Shown here piece after piece: positions 1 through 64,000 of a stretch of 64,000 nucleotides of DNA; the first letter of the stretch is position 1; each line of letters begins with the position of its first letter. The position numbers were made by a program, and so were the translations under genes. The notes under the pieces were generated by a model. It saw nothing but the letters and a program-made list of their open reading frames with translations, was not told the DNA's origin and did not search any database. The stretch comes from Chiloscyllium plagiosum (lineage: Eukaryota): the NCBI RefSeq assembly GCF_004010195.1, contig NC_057719.1, positions 1,505,736-1,569,735 on the forward strand. Direction: 5' to 3'.

Positions 1-204
1 GGCCTATCACCCTCACCTTGACCTCCCTCCACCTATCGCATTTCCAAAGCCCCTCCCCCAAGTCCCTCCTCCCTACCTTTTATCTTAGCCTGCTGGACAC
101 ACTTTCCTCATTCCTGAAGAAGGGCTTATGCCTGAAACGTCGATTCTCCTGTTCCTTGGATGCTGCCTGACCTGCTGCGCTTTTCCAGCAACACAATTTT
201 CAGC
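1..204 (+). mobile_element. Penelope-like element 3' end (family A) with minimal hammerhead motif
   Basis: C-rich 3' UTR, then CTGAAGA(114-120)-a-GGGC-ttat-GCCT-GAAA-CGTC and tail gattctcctgttccttggatgctgcctgacctgctgcgcttttccagcaacac. A closely related tail is joined to PLE ORF residue at 63262-63967. Confidence 0.8.
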
Positions 205-510
205 TTATTTTTCTTAGTGCAGAGGAAGTCGAGAGTGACTTAATAATGAGAGGCCTGGATAGAGTGGACCTAGCAGAGAGGTCAGTTACTCGGGGGCAGA
301 GATTTATTTATTCTAAAGAAGGGTCACTGGACCCGAAACATTAACTCTGCTTTGCCTCCACAGAAGCTGCCAGACCTACTGAGTTTTTCTAGCAATTTCT
401 GTTTTTGTTTCAGATTTCCAATGCAGTCTTGTTGGTTTACTAAGGTCATTGATAGAACGATTAGAGGGACGTGAGAAAATCTTTCATCGCCAGAGGGTGA
501 TGGATGTCTG
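205..510 (+). mobile_element. Decayed CR1 LINE 3' fragment, interrupted by a PLE terminus
   Basis: atgagaggcctggatagagtgga...ggggcagagattta|aggtcattg matches CR1 3' ORF2 motifs seen in other copies in the window. Confidence 0.6.
307..441 (+). mobile_element. PLE terminus mini-insertion (family C)
   Basis: ctaaaga-a-GGGTC-actg-GACCC-GAAA-cattaactctg...cagaagctgccagacctactgagtttttctagca. Confidence 0.75.
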
Positions 511-682
511 ATGTGTACTGCCCAGTTCATTGTGGCTGGTTTTCAAGTTTTGTTTACTTGTATTCCCATGAGCCCTCTTGTGCTGCTTTACTTTATGAAA
601 AACACTGTATAAATGCTGTCTAACTCTGTCATCAAAGAGTCCTAAGGTTAGTTGTGATGATGGTACTTGCTGAACTGATTGA

Positions 683-1060
683 TATGATTTGATGTGTTAT
701 TGTCACATGTACTGAGATACAGTGAAAAATATTGTATTGAATGCTACCTAGACAAGTTATACTTTACATAAGTACGTCAGGATAATAGAACAGAATGCAG
801 AATATAGTGTTACAGATACAGAGAAGTTTCAGGGAAAGATCAATTCTAATATGAGAGTTTCATTTATAAGTCTGGGGAAGAAGCTGTTCCCAAATCTGTT
901 GGTACGTGTTTTCAAACTTTTGTATCTTCTGCCTGATGGAAGAGCGTATAACCAGGTGGGAGGGGTCTTTGATGATTTTGGTTGCTTGCCCGAGACAGTG
1001 AGGCGCATAGGTGGAGTCAGTGGATGGAAGCCTGTTTTGTGTGTTGGGCTGGACTGCCAT
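683..1060 (-). mobile_element. Rex1/Babar-type LINE 3' end
   Basis: Minus ORF KIIKDPSH...RQKIQ and tail acatgtgacaataa resemble the end of the 31280-32580 copy. Confidence 0.65.
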
Positions 1061-1382
1061 TGAGATTGTTTCGAATCCCTACAGTGTGGAACCAGGCCCT
1101 TCGACCCAACAAGTCAACACAGACCCTCTGAAGAGTACCTCACCCAGACCCATTTCCCTACCCTACAATTTACCCTAAATAATGGGCAATTTAACATGGC
1201 CAATTCACTTAAAATGCACAACTTTTGGGTTGTGGGAAGAAACTGCAGCACCCGGAGGAAACCCACGCAAACACTGGGGGAATGTGCAAACTTCACACAG
1301 ACAGTTGCCCAAGGCTGGAATCGAACCCGGGTCACTGGTGCTGTGAGGCAACAATGCTAACCACTGAGCCACCATGCCGTCC
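1061..1382 (-). mobile_element. HE1-type tRNA-derived V-SINE
   Basis: Minus strand has A box tggctcagtgg, B box ggttcgattcc, V-domain gggtttcctccgggtgct and CR1-like tail. Confidence 0.9.
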
Positions 1383-2574
1383 AATTTAGCTCAGTTATTC
1401 AAAGTTTGGGTGAAGATTTGTTATGTGTGGGAGAGAAAAAAGAATGAGGAAGAGGGTGATTATTCAGAGATTTTGCTTGCTATCTGACCGGGTGCTGAAT
1501 TTACAATCAAAGTATTGAACAATAAGTAATTTCTAATGCAAACCAAAATGTTCCATACAGATAAATTCCACTGAGAAGATGTGATCTGGAAGGGAAACAT
1601 GTATTCAGCTCACATGCTGTACTGTTATTATTCACAGCATGTGGTTTTCCTTCCCAGAGATATCCTTATGAAACTGAGAACTGATGTCCATTTATTCTGG
1701 GTTCTTCCTGCAGCAGTTATCTTCAAAATAGTGTGAAATGTGGGAACAAAAATTCTCCTGGGTATAGCTTTTATTGACAAGGTGGTTTGCCAACTTGATT
1801 TCCCTGATTTTTCATTTTGCCTGGAATGCTAAATTAAAATTTTTAAAAATTGGGCATGGTTTTACTTTGTTGCATTAAATGGGAAAATTGATGCCTCTGT
1901 CCCTTTGCATTTGTGTGAGCATGTGTTGATTATGAAAAGACGTCTCCCTTTATTGCAGGAGTAAGCGTTCGTTCTTTCTGATTTGGAAAAGTGTGTGAAG
2001 ACAGCTGGGTTTGTGTGCATGTTACCCATTTTCATTTGCTCTGTGTAAGCAAGCGTTGGAGGCAGAGAGCTCTTCTTTTGTTTTTGGGGGAGGTTATGGG
2101 GTTGAATAATGCCTGCACTAGCTTCTTGTGCTAAGATAAGAGATGTGAGAAATTGCTATTCTGGCTGGCAGCCAAGCATGCCTGTTCAGAGTGGGCTGCT
2201 GATAACTCTGCCTACTCCAGTTTGATGTCTGCTTACTTGGCATTGAAACAAACTACTTCTGTTTACCCCCGTTTTCCTTTGAAAGCCTTTCCACCCATGG
2301 CATCGCATCCAGAAGGAACAATGGTCTCTTTGCTGTTGCTGCTGTTCCCAAGAACCTTGGGGCTGTGGTTTGTTCAGAATTGTTTCTGTTCTTGGGATGT
2401 GGCAACACTGACGCGGCCAGTGCTCGTTGTTTGTTCGGCTGGTCTTGCAAAGGTCGTGGAGAACTGTATTTGGAACTGCTGCTGTCTGTGGACCTCACAG
2501 AGCTGTTACAGTAGAGAAGGAGGCCATTCAACCATCAGTCACATTTCCATCCCCCCAAATCCTGTTGGTTCAAC

Positions 2575-2808
2575 AGACCAACAAGGTACAAGAGTAGACC
2601 ACAGAGCCCTACAACCCTGCTCTGCCATTCAATGAGATCATTGCTGATCTGATTTTAACCTCTGCTCTGCATTCCTGCATCTCCGATAATCTTTCACCCT
2701 CCCCCACCTCCAGGCTAATCAAGAATGTATCTACCTCTGCTTTAAAGATATTCGAAGATTCTGCATCCACTCGCTTTTGAGGAAGGCAGTATCAAAGACT
2801 TTCAGCTC
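2575..2808 (-). mobile_element. Old CR1 LINE 3' end
   Basis: ctgctctgccattcaatgagatcattgctgatct...tatctacctctgctttaaagatattc, the reverse complement of a CR1 3' UTR. Confidence 0.6.
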
Positions 2809-3133
2809 TAGAATCATGGAGTCTCTACAGTGCAGATAGAGGCCATTTGGCCCATTGAGTCTGCACTGACCCTCAGAAGAGCATCCCACCCAGACTCACC
2901 CTCTCCATCCCTGTATTTACCCATAGCTAATCCACATAGCCTACACATCCCTGGACACTATGAAACAATTTGGCATGGCCAGTCCAACTTACCTGCACAT
3001 CTTTGGACTGTGGGAGAAAACAGGAGCAAATGACGGAAATCCATGCAGACTTGGGGAGAATATGAAAACTCAAGGTCAGAAATGAGCCTGGTCCCTGTCA
3101 GTGTGAGGGAGCAGTGCTAATCACTGTGCCATC
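2809..3133 (-). mobile_element. Decayed HE1-type SINE
   Basis: Collinear with the 15959-16268 copy, with many substitutions. Confidence 0.8.
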
Positions 3134-3205
3134 AAACCCTTGGGAATAAAACCACTCCAAACTTAATTTCCTCAAGAACGAGGTGTACAGGGATTTCAAG
3201 TCCAA

Positions 3206-3486
3206 CCTTCCAAGTCGTCACTGCCTCCTGACTTGTCCATTTTCGTTCCCACCTATCTGCTCCACCCTCCTCTCCAACCTATCACTTTCACCTACCTATC
3301 GCACTCTCAGCTATCTTCCCCCCCCCCATCCCCCCAGCCCCACCTGCACCCCCCTCCCATTTATTTCTGAGCCCCTGTGGGCCACCTCCTCATTCCTGAT
3401 GTAGAGCTCATGTTCGAAACGCGATCCTCCTGCTTCTCGGATGTTACCTGACCAGCTGTGCTTTTCCAGCACCACAATCTTCCACT
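3206..3486 (+). mobile_element. PLE 3' UTR and terminus with degenerate hammerhead
   Basis: cccacctatctgctccaccctcctctcc...cctgatgtagagctcatgttcgaaacgc...gctgtgcttttccagcacc. Confidence 0.75.
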
Positions 3487-4360
3487 TTATTACCTTACCC
3501 AGTAAATTATTTTGAGAAACTTTCCAAAACATCATAATAAGTTAATTATTGACTCATAGAATGATGTAGCAAGAGGAGAGCTGTTGTATCTGTATTGACT
3601 CTTGTGCACTGCTATGTGTAGATTTGTGTGATATAGGAGGCAATCTTTGGGTAAAGAAAATTCTTTGGAATTTCCACTGGATTTCTTTGTACGTTCAAGA
3701 TGGTCATCAGGCTGTGCTATTCCTCTCAAGTTTTGACTGGGATCAAAACCCTGGAGCTCCCTCCTCGCAGCACTGGGTGGCCTGACCGCAAGGACTGCAT
3801 AAGCTGTGTCTTTGGTCTTGTTATAGCAGTTAATAATGTCTTTGTATTAGCTCAACAACCCTTGGTTCAAGAGGGTAAAATGAGTAGTCACCTTTGGTTA
3901 TCCCTGACTCCTATGATTTTTGTTTTCTTATTGGAGTAGCTAGTCAGTTCCTTGTGTGGTTCTGGGCTTGTTTCCACTATTCAAGAAAAGCAGGAAGATT
4001 TTTCCAGTATCCTCGCTAATATAATTTCTCTCACCCACCAATAAGAGGGAAATACAGATTTACTAGGCACTTTGTGTAAAGTGGCTGTCACATTAGCATC
4101 CTGTATGGTTTCATAACCACTTTATCCACCTGTCCTACTCTTTTAATAAACTTCAAACTTAAGTGCTCTTGCTGAGTTTATACGTCACTTGTCGACATTG
4201 GTCACCTCTTAACAGCTACGATGTTAAAGAAAATAGTAAAAATCCATAACAGATCTGAAGCTATTCACCTATTGTAAAGGTCTAAAACAAAGGGATTATG
4301 ATGTTGGGCAGTGCTGTTTGGTTAGCTTACTAGTCTGAAGACACTAGCATCATTTGACGT

Positions 4361-4556
4361 AAAAACCAAAAGGACTGTGGATGCTGTAAATTAGTAACTA
4401 AAATAGAAATAGCGGCAAAGCTCAGCAGGTTTGGCAGCATCTGTGGAGAGAAATCAGAGTTAACAGTTTGAATCGAGTGAAGGTCACTCTGATTTCTCTC
4501 CACAGATGCTGCCAGACCTGCTGAGCTTTTCCAGAAATTTCTGTTTTTGTTTTAAA
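4361..4556. mobile_element. PLE-derived hairpin mini-element (family C)
   Basis: Arms ctcagcaggtttggcagcatctgtggagagaaatcagagt / actctgatttctctccacagatgctgccagacctgctgag. TSD catcatttga(c/t)gt at 4348-4360 and 4557-4569. Confidence 0.85.
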
Positions 4557-5221
4557 CATCATTTGATGTGTTGTTTGGTGCAAGCTAACAATTAACACCA
4601 CTCTGTTACCTTCCACCCTTACATAATTAAGTTTAATGGTTTAGTTAAGTAACTAAAATTCTAAAATTAATTACCATGAAAATATTAAACTTATCTCGAG
4701 TTAGTTGAACAGTGATAAATTTTAAACCTATTAATATTAAAATAACAATTGTAAAGCCTGTATTTTGCTTGGGTGGTTAGCCATTTAGTTGTCACTGAAA
4801 ACCTGCAGAAGTTCCAGCATTAAGGAGATTGCCCAAGGCACTTGAGATAAGCAAACGATTGATACCTTTGAATGCCCAGATGATTCATGAGAATGCTACT
4901 CAGTTCCATTTTCCCTGGCATCCATCACGAAACTAAAAAAGGCAAGCTCTGAGCCACCCATCAATAGAATAGAATAACAATTTATTGTCATTTGTATTTA
5001 TGAAAATATAGTGAGATGTATAAATCACCACAATTCAGCACAATTGTAATTACAAAAAGAAATAATTGAGACAAAATTAGGACAAAGTTTATCTTTTATT
5101 CCCTGCATGGTTTCTGCGTTTCTGAAGTGGCTACAGGACTCCGTCGCAGAAGCTGCTCCTGAGGCCACCAAAGCAAGGGTTTCCAGACAAGACCCACACT
5201 ATCACTGCTAACTTCTTGCGA

Positions 5222-5985
5222 GAAGAGGTCGAGTAATTTGGGCTTGTACCAATGGAGTTTAGGAGAATGAGAGGGCCACCTTATTGAACCATAAAAGATT
5301 CTTAGGAGACTTGACGGTACATGCACAGAGTTTGTTCTCCATTGTGAGAAAGTCTAAGACCAGAAGGCATAATCTCAGAGTAAGAAGTTGCTTGTTTAAG
5401 ACTTGAGAAGTATTGTTGTTTAAGAATAAATGCAGTGATGGGGCATCCAGAACTAGGTGTCACAGTCTAAAGACTTGGGGTAAACTATTTAAGACCAAGG
5501 GATCAAATGATGTGGGGGGATAAATAGGAACAGGCTTTTGAGTTGGATGATCAGTTATAATCGTAAGGAGTGGCAGAGCAGACTGGAAGGAAGGAATGAC
5601 CTATTCATCCTCATAGAATTGCTACAGTATGGAAACAGGCCATTTTGTCCAACAAGTCCACACCGTCCCTCCGAAGAGTAACCCATCCAGACTCATTCCC
5701 CTAACCTATCACTCTACATTTCCCATGACTAATGCATCTAATTTACACATCCCTGAATGCTATGGGCAATTTAACATGCCCAATCCACCCTAACCTACAT
5801 ATCTTTGGGAGGAAACCCCACGGAGCACCTGGAGAAAGCCATGCAGACAAGGGATAGAATGTGCAAACTCCACACAGACTGTCGCCAGAGGCTCGAATCG
5901 AACCCAGTCCCTGGTGCTGTGAGGCAGCAGTGCTAAACACTGAGCCACCATGTCGCCCTATTCTTGCTCCTATTTCCTGTATATC
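5222..5985 (+). mobile_element. Decayed CR1 3' fragment(s), interrupted by a SINE
   Basis: ggagtttaggagaatgagagggccaccttattgaa...ggatgatcag...ctattcttgctcctatttc. Confidence 0.65.
5611..5959 (-). mobile_element. HE1-type SINE
   Basis: Full length with A/B boxes and V-domain on the minus strand. Confidence 0.9.
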
Positions 5986-6054
5986 TAGACTTTTTTTGCC
6001 CTCTGACTTGTGGTCTTAATCCCAATACATGCCTTTATAAAACATTTGGCCCCT

Positions 6055-6660
6055 GAATCCTGCTCTACCAGTCATATGATTGTGGCTGATTATTGAACTC
6101 AATACCCTAATCTTGGAACCCCCAATTCCCTTGCTTCCTTTAGCCAGAAAAGCTATGCTTACTTCCTCATTGAAAACACAATGCTTTGGCCTCAACCACT
6201 TTGTAGTTTGAATTCCACAGGCTTGCCACTCCAAAGGTAAAGAAATTTCTCCTCACTTCAGTTCAAAAAGGTTTACTTCTTTTCCTTCAGCCTGATTCTG
6301 GACTCCCCACCAATAGGAACATCCTTCCTGCATCTAATCTAGTCATATGATAATTTTATCGGCTTCTGAGGTCCACCACGCATTCTTCTGAGCTCTTATG
6401 AATACATCCCTAACTGATTAAACTCCTCAGTTAAACTCCTGCCATCCCAGGAATCAATTAGGTAAATATCTGCTGCATTCCCTCTTTGGAGAGAGCATCT
6501 TTCATTGGATAAGTAGAGTAAAACTGAGCACAATATTCCAAGCATGGCCTCACTAAAGCCTCATCAAAGTATAATTGCAGTGAGACATTCTCGTTCTTAT
6601 ACTCGATTCCTCTTGCTATGAAGGTCAACGTACAGTTTGCCTTCTTTCCCGCTGCTGCAC
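6055..6660 (-). mobile_element. CR1 LINE 3' fragment
   Basis: Minus ORF KKANCTLTFIARGIEYK...LVRPCLEYCAQF, the CR1 ORF2 C-terminal motif. Confidence 0.85.
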
Positions 6661-6904
6661 CCATGTGCTCCCTGGAGCTGTGACACATCGGTGCTGAAAC
6701 ATATTGAGCGTTGAGGAATCTCTTTCAGAGTTGTACCCTAACACTGCAGGTCTGGGATTAACACCAACTCTCTTCTAAGATAATCTAGTTCACTATATAC
6801 TGCCCTGCACAGGGATATGTCTATACATCCATCTTCATCCAAAGACTCCTCAGAATTGCTCTAAACTTAAAAGTAAATCTAGCAAAAAAACCTAAATTAT
6901 GGGT

Positions 6905-7102
6905 TAAAAACTGAAAGAACTGCGGATGCTGTAAATAAGAAACAAAAACAGAACCTGCTGGAAAAGCTCTGCGGGCCTGGCAGCATCTGTGGAGAGAAAT
7001 CAGAGTTCTGAGGAAGGGTCATTCGAACTGAAACATTAACTCTGACTTTTCTCCACAGATGCTGCCAGACCTGAGTTTTTCCAGCAATTTCTGTTCATGT
7101 TA
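6905..7102. mobile_element. PLE-derived hairpin mini-element (family C)
   Basis: Inverted arms around CTGAGGA (7008-7014). Perfect TSD ctaaattatgggt at 6892-6904 and 7103-7115. Confidence 0.88.
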
Positions 7103-7479
7103 CTAAATTATGGGTGTTTCTCTTTAAGCTCAAAATCAAACAGGTGCCAGAAATCTCTAACAAACCTTGAGGACCTATTATTTACCTTGCTGGGTCACAA
7201 ATCAATCTAAGGTAAACAAAAATCCATCTAGGGTGCGCAGATTCAGGTGCTAGGCCTCAAAATTTGTTTAAATAAATCACCATGGCTACAGAAATACATG
7301 CAATTTAATTATTACATTGCGACACACACAAACCCACTGATTACTAACTTAAAAACCAAAAGCCAAAACTTAGAATTAATGTATAGAAATCCCACAGCTT
7401 ACATCACAACATAAATATAGATTTTGCAATTTGGGTATAGGAATGACCTGTGAACTGCTTAAGTAGAGAGCAGCATATG

Positions 7480-7785
7480 GTAAAGTGTCTGTTAATAATA
7501 ACAATGAGACAATAGGAGATGTAATAAAAAAAGTCAAAGACAGACGCACCCATCACTGCATGGTAGCATTACTTGTACACTGGCCTGATGCCTACAATGG
7601 CTTAACAAGCTCAAAGCAGCAATACTCAAGGTCATTTGGTAGATTCATGTATGAAACCTGTGGCAAAACTTGGCCATCAAGGATTGCCCTTCACATCCAT
7701 CAGTGAAGGTGTCTGTTATAAAGATACCCCGTATGGATCTGATGGATTGATTGTTGCAATCCTTCGATGACAGAAGAAAGACCTG
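7480..7785 (+). mobile_element. RTE-clade LINE 3' end (decayed)
   Basis: TCGKTWPSRIALHIHQ resembles the RTE C-terminal CxxCG...RIGLxSH motif. Confidence 0.55.
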
Positions 7786-8507
7786 AAAGGAACGGCTGTT
7801 GGCAAAGCTGTTTAATTGCTCCCAGCCCTCCAGTGATTGTGAATGAAAGACCTTCAACTAATTGCAGCCAGTAATCCTAATTTGTTTCTGTTGTCATTCA
7901 GTCCTTAATTGTAGTGTGTGAAGAGTAGCCAATGTGAAACCATTTTTGCATTACAGGGATAGTGGCTTCTGGCTAATCTTCGTGCTATGATCAAAGAATG
8001 GATCTCAATCAGATCACTGGAAAGGAGTTGAACAGGAGCTGTTCAAAGATAAAAGCACCTTGCAGTGCTTTATTATTGTAATGGGTTCTGTTTGAAGTGC
8101 AGAACGATTCCACAATGCACTGGGCTAAACTGTTTACATTACTATGTCAAAGCAGATGGTGACGCCCTTGTATTTTAGGCAAAATCTGCTTGTACAGCTG
8201 ATTAGAGCATTGAGGGTGAAGAATGACTTAATGTGCCTGTAACTAGCTGCTTAGCTCAGAGAGTGGTTGCAATGTCGAACATTCTACAACAAAGAGTGAC
8301 AAATATGATTAGTATTTAGGGAGAGGTACATGAGGTGGTGGAGTGGTATAGAAGGTCTAATTGGTATAAAGTGGGAGGAGTGCCTGTGTGGACTTCTGTG
8401 CTGAATGGTCTAATTCTGGGATGTCATAATTGTATGTAAACATAGGGAATTTTAAAACTCTGCCTGAATCTGAGATGGCTGTTGGCTGTCCTGGGTTAGT
8501 CATGGTG

Positions 8508-8637
8508 AGGAGAAAGTGAGGTCTGCAGATGCTGGAGATCAGAGATGGAAATGTGTTGCTGGAAAAGCGCAGCAGGTCAGGCAGCATCTAGGGAACAGGA
8601 GAATCGACGTTTCGGGCATTAGCCCTCCTTCAGGAGA
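8508..8637 (-). mobile_element. PLE terminus mini-insertion (family A)
   Basis: Same outer end (gagaaagtgagg) as 23587 and 42141; the inner end is at the hammerhead core. Confidence 0.85.
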
Positions 8638-10912
8638 ATTTGCTAAGGTGTTGGCTGTTTTCATTTGTCAGCTGGTGTTCTATCCTGCGTTGGAAAGTCT
8701 TACTGCTAATTGTACATCATTGGCTGGGTGGGGGGTAGAAACACTTCTGGAGTTGTGAAAGGAGCCATATAAATACAAGTCCTTTTTTCTTAAACACAGT
8801 GTTAAAAAAGCTCAGATCATCAGGATTGTCTCCCTGTTTTTGAATGACTAAGACTAGTGATGACATGTCTGTGAGCCCATTATGGTCTAAAACTGAGACC
8901 AAGGGGACCCACATTCTTGATGCTGAATACCAGGAGCATAATGAGCATTGCCCTAAAAAATGCAGAGTTTTTAAATATAGTTTTTGCCGTTTGAAGTACT
9001 AAAGAATTCTTGAAGCACACTAATGCACTCCATATTTTGATTTGAAAGTGTATGTTGTACAGATTTAATCATAATGACACCAATTTTCATGGGAACACAA
9101 GCTGTCTAGTGTTTTCCCAGAGTATGCCTTACTAAGAATTGCTTCCCCTGGGGCAGATTGTATGGAGCATAGCAGTTTTTGCAGAGTCCTTCCCACAGAG
9201 GGTTGCACCAGCTGGGCTAAATTTAACACAAGGGTCAGTCCTCTGGAAACTAAGGTTAACACTTCCGCACTTGTAGATGGTGGTAAAACATAGCCAGCAG
9301 GTTTACATACAGTGGAGGCTCTCTTATTGGAAGAATGCTAAACAGTGAAATATCACTTTTATCCATTCCTAAACATTTTGAGGAAAATAATTCAGAAAAC
9401 TTTCCAGTACAGGCTTGCGATAGAAGCATTGTCTATTTTATTCGACTTCTGAAGAAAATGATGACAGTGAATAAATATTAAACTGAGTAGATTTTCCACT
9501 TTGAATGCAGTTGGGTTAGGTTACTGTTTGTATTTCTACTAAAGTTCATTTGAATAATCACAAAGTTTAAACTTTCCACAAACCTGTACAGTTGAGCAAT
9601 GTAATAGAAGGAATTGTAATAAGGGAACTATAAGTCTTTATTTTCTCTTTCCATTTAAAAAGCATCCCTTGATGTATTTCAGTGGGAACCTGGTGAATTT
9701 CACGAATATGGCTGAAAATAGTTCTTTCAGCAGAATTGACCTATGTGTTCAGTCCTCCACTGTAATCCATTTGCATACAACATTCTCCAAATCTTTTATA
9801 CTATTCTGGTGGATTCTGTCTGGATTGTGTTGATGTCCCCTGTTGTCAATGTGGCAGTAATATATTCCAGATCACCTTGATTCTCTCTGCCTTCAGCAGG
9901 CTGTTGTTACTTTGAATAAACAGTTTCAAAAGTTCCATTTCATGACCAATTTTCATAGAATCATGCTCCACAGAGGGAGTCTATTCAGCCCACTGAGCCT
10001 TTGCCAGCTCTTTTAAAAGAGCTATTCAGTGCGTCTCCATCTCCTTGCTCTTTCCTTGGATGTTTTAAGTAGAGGTCTGACTTGCTTTTGCAAATTATAA
10101 ATACTTCTGCCCACCCTTTCATGCAAAGCATGATAATTCTGACGTATTTTCAAAGAGTTGTAGTGATGTTGTAAGAGTTTCCACGTTTATTAAAAATTCG
10201 CCAAGAGCTTTGCTCTGAAATACCAGTAAGGAAAACGGGAACCAAACTTAGTTTTTGGTTTACATTCCAGTCAGGCCAGTCAAAAACTGAGTAGTCCAGT
10301 CTTATAGTTGTTAAACGAACCCAGCTCAAATTTTAATCAGTCCTCCCCAAAAAAGCAACCGTTCTTGATGTGAGCTTAATTGATTTGAGCTTTCATCTAT
10401 CAGTAACTGTCTCTGAGAATTCTGTCTGCTTGCTTGTTAATCTGATAAAAATCTCAAGTAAATCCCATTGTCCAGGTGCAAGTCTGTTAAAATTGGAATT
10501 TTACTGTGTTTAATCAAAAGATTGTTCTTTTCAGAGACTGGGAGCTTTTGGTATGCTGTTCCCTTGTGTGTTTGAATCCAGTAACTAACAATGATGCTTT
10601 GTGCTTTACAGTTAGTAAATTGTATTTTCCTCATGAATGTGCTTTTCTACCTGCTTTTCTCATCAATTTTCTGCCCTGTACTGCAGGGGCAGATTGTTGC
10701 AGCACCTAATTATCTTGTTTGACCTGCATAAATAGTTCTCAAGGTTTGCTCAGTGGAGTCTTAATGTTGACCGTGTTGTTCAGAGCCAGGCCTGAAATCA
10801 TTCCTATCTTTTCAGTTTTCTCACTCCTTTCCATTATTAGCAGCGGCTGGTCAGGATTGGAAACTTTCCTAGAGCAATCCTCGACCAGGAGATGAGAGTG
10901 ATGTTCTTAACC

Positions 10913-11225
10913 AGAGGCGGGCAATGGCCTAGTGGTGTTATCACTGGTATTAGTCCAGAAACCCAGATAGTGTCTGGGGACCCAGGTTCAAACCCAGGTT
11001 GAATTCAAATGATGAAATTTGAATTCAAACGAAATCTGTGGTGACCATGAAACTGTTGCCAGTTATTGCTAAAACCCATCTGATTCGCTAATGTCCTTTA
11101 GTGAAGGTAACCTGCCATCCTTACCTACATATGACTCCAGACCCACAGCAATGCGATTGCTTCTTAATTGCCAATTAATACTGGCTTGGCCAGTGATGTG
11201 CAGATCCCATGAATGAACAAGAAAG
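10913..11225 (+). mobile_element. tRNA-derived SINE (second family)
   Basis: A box tggcctagtgg, B box ggttcaaaccc, tail gccagtgatgtgcagatcccatgaatgaa. Related copies at 16710, 24230 and 37610. Confidence 0.75.
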
Positions 11226-12095
11226 AATAACCTCAATTTGATCCAATTTTTGGTTTTTGAATTGCAGCTTGAACCAAGACCTGACAGTCACTAATACAGT
11301 GATTTAGCATCTATTGGTGTTGGGGCACATGTTGAATCACCCGTGCAGCATAGCAACTAAATAAACTGTGAATTACAGCAAATCTAGGTTAGATCCACTC
11401 AGTCAAATTCCTATTCATGGAATTATGTCACAATCTGCATTAAACTGCACGTACTGCACACACCATTGTATTGGTGTCATCAGTTGGGATGTTCCCTGTG
11501 GTTGTATAGTCTGTCTTCTGTTGAGGCTGGCCTTTATACCCATAGTCACGTGGAGGAAATGCCAGAAGGTAGCTGGCATCTGGGGTGAGTTAGGCCATTG
11601 TTCTGAATGAGAAGACGCAGTGTGAAAAAATGGGAGAGAGATGACCTGAGCTGGAGCACATACACAACTAATTCAACTGCTCTCAAGTAACTTGAATGAA
11701 TAGAACAGCTGATTTTAAATGGCATTTGTTTTGATGTCTTACAGCACCCACGTCACGGCTACTTCGTGTGTGGGGTACTAATGGTATTGTGTGTGCAGGA
11801 TATTTGTGTTTCACTTGGTTCTGACTGGATCTAATCTCAATTCCTCTTCTTTTTGAACAAAAGTTTATCTAGTTGTTTCCTGTTTATTGTACCTAAATAG
11901 TACAACACGCATTCAATTTGTCTATCCCATATCCCTGAAATATTGTCCTCGTTCATCATCATTTTGATTACAAGGAGATGGATGCCTTGATGCAATTATG
12001 CAGGGACTTGGTGAGACCACACCTGGGGTATTGTGTGCAGTTTTGATCTCCTTATCTGAGCAAAGATGTTCTTGCTATAGAGAGAGTGCAGCAAA

Positions 12096-12184
12096 CTGAT
12101 GAAGGGCTTTTGCCCGAAACGTCGATTTCGAAGCTCCTCGGATGCTGCCTGAATTGCTGTGCTCTTCCAGCACCACTGATCCAA
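12096..12184 (+). mobile_element. PLE terminus mini-insertion (family B) starting exactly at the hammerhead core
   Basis: CTGATGA-a-GGGC-tttt-GCCC-GAAA-CGTC. TSD agt(g/a)cagcaaa at 12085-12095 and 12185-12195. Confidence 0.9.
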
Positions 12185-12646
12185 AGTACAGCAAAGGTTT
12201 ACCAGATGGTTTCCATGAGATTGGGGGACTGATATAGAACATAGAACATTACAGCGCAGTACAGGCCCTTCGGCCCTCGATGTTGTGCCGACCTGTCATA
12301 ACAATCTGAAGCCCATCCCACCTACACTATTCCATGTATGTCCATATGCTTGTCCAATGACGACTTAAATGTACTTAAAGTTGGCGAATCTACTACCGTT
12401 GCAGGCAAAGCATTCCATACCCTTACTACCTCTGACATCTGTCCTATATCTATCACCCCTCAATTTAAAGCTATGCCTCCTTGTGCTCGCCGTCACCATA
12501 CTTGGAAAAAGGCCCTCCCTGTCCACCCTATCTAACCCTCTGATTATCTTATGTCTCTGTTAAGTCACCTCTCAACCTTCTTCTCTCTAATGAAAACAGC
12601 CTCAAGTCCATCAGCCTTTCCTCGTAAGACCTTCCCTCCATATCAG

Positions 12647-12805
12647 AGCTGAAAATGTGTTGCTGGAAAAGCACAGCAGGTCAGGCAGCATCCAAGGAAC
12701 ATGAGAATCGACATTTCGGGCGTAAGCCCTTCTTCTGTTCCTTGGATTCTCCTGTTCCTTGGATGCTGCCTGACCTGCTGCGCTTTTCCAGCAACACATT
12801 TTCAG
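12647..12805. mobile_element. PLE-derived hairpin mini-element (family A)
   Basis: Inverted arms; perfect 16 bp TSD cttccctccatatcag at 12631-12646 and 12806-12821. Confidence 0.9.
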
Positions 12806-13408
12806 CTTCCCTCCATATCAGGCAACTTCCTAGTAAATTTCCTTTGCACCCTTTCCAAAGCTTCCACATCCTTCTTATAATAAGATGACCAGAACTGTAC
12901 ACAATATTCCAAGTGCGGCCGCACCAGAATTTTGTACAGCTGCAGTATAATGTCCAGGTTCCGGAACTCGATCCCTCTATTAATAAAAGCTAAAATACTG
13001 TATGCCTTCTTAACAGCCCTGTCAACCTGGATGGCAACTTTCAAGGATCTGTGTACATGGACACTGAGATCTCTCTGCTCATCTACACTACCAAGAATCT
13101 TACCATTAGCCCAGTACTTTGCATTCCGGTTACTCCAACCAAAGTGAATCACCTCACACTTGTCCGCATTAAACTCCATTTGCCACCTCTCAGCCCAGCT
13201 CTGCATCCTATCTATGTCTCTCTAACCATAACATTCTTCATCACTATCCACATCTCCACCGACCTTAGTGTCGCCTGCAAATTTACTAACCTACCTTTCT
13301 ATGCCCTCATCCAGGCCATTTATAAAAATGACGAACAGCAGTGGACCCAACACTGACCCTTGCGGTACACCACTGGTAACTGGACTCCAGGATGAACATT
13401 TCCCATCA

Positions 13409-13655
13409 CAAAAAGACACGACCCTCTCTCCCTCGTAGCCCTACACACGGATGAAAGAAGCCACCACATCTATCCTGGGGCAGGCTAAGCAAAGGCATGC
13501 CAGAGAATTCCTAGAGGCCTGGCACTCCAACCACAGCGCCATAAACAAACACACAGATTTAGATGCCATCTATCAACTCTCAGAAAACGAACAGGAAATG
13601 ACATCACCACAAACCCCAGGAACCCCATCCAGCTCAGCGAGCAAACCTACACCCT
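13409..13655 (+). mobile_element. Poseidon-type PLE fragment (GIY-YIG C-terminal region)
   Basis: TSILGQAKQRHAREFLEAWHSNHSAINKH; flanked by atttcccatca on both sides. Confidence 0.8.
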
Positions 13656-15049
13656 ATTTCCCATCAACCAGTGATCCAAACTGCAATATCTCCCACAATC
13701 CCATTCCTCCACATTTTGTGCAATAGCCTACTGTGGGGAACCTTATCGAACGGCTTGCTGAAATCCATATACACCACATCAACCGGTTTACTCTCATCTA
13801 CCTATTTGGTCACCTTCTCAAAGAACTCAATAAGGTTTGTGAGGCACGACCTACCCTTCACAAAACCATGCTGACTATACCTAATCAAATTTATTTTTTT
13901 CTAGATGATTATAAATCCTATCTCTTATAACCTTTTCCAACACTTTACTAACAACTGAAGTAAGGCTCACTGGTCTATAATTACCAGGGTTGTCTCTACG
14001 CCCCTTCTTGAACAGGGGAACCACATTTGCTATCCTCCATGTCTTATGGCACTATTCCTGTAGACAATGATGATTTAAAGATCAATGCCACAGGCTCGGC
14101 AATTTCCTCCCTGGCTTCCCAGAGGATCCTGGGAAGTCCATCCAGCCCAGGTGACTTATCTATTTTCACACTCTGCAGGATTTCTCATACCTCTTCCTTG
14201 TGAACTTCAATCCCACCCAGTCTAGTCGCCTGTATCTCAGTATTCTCCTCAACAACATTGTCATTTTCTGGTGTGAATGAGGAGAGACTGGATTGGTTAG
14301 GATTGTAATGACTGGAGTTTAGAAGAATGAGGCAGATATCTCCTAGGAACCTATAAAATTCTAACCGGGCTTGACAGGGTAAAGAAGGGTCTTCCGAATG
14401 ACTGAGAAGTCTAGAGTATGGGGTTAGTCTGAGATATTCGGGACAGAGATGAGGAGAAATGTCTTTACCCAGAGAGTGGTGAGCCTGTGGAATTCTCTGC
14501 AAGACAAAATGGTTGAGGCAAAAATATTGAATGTTTTCAAGGAGGATCCAGTTGTAATTCTTTTGGCTAAATGGGCTAAGGTTAGGAGAGAAAAGGGGAA
14601 CATGATCATGTGTTTGATCAGCCATGACCCGTATTGAATGACAGAGCAGGCTTGAAAGGCCAAATGTACATTCCTGCTCCTATATTGTGTGTTTCTATCT
14701 CCATTAGCTTTCTTTCTCCCAGCACCATTAGCTCAATATGCTCTTGCGAAAGGAAAATACTGCAAACGGTGAAAATATGAAATGAAAACAGGTGAGTGAA
14801 AGAGCTCACAATTCAGAAAATGTTAGGTGCTGTAGCAGTTTGGAAGCGAGAACAGACTGGGGGTAGGTAAAGGAGAAGACAGGGGTTGTCAATGATCAGG
14901 TTGACAGCAGGAAAGAATTGAGTTTTGATGAGGTGCAAGGAAAGAATTAATAGTGCTGGGATAAGTCTTGTTGTAAGAGGAAAGGGTTATCTTTCTATTC
15001 CTTCTATTGTATTGCTATAATACCTCTGACCTTCAACTTTTACCTCAGT

Positions 15050-16570
15050 CCTTCTGTATACTGCGCACTTTACTTCCACTTTCCAGGATCTGTTACAGAC
15101 ATACATTTTTATTAATCTTTTTTAAAATCTACAAATAATCGAGTCCTCTGTGACCATTCTGAAAAAGGCATATTTATGTCTACACTCTGCTTTGTGTTAG
15201 CCAGCCAATCTTCTGTACGTGCCAATGTGCTACCCCCTACACCTCGAGATTTATTTTCTGTAATACTCTTTGATGTGGCACCTTATCAAATGCCTGCTAA
15301 AAAAAATGTAAGTCCAGTGTGTCCACTGGTTCCCCTTTGTCAACAGTACATGTTACTTCCTCGAAGACCTCCAAGAGGTTGACCAAATGTGGTTTTCCTC
15401 TCAAAACTGTGTTGACTTTGTCTGATATTTTGATCAGCTGGTTTTTCAGTGACACCAAGAGAATGGTTTGAATCCTATGCTGGCCCCACCTTCTAATCTC
15501 ACCCATTTCCTGAGGCATGGTGATCCTTGGCTTAAAATCACCACCAATCTTTACTTCATAAGAGAGCAGCCTCTTGGTCCTGTAGGACAATGATGATTTA
15601 CACTTTTATTTTTTCATCTTTAACTTGTCCAAGTGCACTGCTATAACCTGTTTAATAACAGCTTCTAATATTTTTCCTGTGATAGATGTTAAACTAACTG
15701 GCCTCTAATTGCTTTCTGTCTCCCTTTTTGAATAAAAGACATAGGGTCATACAGCAAAAGAAACTGACCCCTTCATCCAACCAGTCCATTACCATATTCC
15801 CAACCAAACTAACCCCACTTGATTGCATTTGGCTCATATCCCTTCAAACCTTTCCTATTAATGTACTTGTCAAAATGTCTTTTAAATGTTATAACTGTAC
15901 CCCCATCCACCACTTCCTCTGGCAGTTCATTCCATAAATGGACCACTCTCTGTAAGAATTAGATTACTTACAGTGTGGAAACAGGCCCTTCGGCCCAACA
16001 AGTCCACACCGACCCGCCGAAGCGCAACCCACCCATACCCCTACATTTACCCCTTTAACCTAACACTATGGGCAATTTAGCATGGCCAATTCACCTGACC
16101 CGCACATCTTTTGGACTGTGGGAAGAAACCGGAGCACCCGGAGGAAACCCACGCAGACACGGGGAGAGTGTGCAAACTCCACACAGTCAGTCGCCTGAGT
16201 CGGGAATTGAACCCGGGTCTCCGGCGCTGTGAGGCAGCAGTGCTAACCACTGTGCCACCGTGCCGCCCACAAGAATGTTGTCCTTCGTGTCCTTTTGAAT
16301 TTTTCTTATCTCACCTTAAAAATATGCCCCTTGATTTTGAACTCCCCTATCTTAGGGAAAGTACTTTCGCTATTCATCCTATCTATGCCCTTTACTTTTG
16401 CTATCTTTCAATCTGATGGAACTGTCCCCTAAACAAGGGTATTTTGGAAAATTCAAACCAATAATGCATTAAATATCTCACTAGGCACTTAATTAAAAAC
16501 CTTGTGATGAAATCTGCTGGGACCTGGGCAGTTGTCAATGTGCAACTCCAGTAATTTACTCAGTACCACT
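15050..16570 (-). mobile_element. Nested CR1 fragments (old RT region plus a 3' end at about 15737-16390)
   Basis: Minus ORF LRGKPHLVNLLEVFEEVTCTVDKGEPVD; CR1 3' UTR at 15737-15950. Confidence 0.7.
15959..16268 (-). mobile_element. Near-intact HE1-type SINE
   Basis: gggcggcacggtggcacagtgg...ggttcaattccc, CpG-rich, (taatc)n tail; flanked by aagaat. Confidence 0.95.
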
Positions 16571-16709
16571 TTGGAGCCTTGAACCAGAATATTTCTCTGC
16601 TTTAGGAATGCATACTCATTTCTTGCTTTACAATGTCTTTACCCCACCTTCAAAATGGTGCCACATCTCCCCACTGAGGAGACGAAAAAAGATAAAATTA
16701 TTCACTCTT

Positions 16710-16930
16710 AGGATGTTAACATCGTTGGCAAGGTCAGCATTTAATGTCCATCCTTAATTGCCTTTGAGATGATGTGAGTTGTCTTTCTTGAATACAACCG
16801 TCACTTTGTAGTACATTTCAGAATTAGATGCATTATTGTGGTTCTGGAGTTATATGTTGGCCAGACATATGCTGCGGACAGAAGGTTTCCCTCCCTAAGA
16901 AATGTGAATGAACCTGCTGTGCGTTTACGA
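16710..16930 (-). mobile_element. SINE of the 10913 family (3' part)
   Basis: gttggcaaggtcagcatttaatgtccatccttaattgcc...ctggagttatatgttggccagac. Confidence 0.6.
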
Positions 16931-17671
16931 CATGGTGGTGAATGTGGGGAAACTAAACTGAACATGATATGAGTTATCTAATGAATAGCCTGTGTTTTTC
17001 TGCAACCATCCATAAGATCTACAATTATGATTCTCTTGCACACAGTTTATCTTGCTGTGGATACTGCGACATAACATCTAATGGGTGATCCTGATCCAGT
17101 GAAGGGAATAGAGACACAACAGTGGTTATTGGGCTGTTTGTATGGCAGTGCTTCCCCACTGAGATAGTCGAATAAGTAATTAATAACCAACTACAAGCAT
17201 TCGTTGATCAGCAACAGCTTTGCAATGTTGAGAGCAATGAAGTGAGCCTAAGTGTACCTAAATCCTCAGTGGAGAATTTCCTTTGATTGTCAAGGTATCT
17301 GACAAGCAGGAAATTCCAACATCCTGTTTAACGACAATTATTTCAGTGCTCATTACGTTTTCATTTATTGTAGCCCCATCATTGCTCAGTGAGATTTGAC
17401 CCAGGTTAAGTGGTGTAAACGTGAGGAGCTAGCTTAAATGCTGGTCTGCACATGTGTTCAGTGAGCATTAATGTAAAGTCACCTTTAAATGGAGGGACTT
17501 GCAGAGAAATCCACACTTGTAGAGTTGTTGGGTACTTATATGTATTCGGACCCAACACTTCAAGACCTGACTGCTACTCAATTGTTGACCACAGTGGCAC
17601 ATTTTTGTAAAATGAACTTGCAGTTGTCATGGGGCCATGGAAAGATTTGAAGACCAGAAAGATACTTTTAA

Positions 17672-18390
17672 TCGCTGAGCTAGAAGGTTCATTTTCAGAT
17701 GTTTCTTCACCATACCAGGGAACATCTTCAGTGAGCCTCCGGACAAAGCACTGCTGATGTTTCCTGCTTTCTGTTTATATGTTTGGGTTTCTTTGGGTTG
17801 GTGATGTCATTTCCTGTCCTTTTTCTCAGGGGATGGTAAGTGGGGTCCAAGTCAATGTGTTTGTTGATAGAGTTCCAGTTGGAATACCATGCTTCTAGGA
17901 AATCTCGTGCGCGTCTCTGTTTGGCTTGTCCTAAGATGGATGTGTTGTCCCAGTCGAAGTGGTGTCCTTCCTTATCTGTATGTAAGGATACTAGTGAGAG
18001 GAGGGTCATGTTGTTTTATGGCTGGTTGATGTTCATGTGTCCTGGTGGCTAGTTTTCTGCCTGTTTGTCCAATGTAGTGTTTGTTACAGTTCTTGCATGG
18101 TATTTTGTAAATCACATTAGTTTTGCTTGTTATCTGTAGGGTCTTTCAAGTTCATTAGCTGCTATTTTAGTGTGTTGGTGGGTTTGTGGGCTACCATGAT
18201 GCCAAGGGGTCTGAGTAGCCTGGCAGTCATTTCTGAGATGCCTTTGACATAGGGGAGAGTGGCTAGGGTTTCTGGACGTGTTTTGTTTGCTTGTTTGGGT
18301 TTGTTGCTGAGAAATTGGCAGACTGTGTTCATTGAGAACCTACATCCAGAACCTCAACCTGAGCTACAAGACTTCTCAAAACTCAGAAGT
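17672..18390 (-). mobile_element. Poseidon-type PLE 3' portion with inverted terminal piece
   Basis: Minus ORF HTDKEGHHFDWDNTSILGQAKQRRARDFLEAWYS; degenerate hammerhead ctgaagatg...gaaacatc near 17698-17732; cttttaa on both flanks. Confidence 0.85.
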
Positions 18391-20105
18391 CTTTTAAAAT
18401 TGAGATGTTATACAATACAGTACAGAACAGGAGCAGGCCCTTCAGTCCACCCAGCCTCTGTCAATTCCTATTCCTTATTTAGAGCCCCCAGTTATTGCCC
18501 ATGCTTGGCATTTATCTCTTTGTTCGCCTCACAATTCATGTGTCTATCAAGATATGCCTTAAATGTTACTAATGTGCCTGGCAGTGCATTCCAGGTACCA
18601 ACCACATTCTGAGTGAAAATTATTCCCTGCACTTCTTCCCTTAACCTTCCCCCTCTCACCTGTGCCATCTTGTAGTTGAACATTCCATCCTGGGAAAAAG
18701 CTTCTGACTATCCACTTTATTTATGTGTCTCATAATTTTGTAGACCTCTAACAGGTCACCCCTCAGTCTCAGCCTTTCCAGTGAAAACAATCCACGTTTA
18801 GCCAATCTCTCCTCATAGCTAAAACCCAGCAGACCAAACAACATCCTGGTAAACCTTCTCTGTACCATCTCCAAAGCATCTACGTCCTTCTGGTGATGTG
18901 GTGACCAGCCATGCACGCAGTATTCCAAATGTGTGACCTAACTGAAGTTTTACACAGTTGTAACATATCTTTCCAACTTCTTTATTCAGTGCCCCAGCTG
19001 ATGCAGGCAGGTTTGCTGTATGCCTTCTTGACCATCTTATCCACCTGTGTTGTCACTTTCAGTGATCTGTGGACCTGTACACTAAGATCCCTCTATATGT
19101 CAATTCCAAAAAGCACGCTTCCACCGCTGCTCTCTGTCATCTTTGACCAAGCCAGCTTTGTATCTGTCTAGCCAACTCAGCCCGGATCCCATGAGACTCT
19201 ACCTTCTGCAGCAGACTGCCATGAAGTGCAATACTAAAGTCCATGTAGACAATATCCACTGCCCTTTCCTCCTCGATTATTCTTGTCACCTTCTCAAAAA
19301 AACTAAATCAAATTGGTCAGGTGTGACCTTCCCTGCACAATTCCATGCTGCCTATCATTTGCTTCCAAATGTGAATAAATCCTGTCTGTCAGTAACTTCT
19401 CCAAGGGCTTCCCCACCACTGACATCAGGCTCATTGGCCTGTAATTTCCTGGATAATCTCTGTTTCCCTTTTGAAACAAAGGAACAACATTGACCATTCT
19501 CCAGTCCTCTGGAACCTCGCCTGAGGCCAAAGAGTATGCAAAGATGTCTGTTAAGGCCCTCGTTATATCCTCCCTTGCCGCCTACACTATCCAGGATAGA
19601 TCCCATCTGAGCCTGGGGACTCATCTATCTTAATGCACTTCAAGACACCAAACACTTCCTCTTTCATTTTGTTCAATTGGTTCTCCTTCATACACTGAGA
19701 GTATTCATGCACCTTTAACTCATTCCCAGGTATCTGTTGTTCTAACAAGTGTTTGGTCATTTGTCTTGGTTTTGGCTTGGTTTGAATTTTTGTTTGATTG
19801 GACTCCTATGAAGCACTCTGGGACATAGAGTCATAGAGATGTATAGCACAGAAAACAACCCTTCGGTCCAATCCATCCATGCTGATCAGATATCCGATAT
19901 CATATCAGACTCCCCCACTCCAGGTAAAAGACCTTGACTGTTTATCCTATCCATGCCCCTCATGATTTTATAAACCTCTATAAGGTCACCCCTCAGCCTC
20001 CGACACTCCAGAGAAAACAGCCCCAGCCTATTCAACCTCTCCTCATAGCTCAAACCCTCCAACCCTGGCAACATCCTTGTAAATCTTTTTGAACACTTTC
20101 AAGTT

Positions 20106-20880
20106 TGATGAAGTAACAAAGAGGGTTGATGAGGGCAGAGCAGTAGATGTGATCTGTATGGACTTCAGTAAGGCATTTGACAAGGTTCCCCATGGGAGAC
20201 TGATTAGCAAGGTTAGATCTCATGGAATACAGGGAGAACTAGCCATTTGGATACAGAACTGGCTCAAAGGTAGAAGACAGAGGGTGGTGGTGGAGGGTTA
20301 TTCAGATAAATGCGAGGTGCTGCATTTTGGGAAAGTAAATCTTAGCAGGACTTATACACTTAATGGTAAGGTCCTAGTGAGTGTTGCTGAACAAAGAGAC
20401 CTTGGAGTGCAGGTTCATAGACAAAGTCTTTTCCCTGGGGTCGGAGTGTCCAGAACTCGAGGGCGTAGGTTTAGGGCGAGAGGGGAAAGATGAAGAGCTT
20501 TTGCCCGAAACGTCGATTTTACTGCTCCCCGGATACTGCCTGAACTGCTGTGCTCCTCCAGCACCACTAATCCAGAATCTGGTTTCCAGAATCTGCAGTC
20601 ATTGTTTTTATCTAAAGATATAAAAGAGACCTACGGGGCAACTTTTTCACGCAGAGGGTGGTACGTGTATGGAATGAGCTGCCAGAGGATGTGGTGGAGG
20701 CTGGTACAATTACAACATTTAAGAGGCATTTGAATGGGTATATGAATTGGAAGGGTTTGGAGGGATACGGGCCGGGTGTTGGCAGGTGGGACTAGACTGG
20801 GTTGGGATATCTGGTCGGCATGGACGGGTTGGACCGAAGGGTCTGTTTCCATGCTGTACATCTCTATGACTACGACTCTT
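20106..20880 (+). mobile_element. CR1 LINE with internal deletions
   Basis: DEGRAVDVICMDFSKAFDKVPHGRL; full 3' UTR. Confidence 0.9.
20492..20613 (+). mobile_element. PLE terminus mini-insertion (family B)
   Basis: gaagagcttttgcccgaaacgtcg...gcagtcattgttttta; TSD aaagat. Confidence 0.85.
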
Positions 20881-22947
20881 AAGTTCCACAACATCTAATG
20901 CATCCTGTAAATTCAAGTTGTTGCTGGAAAGCTGCAGACTCCTGGTTAGTCATAAGTAGTCATAACCTCAACATTCCTCATGTCCATCTCTTTGGTGAAT
21001 ACCGACGTAAAGTATTAGTTAAGGATCTCACCCATTGCCTGTATATAACCTTCCTCCTTTTATCTTTGCGTGGGTCTACTCTTTCCCTAGCTACCCTGCT
21101 GTTCCTAACGTATGTGTAAAATGCCTTGTTTGATTGGGAGCTACTTATCATCCCCATTCAGGTTCTGGTCTGAACATTTATCTGGAAGCTGATGGGAAGA
21201 ATTCCTGGTTATGAGTGTATGATTAAAGAGCAATAGCCCACTCAGCCCCTTGAATCTGCTGTCCCATTCAATAAAATTGTGGCTGACCTGATTATTCCAC
21301 ATTCCCTCCTCACTGATAGCTTCCTGATAAGGTCACCGTTGCCCTAGAGTAAAATGGATTGCAGTAGTCATTACCCAGTCCAGAAGTTGGAGGCACCAAT
21401 GTGAACATATTTAGGGTGTTGCTCATTAATTTAAAGGCTGAAGAATAGCCTTTTGAGAACTTTGGATGTTTGCAGTGCCACTGTGAGAGATTGACATTGA
21501 AGCCCTAGCCTGCAAAATGTGTGTTCATTGTGTTGGGTTGTCAGTAAAATAGAGGTTGACACTGATCAGTGTTCTTTGTACTACCATGCTTGGTGTTAAT
21601 CCACATACATGGTGGTCCCTTGGGTGGCTTAACAAATAACAATTGGTGGGCATGTATCCCAGTGTGAATCAGCATCTTCAGCTGGGAGGACAATGTGTTT
21701 TACTGCAATATAGTATTCCTTTGAAGCACCTGAAGGGAGACAGCACTTGATTTTAAATGTTGTTTATTTTGTTGCTTTATGTAATGGCTATTTGTGTGTG
21801 TGGAATAGTAACAGCATTGTGTGTACTGTACATGCAGTCAGGTGCAAAGTGTCTCTGTGTATGTCTTGGTTCCAGTAACATGCTCTTGGTTTAACGGGAT
21901 GTAATCCCAGCTTCATTATAATTCATAGAACAGTTTGGTGAGCTATTATGCTGTATGGGCAATAAATTGCTCCACTTTACGTACTGAACACACCAGCACA
22001 ACTCACTCAACCTGTGCTTTTCTAGTCTCTGTCTTTAGCTGATTCTGAATCAATTCAGTAGACCTTCTGTGATGTGACCGCTTAGGTTAGATTAACTTAA
22101 TCCAATTATGTTACCTAAATATATAAAGTCACTAACCCTCTTGATTATATTTCACTCTGTAACTCATTCCCAAATATCTGTTGTTCTAACAAATGTTTGG
22201 TCATTTGGCTTGGTTTAAAATTTTGTTTGATTGCCCTCCTGTGAAGCACTCTGGGACATCTTACTGCATTAAATACATCCTATAAATTCAAGTTGTTGCT
22301 GGAAAGCTGCAGGCTCCTGGTTAGTCATAAGTAGTGCCCTGACATACTGTTCCCTTGCCTGACTGAGTATTGAATTACTGAATCTGTTTCTGGCTGATGA
22401 ATATTTCAACATCTATATGCGAGGTGCAAGTATTTTGAATCTTGAAGGTCCTAACATTCAAAGCATTTCAGTCAGAAGCTTTAAAGTGAAGGTGTTTTAC
22501 TGTATGAATTCTGCTTCCTCATGAGTTAATACACTTTATTTGTGTAAATCTAAATTACCAGGTTTTCCTGTTTGATTTTAATTGTTGGCCATCTCCACTG
22601 ACATACTTGAGTTCAACTAGACCGTGCACAATCTTGACCAAAGCTGCACTACAAACTACACAAAATTAACCCTTAGTAATATTCCTTACTCTCACTCTAA
22701 CATTGCCTGCCTCCGTTTCTGTGGTCCTAAACTCTTAATATTTGCTTTGCTGTGAACACACTCCTTGCTGTCTTTCCACTGTCCACAAACTCTTGTGGTT
22801 CTCTGACCTTACTCATAAATTCATCAGTGCACTTTCAAACTGTTCCCCAGTACTGCAGCTTCCTTGCACATGTTGGGGGGTGGAGGGGTTCCTTTCTTCC
22901 CTATCTTTCTCCCTCTCAACCATAGACATTTCAACCATCTTAGTCCG

Positions 22948-24190
22948 AGTCATAGTGATGTACAGCATGGAAACAGACCCTTCGGTCCAACTCGTCAATG
23001 CCGACCAGATATTCCCAACCCAATCTAGTCCCACCTGCCAGCACCTGGTCCTTATCCCTCCAGACACTTCCTATTCATATACCCATCCAGATGGCTTTTA
23101 AATATTGCAATTGTATCAGCCTCCATCACTTCCTCTGGCAGCTCATTCCATACACACACCACCCTCTGAGTGAAAATGTTGCCCCTTGGGTGTCTCTTAT
23201 ATCTTTCCCCTCTCACCCTAAACCTATGCCCTCTAGTTCTGGACTTCCCCACCCCAGAGAAAAGACTGTCTATTTATCTTATCCATGCCCCTCATGATTT
23301 TATAAACCTCTGTAAGGTCACCCCTCAGCCTCCGATGCTCCAGGGAAAATAGCCCCAGCCTATTCAACCTCTCCCTATAGCTCAAATCCTGGCAACATCC
23401 TTGTAAATCTTTTCTGAACCCTTTCAAGTTTCACAACATCTTTCTGATAGGAAGGAGACCAGAATTGCACACAGTACTCCAACAGTGGCCTAACCAATGT
23501 CCTGTACAACTGCAACATGACCTCCCAACCCCTGTACTCAATACTCTGACCAATAAAGGAAAGTATACCAAATGCCTCCTTCACTAGGAGAAAGTGAGGA
23601 CTGCAGATGCTGGAGATCAGAGCTGAAAGTGTTGCTGGAAAAGCGCAGCAGGTCAGGCAGCATCCATGGAGCAGGAAAATCGATGTTTTGGGCATGAGCC
23701 CTTTTTCAGGAAGGAGCCCTTCCTGAAGAAGGGCTCATGCCCGAAACGTCGATTCTTCTGCTCCTTGGATGCTGCCTGACCTGCTGCGCTTTTCCAGCAA
23801 TACATTTTCAGCCTCCTTCACTATCCTATTTACCCGCGACTCCACTTTCAAGAAGCTATGAAACTGCACTTCAATGTTTCTTTGTTCAGTAACACTCTAG
23901 GACCTTACCATTAAGTGTATAAATCATACTAAGATTTGATTTCCCAAAATGCAGCACCTCACATTTATCTAAATTAAACTCCATCTGCCACTTCTCAGCC
24001 CATTGGCCCATCTGATCAAGATCCCGTTTTAATCTGAAGTAACCTTCTTCATTGTACACTACAACTCCAATTTTGGTGTCATCTGCAAACTTACTAACTA
24101 TGCCCTTTATGCTCACATCCAAATCATTTACATAATTGACGAAAAGCAGTGGACCCAGCACCGATCCTTGTCACACTCCACTGGTCACAG
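22948..24190 (-). mobile_element. CR1 (HER1-like) LINE 3' 1.0 kb
   Basis: LGPLLFVNYVNDLD...SKFADDTKIG...WQMEFNLDKC (RT core FADD). Confidence 0.93.
23587..23810. mobile_element. PLE-derived hairpin mini-element (family A) with an intact hammerhead core in the right arm
   Basis: CTGAAGA(23723-23729)-a-GGGC-tcat-GCCC-GAAA-CGTC. Perfect TSD gcctccttcacta at 23574-23586 and 23811-23823. Confidence 0.92.
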
Positions 24191-24229
24191 TTTCACCTTG
24201 ATATATAAGACTCTATATAAGCAGGGTGA

Positions 24230-24565
24230 CAATGCTGTGTCAATAGTGTTACTAGACTCTAGTAATTAGACTCTAGATTAGTAATAAGTAATCGAGAGAT
24301 CCAAGTTAATGTCTTGCACCACTGATTCAAATCCCAGTAAGGACTTTAAATGTGATTTATCAAAGAGTGAAACTCAAATCAATGGTAGTAAAAAGCCCAC
24401 TTGGTTCATCCATGTCCATTAAAGAAAGAAGCTCTGCCTTCCTTACCTAGTATGGCCTATATACAACTCCAGATCAACAGCATGCCACTCAATTGCAGGG
24501 TGCTTAGAAATTGGCAAACAAATGCTTATAACAAGCAACTCTCAAATCCTATCAAAGAATGAAAT
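24230..24565 (+). mobile_element. Decayed SINE of the 10913 family
   Basis: gattcaaatccca; aagcccacttggttca...ccttaccta...caactccagatc. Confidence 0.6.
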
Positions 24566-24830
24566 GCAAATGTATGTGTGTAGGATTGGAGGGATTTAAT
24601 TCTCAATGTATTTGAAGTTGTAGCACAGCTGTCTCTGAGTTGGGATGCTGCAGGCTAAATGGTTTGAGTACATGTTAGGTGTGTTGTATTTTGGATGCAC
24701 AATTTAACAGAAGTCCAGATTATCACATCAGCATTTTAAAATTCCTGTGGCTCAAAATATGGAGAGGAGCAGAGAGATCTCCTGAGACCAATCTCCATTC
24801 CTCACTTGGGATCACCTTAAATAATCTAAC

Positions 24831-25645
24831 TTTTTTAATTGAAAAAATATACTTTATCCATAAAACTTACTTGTGTATATGCACAGGTATAAAATTACTT
24901 CTATACAATCTTTGCATATATGAAACAAATTGGAATTTTGCATTCTTGCAGTTACAACCAAAGGCATTTCCTCCTCATGTAGGATACCATTTACAGCCTG
25001 AGGCAGTGAGAGCATCTGATAATTGAATTAACCCTCATTTTACTTGGCAGAAAGAGTAGTCTTTCCCCAAGCTTTAGCGCATCCCTCCGTGTGGAGTGCT
25101 GGATATTGGAATGTGCCAGTTTGCAACACCAGGTTGAGGTCAGCTCTATACACTGGAATAACAGATAGTGTCTTTCATTGTTTTGATAGTCTTCCAGGTG
25201 CAGTCCACATTTGTCTCTGTGTGAATGCCAGAGAGCAGCACCAAGAGCACAGAGTGCTGAGTCATGCAGCTGCTCTCAACAACCTCGACAAAACTACTGT
25301 ATCTCTCTCCAGCCCTTCTTTGCAAAGACACATTCAAGAAGGAAATGTGTGACAGTCTCTACCCCTGCCCCCGAGCTGTTTCAAGGGCAGTGTGCAATGG
25401 CACAGGGCATGCAGATGTACATGAAGAATCTGACAGGTAATGCCTTTCTCACCACCAACCAAGCTATCTCTAGATGCTTGTTAGAAAGTTCTGATGATGA
25501 GACATTCTGCCAAATGGCTTTGACAGTATATTCAGGGAAGCACCCGACAGGATATAGCCCCACCTTTTCTCGCAGGGTCTCAAGGATATTACATGCTGAT
25601 CACTGCCTGAGGGATTTGTGGTCAAAGGCATTTTCCTCTTGCCCC
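24831..25645 (-). mobile_element. L1/Tx1-clade LINE 3' end
   Basis: Minus IWQNVSSSELSNKHLEIAWLVVRKALPVR...CP (zf-RVT-like); A-rich 3' end at 24831. Confidence 0.75.
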
Positions 25646-26264
25646 TAACTTAATTCAACTGCTGTTTGTGCAAATTTTAATATAAATATTTGAGTGCGGC
25701 ACATATATTTGCAGTTATATACATCTTATATACCACACATACATAAATACCAGTTTGGATTGCTCTAGGGTTAAAAATAGCACTTTTATATTCTCTATGT
25801 CTTAATTCCAAAAGGGACTAAAAGGCTTGCAAAATTTTTACAACTTGGGAAATTAATTTGCAAAATCAATGAAACGTGATTAGCTGGAAAGTGCAAGAGC
25901 TATATATTATTATATATTATACTGCATATATTATTCCTGTATTAGTCTACAATCTGTTATGGTGCTCATGTTCCCACTGACCAACAATGATGAGATATTG
26001 TCCCAGGTTCCTGCCCCACTTTGTGCTGGAACCAATGAATAATACAGTGTGTTTCCAAGGATGGAAGGGAAAATGAAGTTGCGTGTGCCATTGCACCCTT
26101 CTTGCATCCTTCCTAATGAATGACTCAAATGGTGGTCATGTATTGTTTGGAGTTGATCTGCTTGCCTCTCAGTGATAGCGTGCATGTGCATCATACTTTC
26201 AGCACAGTGAAACTTCCCAACCTCCCAAATGGGAAATGCTGTCACATGGTGTAACTGATCCGTG

Positions 26265-26604
26265 AATAGGATAAATAGACAAGGTTTTTTTTCCGTGGGG
26301 TGGGAGAATCCAGAGCGAGAGGGCAAAGGTTTAAGGTGAGAGGAGAAAGATGTAAAAAGCACCTCAGGGCAACTACTTCACTCAGAGGGTGGTACGTGTA
26401 TGGAATGAGCTGCCAGTGGAAGTGATGGAGGCTGGTACAATTACAACATTTAAAAGGCATCTGGATGGATATATGAATAGGAAGGGTTTAGAGGGGTATG
26501 AACCAAGTTCTTGCAAATGGGGCTAGATTAATTTAAGATATCTGGTTGGGCATGGACGTGTTGGACTGAATGGTCTGTTTCTGTGCTGTATATCTCTATG
26601 ACTC
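26265..26604 (+). mobile_element. CR1 3' end
   Basis: Collinear with 27530-27866. Confidence 0.9.
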
Positions 26605-26734
26605 AAAGTTTTATTGAGCAATTTGAGGATTGGAGAGATTTTTTCAACAAAAATTGATTTGATAATTTTGGTCACTAAGAAAATGTCAATATTTCTTGCC
26701 TCTATGCTTTCCTCAGTTCTACTTGATCTCCAGC

Positions 26735-26993
26735 TCTGCAGACCAATTCCCCAACCTTATTACTTTACATTCCCCATGACTATGGCACCTAACCCACACA
26801 TCCCTGAATACTATGGGCAACTTAGCATGACCAATTCACCTACCTGCACATCTATGAACTGTGGGAGGAAAGTCACGCAGACACTGGGAGAGTTTGTAAA
26901 CACGACGCAGACAGTTGCCCGAGGCTTGAATTGAACCTGGGTCCCTGGTGGTGTGAGGCAGCAGTGCTAACCACTGAACCATCATGCTGCCCA
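26735..26993 (-). mobile_element. Decayed HE1-type SINE
   Basis: gtgaggcagcagtgctaaccactg head and V-domain remnants. Confidence 0.85.
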
Positions 26994-27402
26994 TTGAAAA
27001 GAGAGTGGCGGTAGGAGAGAGAGAAAAGCTGGATATCTCCCAATTTCACTCAACCTGCTGTTTGACTCTCACCTATATTGTTTGACTTTCCAGATGTGAC
27101 TATTGCAAAACTGGCATGTACAATCATAAATCTCAGCTTTCCCAAGACTGTGCTGTCCGGATCCCATTCCATATTGCTTACCAACCACCCCTGTCCTTAT
27201 TGATCTAAAACAGACCAAACTCAGTGTCACAGAGATATGGCCAGGTGGATTTGGAAACACTTTTCAACAGGAGCAAAAAAACAATGCAACAGCATATGAA
27301 ACAGTAATTGCTGCTCCTGGAATTTGAGGAAATCACCTCCAACACCTAAAATACCTCAAAAAAGCAGCAGCTGTTACAGCCAGAAATTTTTCCCATCCTC
27401 CA

Positions 27403-27866
27403 AGGGTATTGCCAGGGTTGGAGATTTGAGTTATAGGGACAGGTTGAACAGGCTGGTGCTGTTTTCCCTGGAGCATCGGAGGCTGAGGGGTGACCTTAGA
27501 GGTTTACAAAATTATGAGCGGCATGAGTAGGATAAATAGACAAAGTCTTTTCCCTGGGGTGGGGGAGTCCAGAACTAGAGGGCATAGGTTTAGGGTGAGG
27601 GGGGTCAAAATATAACAGAGACGTAAAGGGCAACTTTTTCACGCAGAGGGTGATATGTGTATAAAATGAGCTACCAGAGGAAGTGGTGGAGGCTGGTACA
27701 ATTACAACATTTAAAATATTGGATGGGTATATGAATAGGAAGGGTTTGGAGGGAAATGGGCCAGGTGCTGGCAGGTGGGACTAGATTGGGTTGGGATATC
27801 TGGTCGGCATGGACTAGTTGGACCGAAGGATCTGTTTGCGTGCTGTACATCTCTATGACTCTGACT
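27403..27866 (+). mobile_element. CR1 3' end
   Basis: LSYRDRLNRLVLFSLEHRRLRGDL and 3' UTR. Confidence 0.9.
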
Positions 27867-28316
27867 CGAGGAGCAGACCTTGTCCTTATAAGGGTATGGG
27901 GATCAGGTGTGAGAGACCCAGCATGTCTGAGGGTGTGCACAAGTTTGTGTGCACACACACATACCAGTATTTCAGCTACAGTCAATGGTTAAGTCCCAAT
28001 TCTGCATCTAGCAAATCTGCCACTCCTAGCACTAAGTGACACAAGTCTTTTTAGAATTTTGACTTTTATTCTAGCTTATTACCTTTTCCGTACATCTCTA
28101 TGACTCTGACTCGAGGAGCAGACCTTGTCCTTATACTGGTATGGGGATCAGGTGTGAGAGACCCAGCAAGTTTGTGTGCACACACACATACCAGTATTTC
28201 AGCTATAGTCAATGGTTAAGTCCCAATTCTGCATCTAGCAAATCTGCCACTCCTAGCACTAAGTGACACAAGTCTTTTTAGAATTTTGACTTTTATTCTA
28301 GCTTATTACCTTTTCC
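27845..28316 (+). repeat. Direct tandem duplication (27845-28089 / 28090-28316)
   Basis: Near-identical copies; the second has a deletion of about 18 bp. Confidence 0.95.
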
Positions 28317-29334
28317 CAACTATACAAATATGTTCAAACTTTACACCACGCTTTTAATCATGACTTCTTAATCTTTCTGTAGCCACTCTATGAAGTGCTT
28401 TGGGACAATTTGCAATGCTAATAGCTGGTATTCAAACGCTAGTTCTATAGATATTTAAATCATTCCCGGGTTAGGGAGTTCAATCCCCCCCCCCCAAAAT
28501 CAACCAGCAAGAGTTTCTGGTATAATTGGGACAGATTAAATTGTTGGGAATGGCAGAAGCTAACATAAGCAGCTTCCAAATTTCTATATTTTTCTTGGAG
28601 AGGTAATCTGGATTGAGAAATAGAGATTTATTGGAGGGACACTCATGGGTGTGGTTCTTGTCATTCATTGGAGCTCATCCAAATAGAATAAAGCAACACA
28701 GTGTATTTCTCACCTCCGAGCAACTCCCCTTGTATACTGTACCAGGCATCACAACCACACTATAACAAAGAGATATCTCTTTAGAGTGACTATTGTGGCT
28801 GCTAACTAGGCCAATAACAAAATCCACCCAATGTCCGAAAGCAGATAAACCAAATCACAATGAACTTTCCAGCATTTTGTGTGTTCCCTTAGATGCTTGT
28901 AAAGCAGACGCCTCCCAGTATCTGACAATAAAATTTGTACGTCCATATAAACAGGACACTCCCGTACACTCCAAGTCTCTGCTGAATAAGGTTGCCGAGA
29001 TAAGGATGACTTTAGAAGGAGCCACGTTGTTCGAGCCAGAGGGGTGAAATTAGGTGAGGGAGGATATAGTTGTAAGGCCAGTACAACCTAACTGTTATGC
29101 TTACATCACTATCTCGGCTCAATTTTAAAACAGTTTGTTGTTGAGGAACCAGAGGGGGTCACTGGTATTAGCCAGACCATAAGGATGCAGGATCATCAGA
29201 GAGAAAACTGACGGGGAAAGGAATAATGAACTCAATGAAAGAACTGAGAACAGAAAAGACCTGCATTCACATGGCATTTGTAATATCCACTGGCTGTTTC
29301 AATGCAGTCACTGTTGTGGTATGGAAAATACTAC

Positions 29335-30420
29335 AGCTATAGGAAGGATGTTGTGAAACTCGAAAGGGTTTTGAAAAGATTTACAAGGATGTTGCAAGGG
29401 TTGGAGGGTTTGAGCCATAGGGAGAGGTTGAACAGGCTGGGGCTGTTTTCTGTGGAGCATCAGAGGCTGAGGGGTGACCTTATAGAGGTTTAGAAAATCA
29501 TGAGGACATGGATAGGATAAATAGACAAGTTCTTTTCCCTGCGGTTGGGGAGTCCCAAACTAGAGAGCATGAGTTTAGGGTGAGAGAGAAAAAAATTTAA
29601 AAGAGACCAAAGGGCAACTTTTTCACGCAGAGGGTGGTGCGTGTATGGAATGAGCTGCTAGAGGAAGTGGTGGAGGCTGGTACAATTACGATATTTAAAA
29701 GGCATCTAGATGAGTATCTGAATAGGAAGGGTTTAGAGTGATATTGGCTGAGTGCTGGCAAATGGGACTAGATTGGGTTGAGATGTCTGATCGGCATGAT
29801 CGGGTTGGACCAAAGAGTCTTGTTTCTTTGCTGTACATCGCTGTGACTCGGATGAGGAAGTGGAAGGGTGACATGAAGGATGGTGGAGTTGTGGATACTG
29901 TGGAGAGCTGTTGTAGGTTGCAGGAGGGCATTGACAAGATGCAGAGCGGGGCTGATAAGTGGCAGGTGAAGTAACAGTGTGAAGTGATTCATTTTGGAAG
30001 GTCGAATCTGAATGCAGGTTATAGGGTAAAAGGCAGAATTCTTGGCTGTGTGCAGGAACAGAGGGTTCTTGGGGTCTGTGTCCATAGATCCCTCAAAGTT
30101 GCCACCCAAGTTGATAGGGTTGTTAAGAAGGGGTATGGTGTATTGGTTTTCATTAGGAGGGGGATTGAATTTAAGAGCTGTGAGGTTATAAAGCCTTAGT
30201 TAAACCACACTTGGAATATTGTGTTCAGTTCTGCTTGCCTCATTGTAGGGAGGATGTGGAAGCTTTAGAGAGTGCAGAGGAGACTCTTGGATAGACACAT
30301 GGGTGATAGTAAAATGAAGGGTATGGTAGGTTATTTTGATCTTAGAGTAGGATACAAGGTCGGCACAACAGCGAGGGCCAAAGGGCCTGTACTGTGCTGT
30401 AGTGTCCTATGTTCTATGAC
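29335..30420 (+). mobile_element. Two adjacent CR1 3' fragments (29335-29850, about 29870-30420)
   Basis: KDVVKLERVLKRFTRML; HFGRSNL...LKVATQVDRVVKK; two separate 3' tails. Confidence 0.88.
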
Positions 30421-30734
30421 AGCATTGGTGGTCTTTGAGTGAGGAATGAGGCATACATGATCAAACAGCCTGTGAACACTATGTTCTGTTTTCTGTGTTT
30501 TGTGTTGCACACCAGATTGTGTATACTTTCATGTTCACTAAAGCTTATCACCCCCTCTACTTTGATTTCTACCTATGTGTACAAATTCCTCCTTTTAACA
30601 CTGCGTACAACGACAGCACTATAAAATGTTGCATTGTATTCTTGTCAAGTTGTGATGAATGTGTGTTCTCCGTGTTCAGTGCCTTCCTGTCTTCCTTTTT
30701 GACCATATTACAAGGCTGTTGTTCTTTCCTGTTC

Positions 30735-30900
30735 TCCTGTTGGGCAGCACTCTTGCATGAGTCAAAAGGTTCAGGTTTCAAAATCCACTCTGCAGTCTGA
30801 GCTCTAAAATCAATGCAGATACCCTCCGTACAATGTTTAGGGAGAGCTACACTGTGGGAAATACCACTTCTTCGATGAAACATTGAGGCCGAGGCCCTTT
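30735..30900 (+). mobile_element. Ancient Deu-domain-type SINE 5' relic
   Basis: gttgggcagcactcttgc...gagtcaaaaggtt...tcgatgaaacattgaggccgaggcc. Confidence 0.5.
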
Positions 30901-31279
30901 TAGTCCAACCTTATGGCATGATTTTAAAGACTGGGCAGGGAATTGTCCTTATGTGTTGGAGAAAGTCAGCAGATCTGTAAAAAGAGCAAAACAGTGTGAA
31001 CTTTTCAAGTTCAGCGTGACCCCTCTTTGGAACAGATTTCATATCTGCGCCATTTTCAGTGTTTTGCCTTATTTTAAGCAAATCCATGGTGTCCTGACTG
31101 ATGGTTTCCCTTGATGAATGTTTACAGGATATTGCTGAGGTCACTTGTAGAAACTTGTGTACAATTCTGGTCATTTCTGTCAGAAAGATGTTGTTAAATT
31201 TGAGAGGGTGGGGAAAAGATTTACAAGGAATTTGCTGGAATTGTAGGGCTTGCGTTATAGGAGAGGCTGAATAAACCTC

Positions 31280-32580
31280 TGCCTTCTGCAACTGGATCCT
31301 CAGCTTTCTGACCCACAGACCACAATCAGTGAAGATAGGTCACTGCACCTGCTCCACAATAACGCTGGACACTGGAGCCCCCAAGGATGCTTCATCAACC
31401 CCCTACTATACTCCCTGTACACCCAAAACTGTGTTGCCAAATTCCAAATGAACGTCATCTACAGGTTGGCTGACAACATCACTGTAGTGGGATGGATATC
31501 TAACAATGATAGTCAAAATACAGAAGACGACAGAGGGCTTGTTGATGTGCTGCAGTGAGAACAACCTCTCTCACAACGTCAGCAAAACTAAAGAACTCAT
31601 CATTGACTTTGGAAAGAAAGGAGCAGAACACTCTCCCATCTATATCAACAGAGCTGAGGTTGAGAGGGTGGAGAGCATCAAGGTCCTCAGGGTGATGATG
31701 ACCGACAGCCGGCCTGGGACTTCCCACGTAGATGCTATGGTCAAAAAGATGCAACAACGCTGCTTCTTCCTCAGGTAGTTCAGGAAATTTGGCATATCCA
31801 TAAGAAACCTTAGCAACTTCTACAGATGTACCATTGAGAGCATACTGCCAGGATGCATAATAGCCTGGTGTCTGGATTAGTGGTGCTGGAAGAGCACAGC
31901 AGTTCAGGCGGCATCCAAGGAGCTTCAAAATCGACATTTTGGGCAAAAGCCCTTCATCAGGAATGATGAAGGGCTTTTGCCCGAAATGTCGATTTCGAAG
32001 CTCCTTGGATGCCGCCTGAACTGCTGTGCTCTTCCAGCACCACTAATCCAGAATCTGGTTTCCAGCATCTGATGTCATTGTTTTTACCTAATAGCCTGGT
32101 GTGGCAACTGCTCTGCCCAGGACCATACGAAACTACAGAAGGTGGTGGACAAGGTCCAGACCATCACGGAAGCCAACCTTCTATCCAAGGGCACCATTTA
32201 CATGATTCGTGGCAGCAAAAAAGCTGCTAACATCATCAATGATCCTTCGCACCCTGGTAATGATTTCATTACATTTACATTTTACATTACATTACAGTGT
32301 GGAAACCTCTCCAATCAAGCAGAAGATACAGAAACCTGAACACGCAGCAGCAGGTTCAGGAACAGCTTCTTCCCGGCCGATGAATGGACTCCCCAGCCAC
32401 AAGTAATACTGGTCTTGTTAACGCTGATCTTGCCAAGCACACGCCCTATACAATGTAACATGTGTGCCTCCAGGTCTTTTAGATCTGTACACATTTGCTA
32501 ACTATAATCTGCTTGTACTGCTTATAAACAAAGTTTTTCACTGTGCTTCAGTCCATGTGACAATAAATAAATCAATCAAA
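31280..32580 (+). mobile_element. Rex1/Babar-type LINE, RT region to 3' end (decayed)
   Basis: ctgcaactggatcctcagctttctgacc (CNWILSFLT); NLSHNVSKTKELIIDFGK...VERVESIK; tail gacaataaataaatcaatcaa. Confidence 0.85.
31872..32088. mobile_element. PLE-derived hairpin mini-element (family B)
   Basis: Two divergent hammerhead-bearing arms. Perfect TSD taatagcctggtgt at 31858-31871 and 32089-32102. Confidence 0.92.
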
Positions 32581-32877
32581 GGGCATTTTGTGCATGGGTA
32601 GAAAGGGTTTAGAGGGACATGGGCCAAGTGTGGGCATATGGGACTATGTCAGATTGGGACATCTGGCTGGTATGGATGAGTTGGACCAAAGAGTCTGTTT
32701 CTGTGCTGTGTGATTCCATAACACTAAAAGTGCATTATGGTAATTGTAAATTGTTGATTTTGGGAGCTTGCTGTGTCCAAATTAGAGTCATAGAGCTGAG
32801 CTTCGGAGGGTCAGTGTGACTTGTGGAGCCAAATGGCTCGTTTCCAAGCTGTAGGGATTCAATGATTTTATTCTCTT

Positions 32878-33110
32878 TGTCTCTCTGTCTCTGTCTCTCT
32901 CTCTCTCTCTCTNNNNNNNNNNNNNNNNNNNNNNNNNNNNNNNNNNNNNNNNNNNNNNNNNNNNNNNNNNNNNNNNNNNNNNNNNNNNNNNNNNNNNNNN
33001 NNNNNNNNNNNNNNNNNNNNNNNNNNNNNNNNNTCCCTTTCCCTCTCCCACCTCATTTTCTGCCTTCCTCTTCCTCCCCCTCTTGTCTCATTGTCTCTCT
33101 CTCTCTCTCC
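32878..33110. repeat. (CT)n microsatellite spanning an assembly gap (N 32913-33033)
   Basis: Seen directly in the sequence. Confidence 0.9.
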
Positions 33111-33477
33111 CCCACACCCCCTCTGCTCTAACAAAAGCAGCCTTTTCTCATTCTGTAGAATGCATTTGATTCACCATTAATTGTTATTTACTGGAAGAGT
33201 ATTCCAAGTATGCAGTGCTGCTTTGACAATGGGCCAGTATTATGCAGACATTTGTGCCCATCAAATCATTAGCATCTCTGTTCACCCTTGTGTTGGCAGA
33301 ACAATGGTATCGACTACTCACTTGAATGTGAATAGAGTGGTTCATGTACAGCCATTATGAAACCATTGTGCTACAGGAAGGAATACTCACCTCAAAGTAT
33401 GAATTTTTAAGCATGTTTGTGATTTAACGTCTCCTCAGTGCAAGGGTACTTAAGTTCTATTCACTTGTACATTTATA

Positions 33478-33612
33478 ATCATGATTTGGAGATGCCGGTG
33501 TTGGACTGGGCTGTACAAAGTCAAAAATCACACAACACCAGGTTATAGTTCAACATGTTTAATTGGAAGCACACTAGCTTTCGGAGCGATGCTCCTTCAT
33601 CAGGTGATAGTG
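33478..33612 (-). mobile_element. PLE terminus (family D) with intact hammerhead motif
   Basis: Minus strand: cac-CTGATGA-a-GGAGC-atc-GCTCC-GAAA-GCTA-gtg. Confidence 0.85.
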
Positions 33613-33620
33613 GAGGGCTG

Positions 33621-33880
33621 GAATTATGTTGGAACAGGAATACTGGCATGTACTTACTGAGTTGAGAAGTGTGCTGCTGGAAAAGCACAGCCGGTCAGGC
33701 AGCATCCGAGGAATAGGAGAATCGATGTTTCAAGCATAGACTCTTCATCCTAATGAAGGGCTCATGCTCGAAACGTTGACTGTCCTGCTCGTCAGATACT
33801 GCCTGACCGGCTGTGCTTTTCCAGCACCACACTTCTCAACTCAGTAAGTACATGCCAGTATTCCTGTTCCAACATAATTC
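33621..33880. repeat. 260 bp hairpin: PLE hairpin (33661-33840) plus 40 bp inverted non-PLE arms
   Basis: 33621-33660 is the exact reverse complement of 33841-33880. Confidence 0.9.
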
Positions 33881-34477
33881 TTAGCCCTATCAACATACCC
33901 AACGGAGTCTTAGGTGAGTGACAACATGTGTTCAAACTCCTGCTTAGTCTGTGAACTTCCAGACTTCAAATCTTCTAGGAGCCAGCTTGGGCATTTGGGA
34001 CCTGACAGTCCTGCCTGTGTCTGTACCATTGACTCCTCCCTCTTCCAAACCGGACTATGCTACTGTCTGGTGGTGTTTGATGGAGTAGCTGATTTATCAT
34101 GTCCCCCCACAGATGTAACTCTGCAGTTGATACTTAACCATTTTGCCTTGCCTGTAATTCTCTCCTGAAATCACTCCAAATCTCTTTGTTCCTTTTCAGA
34201 TCTTTGACCAAATACTTTGACTGTTAATCTGATATTAGATTAGATTAGATTCCCTACAGTGTGGAAACTGACCTTCAGTCCAACAAGTCCACACCGACCC
34301 TCCGAATATCTCCTGAGGTGGCTCAACGTGAATTTTTTTCTTAAAAGAAAACCAATAGAAATGCAGATGCTGTAGCTCAGAAACAAAAACAGAAGTTGTT
34401 GGAAAAGCTCAGCAGGTCTGGCAGCATCTGTGAAGAAAAATCAGCATTAACGTTTTGGATCCAGTGACCCTTCCTCA

Positions 34478-34762
34478 GAATCATAGAATCCCTGCAGTGT
34501 GGAAACAGGCAATTCGGCTCTACAACTTCACACCGAACCTCCGAAAAGTAACCCACTCTCCATCTCTATTACTCTATGTTTACCTCTAACTAATCCATCT
34601 GACCTACACATCTTTGAATTGTGGGAGGAAACTGGAGTACCCGGAGGAAACCCACACAGACACTGGGAGAATGTGCATACTCCACACAGACAGTCACCTG
34701 AGGCTGTAATCAAACCTGGATCCTTGACACTGTGAGGCAGCAGTGCCAACCACTGAGCCACC
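34478..34762 (-). mobile_element. HE1-type SINE
   Basis: Collinear with the other copies. Confidence 0.9.
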
Positions 34763-35142
34763 AAAAATGTTGCTTTATATGCACATGGTGGGGGAGGGGC
34801 TAAGGGGTAAACAATAGATGGGGATCGAGCCCAAAGAGAGAAGATCTCCCAGCATCCACATCCAGAAGATCATCAGCTGGCTTATACACCACCTCCAGTG
34901 GGATGCCAACACCAGACACACATTCCCTGCCCATCTCTTGCCCACCTTCCGCAGGGACCGTTCCCTCTGGGACACCCTGGTCCACTCTTCCTTCACTCCC
35001 AACAACCTCCTCCACCCTGCCCCACTGCACATTCCCTTGCATCTGCTGAAGGTGTGTCACCTGTCTGTTTACCACCTCCCTCACCAGTAGCCAAGGGCCC
35101 GAACATACCTTCCAGGTGAAGTAGCACTTTCCACAATCTAGT

Positions 35143-35486
35143 GATTGGACACTCTGGAGGCAGGAAGCATGTTTCTGCTGTTGGATAAGTCCCAAACATG
35201 AGGACACAGTTTAAAATTAAGGGGTAGGCCACTTAGAACAGAGTTGAGGAGAAACTTATTCACTCAGAGAGTGGTGGGTGTGTGGAATGCTCTGCCCCAG
35301 AAGGCTGTGGAGGCCAAATCTCTGGATACTTTCAAGAAAGAGTTGAATAGAGCTCTTAAGGATAGTGGGTCAAGGGTTATGTGGATAAGGCAGGAGCAGG
35401 ATACTGATTGAGGATGATCAGCCATGATCATAATGAATGGTGGTGCTGGCTCAAAGCGCAGAATGGCCTACTCCTGCACCTATTGT
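35143..35486 (+). mobile_element. CR1 3' end inserted in the PLE
   Basis: ttcactcagagagtggtgggtgtgtggaatgctctgcc; tctagt on both sides. Confidence 0.85.
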
Positions 35487-35941
35487 CTAGTCCACTGCAT
35501 TCATTGCTCTAAATGTGGCTTCTCTAAGTTGGGGAAGTGAAGCATAGACTAGGTGACTGCTTTGCAGAACATCTACAGTCTGCCCACAAAAAAGACCCTG
35601 AGCTTCCAGTTGCCTGCCACTTCAACACCCCACCCTGTTCCCTGGCCAACATCTCTGCCTGAGGTTTGTGGTAGTGTTCCTGTAAAGCCTTGCACAAGCT
35701 GGAAGAACAGCACTTCATTTTCCACTTGGGGACTTTGCAGCCGTGCACGCTCATATCAAGTTCAATAATTTTAGGGTCTGAACACTCACATGTCCTAGCC
35801 CCCTACTCCACACACTAGCTCTCGTTATCATATAGCCTGCCATTGCACACGACCTATTGTCAGCCACTGACAGTCTTCATTAACAGCTATTCACTCTCCC
35901 AGCCAGATCGTTATCCACTCCTTTGTCTGTCCAACTGCTCT

Positions 35942-36885
35942 TAGAGTCATAGGGATGTACAGCATGGAAACAGACCCTTCGGTCCAACCTGTCCATGCTG
36001 ACCAGATATCAAACCAATCTAGTCCGACCTGTCAGCACCCGGCCCATATCCCTCCAAACCATTCCTATTCATATACCCATCCAAATGCCTCTTAAATGTT
36101 GCAATTGTACCACCCTCCACCACATCCTCTGGCAGCTTATTCCATACACGTACCACACTCTGCATGAAAAGGTTGCCCCGTAGGTCTCTTTTATATCTTT
36201 CCCCTCTCACCCTAAACCTCTGCCCTCTACCTCTGCACTCCCCGACCCCAGGGAAAAGACTTTGTCTATTTATCCTATCCATGCCCCTCATAATTTTGTA
36301 AACCTCTATAAGGTCACCNNNNNNNNNNNNNNNNNNNNNNNNNNNNNNNNNNNNNNNNNNNNNNNNNNNNNNNNNNNNNNNNNNNNNNNNNNNNNNNNNN
36401 NNNNNNNNNNNNNNNNNNNNNNNNNNNNNNNNNNNNNNNNNNNNNNNNNNNNNNNNNNNNNNNNNNNNNNNNNNNNNNNNNNNNNNNNNNNNNNNNNNNN
36501 NNNNNNNNNNNNNNNNNNNNNNNNNNNNNNNNNNNNNNNNNNNNNNNNNNNNNNNNNNNNNNNNNNNNNNNNNNNNNNNNNNNNNNNNNNNNNNNNNNNN
36601 NNNNNNNNNNNNNNNNNNNNNNNNNNNNNNNNNNNNNNNNNNNNNNNNNNNNNNNNNNNNNNNNNNNNNNNNNNNNNNNNNNNNNNNNNNNNNNNNNNNN
36701 NNNNNNNNNNNNNNNNNNNNNNNNNNNNNNNNNNNNNNNNNNNNCTGAAAAACAACCCTCCACCACCACCCTCTGTCTTCTACCTTTGAGCCAGTTCTGT
36801 ATCTAAATGGTTAGTTCTCCCTGTATTCCATGAGATCTAACCTTGCTAATCAGTCTCCCATGGGGAACCTTGTTGAACGCCTTAC
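35942..36885 (-). mobile_element. CR1 LINE spanning an assembly gap (N 36319-36744)
   Basis: MRGMDRINRQSLFPGVGE...VWNKLPE; the RT region continues after the gap. Confidence 0.85.
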
Positions 36886-37400
36886 TCTTCTCTCTCTTTG
36901 GGCTTTATCTCCACTTATTGGTTACTCCTTACCCCCTCCACTAACCTCATCTTCTGCATGTAAACTGACATTTTTCTAGCTGCCATCAGTTCTGAGGAAG
37001 GGTCACCGGACCAAAAATGTTAACACTGATTTTTCTTCACAGATGCTGCCAAACCTGCTGAGGTTTTCCAGCAATTTCTGCTTTTGTTCCTGATTAAATT
37101 TTTCTTGGTGCTCTTGTAAAATTTCTTGAGATATTTCACTACATTAAATGCAATTTAGAAAGAAAGTAATTTCCGTATTCAGTCCTCAATGACTGTGTAA
37201 GTATATATTTCACAAGACCCCTCCAACCCCAATAATACTCTCTTCTGTCCTCTTGTCGCTCACACCCTCGCTCCCCACCTTCTCTGCAGCTGTAACACTG
37301 TATTCTGTACTCTCTTCTACTACTCTGATACACTCTGTATGGTACCATACCAAGTGTATGTATCTTGGTACATGTGACAACAGTAAATCAACAACTAACA

Positions 37401-37560
37401 CAGGACAACCTTGATTATCTAAACGACATGGGCGGGGAGTATTTTGTTCAGATAATTGAATGTTTAGATAATCAGTTTACCCAAGCATCGAAACCTTGAA
37501 ATCTTTTTCAGATAATCTGAAATTCAGATAATTGATGTTCGGATGATCAAGGTCGTACTG
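37401..37560. mobile_element. Tigger/pogo-like MITE
   Basis: 24 bp imperfect TIRs caggacaaccttgattatctaaac / gttcggatgatcaaggtcgtactg, TA on the right flank, internal agataat repeats. Confidence 0.7.
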
Positions 37561-37609
37561 TACTGTGTTATTTTATCTTTGGTAGCAGTAAATAGCACTA
37601 TTCTTATTA

Positions 37610-37900
37610 TTTTATCCGTTCATGGGACGTGGGTGTCGCTGGCTAGGCCAGTATTTGTTGCCCATTCCTAATTAGTCAGAGGGCATTGTAAGAGTCAACC
37701 ACATTGCTGAGAGCCTGGAGTCACATGTAGGCCAGACCAGGTAAGGAGATTAGATTTTCTTTTTTAAAGGACATCAGTTAACCAGATGGGTTTTTAGAAT
37801 AATCCACACTGGTTACATGGTTCCTCTTAAGTTAGTTTTTATTCCAGGTTTTTTTTAAATTCAGTTTCCCATTGCCTGCTGTAGTGGATTTGAATCCAGG
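37610..37900 (-). mobile_element. SINE of the 10913 family
   Basis: ttcatgggacgtgggtgtcgctggctaggcc...ggagtcacatgtaggccagacc...ggatttgaatcc. Confidence 0.75.
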
Positions 37901-37912
37901 CCTGCTGAACAT

Positions 37913-38037
37913 CGAGGAAGGGTCATTGAACCAAAAACACTAACTCTGATTTTTCTCAGCCAGACCTGCTGAGCTTTTCCAGCAAGTTTTGTTACTGTTT
38001 CTGATTTACAGCATCTGCAGTGCTTTTGTTTTATTTT
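37913..38037 (+). mobile_element. PLE terminus mini-insertion (family C)
   Basis: Starts gaggaagggtca. TSD ctgc(t/a)gaacat at 37902-37912 and 38038-38048. Confidence 0.85.
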
Positions 38038-38059
38038 CTGCAGAACATTACCTAGGTTT

Positions 38060-38520
38060 AGAGTCAGAGAGATGTGCAGTACAGAAACTGACCCTTTGGC
38101 CCAACTCATCCATGCCGACCAGATATCCAAAATTAATTTAGTCCCATTTGTCAGCAGTTGCCCTTATCCCTCCAAACACCTCCTACTTCATGTACCCATC
38201 CAGATGCCTTTTAAATGTTGTAATTGTACCAGCCTCCTCCACTTTTTCTGGCAGCTCATTCCATATACACACTGCCCACTGCATGAAAAGATTGCCCCTC
38301 AGGTCCCTTTTAAATCTTTCCCCTCAAACCTTAAACCTATGCCCTCTTGTTTCAGATTCCCCCACCTTGGCTAGTCACCCTATTCATGCTGCTCGTTATT
38401 TTGTAAAGATCTATAAGGTCATTCCTCAACCTCTGATGGTCCAGGAAGAAAAGGTCCAATCTATTCAGCCTATCCCTGTAGCTCAAACCTTCCAATCCTT
38501 CAGCATCCTTGTAAATCTCC
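38060..38520 (-). mobile_element. CR1 3' end
   Basis: Reverse complement of the CR1 3' ORF2 and UTR. Confidence 0.85.
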
Positions 38521-38854
38521 TGGATGAATAGTTTAGCAATAATACTAGGAGGCCATCTGACTCAGGTTGGAACCTAGACACAATGACAAGTACATAAACA
38601 ATTAACTACAAGGTGCACGATTCTCGATATACCTGCCCCTTCTATCCCACTATGAGGGGACGAACAAATGTTCACTGTTCATATTCTCTGTTCTTTCGAG
38701 GCATCTGGATATGCAGTGTTGCTAGTGGGTTGTTTTCATATATCTGACAGCATATGAAGACTGGAAGTGCTTTGAGAAAAGGAGATTCTGATAAACGAAT
38801 GTTCTCTCTACCACCACAAAGGTCAAAATCAGTAGGAATTACCATCACCTGCAT

Positions 38855-39070
38855 ATGTAATCCTGACTTGGAACTATGTTGCTATTCCCTCAGTATTACT
38901 GGGAAATCCTGCAACTCCCTCCTTAACAGCACCGTGAAACAATATTCCCCGTGTGGGTTGTAACGCTTCAAGAAGGCAGCTCACACACTACTACCTCCAG
39001 GGCAATTATGGATAGGCAATAAATGCTCACCCAGTCAGTGATGTCCACATCATGTGAATGAATTTAAAAA
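38855..39070 (+). mobile_element. LINE 3' end sharing its tail with the 10913 SINE family
   Basis: ttcaagaaggcagctcac...ggcaataaatgct...cagtgatgtccacatcatgtgaatgaa. Confidence 0.6.
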
Positions 39071-39324
39071 ATTACATTATTTTCTTTCTCATGCCTCTGT
39101 CTCCATACCCCATCTTTTTAAAAATCCAGATCTTTGTTTTTTTGGCTGGTAATGCATAATAGAAGTGTTTGATTGTGAACACTGAGTAGACTGTTCTACC
39201 TACTGACACACACGTGTGGAATAGTTACATTTAGCCTATTGGTTAGGGAGGGTTAAGTTTAACCAGAGCTAGTGTTGTAATCACTGTTCAATGAAAATAC
39301 ACATGTAAATGTTGAATGGCTGTT

Positions 39325-40500
39325 CTCGCCCTCTTCTTGGCAGCCTTTCAGGACTGAGGATGACTTTTCAACCAATCTGGAGTTGTCAGTCCTAAACTGA
39401 CTAAACAGTTCAACTTCTGCTGAAGCAGATGGGTGAGAGGTTTGGGTTTTCAGATGCTTATAGCTTCCTTCCCACTGTTTGCACTTGTCCTCCATCTGGG
39501 CAAGCACTCAAAATTATTGGCACCTTTGTGAACATTTCTCCATTCTACACAGCCTTGAGTTAGAGAGGGGAATATTTCATTTCTTCTAAAGCTTTGAAGA
39601 CCACCTTGAAGTGTTTTCTCTGCCCTCCTGGTAACTGCTTCCTATGACGAAGCTTCTTTGAGAAGTTTTTCTTTAGGCATGTGGAGGGTGTGGCTCACCT
39701 GACTCAGCTGATTGGCCGTTACCAGTGCGTCAGTACTAGGAATGAGAGGGCACTGATTTTGCTGTGTCTATCCTGCCATTGGATTTGCAGGATTTTGTGG
39801 AAGTGTCGCTGCTGATATTTCCCAGTGGATTTGTGTTGTCTGCTGTATGTTGACTGTGTGTTTCACACAAGAGGGCAGGTAACACTGTGGCCCTGTGCAC
39901 CATAAGCATTGTGCTAGGTTTCAGCTCTTTGTCATCAAGCGCTTTATATCCTCGATGGTCAAGGGCAACATTGGCCACTGGAAGATAATATTGAATTTTT
40001 CCATGGATATCGGTCCTCTGAGAGGGTACTCCCTAAATATGGGAATAGATCAGTGTTGTCCAATGGCTTGCTGTGGATCCTGATAGTTGGGCGAAAACAG
40101 TGTTGTGTAGTGAGAGCAGTCTGGAGAGAACTTCTGTCTTCTGAATGTTTAGCCTAAAGCCCATTCCTTCATTGGCTGCATGATGGGGTGGAACTCTGTT
40201 TCTGAGCATATGCACATACAGGAATTGTCTGCATCCTGCAGCTGAATAAGAGGTTGGATAGGTGTCTGTTCTGGATTGGATGTAATGTTGATTGAGCCAT
40301 TTCCTGCTTATCCAGCAGAGAAGCTTTACTCCAGTAGAAGGCTGTATGGTGATAGGGTTACAGTGACGACGATGGAAAAGAGTATTGGTACAGTGACACA
40401 GTCTTTCATCACCCCACGCTGCACAGTAATGTGTCTGTGCTGGGTCCGTTGGTGAGAATCACAGCTGGCAGACTGTCATTTGGGGGAGGAATTTTTATGG
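39325..40500 (-). mobile_element. RTE-clade LINE (decayed)
   Basis: Minus LKPSTMLMVHRATVLPALL and GFRLNIQKTEVL. Confidence 0.7.
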
Positions 40501-40564
40501 CCAATCAGATTTGAAGACAGTGCTCCGTAATCCTTCTCAGTTGTAAGATCATGTTAAGAGGTAG

Positions 40565-41115
40565 CTGTTGGTATCCAGAGGTCTGAAGTATAAGGATGCA
40601 GAGGTTAGACTCCACTTGGGACACCGAGAGTAAATCTGGGCACCACACTGTAAGAAGGCTTGGAAGGAGTACAGCATTGATTTGCAAGAATGATACCTGG
40701 ACTTCAGTGGTTAAGATATGAGGAGAGATTATACAAATTAGTCCTGTTTTCTCGAGAATTTTGAAGGTTAAGGGATGAGCTGATTGAAGTCTTCAAGATA
40801 TTAACAGGAAAGGGCACTGCAGATAAAGGGAAACTATTTCCACTGGTTGAAGCTTCTAAAACAAAGGGCATAGTCTGAGAATGAGGGCCAGACTGTTCAC
40901 GCGAGATGTTATGAAGCACTACCACACAAACTGCAGCTGATGCTAGATTAATTGTTTGTTTGAAATCTGAGAAGGATAAAGTTTTGTTAACGAAAGGTAT
41001 TCAGAGATATGGGCTTCGGGCAGATATATGGTGTTAGGTCACAGATCAGCCAAGATTTCATTGAATGGTGGAATGGACTCAAGGGGCTGAATAGCCTACT
41101 CCTGTTCCTTTGTTC
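40565..41115 (+). mobile_element. CR1 3' fragment
   Basis: tatgaggagagattatacaaattagtcctgttttctcgaga...gggctgaatagcctactcctgttcct. Confidence 0.8.
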
Positions 41116-41229
41116 CATCACTTCTTTTGAACTTGACTTGCAGTGAAGCTCATGTCCATTGAGCCTCTTGCTGGATGGAATATGCAGTGTAGCTCTGGTA
41201 GATACTGTCCAGCCACTGGGAGAAAACAG

Positions 41230-41377
41230 CAATTCAGGCAGCATCCGAGGACAGGCAAAATCGACGTTTGCCCGAAACGTCGATTTTGTCTGTCCTCGGA
41301 TGCTGCCTGAATTGCTGTGCTCTTCCAGCACCACTAATCCAGAATCTGGTTTCCAGCATCTGCAGTCATTGTTTTTA
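41230..41377. mobile_element. PLE-derived hairpin mini-element (family B)
   Basis: TSD ccactg(g/a)gagaaaacag at 41213-41229 and 41378-41394. Confidence 0.9.
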
Positions 41378-42048
41378 CCACTGAGAGAAAACAGTTGAGG
41401 ATTTTTACAATGACCACCTCTGTGGCTGAGGATGGGAGATCCTTCTGTAGATACTGCAATTGGTCTTAACTTTATCCTTGAATGAGGTCTCAATTGTAGT
41501 ATCACAGAGTTCTCCTGGCCTGCTGTCCTTCTTCCAGACGAGAGAGAATGGTCATATGCAAGTCTAGGTTGCTTCTCCATTGCAGTTTTGTATGACTTTG
41601 GGGATTCCATCTGCGCCAATAGCCTTGTTGGGTGGCTAGGATAGTAGATGTGGCTGTGATGCATTCATGGTATAAAATTCACCAAAGCTGTCTCAATTGA
41701 TTCACTTAGGTGATGTAACTCAGAGCGCCTGTGAAATCATTACCCAGCAGGGTAGCATTCTAAACTGAAATTCAAATGTCAAAAATCTTGGCAACAAATA
41801 CCCTGTGCTATGGATTTTAAAAAAAATTCTACATTTCGATCATGTGTCTTGAAGGAGCGAGGCTGTCATGGCAGCAGATTCTAAACTGCATCATCTGCCT
41901 GCAGCTAATTCTCACTGTCAAGGTGGTGATTCAGCACACACACACATACACACACACACACAAACCTAGATTTGTTCAATATATAATTTCAGTTGCATGA
42001 CACTGTAATCTTTTGCTATAAATTCTGTGTCTTATGGTCCTGCTCCAC

Positions 42049-42088
42049 AGCTACCTGATGAAGGAGCAGTGCTCCGAAAGCTAGTGCT
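42049..42088 (+). ncRNA. Minimal type I hammerhead ribozyme motif
   Basis: agctac-CTGATGA(42055-42061)-a-GGAGC-agt-GCTCC-GAAA-GCTA-gtgct: core intact, 5 bp stem II, AGCT palindromic stem III, CUA cleavage triplet, short bulged stem I. Confidence 0.7.
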
Positions 42089-42140
42089 TCCAAATAAACC
42101 CGTAGAACTATAACCTGGTGTCGTGTGATTTTTAACTTTG

Positions 42141-42267
42141 AGAAAGTGAGGACTGCAGATGCTGGAGATCAGAGCTGAATGAGGGCTTATGCCCGAAACG
42201 TTGATTCTCCTGTTCCTTGGATGCTGCCTGACCTGCTGCGCTTTTCCAGCAACACATTTTTCAGCTC
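42141..42267. mobile_element. PLE-derived inverted mini-element (family A)
   Basis: Perfect TSD tgatttttaactttg at 42126-42140 and 42268-42282. Confidence 0.9.
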
Positions 42268-43734
42268 TGATTTTTAACTTTGTCCACCCCAGTCCAATTC
42301 CGGCTCTTCCATATCATCTGTAGGTCCTGCCTGACCTGTTGAGCATTTGTAGCATTTTCCCTTCATAAATTTGTTTCTTGACAATATTAGTTGAGGGATA
42401 AATGTTAGCTGCGGTAAATGCGAGACCCTGTCATCTCTTTCAGCCACTTGAGAGTGCTTCAGGCCTTTGATTGACATCACATTGGAACAATGGCATATCC
42501 AACAGTGCAGCAATCCCTCAACATGGTAATGCAGTATTACCCAAGATTTTGACCTCTAGTTTTTGCTGTGAAAGTCAGATCTTCTAAAGCGGAGGTGAGA
42601 GAGAGCATTGAACCAGGACTGACATGCCAGCAATATTTTCATTGTATGGTGACCAGGCATTACAAATCCTTGCTACTTTTGAGTTCCTTCTCTTGTATGC
42701 CTTCCTAATTCAGGGTGAGACTCTTTTAAAGGCCAAACCTATGAAAACCATTTTCCACTTATCTTCTCACTGGGAGCCGAGATGGTGATGTAACTGAGCT
42801 GATCTGTCTGTTGCTTCTTACACCAGAAGCCCGTACAAAGGGAATGTTGTATTGTCATACTGCAGCAGATATTGCCAGCAGAGCTCCAGACTGGGTTTGG
42901 TGGATTTTAAAGATCACATTGCACTGTTTGAGGAAAAGTAGGACCATTTTGACAGCTTTTGTTCAGTGGTGCTTTTTTATCTATCACCAGAAGTAAATTG
43001 CTTGGTGTCTCTCACTACTCATACTGAGAGCTTGTTGCATATGAAGTAAGAACTACAGTACGTATATGAACATCAAATTTACAAATGTTCATTGTTATGA
43101 ATGCAGTCCCATTACACGTGTGTAATTTTTAAGATCCAACAGATGCACTTTTTCTATTATGAAACAGCTGCTTTATATTGTCCTGTACTGTGTTCCGACT
43201 TGCGAATCAACTCCAGAATGGAACCCATTCACAGCCTAAGGGCTGCCTGTAGTAGTCATTATACCTAAAAGTAGCATTTCAATTGACATTAATATCACAT
43301 GCTATAAAAGTGCTAGTTCTTTCTGATTGCTCTGGACAGTGACGTTTACCCACAGAGTTGACCTTATTCCTTCAAAAAGCAATGTTGTTAGAGTAATAGC
43401 TTTACATGCAATGTTTCCATGCTGATTGGTTTTCGCTATCCGCTCAGGCACAGCTCTTGTGATCACTCACTGTTAGAGGCTGGAGCTTTGTTCACATGCA
43501 AATTTTAATATGAAAGAAGGAATAAGACATGCAATTCAAGTGATCAATCGTCGTATCCTCACTTGTTTCAAATGCAGAATATTATGTCATTCTCCTCTTA
43601 TCTGTTTGTACAGTAAAGTGATTGAGTTAGGAAGTTGTAGCTAACATAATCCTCAATCTTCCATTTGGAAGTTCATTTTGATGCCTTTAGTTGTACTGTG
43701 TCAATTCTAGGGGTTTGTTCTTCCTTATCCCTTA

Positions 43735-43975
43735 TGGTTAAAAATCACATAACACCAGGTGAGAGTCCAACAGGTTTATTTGAAAATACAAGCTTTCAGA
43801 GCGCTGCACCTTTGTCAGGTGGCTATTGGGGCAGGATCATAGGACACAGAATTTATAGTAAAAGATGAAAGTATCATACAACTGATGTGATGTATTGAAC
43901 AAACCTAGTTTGCTGTTAAGTTTTTAATCACTTAGAATAGGTTGCAGGTTTTGATTGATTAATATGTAAATCCCT
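43735..43975 (-). mobile_element. PLE terminus (family D, diverged)
   Basis: aaaaatcacataacaccagg...agctttcagagcgctgcacctttgtcaggtgg. Confidence 0.75.
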
Positions 43976-44039
43976 CAGAGTTATCACTGATTTCCACCGA
44001 AGCCCCTCCATGTCAATATTAATGATTCTGGAATCCTCA

Positions 44040-44965
44040 TCCAGAAGGTGGTCTGAGGAGTGGCAGTTGGAATTTAATTTAGATAAATGTGAGGTGCTGC
44101 ATTTTGAAAAGGCAAATCAGGGTAGGACTTATGCACTTAATGGTAAGGTCCTGGGGTGTGTTGCTGAACAAAGAGATCTTGTAGTACAGGTTCATAGTTC
44201 CTTGAAAGTGGAGTCGCAGGTAGCTAGGATAGTGAAGAAGGCGTTTGGTATGCTTTCCTTTATTGGTCAGAGCATTGAGTACAGGAGTTGGGAGGTCATG
44301 TTGTGGCTGTACAGAACATTAGTTAGAACACCTTTGGTGGAATACTGTGTGCAGTTCTGGTCTCCCTCCTATCGGAAGGATGTTGTGAAACTTGAAAGGG
44401 TTCAGAAAAGTATTACAATGATGTTGCCAGGATTGGAGAGTTTGAGCTGGAGAGGGAGAGGCTGAATAGGCTGGGGCTGTTTTCCCTGGAGTGTCGGAGG
44501 CTGAGGGATGACCTTATAGACGTTTGTAAAATCATGAGGGGCATGGATAGGGGTGGGGGAGTCCAGAACTAAACGATGTAGGTTTAGGGTGAGAGGGAAA
44601 AAAATATAAAAGGGACCTAAGGAACAATGTTTTCATGCAGAGGGTGGTGCATGTACAGAATGAGCTGCCAGAGGAAGTGGTGAAGGCTAATACAATAACA
44701 ACATTTAAAAGGCATTTGGAGGGATATGGGCCAAATGGTAGCAAATGGGACTAAAATAATTGAGGATATCTGGTTGGCATGGATGTGTTGAACCGAAGGC
44801 TCTATTCCATGCTGTACATCTCTGTGACTCTAAGAATGAGGTTTCTGCTTATGGGCCAGGTGCTGGCAGGTGGGACTAGATTGGGTTGGGATATCTGGTC
44901 GGCATGGACGGGTTGGACCGAAGGGTCTGTTTCCATGCTGTACATCTCTATGACTATGACTCTAT
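44040..44965 (+). mobile_element. CR1 3' region plus a second tandem 3' UTR (about 44850-44965)
   Basis: WSEEWQLEFNLDKCEVLHF...EYCVQFWSPSYRKD. Confidence 0.9.
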
Positions 44966-45454
44966 GTTACTCCAAAGTCTGCTTTAATGTTAGTTGGACT
45001 AAAGCCATCTCCACAGCTCTGATCAGTACCAACTTGCCTTTGACTTAGACTCTGTCTCCCTGGCTGCCACCTTACATTAATCCACTGCTGGCAAATGTAG
45101 GCAGATGCTGAATTTCAAGCTTGCGTACGTTAGTCATGTCTGGTTAAAGTCAAAAACTGCTGACCGTCACCTCCCACAATTCCTTGTTTCTGTCCTCAGC
45201 TGTTCCCTCATCATCTTAAACCTAATCTGTTAGCTCATGGCTGGACATTCGTAATTCTCTCTTAGCTGACGATCTTGCTCCTTTTTTTTTACTTGTTACC
45301 GCTCATCCAGATCAGCATACATTATGTCACAGATGCCACCATATTATCTTTGCAATAACTTGTTGATCTTTGCCTTAATTTTCAAGATGTGCCATCCTGC
45401 CATACACTTTCTCCTATTTCCCTTTTCCACCCTTTTGTGTCTTTCTCTCACTGT

Positions 45455-47440
45455 TATGGAGTCATTCAACATGGAAACTGACCATTCGGTCTAACACATC
45501 TGCGCCGACTAGACTTCTCAATCTGACCTAATCCCATTTCCAAGCGTTTGGCCAATTTCCCTCTAAACCCTTCCATTTCGTATCTCCATTCAGATGCCCT
45601 TGAAATGTTGTAGTTATACCAGCCTCCACCCAAATCCCCTGGCAGCTGGCTTCATACATGCACCACTTTCTGCATGAAAACATTACCTCCCAGGTCCTTT
45701 TAAACTCTTTCCTCTCTCACCTATGTCCTCTAGTTTTGTACTTCCCTGTCATAGGAAAATATACCTTGACTATTCCCTCCATCCATACCCCTCATAATTT
45801 TATAAATCTCAGCCTCCCAATGCCCCTTGGGAAAATGGACCAATCTATTCAGCCTCTCCCAATACCTCGAACCCTCCAATCCTGGCAACATCTTGTAAAT
45901 CTTTTCTGCACCCTTTCAATTTTAACAACATCCAGAATTGTATGCAGTATTCCAAAAGTGCCCTCTTGAATATCCTGTATAGCCTCAACATGACATCCCA
46001 ACTCCTATACCGTACTCTTTGTTATGACCAATGAAGACAAACATGATGAATGCCTTCCTTACCACCCTGTCTACCTGCAACTTCACTTTCAAGGCACTAT
46101 ACACCTGTATCCCAAGATCTCTTTGTTCGGTAATATTCCCCAGGACCTTACCGTTAAGTGTATAAGTCCAGCCCTGATTTGCCTTACCAAAATTCAGCAC
46201 CTCACATTTATCTAAATTAAACTTCATCTGCCACTCCTTGGCCCATCTGATCAAGATCCCGTTGTACGCTGCAATAACCATTTTCGTATTTTGGTATCAT
46301 CTGCAAACTTACTAACTGTGCCTCTGATATTCTCATCCAAATCATTTGTAGAAATGGCAAAAAGTAGTGGACCCAGCACCAATCCTAGTGAAAATGCTGG
46401 TCACAGGCCTCCTGTCTGAACCACAACCCTCCAATATCCCCCTCAGTCTCCTACCTTTGAACCAGTTGGCTAGGGCCCTCTGGATCCCATGTGATCTGAC
46501 CTTGCTAACTAGTCTACAATGTGAAACCTTGTCGAATGCTTTGCTGAAGTCCATACAGATAATTTTCACAACTCTGCCTGTTTCAGTCTTCTTTGTCACC
46601 TCTTTTTAAAAAAAACTCAGTCAAGTTAGTGAGACACAATTTCGCGTGCATAATGTCATCCCTAATCCGTCCTTGTATTTCCAAATACTGTCAATCCCCT
46701 CCAGCAACTTACCTATCACAGACATATAGTTCACCAATCCATAATTTCCAGGCTTTTCTTTACCACCTTTCTGAAATAATGACACCACAATAACCAACCT
46801 TCAGTCTTCTGGCACCTCACCTGTGTCTATCAATGATACAAATACCGCAGAAAGAGGCCCAGCAATCTCTTTCCAAGCTTCTTATAAAATTCTGGAAAAC
46901 ATCTCATCGCGGGCAGCACGGTGGTTCAGTGGTTAGCACTGTTGCCTCACATCGCCAGCCTTGGGCAATTCTCTGTGTGGAGTTTGCATATTCTCCCCAT
47001 GTCTGCATGGATTTTCTCCGGGTGCTCTGGTTTCCTCCCACAATTCAAAGATGTATAGGTTAGGCGCATTAGTTGGGATAAATGTAGAGTAATAGGGTAG
47101 GGAAATGAGTCTGGATGAGTTACTCTTCGGAGGGTCAGTATGGACTTGTTGGACCAAATGGTCTGTTTCCGCACTGTAGGGATTCTATGATATGTCCCAT
47201 TTATATATCTACCATTATGCACTTTAAGACCTCTACCACCTTGTTTTCACTGTATGAACTCTTTTCACAACATCTATACCTATTTCCCAAGTTCCCTCAC
47301 ATCCAAATCCTTCTCCATAGTAAATACTAACGCAAAAGTTTTGTTTAGTTTATCGCCCATCTCCTGTGGCCATACTGATCTTTAAGGTGCCCTATTCTGT
47401 TCCTACTTACTCTTTTGCCCTTAATGTACTTATAGAATCT
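45455..47440 (-). mobile_element. CR1 LINE (decayed) with an HE1 insertion
   Basis: WAKEWQMKFNLDKC; MDFSKAFDKVSH. Confidence 0.88.
46911..47190 (+). mobile_element. HE1-type SINE (internally deleted)
   Basis: gggcagcacggtggttcagtggttagcact head and V-domain. Confidence 0.88.
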
Positions 47441-47635
47441 AGAATCATAGTCATACAGAATGGAATTAGTCCCTTTGGTCCAACCAGTCCTGGCTGACAA
47501 TGTTCCCAAACTAAACTAGTCCCACCTACCTGCATTTGGCCCAAATCCTTCCAAGTATTTCATATCCATGTACTTATCTCAATGTCTTTTAAACGTAACT
47601 GGTACCTGCATCCATGACTTTCTCTGGAAGTTCAG

Positions 47636-47730
47636 AGTTGATCAAGTGTGGCGCATGAAAAGCACAGCAGGTCAGGCAGCATCCGAGGAGCAAGAGAAGT
47701 CGACATTTCGGGCTTAACCCTTCATAAGAA
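47636..47730 (-). mobile_element. PLE terminus mini-insertion
   Basis: Perfect TSD ctggaagttcag at 47624-47635 and 47731-47742. Confidence 0.88.
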
Positions 47731-47909
47731 CTGGAAGTTCAGTCCATGCATGAACCACACTTTTATGTATAAATAAAATGCCATTAATCTCTTTTCTCTC
47801 ACCTTTAAAAATATGCTCCCTAGTCTTGACATCCTCTGAACCTGGGAAAAGTCACCTGCCATTAACCTTATTTATAACCATCATGATTTTATAAGCCTCG
47901 ATAAAGTTC

Positions 47910-48390
47910 CTCCCATATCTCAGGAAATATGTACTGGCCTTGTAGCATGTTCAGAGGAGGTTCATTAGAATGGTCTCAGGAATGAAAAGCTTAACATATG
48001 AGGAATGTTTGAGGACTCTGGAGTTTAGAAAGATGAGGGGAAATTAATTGAAACATACAGAATACTGAATGGCCTGGACAGAGTAAATGTTGTGAAGATG
48101 TTTCCATTGGTAGGAGAGATGAGGACCTAGAGGGCATAGCCTTAGAGTAAAGGGAAAACCCTTTAGAACAGAGAGACAGTCGGGAATCAATGAAGTTCAC
48201 TGCCACAGAAGGCTGTGGAGGCCAGGTCATTGAATATATTTAAGACTGAGGTAGATAGGGGATTGTCAAGGGGATCAAGGGTTATGGGCAGAAAGTGGCA
48301 GAATGGGGTTAAGAAACCTTTCAACCATGATTGAATGGAGGAGCAAACGCTATGGACTGAATGGTCTAATTTCTGCTTCTGTCTTCTGGA
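47910..48390 (+). mobile_element. CR1 3' fragment inserted antisense
   Basis: ttcagaggaggttcattagaatg...ggctgtggaggccaggtcattg. Confidence 0.8.
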
Positions 48391-48792
48391 ACCTCCAGTG
48401 ACAAACTACCAGCTTCTCCCTACAACTCAAGCCCTCTTTCCTGGCAACATCCTGCTGAATCTCTTCTGATCCCCTCCAACTTAATATCCTTCCAACAACA
48501 GGGAGACCAGAACTGGGCACAGTACTCCAGAAGAGGCCTCACCAACACCCTGAACAACATAAACATAACATCCCAATTCCTAGACTCAAAGGTCTGAGCA
48601 ATGAAGGCAACCCTGCTAAATGGCGCCTTAATCAGCATGTCTACCTGTGATGCAAATTTCAAAGAATTACATACCTGAACCCCGGGTGTCTCTGTTCCAC
48701 AATCCTACCCAGGACCCGAAAACTAACTGTATAAATCCTGCCCTTGTTTGTTTTACCAAAATGCAATACCTCAGTTATCTCGAGTAAATGGT

Positions 48793-49061
48793 GGGCAGCA
48801 CAGTGACTCAGTGGTTAGCACTGCTGCCTCTCAGTGCCAGAGACCTGGGTTCAATTCCCGCCTCAGGCAACTGTCTGTGTGGAGTTTGCACATTCTCCCC
48901 GTGTCTGCGTGGGTTTCCTCCCACAGGTGAATTGGCCATGGGAAATTTCCCGTAGTGTTAGTGAAGGGGTAAATGTAGGGGAATGCGTATGGGTGGGTTG
49001 GTCTTCGGAGGGTCGGTGTTGGGCCGAAGGGCCTGTTTCCGCACTGTAAGTAATCTAATCT
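48793..49061 (+). mobile_element. HE1-type SINE
   Basis: B box ggttcaattcc; (taatc)n tail. Confidence 0.9.
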
Positions 49062-49379
49062 GAACTCCATCTACCGCTGCTCAGCCCATTGACCCAGTTG
49101 ATCAAGATCTCTTTGTAATCTTAGATAATTGTGTTTGCTCTTCACTAAACCACCAATTTTGGTGTTATCTACAAACTTACTAACCATGCCTCCTATATTC
49201 CCATCCAGATTATTTATATAAATGGCAAACAAAAGTGGACTCCAGACAGATCCCTGTAGAACACCCCCACTCCAAAAAACAACCCTTCACTAGCACCCTC
49301 TGTCTCCTACTGTCAAACTAATCTTGTATCCAACTGGCAAGCTCACCCTGAATGCCATGTGATCTAACTTTACTAATTT

Positions 49380-50408
49380 GTATTGGGATCAGAAATTGGC
49401 TAGCTGAAAGAAAACAGAGGGTGATGGATGATGGGAAATATTCATCCTGGAGTTTAGTTACTAATGGGGTACTGCAAGAATCTGTTTTGGGTCCACTGCT
49501 GTTTGTCATTTTATTTAAATAAATGACCTGGATGAGAGAATAGAAGGATAGATTAGTAAATTTGCGGATGACACAAATTGTAGAGAGTGACGAAGGATGT
49601 TGTAGATTACAGAGGGACATAGATAAGCTGCAGAGCTAGGCTGAGAGGTGGCAAATGGGGTTTAATGTGGAAAAGTGTGAGGTGATTCACTTTAGATGGA
49701 GTAACAGGAATGCAGACTACTGGGCTAATGGTAAGATCCTTGGTAGTGTGGATGAAAAGAGAGATCTCGGTGTCTATATGCATAGATCCTTGAAAGTTGC
49801 CGGCCATATTGAAAAAATGGTTAAAAAGGCATATGGTATGTTAGCTTTTATTGGTAGAGGGATTGAATTTCGGAACTATGGTGTTATGTTGTAGCTTTAC
49901 ATAACTCTGGTGCAACCGCACTTAGTATATTATGTACAGTCCTGGTCACCGCATTTATAGGAAGGATATGGAAGCTTTGAAAAGAGTTCAGAGGAGATTT
50001 ATCAGAATGTTGCCTGGTATGGAGGGAAGGTCTTATGAGTAAAGGCTGAGGGACTTGAAGCTGTTTTCATTAGAGAGAAGAAGGTTGAGAGGTGACTTCA
50101 TAGAGACATATAAGATAATCAGAGGGTTAGATAGGGTGGACAGGGAGAGCTTTTTTCCTCGGATGGTGATGGCTGGCATGAGGGGATATAGCTTTAAATT
50201 GAGGGGTGATTGATATAGGCAGATGTCAGAGGTAGTTTCTTTACATGGAGTAGTAGGGGTGTAGAACACATTGCCTAGAACAGTCATAGACTCGCCAACT
50301 TTAAGGGCATTTAAATGGTCGTTGGATAGACATATGGATGAAATGGAATGGTGTAGGATAGATGGGCTTCAGATTGGTTTCACAGTATGTAGTGGTCTAT
50401 GTTCTATA
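49380..50408 (+). mobile_element. CR1 LINE 3' 1 kb inserted antisense
   Basis: tttgcggatgac (FADD); FNVEKCEVIHF; taatt on both sides. Confidence 0.9.
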
Positions 50409-50881
50409 ATTAGTCTACTGTGTGGAAACTTGCCGAAAGCTTTCCTAAAGTCCATGTAAGTAATTGTTACCACTCTGCCCTCATCAATCTTTTTAGTTAC
50501 TTAGTCATAGAGATGTATAGCACGGAAACAGACCCTTTGATCCAACCCGTCCATACCGACCAGATATCCTCACGTAATCTCGCCCCATTTGCCAGCACTT
50601 GGCCTATATCCCTCTAAATTCTTTCTATTCATATACCCATCCAGATGCTTTTTAAATACTTTAATTGTACCAGCCTCCACCATTTCCTGTGGCAGCTCAT
50701 TCCATACACTCACCACCCTCTGCGTCAAAAGTTTGTCCCTTAGGTTCCTTTTATATCTTTCCCCTCTCAATCTAAACCTATGTCCTCTAGTTCTGGACTC
50801 CCCCACCCCAAAGAAAAGACCTAGTCTATTTACCCTATCCATGCCCCTCATGATTTTATGAACCTCTATAAGGCCACCCTT

Positions 50882-51199
50882 GGGGTGGCACAGTGGCTCA
50901 GTGGTTAGCATTGCTGCCTCACAGCGCCAGGCACCCGGGTTCGATTCCAGCCTCGGGCAACTTTCTGTGTGGAGTTTGCATATTCTCCCTGTGTCTGTGT
51001 GGGTTTCCTCTGGGTGCTCCGGTTTCCTCCCACAGTCCAAAGATGTGCAGGTCAAGTGAATTGGCCATGCTAAATTGCCCATTGTGTTAGGTGCATTAGT
51101 CAGAGGGAAATGGGTCTGGGTGGGTTACTCTTTGAAGGATCAGTGTGGACTTGTTGGGCCAAAGGGCCTGTTTCCACATTGTAGGGAATCGAATCTAAT
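50882..51199 (+). mobile_element. HE1-type SINE
   Basis: Full length, inside the CR1 sequence cacccctcagcc. Confidence 0.92.
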
Positions 51200-52034
51200 T
51201 ACCCCTCAGCCTCTGACGCTCCTGGGCAAACAGCCCCAGGCTATTCAGTCTCTCCCTGTGGCTCAAATTCTCCAACCTTAGTAACACCCTTAAATCTGTT
51301 CTGAACCCTTTCAAGATTCACAAATCCTTCCAGTAGAAAGGAGACAAGAATTGCATGCAATATTCCAAAAGTACTACCTCAAAAAAGTCAAGCAAGTTTG
51401 AGAGACATGATTTCCCTCACACAAAACCATGCTGACTATTCCTTATGAGTCCTTGCCTCTCCAAATGCATGTAATTCTTATCTTTCAGAATCACCTCCAA
51501 CAACTTAGTGATGTCAGGCTCACAGGCCTATAGTTCCCAGGCTTCGCCTTACAGCCTTTCTTAAATAAAAGCACATTAGCCACTCTTGAGTCCTCCAGCA
51601 CCTCTCCTGTGATTATCGATGAGACATATTTCTGCTAGGGGCCCCACAATTTCTTCCCTAATTTTCCCCAATGTCCTCAAATACATTTGATCAGGTCTCA
51701 GAGATTTATCCACCTTTATGTTTTCTAAGACTTCTAGCACTTCTTTTCTGTAATGTGAGCTGAATATTTGTTTCTCCAAGTTCTCTACTCTCCATTTCTT
51801 TCTCCACAGTCAAAGCTGATGCAAAATATTAATTTGTTATAACTCCCATCTCCTGAGGCTAAACACACAGTGAGAGAGAGAGAGATCTTTTAGCAACCTG
51901 TTCTCTCTCTTGTTGATCCTGTACCCTTAATGTACTTGTAGAATCTCTTTGGGTTATCTGTCAAGGCTATCTCTCATATCCCCTCTTTGCTCTCCTGATC
52001 TCCCACTTGAGCTTGCCTCTACACTCTTCATGCT

Positions 52035-52162
52035 CACGCTCTCTCTCTTGCTCTGTGTCTCACTTGTGCGCTGTCTCACACGCACTCTCTTTCACTCATG
52101 CACTCGTCGCTCTCTCGCTCTCTCTCTTGCATTCGTGCTTGCTTTTGCTCACTCTCTTCCTC
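52035..52162. repeat. Degenerate CT/GCTC low-complexity repeat
   Basis: Seen directly in the sequence. Confidence 0.7.
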
Positions 52163-54189
52163 TGAAATAAGGTGCTCATTATTTTAAAACAACAGTCAAA
52201 ACATCTGACCAGGACTAAGAGAGACTGGGACAGAATGGAAAGTCAGTAGTTCCAACGTGGATGCTTGATGGATGGAATGTTCCTGTGCTGCACTGTTGTT
52301 CAAGAGTTAAAACTATTCCATGAAGTGAATTGAATTTAAGTAGCTATAAATAGAGAAATGAGTTTTCAGTTACTGTGCATTAAACTTTACTTTAGTTGAG
52401 ACCCTTCAGAACAGATTGGACTGTACAACATGTAATTTCTGATTTCAGTTAGTGTGTACATTGTTAGAAATGTAATATTGCTGCAGAGACTCTGTCCTGC
52501 CCCCTAGTCTCTCCCTGCTCCGTAATCAAAACACTACTGTATTTTGTTAGTAATCCTCAACAGATTATGTGATTATAATCTTGTAGCAATTGCCCACAGA
52601 TGTTATAGTCATCGTTTATACGTAAAAACGAGTCATCTGAAAGATGCTCACTCATTTCTATATAAATTTTCCTGTGGTTGGCTCTTCATGAGCATTCACT
52701 TCTGAAATTTCAAATACCCCAGACTACTCAGTCTTCTTAATTTTCCATCCTTACTGTAATAAAATTGGTAGTTGTTACACCATTTCCTGTGCACTCCAAG
52801 GATTACAAATAAGGATTATCTCCTCTTACTGCCTTCGCCTCCTGTAATCTTTCAAATTTGATGTTGCCTGATTCTGATTTATTCTGTCCTATTTCCAGCT
52901 CTTAACTGTGATAGCATCCCACACGAAAACTCAAAAAAGTTTGCTCCCTTTCCAGCACAAGAATTAATCAATACCCCAACCTGATACTGAGTCCTACCAA
53001 TCATTAGACAATGCTACAGAAACTAGGGGACAGAGGTTTAAGGTTTTGGTCAAGAGACGCAGGAGTGAAGTTCTTCAATGCCATGGGTGTTAATGACCTG
53101 GAACTTGCTGGAGTAAGCAGAAACATCAGTTTCAAAAATAAATCGGATGGGAGCTTTAGGGAAATAAAATTGTGTGGCTGTGTGGAAAGAACAGAGAAAT
53201 GGGACTGATTGTATTGTATCATGTGTAATTGACAAGGACTTGATGGGCTGAAAGGCCACCTCTTGTGATGTAATGACTGACAAAGACTGAGAATAATGAA
53301 GCCCACTCTGAGAGTTTGCGTATATTATGAAGAAACTGGGGTTTTTGGAGTGGTTCTACAGCTGTGACCTCATTTGGAGGTTTCTGAAATTTATAGTTTA
53401 GAGACAGGTGTCCAGCCAGTGATGCCATTTGCCACAAGTGAATTCATCTTAAAAGAAATCACACTTATAATTGCATAAAATTAATGAGAAAACCTGATCA
53501 GTAAGGGTTAACATCACAAGAAATTTAAATTCCAGAATTAATCATCTTGCTTTCTTCCTTTATAGAAGACGTGGACAGGTGCTGGCTTCTATCTATAACC
53601 ACTCACTGATATCCATTTTCCGTATGTGAATGTTTGTGACCTATTTGGAGCCAAACTCAATTCTTCATTCATCCTATTCACTTTCCAGGAACTTGACATA
53701 CTTGTACAGTTTCCAGCAAGAGACTCAGTGCACGTGAGACAATGGCCAAATTTATATATTTTTTAAAAATTCACCTTCCTAACCTTAGAATACTGAGGCA
53801 GCTTTCAGCATGCTTGAGCTAAGAGCAGTTAATGTAACAGAATAGCTGGGACCTTCCTGCATTAGCAGATCACACTGTTTAATACTTGGTTCATTGGGAG
53901 CTGGAGCTGAATATGAGTTGCTCGTCTGCAATTGGGGTGGAAAAAGGAGAAAAATGCAGTGATCAGCAAAAGTCACACTTGGGTGAATGTTTATGTTTTC
54001 ATTGATCTATCCAACTAATCACAACACAATTAATTTGAGCATTGTTGTAAAATTACTGTTTGCAACACACAGCGGATTCAGCAGCAGAATTCCCATTCCT
54101 TATTGATGAGCATGCAAAAAAAAGGAAAGATTTTTAGGGCCATTAGTGTTAAGCCCTGAATATTGAACGGTTTATAACATTCAAGAACA

Positions 54190-55205
54190 AATTGGAAGCT
54201 ATGCAATGGTGGAGGCGTAGCACTGTTAGTTAAGAATGACATTGGTGACAGAGGTAATAGTTCAGGATATCAGGTTGTGGAATTGCTTTGGGTGAAGATC
54301 AAGGATAGTAGGGGAAGAAGTAATTAATAGGGTGATCTATAGACCTCTTAACAGTAACTACAATGTAGGATGAAGTATAGAAAATTAAATAATGGCTGCT
54401 TGTGATAATGGAATGCATTAGCCATAAGTGATTTTAATCATTGTTATAAAGTGGGAAAAATCAGATTGACACCTTAGAAAATTTGAGAAGATTTTTTAGA
54501 TTAACATGTTCTGAAACTAATCAGAGAACAGCTTACTTTAGACCTGGTATTGTGTAATTTGGCAGGATTAAATAATGATAAGGTGAGAGGAGAGTTGTTG
54601 CCCTTGAGATCAAGATTGTATTTGAATGAGTGTGATGTCAAGTAGCCCTAGCGAGACTGGAGTCAATGGGAATCAGGGCACGCTCTCCACTGGTTAGAGT
54701 CAGACCTGACACGTTGGAAGGTGGTTGTGGTTGTTCAAGGTCAATTATCTCAGTTCCAGGATATCTCTGCAGAAATTCCTCATGGTGGTTTCTCAGGCCT
54801 GAACATCTTCAGCTGCTTCATCAATGACCTTCCCTCCATCATAAGCTCAGAAGTGGGGATCAGCGCTGATGATTACGCATTGTTCAGTACCATTCGTGAC
54901 TCCTCAGATACTGAAGCAGTTCATGTCCAAATGCAGCCAAGAACTCGACAATGTCCAGGTTAGGGACTGAAAAGTGGTGGCAAACAATGCTTTCATCATC
55001 TAAATGTCAGCCGTTGACCATCTTCAACAAGATCGTATGTTATCCCTTGATTTTCAGTGTCATCACCATCACTGAATTCCCCCACTATCTACATTCTGGG
55101 GGGGGTTACCATTCACCAAAAACTCAATGTACTTGCCACACAAATTCTGTGGCTATAACAGCAAGTCAGAGGCTTGGAATCCTGCACTGAGTAACTCATT
55201 TCCTG
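54190..55205 (+). mobile_element. Old LINE fragments (CR1 endonuclease region; CR1/L2-type RT from about 54580)
   Basis: ggtgatctatagacctct (VIYRP); IFSCFINDLPS...ISADD. Confidence 0.65.
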
Positions 55206-55994
55206 ATGAGATTTGGTTCTCGTGCCTTGGGTGTTATACTTGAATATATAACTTTCTCATTTGGATCAAAATGCTTTTCCATGGAGCCATGATGCAATTG
55301 CTGAATTTTGTTTGTCAAGAGCAATGGAGCAGATGACATGATCACCTTTCATTTCCCATCTGTAGTTGGGTGAAGTGGATCAGTTGTCAGTGATTTAAGT
55401 GGTTGGTTTATTACTCCCCCTCCCACTTGAATCAAGATTCAACTGAGTCTCATGGCTCCTTTCCTTTGAATTCTCCTGAGGATTTTGACATATTAAGATC
55501 TGGGCTGTTTTAATCTTGGTGTAGCATACCATCATTTGGAATCCTGGTGGCTGTGGTTATGGAGCTTGAACAAATGGAAGCCATTAGGTTCATTTTGTTA
55601 ACTAATCCCTGGTTAAAAATGTAGAGTTTCAGTGAAAAACATGATTTAAATTCTTCCATGTAGCTGGTGAAGCTGTTCTGTTGCTCTGGCCCCAGAAGCT
55701 TATTTTAATTTGGTTCTGGCTGTTTACATTGTAAAATCTAGCTCCCTTCACCATGGTAGCAGGATCATAGATTCATTGATCCAAGGTATTTCCCCCTCCT
55801 GCTGGGATAAGGAACTGGAGTTAGTTCTGTGCAAAGCAGGATCCATTTTAAATTAAGCTGCAGGATAAAATCAGAGCTGGCATGGGGCAGAAGTGAAGAA
55901 ATAATAAAGTAGCAGCCAGATCTGCTCACTGTCCTGGTATTCTCTGGCAGTTTCATTGGTATTGCCATTAATATAAAACAAAGCCTGTAGTCTT

Positions 55995-56300
55995 GTGTAC
56001 AGGTAATACTGGAGAAACTCAGTAGGTCTGGCAGTATCTGTGGAAAGAGAAACAGTTTTATCATTTCCAGTCTGAGAGTCATACCAGACTGAAAATGTAC
56101 TGGACCCTAAATATTAACTCTGATTTCTCTCCACAGATGCTGCCAGGCTGCTGAGCTTTTCCAGCAGTTTCTGTTTTTGTTTCTGATTTTCAGCATCTGC
56201 AGTTCTTTTGGTTTTTATTCTAAATGTTGGCTGTTTTTCTCTCTAGAGATCTCCTAAGTTTCTCCAGCATTCTGTTTTCATTTCAGATTTCCAGCATTGC
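55995..56300. mobile_element. Old PLE hairpin containing a second PLE terminus (56099-56222)
   Basis: Outer arms ctggagaaactcag / agtttctccagca; inner family C piece flanked by aaatgt. Confidence 0.7.
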
Positions 56301-56394
56301 TTTACTTGTGTTCTAATGTCTGTCATCTTTCTTTTCTACTCAAACGATGCTTTTCTAGTGTTCAAAAGCTGAGAACAACTCAGATGCACCACTT

Positions 56395-56640
56395 GTTCGT
56401 TTGACTCAGTTGATAGCATTGTCTTCTGAGTCCGAAGCCTTACTCCATAGGTTGTGAGTCTGACATTCTCAGTGCACTTACTGAGGGCACTGTCTTTCAG
56501 ATGATACTTAAAACCTCAGAGACCTGCTGGGACAGAGTACAAGATCCCACATTGCTACCCACACTACACAGTACATGCAGTGTACTAGCCAGTACCTATC
56601 CCTCAAACAATTACACTGAACTATCTGATCACTGGTATCC
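56395..56640 (+). mobile_element. Ancient Deu-domain-type SINE relic
   Basis: tgactcagttgatagc...ctgtctttcagatga...aagatcccac...ctagccagtacctatccctcaaac. Confidence 0.5.
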
Positions 56641-57619
56641 ATACAAAATTAATATAAGTAAGTTATAGATTAGAAACTTTGGGTTATCGCAAAAACATAA
56701 TTTGCTGTATTCATGCAAATTCCATTAGTTACATTTATTGTATTTCTTGGTATTTGAGAAAGACTTGCATTTATAAAGTACCTTGCCCCCACCGCGGGAC
56801 AAACAAATTCTTTGCAGCCAATGAAGTCCTTTTGAGTGGGTTCACTTGCAATTTAGGTACCAATTATTAGCCTGCCTATTCAACCATAGCAGATGATTTT
56901 TCAACACTGACTGACGCATCACTTTGAACAGTAACTTCTGTGCTTTAAATATATTGTTTATTAGAAGTTCCTTGAGTGAGCTGAGCCATCTGGTGCTTGC
57001 TGTTACAGCCCACTGCACAAGTGTGGCCATTCGATTGTGTTGGGATGAGAGAAGTATGCTCTTCTGTCTAATAAAGATTTGTCTGATTTCTGGAGAAAGC
57101 TAAAGGCTTCAGTTCTTGTGCTGTGACATGAAAAGCACCTTAGGAACTATCAAAGCGATATTGAGTTGGCAAAGCTTCTGAAAGGCATTTTTTTTCCAAG
57201 GGAGTTGACAAAGTCTTTTTATATTATCTCACTTTTATTTTTAATGTGTTCAGTTTTTTTTGAAGTTTCTGCTGAAAACAACTGAAGAAAATCTGTCAGT
57301 GGGATTGTGGTCCTTTCACATCCATTCAAGGAAGAAGTAATTAATAATACTTGTACATTTCTAAAAACGTGGCACAAAGCCAAGTATTTTCTAACCCCTA
57401 CTTCTTACTCCCTACTCCCTCTCTTCCTGAAAGCATTAACTTCTTTATAGGGCTTTTCTTTGCTTCCACATGCACCCTGTTATCCCCATGAGCATGGATG
57501 AAAGAAATACTTGCATTTGTGTAGTAACTTGCACCACCTCAGGATGAACAAAAGTGCTTTATGTTCAGTGAAGTACTTTTGAAGTGTGCTCACTTATAGT
57601 TTGTAGGTGCCAAGTATTA

Positions 57620-57830
57620 GCTAGCCAATCAGTCATTGCAGCCTTTCTTGAATATAGGTTAAATCCAAGGTTGAGGTCGACCCATCTTTAATCAGTAAGC
57701 AAATCGAGGGTTATGAGGAAATGACGGGAAAGTGAAGCTGAAGATTATCAGATCAGCCATGATCTCATAGAATGTTGAAGCAGACTTGATGGGCCAAAAG
57801 GACCTACTATTTCTCATGTGTCTTATGATC
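57620..57830 (+). mobile_element. CR1 3' end (old)
   Basis: cagatcagccatgatctcatagaatg...gggccaaaaggacctact. Confidence 0.7.
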
Positions 57831-60368
57831 TAACCATGGTAGCTTTCCCCTCCTCTGGAACTGCCATTAAGATTGCAAAATGGAGCAGAAACCTGGCATA
57901 AATGTTTTTCTCTTCTGTCCCTATTCGTGCAAGTTGAAAGCCAGATTTGAAATTTCTGTTCCTGATTTTCAAAAATGTTGCTGACAGAATAGCCTCGAAA
58001 TGAGACCAATTTCCAATTGTTTATCCAATGATTTCTGCTGGAAGACAACATCAGTGTAGATATCCAGCAAGAATAGGTATGCCTCTGAGGACAAATATCC
58101 TAGTGCCATTCGCTGCCGATTTTGATGTGTGAACATTAACTACTTGGCAATTTATTAGGGAGCATTGCACAGTCAATAACACCAGCCCAGCAATGAGCTG
58201 ACATCTTTAGCAAGAGATGGGGAGAAACCTGATAGAATTGAGACGCTGTTTCTGGTTTGCTGTGTGATTTGCCACTGTATGTAAGAGTAAACACAGCACA
58301 GAGAAGCTCTTGTTCCTCACAAAGGCAAGTACAGAGCACTCCTGTTAAGCAAAGAACTGATTTATCTGCAATCTGTGTAGATTTGTCCGGAGTGTAGGAG
58401 TCGATGCTGGGTGAAGGACACTATGGGAACAAAAGCCTGTTTTCATTCAGAAACAGCAAGAGGTTATGTTTACAGTGATGGGCTGTGCAGGACTGATTCA
58501 GAAACTGTCTGTGAAGTTTTGCTTCTCCTTATTTTTAAAATATGACCCGTTTTAATGTATGTCGCTCTTAAAATAGTGTGCAAACCTGACAAATTTGGGA
58601 CATTTTTAAAAAATTAGAACAACATATTACAGGGCAGTATGAAAGAAATGCTTAAAATCATGAAAGTCTGGGAAAAGGTAGGCAAACATATTATGCAGTA
58701 GTCAAGGAGGATTTGATGTGGGATGCATTGACACAAGATTGTCAAAAATGTATTACATGAAACTTCAGAGTTGTTGGGCTGCAGTTGCGGGTAAAAACAC
58801 TCAGCCTTTGATTAAATTGAGGGATGAAGCGATTTGGGAAGAGGATGGCAAAATTTGCTTTGGGTTATTGGATACATGGTGGCATGGCCTAGTTGGGCTG
58901 AAATGCTGAATGTTTCCATGTACAAAGTGAGCAGACACCTCCATGGGAGTGTCACTTTCCGATCCTCAACATTGCTCGTGAATATTTCACTAATATTAAC
59001 AGCTCAGCTCGATGTCTTTACTAGTTAAACAAACCTGGCTTTTCAGACCATTGATTGTCATGCTTTTATTGGACGGGACCCAGGTGTTTGATTTATCTGG
59101 GTGTCTCTTCATCCACGTTGGCTTCATTGTATTGTTACTAGATTGTAAAGAAAGATGATGACACATGTTCCTTGACTAAATCCTCAAGATATGTTATTGG
59201 ATCTCAGTGACCTGTTGCAGGTAAGTAGGAAGCACTGACAGACAGCGCTTGTCTGACTTTTATTATTTCATTAAATCTTTGACATCTGTCTACCTTCCTG
59301 ACAGTTGATGTATAATATTGTTTAAGTTGAATTTGGACAAAAATTCCCTGACAGTTGGTGAGGAGTAGGCAATACATTTTCTTTCCCTATTAATGACTCT
59401 CCTTGGCACCTCATCTTGTTGAATTATGCCCCAGTCCCCTTGTCTGGTTTCACAGGAAGCTGTTGTTTCCTCCCCCTGCTTTTCGATGTTCCTGGAATGC
59501 TGAATTTGCAGGGTTCATGAACTCGGGCCAGTAGTTACTAAAGAGAGAACTTCAGTTAAACTCGGGCCATTCACCTACTTAGTTAATCTGTATTAAAAAC
59601 AACTGTACAGTCCTCAAGTGTAAAGTCCCATTGTATTTCTTAAAAAGTGTTAAAAATGTTCCTTCTAGCTGCTTTTTCCAGATGGTTAAATGTACAGAAT
59701 AATATCCTGTTTGATACCTAGTTACGTTTTACTAGCTACAATTTCCCTGTCGTCTTATTGCAATTCAGTTTACTATTAGTATGGCGTGTAATTAAACAAA
59801 AAGAGTTAAATTACTAGGACCAGTTATTATTTAATCTAAGCTTATTTTTCTCTAAAAGATTGTGAGGTGGTCATGTCAAGAGGGAGAATATGTTTGTCTG
59901 ATGGGGAATCCAGAAATCCAGAACTAGGGTGTAATCTTAACATTTCCAGCTAGGTTATTCAGCAAGGTTGGGTAACCCTTCTTCACACAGTTGTGAAAGT
60001 TTGGAATGCACTTCCCCAAAAAGCTGTTGAGATAAGAGTGAAGAGAGGTCAGTTGATCATTTCAAAACAGATTGATGAATTTTATGTAGCAGAGCCGTGA
60101 AGGGTCTTGTGGCGCCAAAAGGTCTGGTTTCAAGTCCCAACTTCCCAAGATGTGTGTCACAATGTTATAGAAGAACTAGAACATACAACATTACAGCGCA
60201 GTACAGACCCTTCAGCCCTCGATGTTGTGCTGACCTGTGAAACCAATCTAAAGCCCATCTAACTTACACTATTCTGTTATCATTCATATGTTTATCCAAT
60301 GACCACTTAAATGCCCATAGTGTTGGCGAGTCTACTACTGTTGCAGGTAGGGCATTCCACACCCTTAT

Positions 60369-61745
60369 TGAGTCACAATTAATTAGAATGGACGGCTTTG
60401 AGGTATGTAGGGAAGAGGTGTTGGAAATTCTGGAAAGGGTGAAAATAGATAAGTCCCCTGGGCCTGATGGCATTTATCCTAGGATTCTCTGGGAAGCAAG
60501 GGAGGAGATTGCAGAGCCATTGGCCTTGATTTTTATGTCCTCATTGTCTACAGGAATAGTGCCAGAAGACTGGAGGATAGCAAATGTGGTTCCCTTGTTC
60601 AAGAAGGGGAGTAGGGATAATCCTAGTAACTATAGGCCGGTGAGCCTCACTTCTGTTGGGGGCAAAGTCTTAGAGAGAATTGTAAGGGATAGGATTTATG
60701 AACATCTGGATAGGAATAATGTGATCAAGGATAGTCAGCATGGTTTTGTGAAGGGCAAGTCGTGCCTCACAAACCTTATTGAATTCTTTGAAAAGGTGAC
60801 GAAGGAGGTTGATGAGGGGAAAGCGGTAGATGTGGTATAAATGGATGGCTTGGCCCTTTCTGTCCTATTCCAGGCTGTTTCTCCTGGAATGGGAGAAGGG
60901 AAGGAAGGAGTGAGGGTAGCCCTGCTGTGAGTGCTGGTGTAGGTGGATGGGGGAAGGGTGAACTGTCAGGATAGAGTCTGTCCAAAGTGTTGTATCCACG
61001 CCATGTTATTAGTGGGCAGGGCTATTGTGTCAGTGACAGAAAAAGTGGGGGAAGAAAGGTGCTGAATTCAATAGTAAGAGTGGTCTGTGGTTTGTACACA
61101 GATCTCTGAAAGTTGCCACCCAGGTAAATAGTGCGGTGAAGAAGGCATATGGCGTACTGGCTTTTATTGGTAGAGGAATTGAGTTCCGGAACCCTGAGGT
61201 CATGTTGCAGTTTTATAAGACTCTGGTGCAGCCTCATCTGGAGTATTGTGTGCAGTTTTGGTCGTCATACTATAGGAAGGATGTGGAGGCACTGGAATGG
61301 GTGCAGAGGAGGTTTACCAGGATGTTGCCTGGTATGGTAGGAAGATCGTATGAGGAAAGGCTGAGGCACTTGGGGCTGTTTTCGTTGGAGAAAAGAAGGT
61401 TTGGGTTGACTTGATAGAGGTGTACAAGATCGGGGTTTAGATAGGGTCGACAGTGAGAACCTTTTTCCACGTATGGAGTCAGCTATTACGAGGGGACATA
61501 GCTTTAAATTAAGGGGTGGTAGGTATAGGACAGATGTTAGGGGTAGATTCTTTACTCAGCGAGTCGTGAGTTCATGGAATGCCCTGCCAGTAGCAGTGGT
61601 GGACTCTACCTCTTTATGGGCATTTAAACAGGCATTGGATAGGCATATGGAGGATAGTGGGCTAGTGTAGGTTAGGTGGGCTTGGATCGGCGCAACATCG
61701 AGGGCCAAAGGGCCTGTACTGCGCTGTATTTTTCTATGTTCTATG
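60369..61745 (+). mobile_element. CR1 LINE with the central RT replaced by unrelated sequence
   Basis: Open 150 aa KSPGPDGIYPRIL...QHGFVKGKSCLTNLIEFF; C-terminal part and 3' UTR from about 61095. Confidence 0.92.
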
Positions 61746-63261
61746 TACTCTGAGCAAAGAACCTACCTCTGCCATCTGATCCCTCATTTAAAGCTATGTC
61801 CCGTCGTGCTAGCAATCCCCAGTACACTGTATCGAATCCTCTGATCATGTTGTATGCCTCTATTAAGTCACCACTTAACCTTCTTCTCTCGAACAAAAAC
61901 AGCTTCAAGTCCCTCAGCCTTTACTCATAAGACCTTCTCTCCAAACGAGGCAACATCTTGGTAAATCTCTTCTGAACCCTTTCCAAAGCTTCCGCATCCT
62001 TCCTTGTAATGCGGTGACCAGAACTGGAAGCAATACTCCAAATGCAGCTGCACTAGAGTTTTGTACAGCTGCAGTATGACCTGATGGCTCCGAAACTCGA
62101 TCCCTCTATCAATAAAAGCTAACATACTGTATGTCGCCTTAACGATCCTATCAACCTGGGTGGTAACTTTCAGGGATCTATGTACATGGACACCGAGATC
62201 TCTCTGCTCATCCACACTACCAAGAATGTTCCCATTAGCCAAGTACTCTATATTCCTGTTGCTCCTTCCAAAGTAAATCACCTCACACTTTTCCACATTA
62301 AACTCCATTTGCCACCTCTCAGCCCAGCTCTGCAGCTTATTTATGTCCCTTTGTAACCTGCAATATCCTTATACACTGTCCACAACTCCACAGACTTCAG
62401 TGTCATCTGCAAATTTACTAACCCATCCTTCTACGTCCTCATCTTATAAAAGTGACAAACAGCAGTGGCCCCAGAACAGATCCTTGCGGTACACCACTAG
62501 TAACTGAGCTTCAGGATGAATATTTCCCATCAATCACCACCACCTTTCTTCTTTCAGCTAGCCAATTTCTGATCCAACCCATTAAACCCCTTCAATGACA
62601 TGACTCCGTATTTTCTGCAATACCGTGGGGAACCTTATCAAACCACTTACTGAAATCCATATACACCACATCAACGGCTTACCCTCATCCACCTGTTTGG
62701 TCACCTTCTGAAAGAACTCAATCAGGGTTGTGAGGCACGACCTACCCTTCACAAGATCATGTTGATTGTCTCTAATCAAATTATTCCTTTCTAGATGATT
62801 ATAAATCCTATCCCTTATAACCCTTTCCGACACTTTACCCACAACCGAAGTAAGGCTCACTGGTCTATAATTACCCGAGTTGTCTCTACTCCCCTGCTTG
62901 AACAAGGGAACCACGTTTGCTATCCTCCAGTCTTCTGGCACTATTCCTGTAGACAATGACGACATAAAGATCAAAGCCACAGGCTCGGCAATCCCCTCCC
63001 TGGCTTTCCAGAGATTCCTAGGATAAATCCCATCTGGCTCAGAGGACTTATCTATTTTCACACTTTCCAAAATTGCTAACACCTCCGCCTTGTGAACCTC
63101 AATCCCATCTAGTCTAATAGCCTGTATCTCAGTATTCTCCTTGACAATATTGTCTTTTTCTAGTGTGAATACTGATGAAAAATATTCATTTAGTGTCTCT
63201 CCTATCTCTTCGGACTCCACGCACAACTTCCCACTACTGTCCTTGACTGGCCCTAATCTTA

Positions 63262-63967
63262 TTCTGGAGTAGAGTGGTGCTGGAAAAACACAGCAGTTCA
63301 GGCAGCATCCGAGGAGCAGGAAAATCAACGTTTTGGGCAAAAGCCCTTCATCAGGAATACAGGCAGAGAGGCTGAAGGGTGGAGAGATAAATGAGAGGAG
63401 TGGGGAGAAAGTAGAATAGAGTACAATAGATGAGTGGGGGTGGGGATGAAGGTGATAGGTCAGGGAGGAGAGTGGGGGAAGGTAGCAAAGGGTACAGTGG
63501 GTGAGTGGGGGTGGGATGAAGGTAATAGATCAGAGAGGAGGGTGGAGTGGATAGGAGGAAAAGAAGATAGGCCGGTAGGACAGATCATGGGGACGGTGCT
63601 GAGCTGGAAGTTTGGAACTAGGGTGAGGTGGGGGAAGGGGAAATGAGGAAACTGGTGAAGTCCACATTGATGCCCTGGGGTTGAAGTGTTCCGAGGCGGA
63701 AGATATATTGGTGGATGTGCAAGTAAAACTTTGGATGTGGAAGGCTCCTTCAGGGCCTTGGATAGAGGTGAGGGAGGAGGTGTGGGTGCAAGTTTTGCAA
63801 TTCGTGCGGTGGCAGGGGAGGGTGCCAGGACGGGAGGGTGGGTTGTAAGGGGGCATGGACCTGACCAGGTAGTCACAGAGGGAACGGTCTTTGCAGAAAG
63901 TGGAAAGGGGTGGCGAGGGAAATATATCCCTGGTGGTGGGGTCCGTTTGGAGGTGGCGGAAATGTCG
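63262..63967 (-). mobile_element. PLE 3' region (family B) with ORF remnant and hammerhead terminus
   Basis: Minus PGTLPCHRTNCKTCTH...FTCTSTN (Cys-rich linker preceding GIY-YIG); minus CTGATGA-a-GGGC-tttt-GCCC near 63325-63355. Confidence 0.85.
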
Positions 63968-64000
63968 CTAGTCATCCTTTTATTCCAGACATACCTATAG

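Follow-up and report, generated by a model that had tools for sequence, protein, structure and literature searches.

The window, a 64,000-nt stretch of the Chiloscyllium plagiosum contig NC_057719.1 (positions 1,505,736 to 1,569,735), contains 34 arms of Penelope-like element (PLE) ends that make up 25 insertions, with a weak fragment at 42327 excluded from the arm count. The insertions and their hammerhead-ribozyme (HHR) motifs are as follows, in window coordinates; a strand is given where a unit has one, and offsets such as −4 are relative to the ribozyme core.

1–205, plus: family A PLE 3′ end; pyrimidine-rich 3′ UTR 1–109; min-HHR core 114–141, predicted cut after 141; short 3′ end; continues beyond the window start.
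311–440, plus: family C stub; 5′ end −2; core broken.
3180–3482, plus: subfamily A2 long arm; degenerate HHR 3396; 3′ UTR shows homology with the 3′ UTR of B copy 63354.
4362–4552: family C head-to-head pair; part of the HHR missing; minus arm tailed; 13-bp TSD with one mismatch.
6907–7104: family C head-to-head pair; plus-arm HHR 7008, 5′ end −4; minus arm from the predicted cut site, with 4 stem I bases in common; 13-bp TSD.
8509–8635, minus: family A stub, tailed; HHR 8633 with one core change; 5′ end −2.
12096–12183, plus: family B stub; core and stem II intact, stem I 5′ strand lost; 11-bp TSD with one mismatch.
12645–12807: family A head-to-head pair within the remnant of a LINE RT; one arm from +2, the other, preceded by 9 nt of filler, from the predicted cut site (+28); 16–18 bp TSD.
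17675–18400, minus: candidate family E; broken PLE ORF end, GIY-YIG 18142–17996, no Cys linker; 3′ UTR; degenerate HHR-like motif 17731.
20489–20612, plus: family B stub, tailed; 5′ end +2; 6-bp TSD.
23587–23812: family A head-to-head pair; HHR intact at 23723 plus, broken at 23709 minus; minus arm tailed; 13-bp TSD.
30954–31033, minus: old diverged C-type stub; 5′ end about −3.
31871–32088: family B head-to-head pair; HHRs 31960 minus and 31963 plus; plus arm tailed; 14–16 bp TSD.
33478–33605, minus: family D stub, tailed; intact HHR 33603; 5′ end −2 or about −18 (ambiguous).
33655–33846: subfamily A2 head-to-head pair; HHRs 33751 minus and 33750 plus.
34343–37093, plus: family C long unit; inverted pLTR 34343–34840 minus with HHR 34478, interrupted by another repeat at 34485–34762; broken Neptune-type ORF end 34845–35752; 3′ UTR interrupted by part of a LINE and by an N gap; HHR 36992.
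37914–38037, plus: family C stub, tailed; 5′ end +2; 11-bp TSD with one mismatch.
41216–41379: family B head-to-head pair; junction inside the HHR (+21/+13); 11-bp TSD with one mismatch.
41963–42300, plus: family D long arm; intact HHR 42055; a family A insertion interrupts the downstream part.
42140–42268: family A insertion within the D pLTR, made up of an inverted tail and a stub at 42175; 15–17 bp TSD.
43737–44040, minus: family D long arm; degenerate HHR 43818; short 3′ end.
47632–47728, minus: A2-type stub; 12-bp TSD.
55999–56073, minus: old diverged C-type fragment.
56099–56215, plus: family C stub, tailed; starts in loop II (+13).
63261–63967, minus: family B long arm; Neptune-type ORF remnant 63967–63624 with a C-x4-CxxC linker, GIY-YIG part deleted; 3′ UTR with a 70-bp duplication; HHR 63354, G12 lost.

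Most of these copies are decayed, 5′-truncated stubs of 90–130 bases. Two alternative 3′ ends, about 35 nt apart, give short and tailed forms in families A, B, C and D, and TSDs of at least 11 bp (range 11–18 bp) flank 10 of the 21 units tested. Together with the nine head-to-head inverted pairs, these TSDs and optional tails fit the PLE pattern. A full-length copy with two direct pLTRs is absent from the window, and neither a promoter nor a capped 5′ end was seen.

A strict minimal-hammerhead descriptor finds five motifs in the window and none in each of 12 dinucleotide shuffles. When one mismatch is allowed, it finds nine, against 0–2 (mean 0.42) in the shuffles, and profile searches of the reversed window return no matches. 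The catalytic boxes CUGANGA, GAAA and NUH stand in order in the majority sequences of A, A2, B and D, and in C only when copies are combined. Families A–D all have a helix II with a G10.1–C11.1 closing pair and an unpaired base after A9, and a loopless palindromic helix III, which reads ACGT in A, B and C and AGCT in D. Descriptor matches and family comparison thus bear out the catalytic core and minimal type I architecture with loopless palindromic stem III proposed in the preliminary description, and at the level of sequence the repeats are confirmed as genuine minimal type I hammerhead-ribozyme motifs in the ends of several PLE families. The class is already known, and the ribozymes by themselves only extend its host list to cartilaginous fish. 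Of six loose CUGANGA...GAAA matches, 7008 and 17731 were retained as degenerate copies, while those at 3710, 8823, 26716 and 54812 were dropped for lack of stem II or the palindrome.

Twenty-four arms with the core region were tabulated, in agreement with an earlier estimate of roughly 20 copies in 64 kb. Core, stem II and palindrome are all intact in 5 of the 24, four of which also keep at least 2 bp of stem I. Single-strand folds form stem II in 7 of 13 segments (visual reading) and the complete hammerhead in none, as expected because stem III is loopless; in all eight copies computed, the active dimer fold lies 7.6–18.6 kcal/mol above the dimer minimum. RNA reads from a polyA single-cell library, a type unable to show cleavage, reveal no site where many molecules begin or end. 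An Rfam scan of the window gave 19 matches at E ≤ 10, with the hammerhead model in none; the top matches were miRNA models on inverted pairs, below their gathering scores. A metagenome pattern scan recovered at least 121 loci; among the loci listed, none has shark-family flanks, stem III is CG or GC in 100 of 121, where the pattern allowed four options, and PLE ORF similarity occurs in 14 of 121, which serve as a comparison set only.

The motifs at 23723 (A), 12096 (B), 42055 and 33603 minus (D) are exactly as first described. At 114 the family A core is present, with a stem II strand of GCCT (a G·U closing pair) rather than GCCC; the family C consensus is correct, with one copy starting at 313 instead of 314 and another, given as 34450 minus, spanning 34478–34449. 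Subfamily A2 (3396, 33750/33751 and 47728), a third D copy (43818 minus) and the degenerate candidate E (17731 minus) had been missed. Stem II pairs as GGGC/GCCC in A and B, GGGTC/GACCC in C and GGAGC/GCTCC in D, pair 10.2 is G-C, G·U or A-U within A/A2, and the first stem I pair is C-G, U-A or A-U depending on the family. Stem I of A/B is weak (2 bp, a U·U and 1 bp), and elsewhere has 4 bp in C (copy 7008), 3 bp in D and 3 bp in E. The idea of family-specific paired stems therefore holds in that all three stems (I, II and III) vary from family to family while most of their pairing is kept, but not for A and B, which differ only at N7, in loop II and in downstream sequence and, read from these pairings, are one stem type. 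None of the five core-holding copies of C is intact, and candidate E, known from one degenerate copy, has two of its six stem II pairs broken, the closing pair among them.

The ORF remnants place the motifs in endonuclease-bearing (EN+) PLEs independently of the ribozyme motif. RT/GIY-YIG ORF remnants lie upstream of B, C and the Poseidon-like candidate E, with the motif at the end of the 3′ UTR. The B-linked remnant at 63967–63704 shares 87% identity with a shark protein that matches RT and GIY-YIG; GIY-YIG Pfam scores of the remnants are near or just below the cut-off. A C-x4-CxxC linker between RT and EN is found at 63967–63704 (B) and 35029–35070 (C) and is absent from E. The CX2-5CxxC linker, a Neptune hallmark, is also found in Nematis (PMC8557442); by it, B and C, known here without RT core sequence, would be of Neptune/Nematis type. 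A2 is tied to a PLE ORF through its 3′ UTR, which is homologous to that of B (copy 63354), and family D has no ORF link within the window. The PLE origin proposed at the outset is thus upheld by the upstream ORF remnants, head-to-head pairs, TSDs and optional tails.

Single genomic copies decay neutrally. Non-CpG changes affect 18 of 252 core positions (7.1%) and 93 of 1393 downstream positions (6.7%; P = 0.78). The family C majority itself carries decayed CpGs, which inflates its non-CpG core rate; leaving C out gives 6/175 for the core, which at this power is still not below expectation. Decay is mostly at CpG, and 13 of 19 broken copies have a CpG-type lesion at G12 or stem III. Because the core decays at the downstream rate, the structural selection previously suggested is inferable only for master elements or lineages, not for genomic copies. 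It is highly improbable that the genomic copies are functional ribozymes retained by host selection: the four largely intact arms and the family reads in polyA RNA (2,117 of 12.96 million records) would be compatible with this, but core and downstream sequence decay equally fast, the CpG-type lesions hit G12 or stem III as above, and the reads come from both strands, 96% of them continuing into unrelated sequence, as for passive transcription.

The 5′ ends of the arms, read against one upstream reference per family, pile up at the front edge of the ribozyme. Eighteen of the 34 arms, the two arms of each of the nine pairs not being independent, end within −4 to +4 of the core, and none ends at −8 to −90. 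Among the 26 arms reaching +4, 18 end by −7 and none of the remaining eight ends in −8 to −90, a distribution matched by 0 of 200,000 constant-hazard simulations. Between bins 91–105 and 121–135, depth rises 4.7-, 8.3- and 4.7-fold in contig sets of three species and 4.7-fold in RNA reads. Position 110 (−4), with heterogeneous flanks (agreement 0.32), is the best upstream loose end among those listed within the family A copy in X1 and X12, and is absent among the six listed rows of X16. We found no published description of this clustering of PLE 5′ ends.

Only two of the 34 arms start at the predicted cut site, and cleaved RNA was rejected as the main template on this count. As a point against uncut templates, these two are among seven arms ending inside the motif at +5 to +30 (P about 0.03, by hand and post hoc); both have microhomology alternatives. 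The insertions suggest mostly uncleaved templates, and self-cleavage of these motifs is a prediction. In the best explanation, which we hold at roughly 85%, the window carries minimal hammerheads in the terminal repeats of EN+ PLEs, mostly as dead, 5′-truncated stubs for which uncut RNA was the likely template of the element RT.

The front-edge starts may mark where the copied RNA begins. The hammerhead may, at somewhat less than even odds, be the 5′ boundary of PLE reverse transcription, either through transcription start at its front edge, giving a strong-stop-like cDNA of 90–130 nt, or through enzyme release by the fold, with two cDNAs from opposite nicks joined head to head. We also considered a 3′ splice site at this boundary, but D and C have an AG there (about −5 and −3, respectively) and A and B do not, so it was set aside as a general explanation.

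A doubtful alternative for the pile-up is that the RT lets go just after copying the ribozyme, as at an intrinsic terminator, when stem II re-forms in the nascent cDNA, or a bound protein obstructs the enzyme, and a weak 4–12 nt hybrid gives way. The position of the pile-up relative to the core, constant in A, A2, B, C and D despite differing upstream sequences, would follow from such release, as would the seven ends within the motif. However, invertebrate-type families with the same fold share scattered upstream lengths of 1 to 59 nt or more than 240 nt, in a comparison of 12 families that samples intact-core copies only. It is improbable that the element GIY-YIG endonuclease trims the 5′ ends at an ATT immediately before the core. 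The anole enzyme prefers 5′-ATT-3′ (PMC11167929), ATTC occupies −4 to −1 in A and B, and the end listed genome-wide falls at −4, but families C (AGTT) and D (CAC/TAC) show equal ends, and half of the clustered ends fall at 0 to +4.

The very many copies of near-equal length also invite the idea that the stubs are short non-autonomous elements, SINE-like or retrozyme-like, from masters of 90–130 nt, possibly via self-cleaved circular RNA; non-LTR retrozymes derive from PLE pLTRs and are found in one chondrichthyan (bioRxiv 2026.07.22.740005). This is unlikely here, given that the window holds no head-to-tail motif array (three tandem rows, none over a motif), 5′ ends differ by several bases, junctions vary from copy to copy, ORF-bearing long arms have identical 3′ ends, and cut-site ends are rare.

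Under the preferred reading of copying from uncut RNA, and by analogy with the anole PLE, the element protein would nick both target strands, cDNA would begin at one of two sites, about 85–100 or 120–135 nt downstream of the core, and two opposed cDNAs would be joined via microhomology. About half of the cDNAs may end at −4 to +4 as the template RNA starts there, in the upstream repeat, a step we consider plausible but just short of a coin toss; copies from RNA started in the downstream repeat would extend into the 3′ UTR and ORF. Selection on master elements would maintain the fold; cleavage in these elements would depend on a dimer or on element protein, and insertion would not require it.

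The role of PLE hammerheads has been called unclear (PMC8557442), and cleavage is dispensable in vitro (PMC11167929). The 5′-boundary reading, if true, would account for the inverted pLTRs that characterize PLEs and would assign the motif a role that does not depend on cleavage; the sharp front-edge boundary across families and three species offers a cheap test of PLE RNA start and inverted-repeat origin. The large genomic load foreseen earlier is evident from the 63,835–92,431 contig records that align to a 450-base stretch in each of three species; summed contig depth was not taken as a copy number. Under the 5′-boundary reading, carpet shark genomes might be seeded with perhaps 10^5–10^6 ribozyme stubs, far above published vertebrate counts. 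With PLE sequence at about 9.8% of the window, this load has consequences for how repeats are annotated and for spurious miRNA predictions on palindromes.

Hammerheads in metazoan PLE pLTRs were described in 2014 (Cervera & De la Pena, PMC4209133). The shark motifs share with them CUGANGA plus one extra base, G10.1–C11.1, GAAA, the palindromic 15.2/16.2, NUH and a short helix I, and in both cases a genome has several consensus families, most motifs stand alone as remains of truncated PLEs, and close opposite-strand pairs occur. In Fig. S3 of that study, AGCU palindromes and H = A also occur in turtle, shrimp and Xenopus rows, and Drosophila and Culex entries have a 2-bp helix I; Table S1 and the rows of Fig. 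S3 covered here list no cartilaginous fish. Unlike those motifs, shark A/B helix I has an internal U·U. Vertebrate counts there peak at about 9,000 in Xenopus and 4,000 in coelacanth, against some 10^5 intact motifs by extrapolation from this window, and the clustering of 5′ ends at the motif seen here is not described.

Poseidon_Ac (PAc) of Anolis carolinensis (Frangieh et al. 2024, PMC11167929) likewise has two 3′ ends bounding a 30–40 nt tail, extends both target strands, uses uncut RNA as its main insertion template and shows no RNA-seq ends at the cut site; the shark tail corresponds to the span between its two RT start sites. PAc belongs to the Poseidon clade, with an ORF starting in stem II, in contrast to the Neptune/Nematis-type Cys linker of shark B and C, and protein-assisted cleavage has been demonstrated for PAc, while the shark elements are known here from sequence. 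Insertions of EN+ PLEs (Arkhipova et al. 2013, PMC3846280; Craig et al. 2021, PMC8557442) share 5′ truncation, an adjacent inverted pLTR, an optional tail on one arm and palindromic junctions, with published TSDs of about 8–10 bp; unlike these, most shark units consist of two pLTR stubs only, with junctions concentrated at the ribozyme front edge. Non-LTR retrozymes (bioRxiv 10.64898/2026.07.22.740005) share the type I HHR, the PLE pLTR origin and a chondrichthyan host, but are head-to-tail tandem units, whereas the window copies are dispersed or head-to-head with TSDs.

A plain scan of the window for CUGANGA...GAAA gave 11 matches, and fuzzy family patterns with profiles recovered 34 arms (single ends of Penelope-like elements, PLEs) in 25 insertions, each one arm or a head-to-head pair. 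A strict minimal-hammerhead descriptor matched motifs 114, 12096, 23723, 33603 (minus strand) and 42055, named by start position, versus none in 12 dinucleotide shuffles; allowing one mismatch raised this to 9 in the window versus a shuffle mean of 0.42. The motifs are real minimal-hammerhead motifs, as the preliminary description recognised, and its coordinates are right overall; minor errors are that motif 114 closes stem II with a G.U pair and that 314 should be 313. None of the five window copies of family C that hold the core is intact, and an Rfam scan of the window returned no matching hammerhead model.

Stem II is GGGC/GCCC in families A and B, GGGTC/GACCC in C and GGAGC/GCTCC in D, while the stem III palindrome is AGCT in D and ACGT in A–C. 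Within A and its subfamily A2, pair 10.2 occurs as G-C, G.U (33750) and A-U (3396, 33751). Stem I, which the preliminary description did not consider, measures 4 bp in family C and 3 bp in family D, but in A/B it amounts to just 2 bp, a U.U and 1 bp; its first pair varies between families (C-G, U-A, A-U). Four or more stem-distinct families had been proposed. The stems do differ yet pair, but because those of A and B are identical, and their downstream sequence is also common to C, there are three well-supported stem types, plus the degenerate candidate family E (17731, minus strand; stem II pairs broken 2/6). The same architecture is found in metagenome contigs, where 100 of 121 loci, among at least 121 listed, have a palindromic dinucleotide at a position where the pattern allowed four choices, and 14 of the 121 show PLE ORF similarity in the flank among the matches listed. 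On one contig, the two motifs of an invertebrate-type PLE (L011 and L012) lie 2.5 kb from each other in inverted orientation, one adjoining similarity to the ORF start and the other to the ORF end.

The window motifs are PLE ends. Two coding remnants, both with a C-x4-CxxC linker, lie upstream of motifs:
63967-63704, frame upstream of B motif 63354, 87% identity to a protein of Chiloscyllium punctatum
34845-35752, broken ORF, then a split 3′ UTR to C motif 36992, with an inverted terminal repeat (pLTR) at the 5′ side
The C. punctatum protein and its relatives match RVT_1 and GIY-YIG; the identity to this protein would also point to a carpet shark host. A linker of this CxxC type is given as a Neptune/Nematis mark in PMC8557442. 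A GIY-YIG remnant lacking the Cys linker precedes the E motif (Pfam E=0.0019, below the cut-off). Nine units are head-to-head pairs, target duplications of at least 11 bp flank 10 of the 21 units tested, and A, B, C and D each have short and tailed 3′ ends about 35 nt apart, the same features as described for PLEs in PMC11167929, PMC8557442 and PMC3846280. Family D has the tail signature and no ORF within the window. Read in frame, the B motif gives LMKGFCPKRRF, which resembles the C-terminal LMKGLRPKRQL of the predicted zebra shark protein P0006; this resemblance suggests that the PLE ORF of that protein is likewise followed by the motif.

With a single upstream reference used to place the arm ends of each family, 18 of the 34 arms start at −4 to +4 relative to C3 of the core, 7 at +5 to +30, 1 consists of tail only and 8 extend at least 90 nt; none in the window starts between −8 and −90. 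The end of 33603 is ambiguous, and the two arms of a pair do not count as independent. Eighteen ends within any 12-nt window arose in 0 of 200,000 constant-hazard simulations. Upstream lengths are more scattered in invertebrate-type families. We compared window positions 1-450 with four public runs for depth and loose ends. From bin 91-105 to bin 121-135, depth rises 4.7-fold in X1, 8.3-fold in X12 and 4.7-fold in X16 (DNA contig sets from three species), and 4.7-fold in the polyA RNA reads of X21, which supports the 5′ boundary beyond the window. Part of this rise may come from related families sharing only the downstream part. Position 110 (−4) ranks among the top loose ends listed for X1, X12 and X21, where its flanks are mixed (agreement 0.32-0.39); it is absent among those listed for X16. 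Fig. S2 of PMC11167929, on an anole element, may show the same coverage drop.

We favour, at a probability of roughly 0.45, the reading that the boundary marks where the RNA begins within the upstream repeat. By analogy with the anole element, the element protein would most likely start cDNA synthesis at a nick in the target, using either of two internal priming sites; PMC11167929 reports such priming, with uncut RNA as the main template and a ribozyme that cuts only with protein. Less likely, the fold releases the enzyme and so sets the boundary; short master copies as the source of the stubs are improbable, and endonuclease trimming of the 5′ ends is the least probable explanation. Cleavage of the shark motifs is a prediction. 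In computed folds the active dimer is 7.6-18.6 kcal/mol less stable than the dimer of minimum energy, in agreement with the low activity reported for the minimal class in PMC4209133. The predicted cut site is the start of only 2 of 34 arms, both with microhomology alternatives. At 4470-4490, half of the motif is missing from a plus-strand arm, which seems to have skipped from loop II to a point shortly after the cut site by way of 4 nt of microhomology. Downstream of the A, B and C motifs (172-189, for example), a small conserved TGCTG...CAGCA hairpin lies 10-20 nt ahead of the short 3′ terminus and is a candidate signal for protein binding or RT start.

Structural selection had also been proposed. 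Paired differences between families may reflect selection on master elements, a reading from three stem types rather than formal covariation, but the genomic copies are decaying: non-CpG differences from family majorities are as frequent in the core (18/252; Fisher P=0.78) and stem II (15/187; P=0.52) as downstream (93/1393), 9 of 51 core CpG positions differ, and in 13 of 19 broken copies G12 or stem III has a lesion of CpG type.

Several arrangements are nested or irregular. A family A insertion with a 15-17 bp duplication lies inside a D pLTR between motif and tail (42140-42268), and a B pair sits within another LINE remnant of RT type, which runs on the opposite strand (31500-32090). The long C element was later hit by three insertions, a short repeat and LINE-like pieces, presumably SINE and CR1 (34485-34762, 35131-35460, 35939-36886). 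The inverted symmetry of an A2 pair reaches about 40 nt into non-tail sequence (33614-33653/33848-33888), reflecting either inverted flank duplication or an assembly artefact. A second E-type 3′ end, with its motif region deleted, lies at 13579-13650.

The motif class itself is known, and the interest lies mainly in the 5′-end boundary and the load. A literature search with subscription journals and Repbase reports outside its coverage found no paper on PLE 5′ ends clustering at the motif or on shark PLE hammerheads. A whale shark PLE expansion is already reported (bioRxiv 443036), a non-LTR retrozyme survey includes one chondrichthyan (bioRxiv 2026.07.22.740005), and the parts of the PMC4209133 main text and supplement that the search covered contain no cartilaginous fish. 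The large load proposed earlier holds: the window has one insertion per 2.5 kb, PLEs occupying about 9.8% of its bases, and in the three species 66,084, 63,835 and 92,431 contig records match window 1-450 (7,044-7,995 in part only), counts that are not copy number. For a genome that we take to be 3-4 Gb, scaling up this density gives about 10^6 insertions, along with 2-3 × 10^5 intact motifs, a figure that one window cannot fix. Such a motif number would be far above the 4,000-9,000 given for coelacanth and Xenopus in PMC4209133.

Follow-up and report, generated by a model that had tools for sequence, protein, structure and literature searches.

The window, by which we mean the whole 64-kb stretch of shark (Chiloscyllium plagiosum) DNA analysed here, carries seven short insertions, each enclosed by a target site duplication (TSD) of variable length, each including an inverted, 5'-truncated copy (7/7), and each ordered with its antisense arm on the left and its sense arm on the right (7/7). 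A tail of 30-40 nt is present on one arm only in six of the seven and on neither arm in the other one. A preliminary description had reported these insertions, and all seven were recovered at the coordinates and with the TSD lengths it gave, with TSD identity from 12/13 to complete, and 16/17 for the insertion at 41230. Its list of seven had overlooked an eighth, older hairpin.

4361..4556, no strand assigned: family C hairpin whose left arm is antisense and tailed and whose right arm is sense and tail-less; TSD 4348-4360 / 4557-4569 (12/13 identical)
6905..7102, no strand assigned: family C hairpin, arms not nested; TSD 13 bp (13/13)
12647..12805, no strand assigned: family A hairpin, both arms without tail; TSD 16 bp (16/16)
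23587..23810, no strand assigned: family A hairpin, tail on left arm; TSD 13 bp (13/13)
31872..32088, no strand assigned: family B hairpin, near-perfect, tail on right arm; TSD 14 bp (14/14)
41230..41377, no strand assigned: family B hairpin, tail on right arm; TSD 17 bp (16/17)
42141..42267, no strand assigned: family A sense arm with an inverted tail to its left, not a hairpin; TSD 15 bp (15/15)
33614..33888, no strand assigned: eighth, older hairpin of a related subfamily, inner arms 76/88 alike

The description of these insertions as inverted-arm hairpins holds for six of the seven, which form long DNA hairpins (-53 to -117 kcal/mol), but not for 42141-42267 (-16.6 kcal/mol), whose left part is the inverted tail alone and overlaps the sense arm by ~8 nt. 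Flanking direct repeats of at least 12/13 were found around 102 of 200,000 random stretches of 125-230 nt from the window. Because the TSD encloses both arms in the seven insertions, we conclude that both arms arrived with the insertion. Uninterrupted paralogous sites within the window provide single-copy empty sites for three of the seven, namely 12647 (n=4, one target copy), 23587 (n=3) and 42141 (n=1, at 33481-33602), and uninterrupted paralogous sites are also present for the solo insertions at 12094 (n=1) and 20484 (n=8); the same in-window search returned nothing for 4361, 6905, 31872, 41230, 37914 or 63261. A different history, in which replication template switching or gene conversion at solo termini, or an assembly artefact, created the second arm after insertion, draws on the hairpin at 33614, where 40 nt of non-element DNA outside the diverged inner arms form a perfect inverted repeat, and where a direct TSD was looked for and not found. 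This element shows that arms can change after insertion by later homogenisation. As a source of the seven, however, such an origin is highly improbable, given that the TSD surrounds both arms, that the arms of these insertions differ from each other by 2-14%, and that joints with a change of strand are seen both in the raw reads from two samples and in contigs from two other organisms. One further candidate, at 55996-56297, resembled a mixed-subfamily hairpin; it is better explained as an old hairpin into which a solo terminus inserted later, and was excluded from the counts.

The window also holds 11 solo arms, as well as a remnant of a larger element at its right edge. These features include the following.

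1..205, forward strand: family A copy with upstream internal sequence retained and its hammerhead core at 114; the ruler for placing reads
8509..8635, reverse strand: tailed solo terminus of family A; its start coincides with the hammerhead 5' edge
12094..12184, forward strand: solo family B terminus, tail-less; TSD 11 bp (10/11)
20484..20610, forward strand: solo family B terminus with tail, within a CR1-type repeat, no TSD
37914..38032, forward strand: solo family C terminus with tail; TSD 11 bp (10/11)
47636..47733, reverse strand: solo terminus, tail-less; TSD 12 bp
63261..64000, reverse strand: Penelope-like element (PLE) remnant comprising thumb/linker with CX4CxxC, 3' region, then a family B type terminus without tail

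The arms are PLE termini, as the preliminary description had proposed. On sequence comparison, we assign them to the hammerhead-bearing terminus, or pseudo-LTR (pLTR), of endonuclease-bearing (EN+) PLEs, because the reverse transcriptase (RT)/GIY-YIG remnant at 63261-64000 ends in the same terminus; this linkage of open reading frame and terminus is seen for the family B type only, and families A and C are assigned by sequence likeness. The remnant has lost its endonuclease core, and a piece of 89 aa is 87% identical to P0001, whose own domain matches (RVT_1, E 0.0077; GIY-YIG, E 0.00025) both lie under the Pfam cut-off, which is passed by the GIY-YIG match of P0002 and the RVT_1 match of P0011. 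The CX4CxxC motif is present in the remnant and in P0001 and P0002, and the latter two also have the inner cysteines; by the criterion given in PMC8557442, these features indicate the Neptune/Nematis type, a combined name that covers both. Within the termini, the hammerhead core motif with stem II has 5 exact matches, versus 0.2 in 30 simulated controls, and 13 matches when one mismatch per core is allowed. We treat the hammerhead as a predicted ribozyme, based on core motif and stem II. An Rfam search of the elements returned no hammerhead match at E<=5. The same search gave 16 matches below the gathering score, mostly to microRNA hairpins.

In size, inverted arms and copy number the insertions are like miniature inverted-repeat transposable elements (MITEs), and the presence of a TSD would also fit recognition of the inverted arms by a cut-and-paste DNA transposase. 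That identity is scarcely credible here, and the preliminary description had rightly set it aside: MITE status is rejected because the ends are unmatched and TSD length is variable. The terminal 15 nt match at 3-7/15 only, true terminal inverted repeats are lacking, and near-matching ends are confined to 12647, where a shift of 2 nt brings them into register. The TSDs of the seven measure 13, 13, 16, 13, 14, 17 and 15 bp, those of three solos 11-12 bp, with no pattern of fixed TSD and matched terminal inverted repeats. Moreover, there are the solo arms, and the sequence closes an RT/GIY-YIG element of retrotransposon origin.

The layout of the insertions is instead that of known PLE insertions without their body. 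EN+ PLEs have an inverted 5' pLTR and a 30-40 nt tail, according to two accounts (Arkhipova et al. 2013, PMC3846280; Craig et al. 2021, PMC8557442), and the shark insertions share with them the head-to-head inverted truncated copy, the tail at one end, the variable TSD around the whole unit, the hammerhead core in the terminus and an initiator-like motif. Unlike EN+ PLEs, the shark hairpins have neither an open reading frame nor a direct pLTR between the arms, and the termini number about 10^5 as estimated from reads; their TSDs of 13-17 bp compare with 8-10 bp in the rotifer PLE examples considered. The hairpins are the smallest insertions of a known PLE type and not a new transposon family, and their layout is the shortest form of the insertion structure described in these two sources, not a new kind of element. 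What is new here is the pile-up of inner ends at the hammerhead 5' edge, the nucleotides shared with the target at tail-less ends, and the non-nested arms. A search of the openly accessible literature found no account of shark mini-hairpins of this kind, and a 32-letter family pattern had 0 matches in metagenome contigs.

Non-LTR retrozymes (see also PMC7229834) offer a second comparison. As described in bioRxiv 10.64898/2026.07.22.740005, they occur in a cartilaginous fish and resemble the shark elements in being short, non-coding and derived from a PLE pLTR with a type I hammerhead core. Retrozymes are head-to-tail tandems, however, whereas the shark pairs within the window are all head-to-head, and the shark elements differ further in that their predicted hammerhead cut site lies ~30 nt downstream of their main 5' boundary.

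The outer ends are as priming events would leave them. Nine of the 10 tail-less ends are located 30-37 nt from the tail end, and these 10 ends share 27 nt with the target, a mean of 2.7 versus 0.37 expected, a level reached in 0 of 200,000 simulations. The short left arm of 41230 starts within the element, 65 nt from the tail end, where it shares 4 nt with the target and would have been primed. The fixed outer ends that the preliminary description had recorded apply to tail-bearing ends, and are explained by the known tail and by two RT start sites of the kind reported in PMC11167929. The suggestion in that description that both nicked strands prime reverse transcription is probably right.

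The inner ends were read by eye for 4361, 6905, 12647 and 33614, and all 8 junctions in the window are unlike one another. The junction of 4361 carries a 6-bp mini hairpin; that of 12647, in a CR1-type host repeat, a locally templated 9-nt insert; that of 23587, where both arms reach the hammerhead 5' edge, a 7-nt insert; and that of 42141 a 5-nt microhomology, its host sequence being the terminus of another hammerhead-bearing family (D). In 6905, the tailed antisense arm ends at the predicted hammerhead cut site, the tail-less sense arm begins at the hammerhead 5' edge, and the two are joined via a 4-nt stem I complement. In 31872, the tail-less left arm extends 5 nt further 5' than the right. 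Neither arm reaches the hammerhead 5' edge in 4361 or 41230, a point against cDNAs running to an RNA end at that edge.

These inner ends bear on the self-priming route proposed for PLE inverted junctions in PMC3846280, by which the 3' end of one cDNA would fold back at a hammerhead stem and copy itself, so that the second arm is a DNA copy ending where the endonuclease resolves the intermediate. The two arms of 31872 (86/88 identical, versus 76-94% to other copies) and those of 41230 (39/40) resemble each other more than they do any other copies; the nested arms of 12647 and 41230 fit fold-back equally well; and the mini hairpin of 4361 could be read likewise. In contrast, the arms of 6905, 31872 and 42141 are not nested: each has element sequence missing from its partner, tail on one side and 5' part on the other. 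Simple cDNA fold-back is excluded for these three elements because neither arm is a subset of the other, and the tail-less ends pair with the target, as priming would have it. Self-priming as a general route, in the form set out in PMC3846280, is consequently unlikely.

We placed two sets of reads along one terminus, with the family A copy at 1..205 as ruler. The reads give 658 joint classes, and of the 643 beyond the best 15 not all need be strand changes, while some read joints may be library artefacts. In all of the best 15 of 658 classes, one joint end falls at ruler 109-115, and 7 of these 15 have 2-3 nt of microhomology. Inner ends thus pile up at the hammerhead 5' edge, which is likely the RNA start; read depth also steps at ruler 110, partly from other subfamilies whose upstream part fails to align. 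A hairpin that, after its formation, was transcribed and then mobilised whole by the PLE protein would account for the fixed outer ends; non-autonomous PLE derivatives do exist (PMC8557442 and bioRxiv 10.64898/2026.07.22.740005), and each of the two read sets contains the top joint classes, with 14 of the best 15 of 658 also in contigs of organism B or C. Such a propagating family is nonetheless very unlikely given the unlike window junctions and the microhomology, which produces junction hot spots without propagation. The preliminary description had called for junctions to be tabulated genome-wide, and in the tabulation made from reads the top class has 68 and 69 reads versus a depth of 59,000-74,000, about 0.1%, and 68 of the 601 reads within the best 15 of 658 classes. 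Since the best class is at this level, no dominant junction propagates, although top classes may each represent 100-200 loci, so that small propagating lineages are possible.

We give a probability of about 0.75 to the reading that the hairpins are one-off insertions of an EN+ PLE, each lacking the body, in which both staggered nicks primed reverse transcription and the cDNAs were joined by microhomology. The GIY-YIG endonuclease would cut the two strands 13-17 nt apart, a geometry that we infer from the TSD, and each 3'-OH would prime reverse transcription on element RNA at one of two start sites, either the tail end or a position 30-37 nt further in, the exact start in the latter case being set by base pairing with the target over 1-5 nt. 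These sites would lie ~95 and ~130 nt away from the hammerhead 5' edge, where the RNA would have a fixed 5' end, probably the pLTR transcription start; DNA end positions and an initiator-like motif support an RNA start there. Both cDNAs would extend toward the RNA 5' end, one usually getting there. The cDNAs share polarity and cannot anneal, so they would be linked by way of short microhomology or small templated inserts, in many cases at hammerhead stems, through a pathway that we infer, and fill-in would yield the order TSD, antisense arm, sense arm, TSD. A single priming event would leave a solo terminus; were one of two copies long, the product would be the textbook PLE, its 5' pLTR inverted. 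The template would act like a short RNA whose 5' end is fixed and the hairpin would form anew at each insertion, so the two options once posed as alternatives are not exclusive; propagation of a hairpin family is unsupported by junction counts.

L1 elements show a related outcome. In L1 twin priming, two target ends prime on the RNA and generate an inversion inside the TSD; there is no overlap between the arms, one of which has a poly(A) end. The insertion at 42141 resembles this product. Shark arms differ in overlapping by up to ~90 nt and in having no poly(A), an absence noted earlier and borne out on reading the sequences. The overlap had been taken to count against twin priming on one RNA, yet one RNA primed twice still fits, provided that the second RT strips off the first cDNA as it advances; the templates could be one RNA, copied in this manner, or the two RNAs of a dimer.

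Biochemical work on PAc, an anole Poseidon element, supplies a parallel (Frangieh et al. 2024, PMC11167929). That study reports that PAc nicks and extends both strands in vitro, is a predicted dimer, has two internal RT start sites that bracket the tail, and uses a template spanning the pLTR near the RNA 5' part, with uncleaved RNA as main substrate. Nicking and extension of both strands and two start sites bracketing the tail are, for the shark elements, deduced from sequence. PAc belongs to the Poseidon clade and the shark elements to the Neptune/Nematis type; the study reports no homology between target and start site, whereas shark ends share 2.7 nt on average, and as far as consulted it describes neither joined two-arm products nor TSD length. 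We rejected the idea that arms come mainly from hammerhead-cleaved RNA: the cut site, 141/142, appears in none of the best 15 of 658 joints, and read depth, counted in 10-nt bins, does not step at this position. The predicted cut coincides with the start of three arms or is 1 nt away from it (12647 right, 6905 left, 4361 right), but microhomology explains two of these, and cleaved RNA is at most a minor route.

More tentatively, and as a possibility we would not yet favour, the core PLE step may use one RNA on a dimeric PLE protein, primed twice near its capped 5' end, at the inner site and then at the tail end, with the second RT displacing the first cDNA. The tail-less arm would then reach the RNA start and the tailed arm stop short, as is found in 4 of the 6 tailed elements (one marginal), with 1 tie and 1 against. 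This model would also predict subfamily variants common to both arms. Shared variants were rejected as proof of one template: the arms of 23587, 4361 (59/65 identical to each other) and 6905 (55/64) resemble other copies about as much as they do their partners, and 33614 was homogenised later.

The origin of PLE inverted ends and the one-sided tail is described as unsolved in PMC8557442, PMC3846280 and PMC11167929. Shark genomes provide a very large set of minimal insertions in which primer ends, start sites and junction can be read within 130-230 bp, and competing models (self-priming, endonuclease resolution, and double priming on one or two RNAs) become testable by counting. There is also an annotation risk, in that such elements will in practice be mis-called as MITEs or, as the Rfam matches below threshold illustrate, as microRNA precursors. 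More broadly, the hairpins bear on how the endonuclease-bearing PLE class inserts. The one-RNA step, if true, would explain the inverted pLTR, one-sided tail and solo termini of all EN+ PLEs, and would replace the antisense self-priming model with one readable from tens of thousands of shark loci.

All seven short insertions claimed in the preliminary description are present where it placed them, each flanked by a target site duplication (TSD) of the length it gave. Five of these repeats are perfect and two carry a single mismatch, and a flanking repeat this good turned up in 102 of 200,000 stretches drawn at random. By start position, the insertions are:

4361: family C, 13 bp TSD
6905: family C, 13 bp TSD
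12647: family A, 16 bp TSD
23587: family A, 13 bp TSD
31872: family B, 14 bp TSD
41230: family B, 17 bp TSD
42141: family A, 15 bp TSD

Families A, B and C are the three related groups into which the arms sort, and the arm sequences match 21 loci within the window. The hairpin form previously ascribed to all seven holds for six (fold energies of -53 to -117 kcal/mol, DNA parameters) but not for 42141 (-16.6), which consists of an inverted tail, the 30-40 nt end segment of a Penelope-like element (PLE), and a single arm. Deleting an element together with one copy of its direct repeat restores the host repeat. When 11 loci were tested, uninterrupted paralogues with a single target copy were found for 12647 (n=4), 23587 (n=3), 42141 (n=1) and two solo sites, which carry a single terminus without a partner arm (12094, n=1; 20484, n=8); none was found for the remaining six.

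An additional, eighth hairpin lies at 33614-33888. In this old hairpin, 40 nt of non-element DNA on the outside make up a perfect inverted repeat; the adjoining element sequence is nearly identical between the two sides, while the inner arms differ by 14%. The pattern points to a recent template switch lengthening the palindrome or to an assembly artefact. Such a flank outside diverged arms shows that arms are open to later rewriting. The window contains assembly gaps at 32913-33033 (121 N) and 36319-36744 (426 N). A family C solo terminus sits within what is left of a hairpin of an older subfamily at 55996-56297, whose arms span 56005-56029 and 56247-56271. The window also has a fourth group of hammerhead-bearing termini, family D, with no sequence relation to A-C (42041-42316, 33481-33605 and 43737-43824); the 42141 target is a family D copy, entered roughly 35 nt short of its end, close to the expected tail boundary.

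We take the inner part of every arm to be a minimal hammerhead core, judging by the consensus motif; five exact core matches occur in the window against 0.2 in controls, and 13 when a mismatch is allowed. An Rfam search of the arms detected no hammerhead. Below-threshold Rfam microRNA-precursor matches were returned for hairpins at 4426-4520, 12668-12789 and 31900-32023. The terminus found in the arms also closes a broken ORF at 63261-64000 (minus strand), an 89-aa piece of which shares 87% identity with a shark protein having RT and GIY-YIG matches; named protein matches to this piece come from Chiloscyllium, Rhincodon and Stegostoma. Its CX4CxxC linker, a defining trait of Neptune and Nematis PLEs in PMC8557442, places the element with one of these groups. 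This PLE remnant has lost its GIY-YIG core and sits inside a CR1-type LINE, with which it forms one chance 315-aa frame (62585-63529).

All seven elements have the antisense arm on the left and the sense arm on the right, so that the 3' ends face the target. A tail occurs on one arm in six, on neither in one and on both in none. Of ten tail-less ends, nine fall 30-37 nt in from the end of the tail, and the tenth is internal (65 nt). These ends match the neighbouring target over 5, 2, 2, 4, 1, 4, 4, 0, 1 and 4 nt, a mean of 2.7 nt versus 0.37 expected that was equalled in 0 of 200,000 simulations. When families A and C are folded as RNA (23587-23712, 34348-34480), the tail pairs back onto a conserved body segment. 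This modelled structure is a candidate for binding the protein or choosing the start site; family B folds differently.

Six of eight two-arm elements have an arm end within 3 nt of the hammerhead core's first base. The same zone contains the start of six of 11 solos (seven if 47636, judged by eye, is counted), and upstream sequence is retained in four. In families A and C, the base lying 3 nt upstream of the core belongs to an initiator-like motif, which is less clear in B. Arms at 12745, 7007 and 4486 start at the predicted hammerhead cut site or 1 nt from it.

All eight junctions differ from each other, showing either microhomology of 1-5 nt or a locally templated insert of 7-9 nt (23587, 12647). 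Microhomology at the 6905 junction corresponds to hammerhead stem I, and the 42141 junction to five nt of the core. Arms are nested in 12647 and 41230, tied in 23587 and marginal in 4361. In 6905, 31872 and 42141, the tail-less arm has 5' sequence absent from the tailed arm, and thus neither arm was copied from the other. Fold-back of one cDNA, which PMC3846280 proposes for rotifer PLEs, cannot make these three non-nested elements.

The earlier proposal that both nicked strands prime reverse transcription emerges as part of the most likely route, to which we assign a probability of about three in four: double priming from staggered nicks, run-off to a fixed RNA 5' end and microhomology joining. 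Nicks would be staggered between the two target strands, both 3' ends would prime on RNA at the tail end or an inner site, both cDNAs would extend toward the hammerhead edge, where the RNA would have a fixed 5' end, and microhomology would serve to close the gap. Double priming fits the anole PLE protein, which, in PMC11167929, nicks and extends both strands from two start sites bracketing the tail, uses RNA of the junction between pseudo-LTR (pLTR, the hammerhead-bearing terminus) and ORF as template, and is predicted to dimerize. A single RNA with cDNA displacement is hinted at by arm-length polarity, the tail-less arm being longer in four of six elements (one marginally), and by arm-to-arm identity in 31872 (86/88) and 41230 (39/40); three other pairs lack such excess, and hairpin 33614 shows that arms can change after insertion.

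For a genome-wide view, four of 24 sequencing runs were aligned at 85% likeness to window positions 1-300, where a family A copy retains upstream sequence. Two read sets of 1,934 million letters each gave 134,718 and 129,850 aligned reads, with depth peaking near 112,000. Taking contig totals of 2.2-3.0 Gb in four organism A runs as a genome-size floor, we estimate at least about 130,000 terminus copies. Depth rises from 21,600 at 91-100 to 59,200 at 111-120, an increase due in part to other subfamilies that diverge upstream. Contigs of two further organisms, B and C, also contain 279 and 244 loose ends, respectively, at position 110, and these share no upstream sequence. A family pattern search of metagenome contigs gave 0 matches.

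Of the 658 rows in the joint table, the best 15 are strand-change classes. Each of these has one end at 109-115 and the other at 111-158; in the insert table the other end extends to 195, the 42141 type. Microhomology of 2-3 nt occurs in seven of the 15, and 14 were found again in contigs of organism B or C. The best class accounts for 68 reads in read set X19, out of 601 over those 15 rows, and for 69 in X20, some 0.1% of depth, with library chimeras possible and each class perhaps representing 100-200 loci. On the earlier question of recurrent junctions, the 15 best of 658 rows thus show junctions that are numerous and clustered, none of them dominant. Hammerhead-cleaved RNA would be at most a minor template, since the predicted cut site is not a main class of arm start in the reads.

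Standard PLE traits, according to PMC8557442, PMC3846280 and PMC8969392, include a truncated copy in inverted orientation, a tail of 30-40 nt at one end and variable TSDs, and PMC3846280 describes 8-10 bp TSDs and solo pLTRs. Retrozymes, in contrast, are head-to-tail derivatives, according to preprint 10.64898/2026.07.22.740005. The literature searched yielded no account of body-less two-arm shark PLE insertions or of the range of their junctions, though one may exist in sources beyond it, such as repeat databases, supplements or older papers behind subscription. The elements are real and are PLE products, as first suggested, but they represent a variant of a known structure rather than a new element class. 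Shark hairpins of this kind could give double-stranded RNA if transcribed, could be mis-annotated given their Rfam microRNA-precursor scores, and are valuable as a test of an open PLE insertion mechanism.
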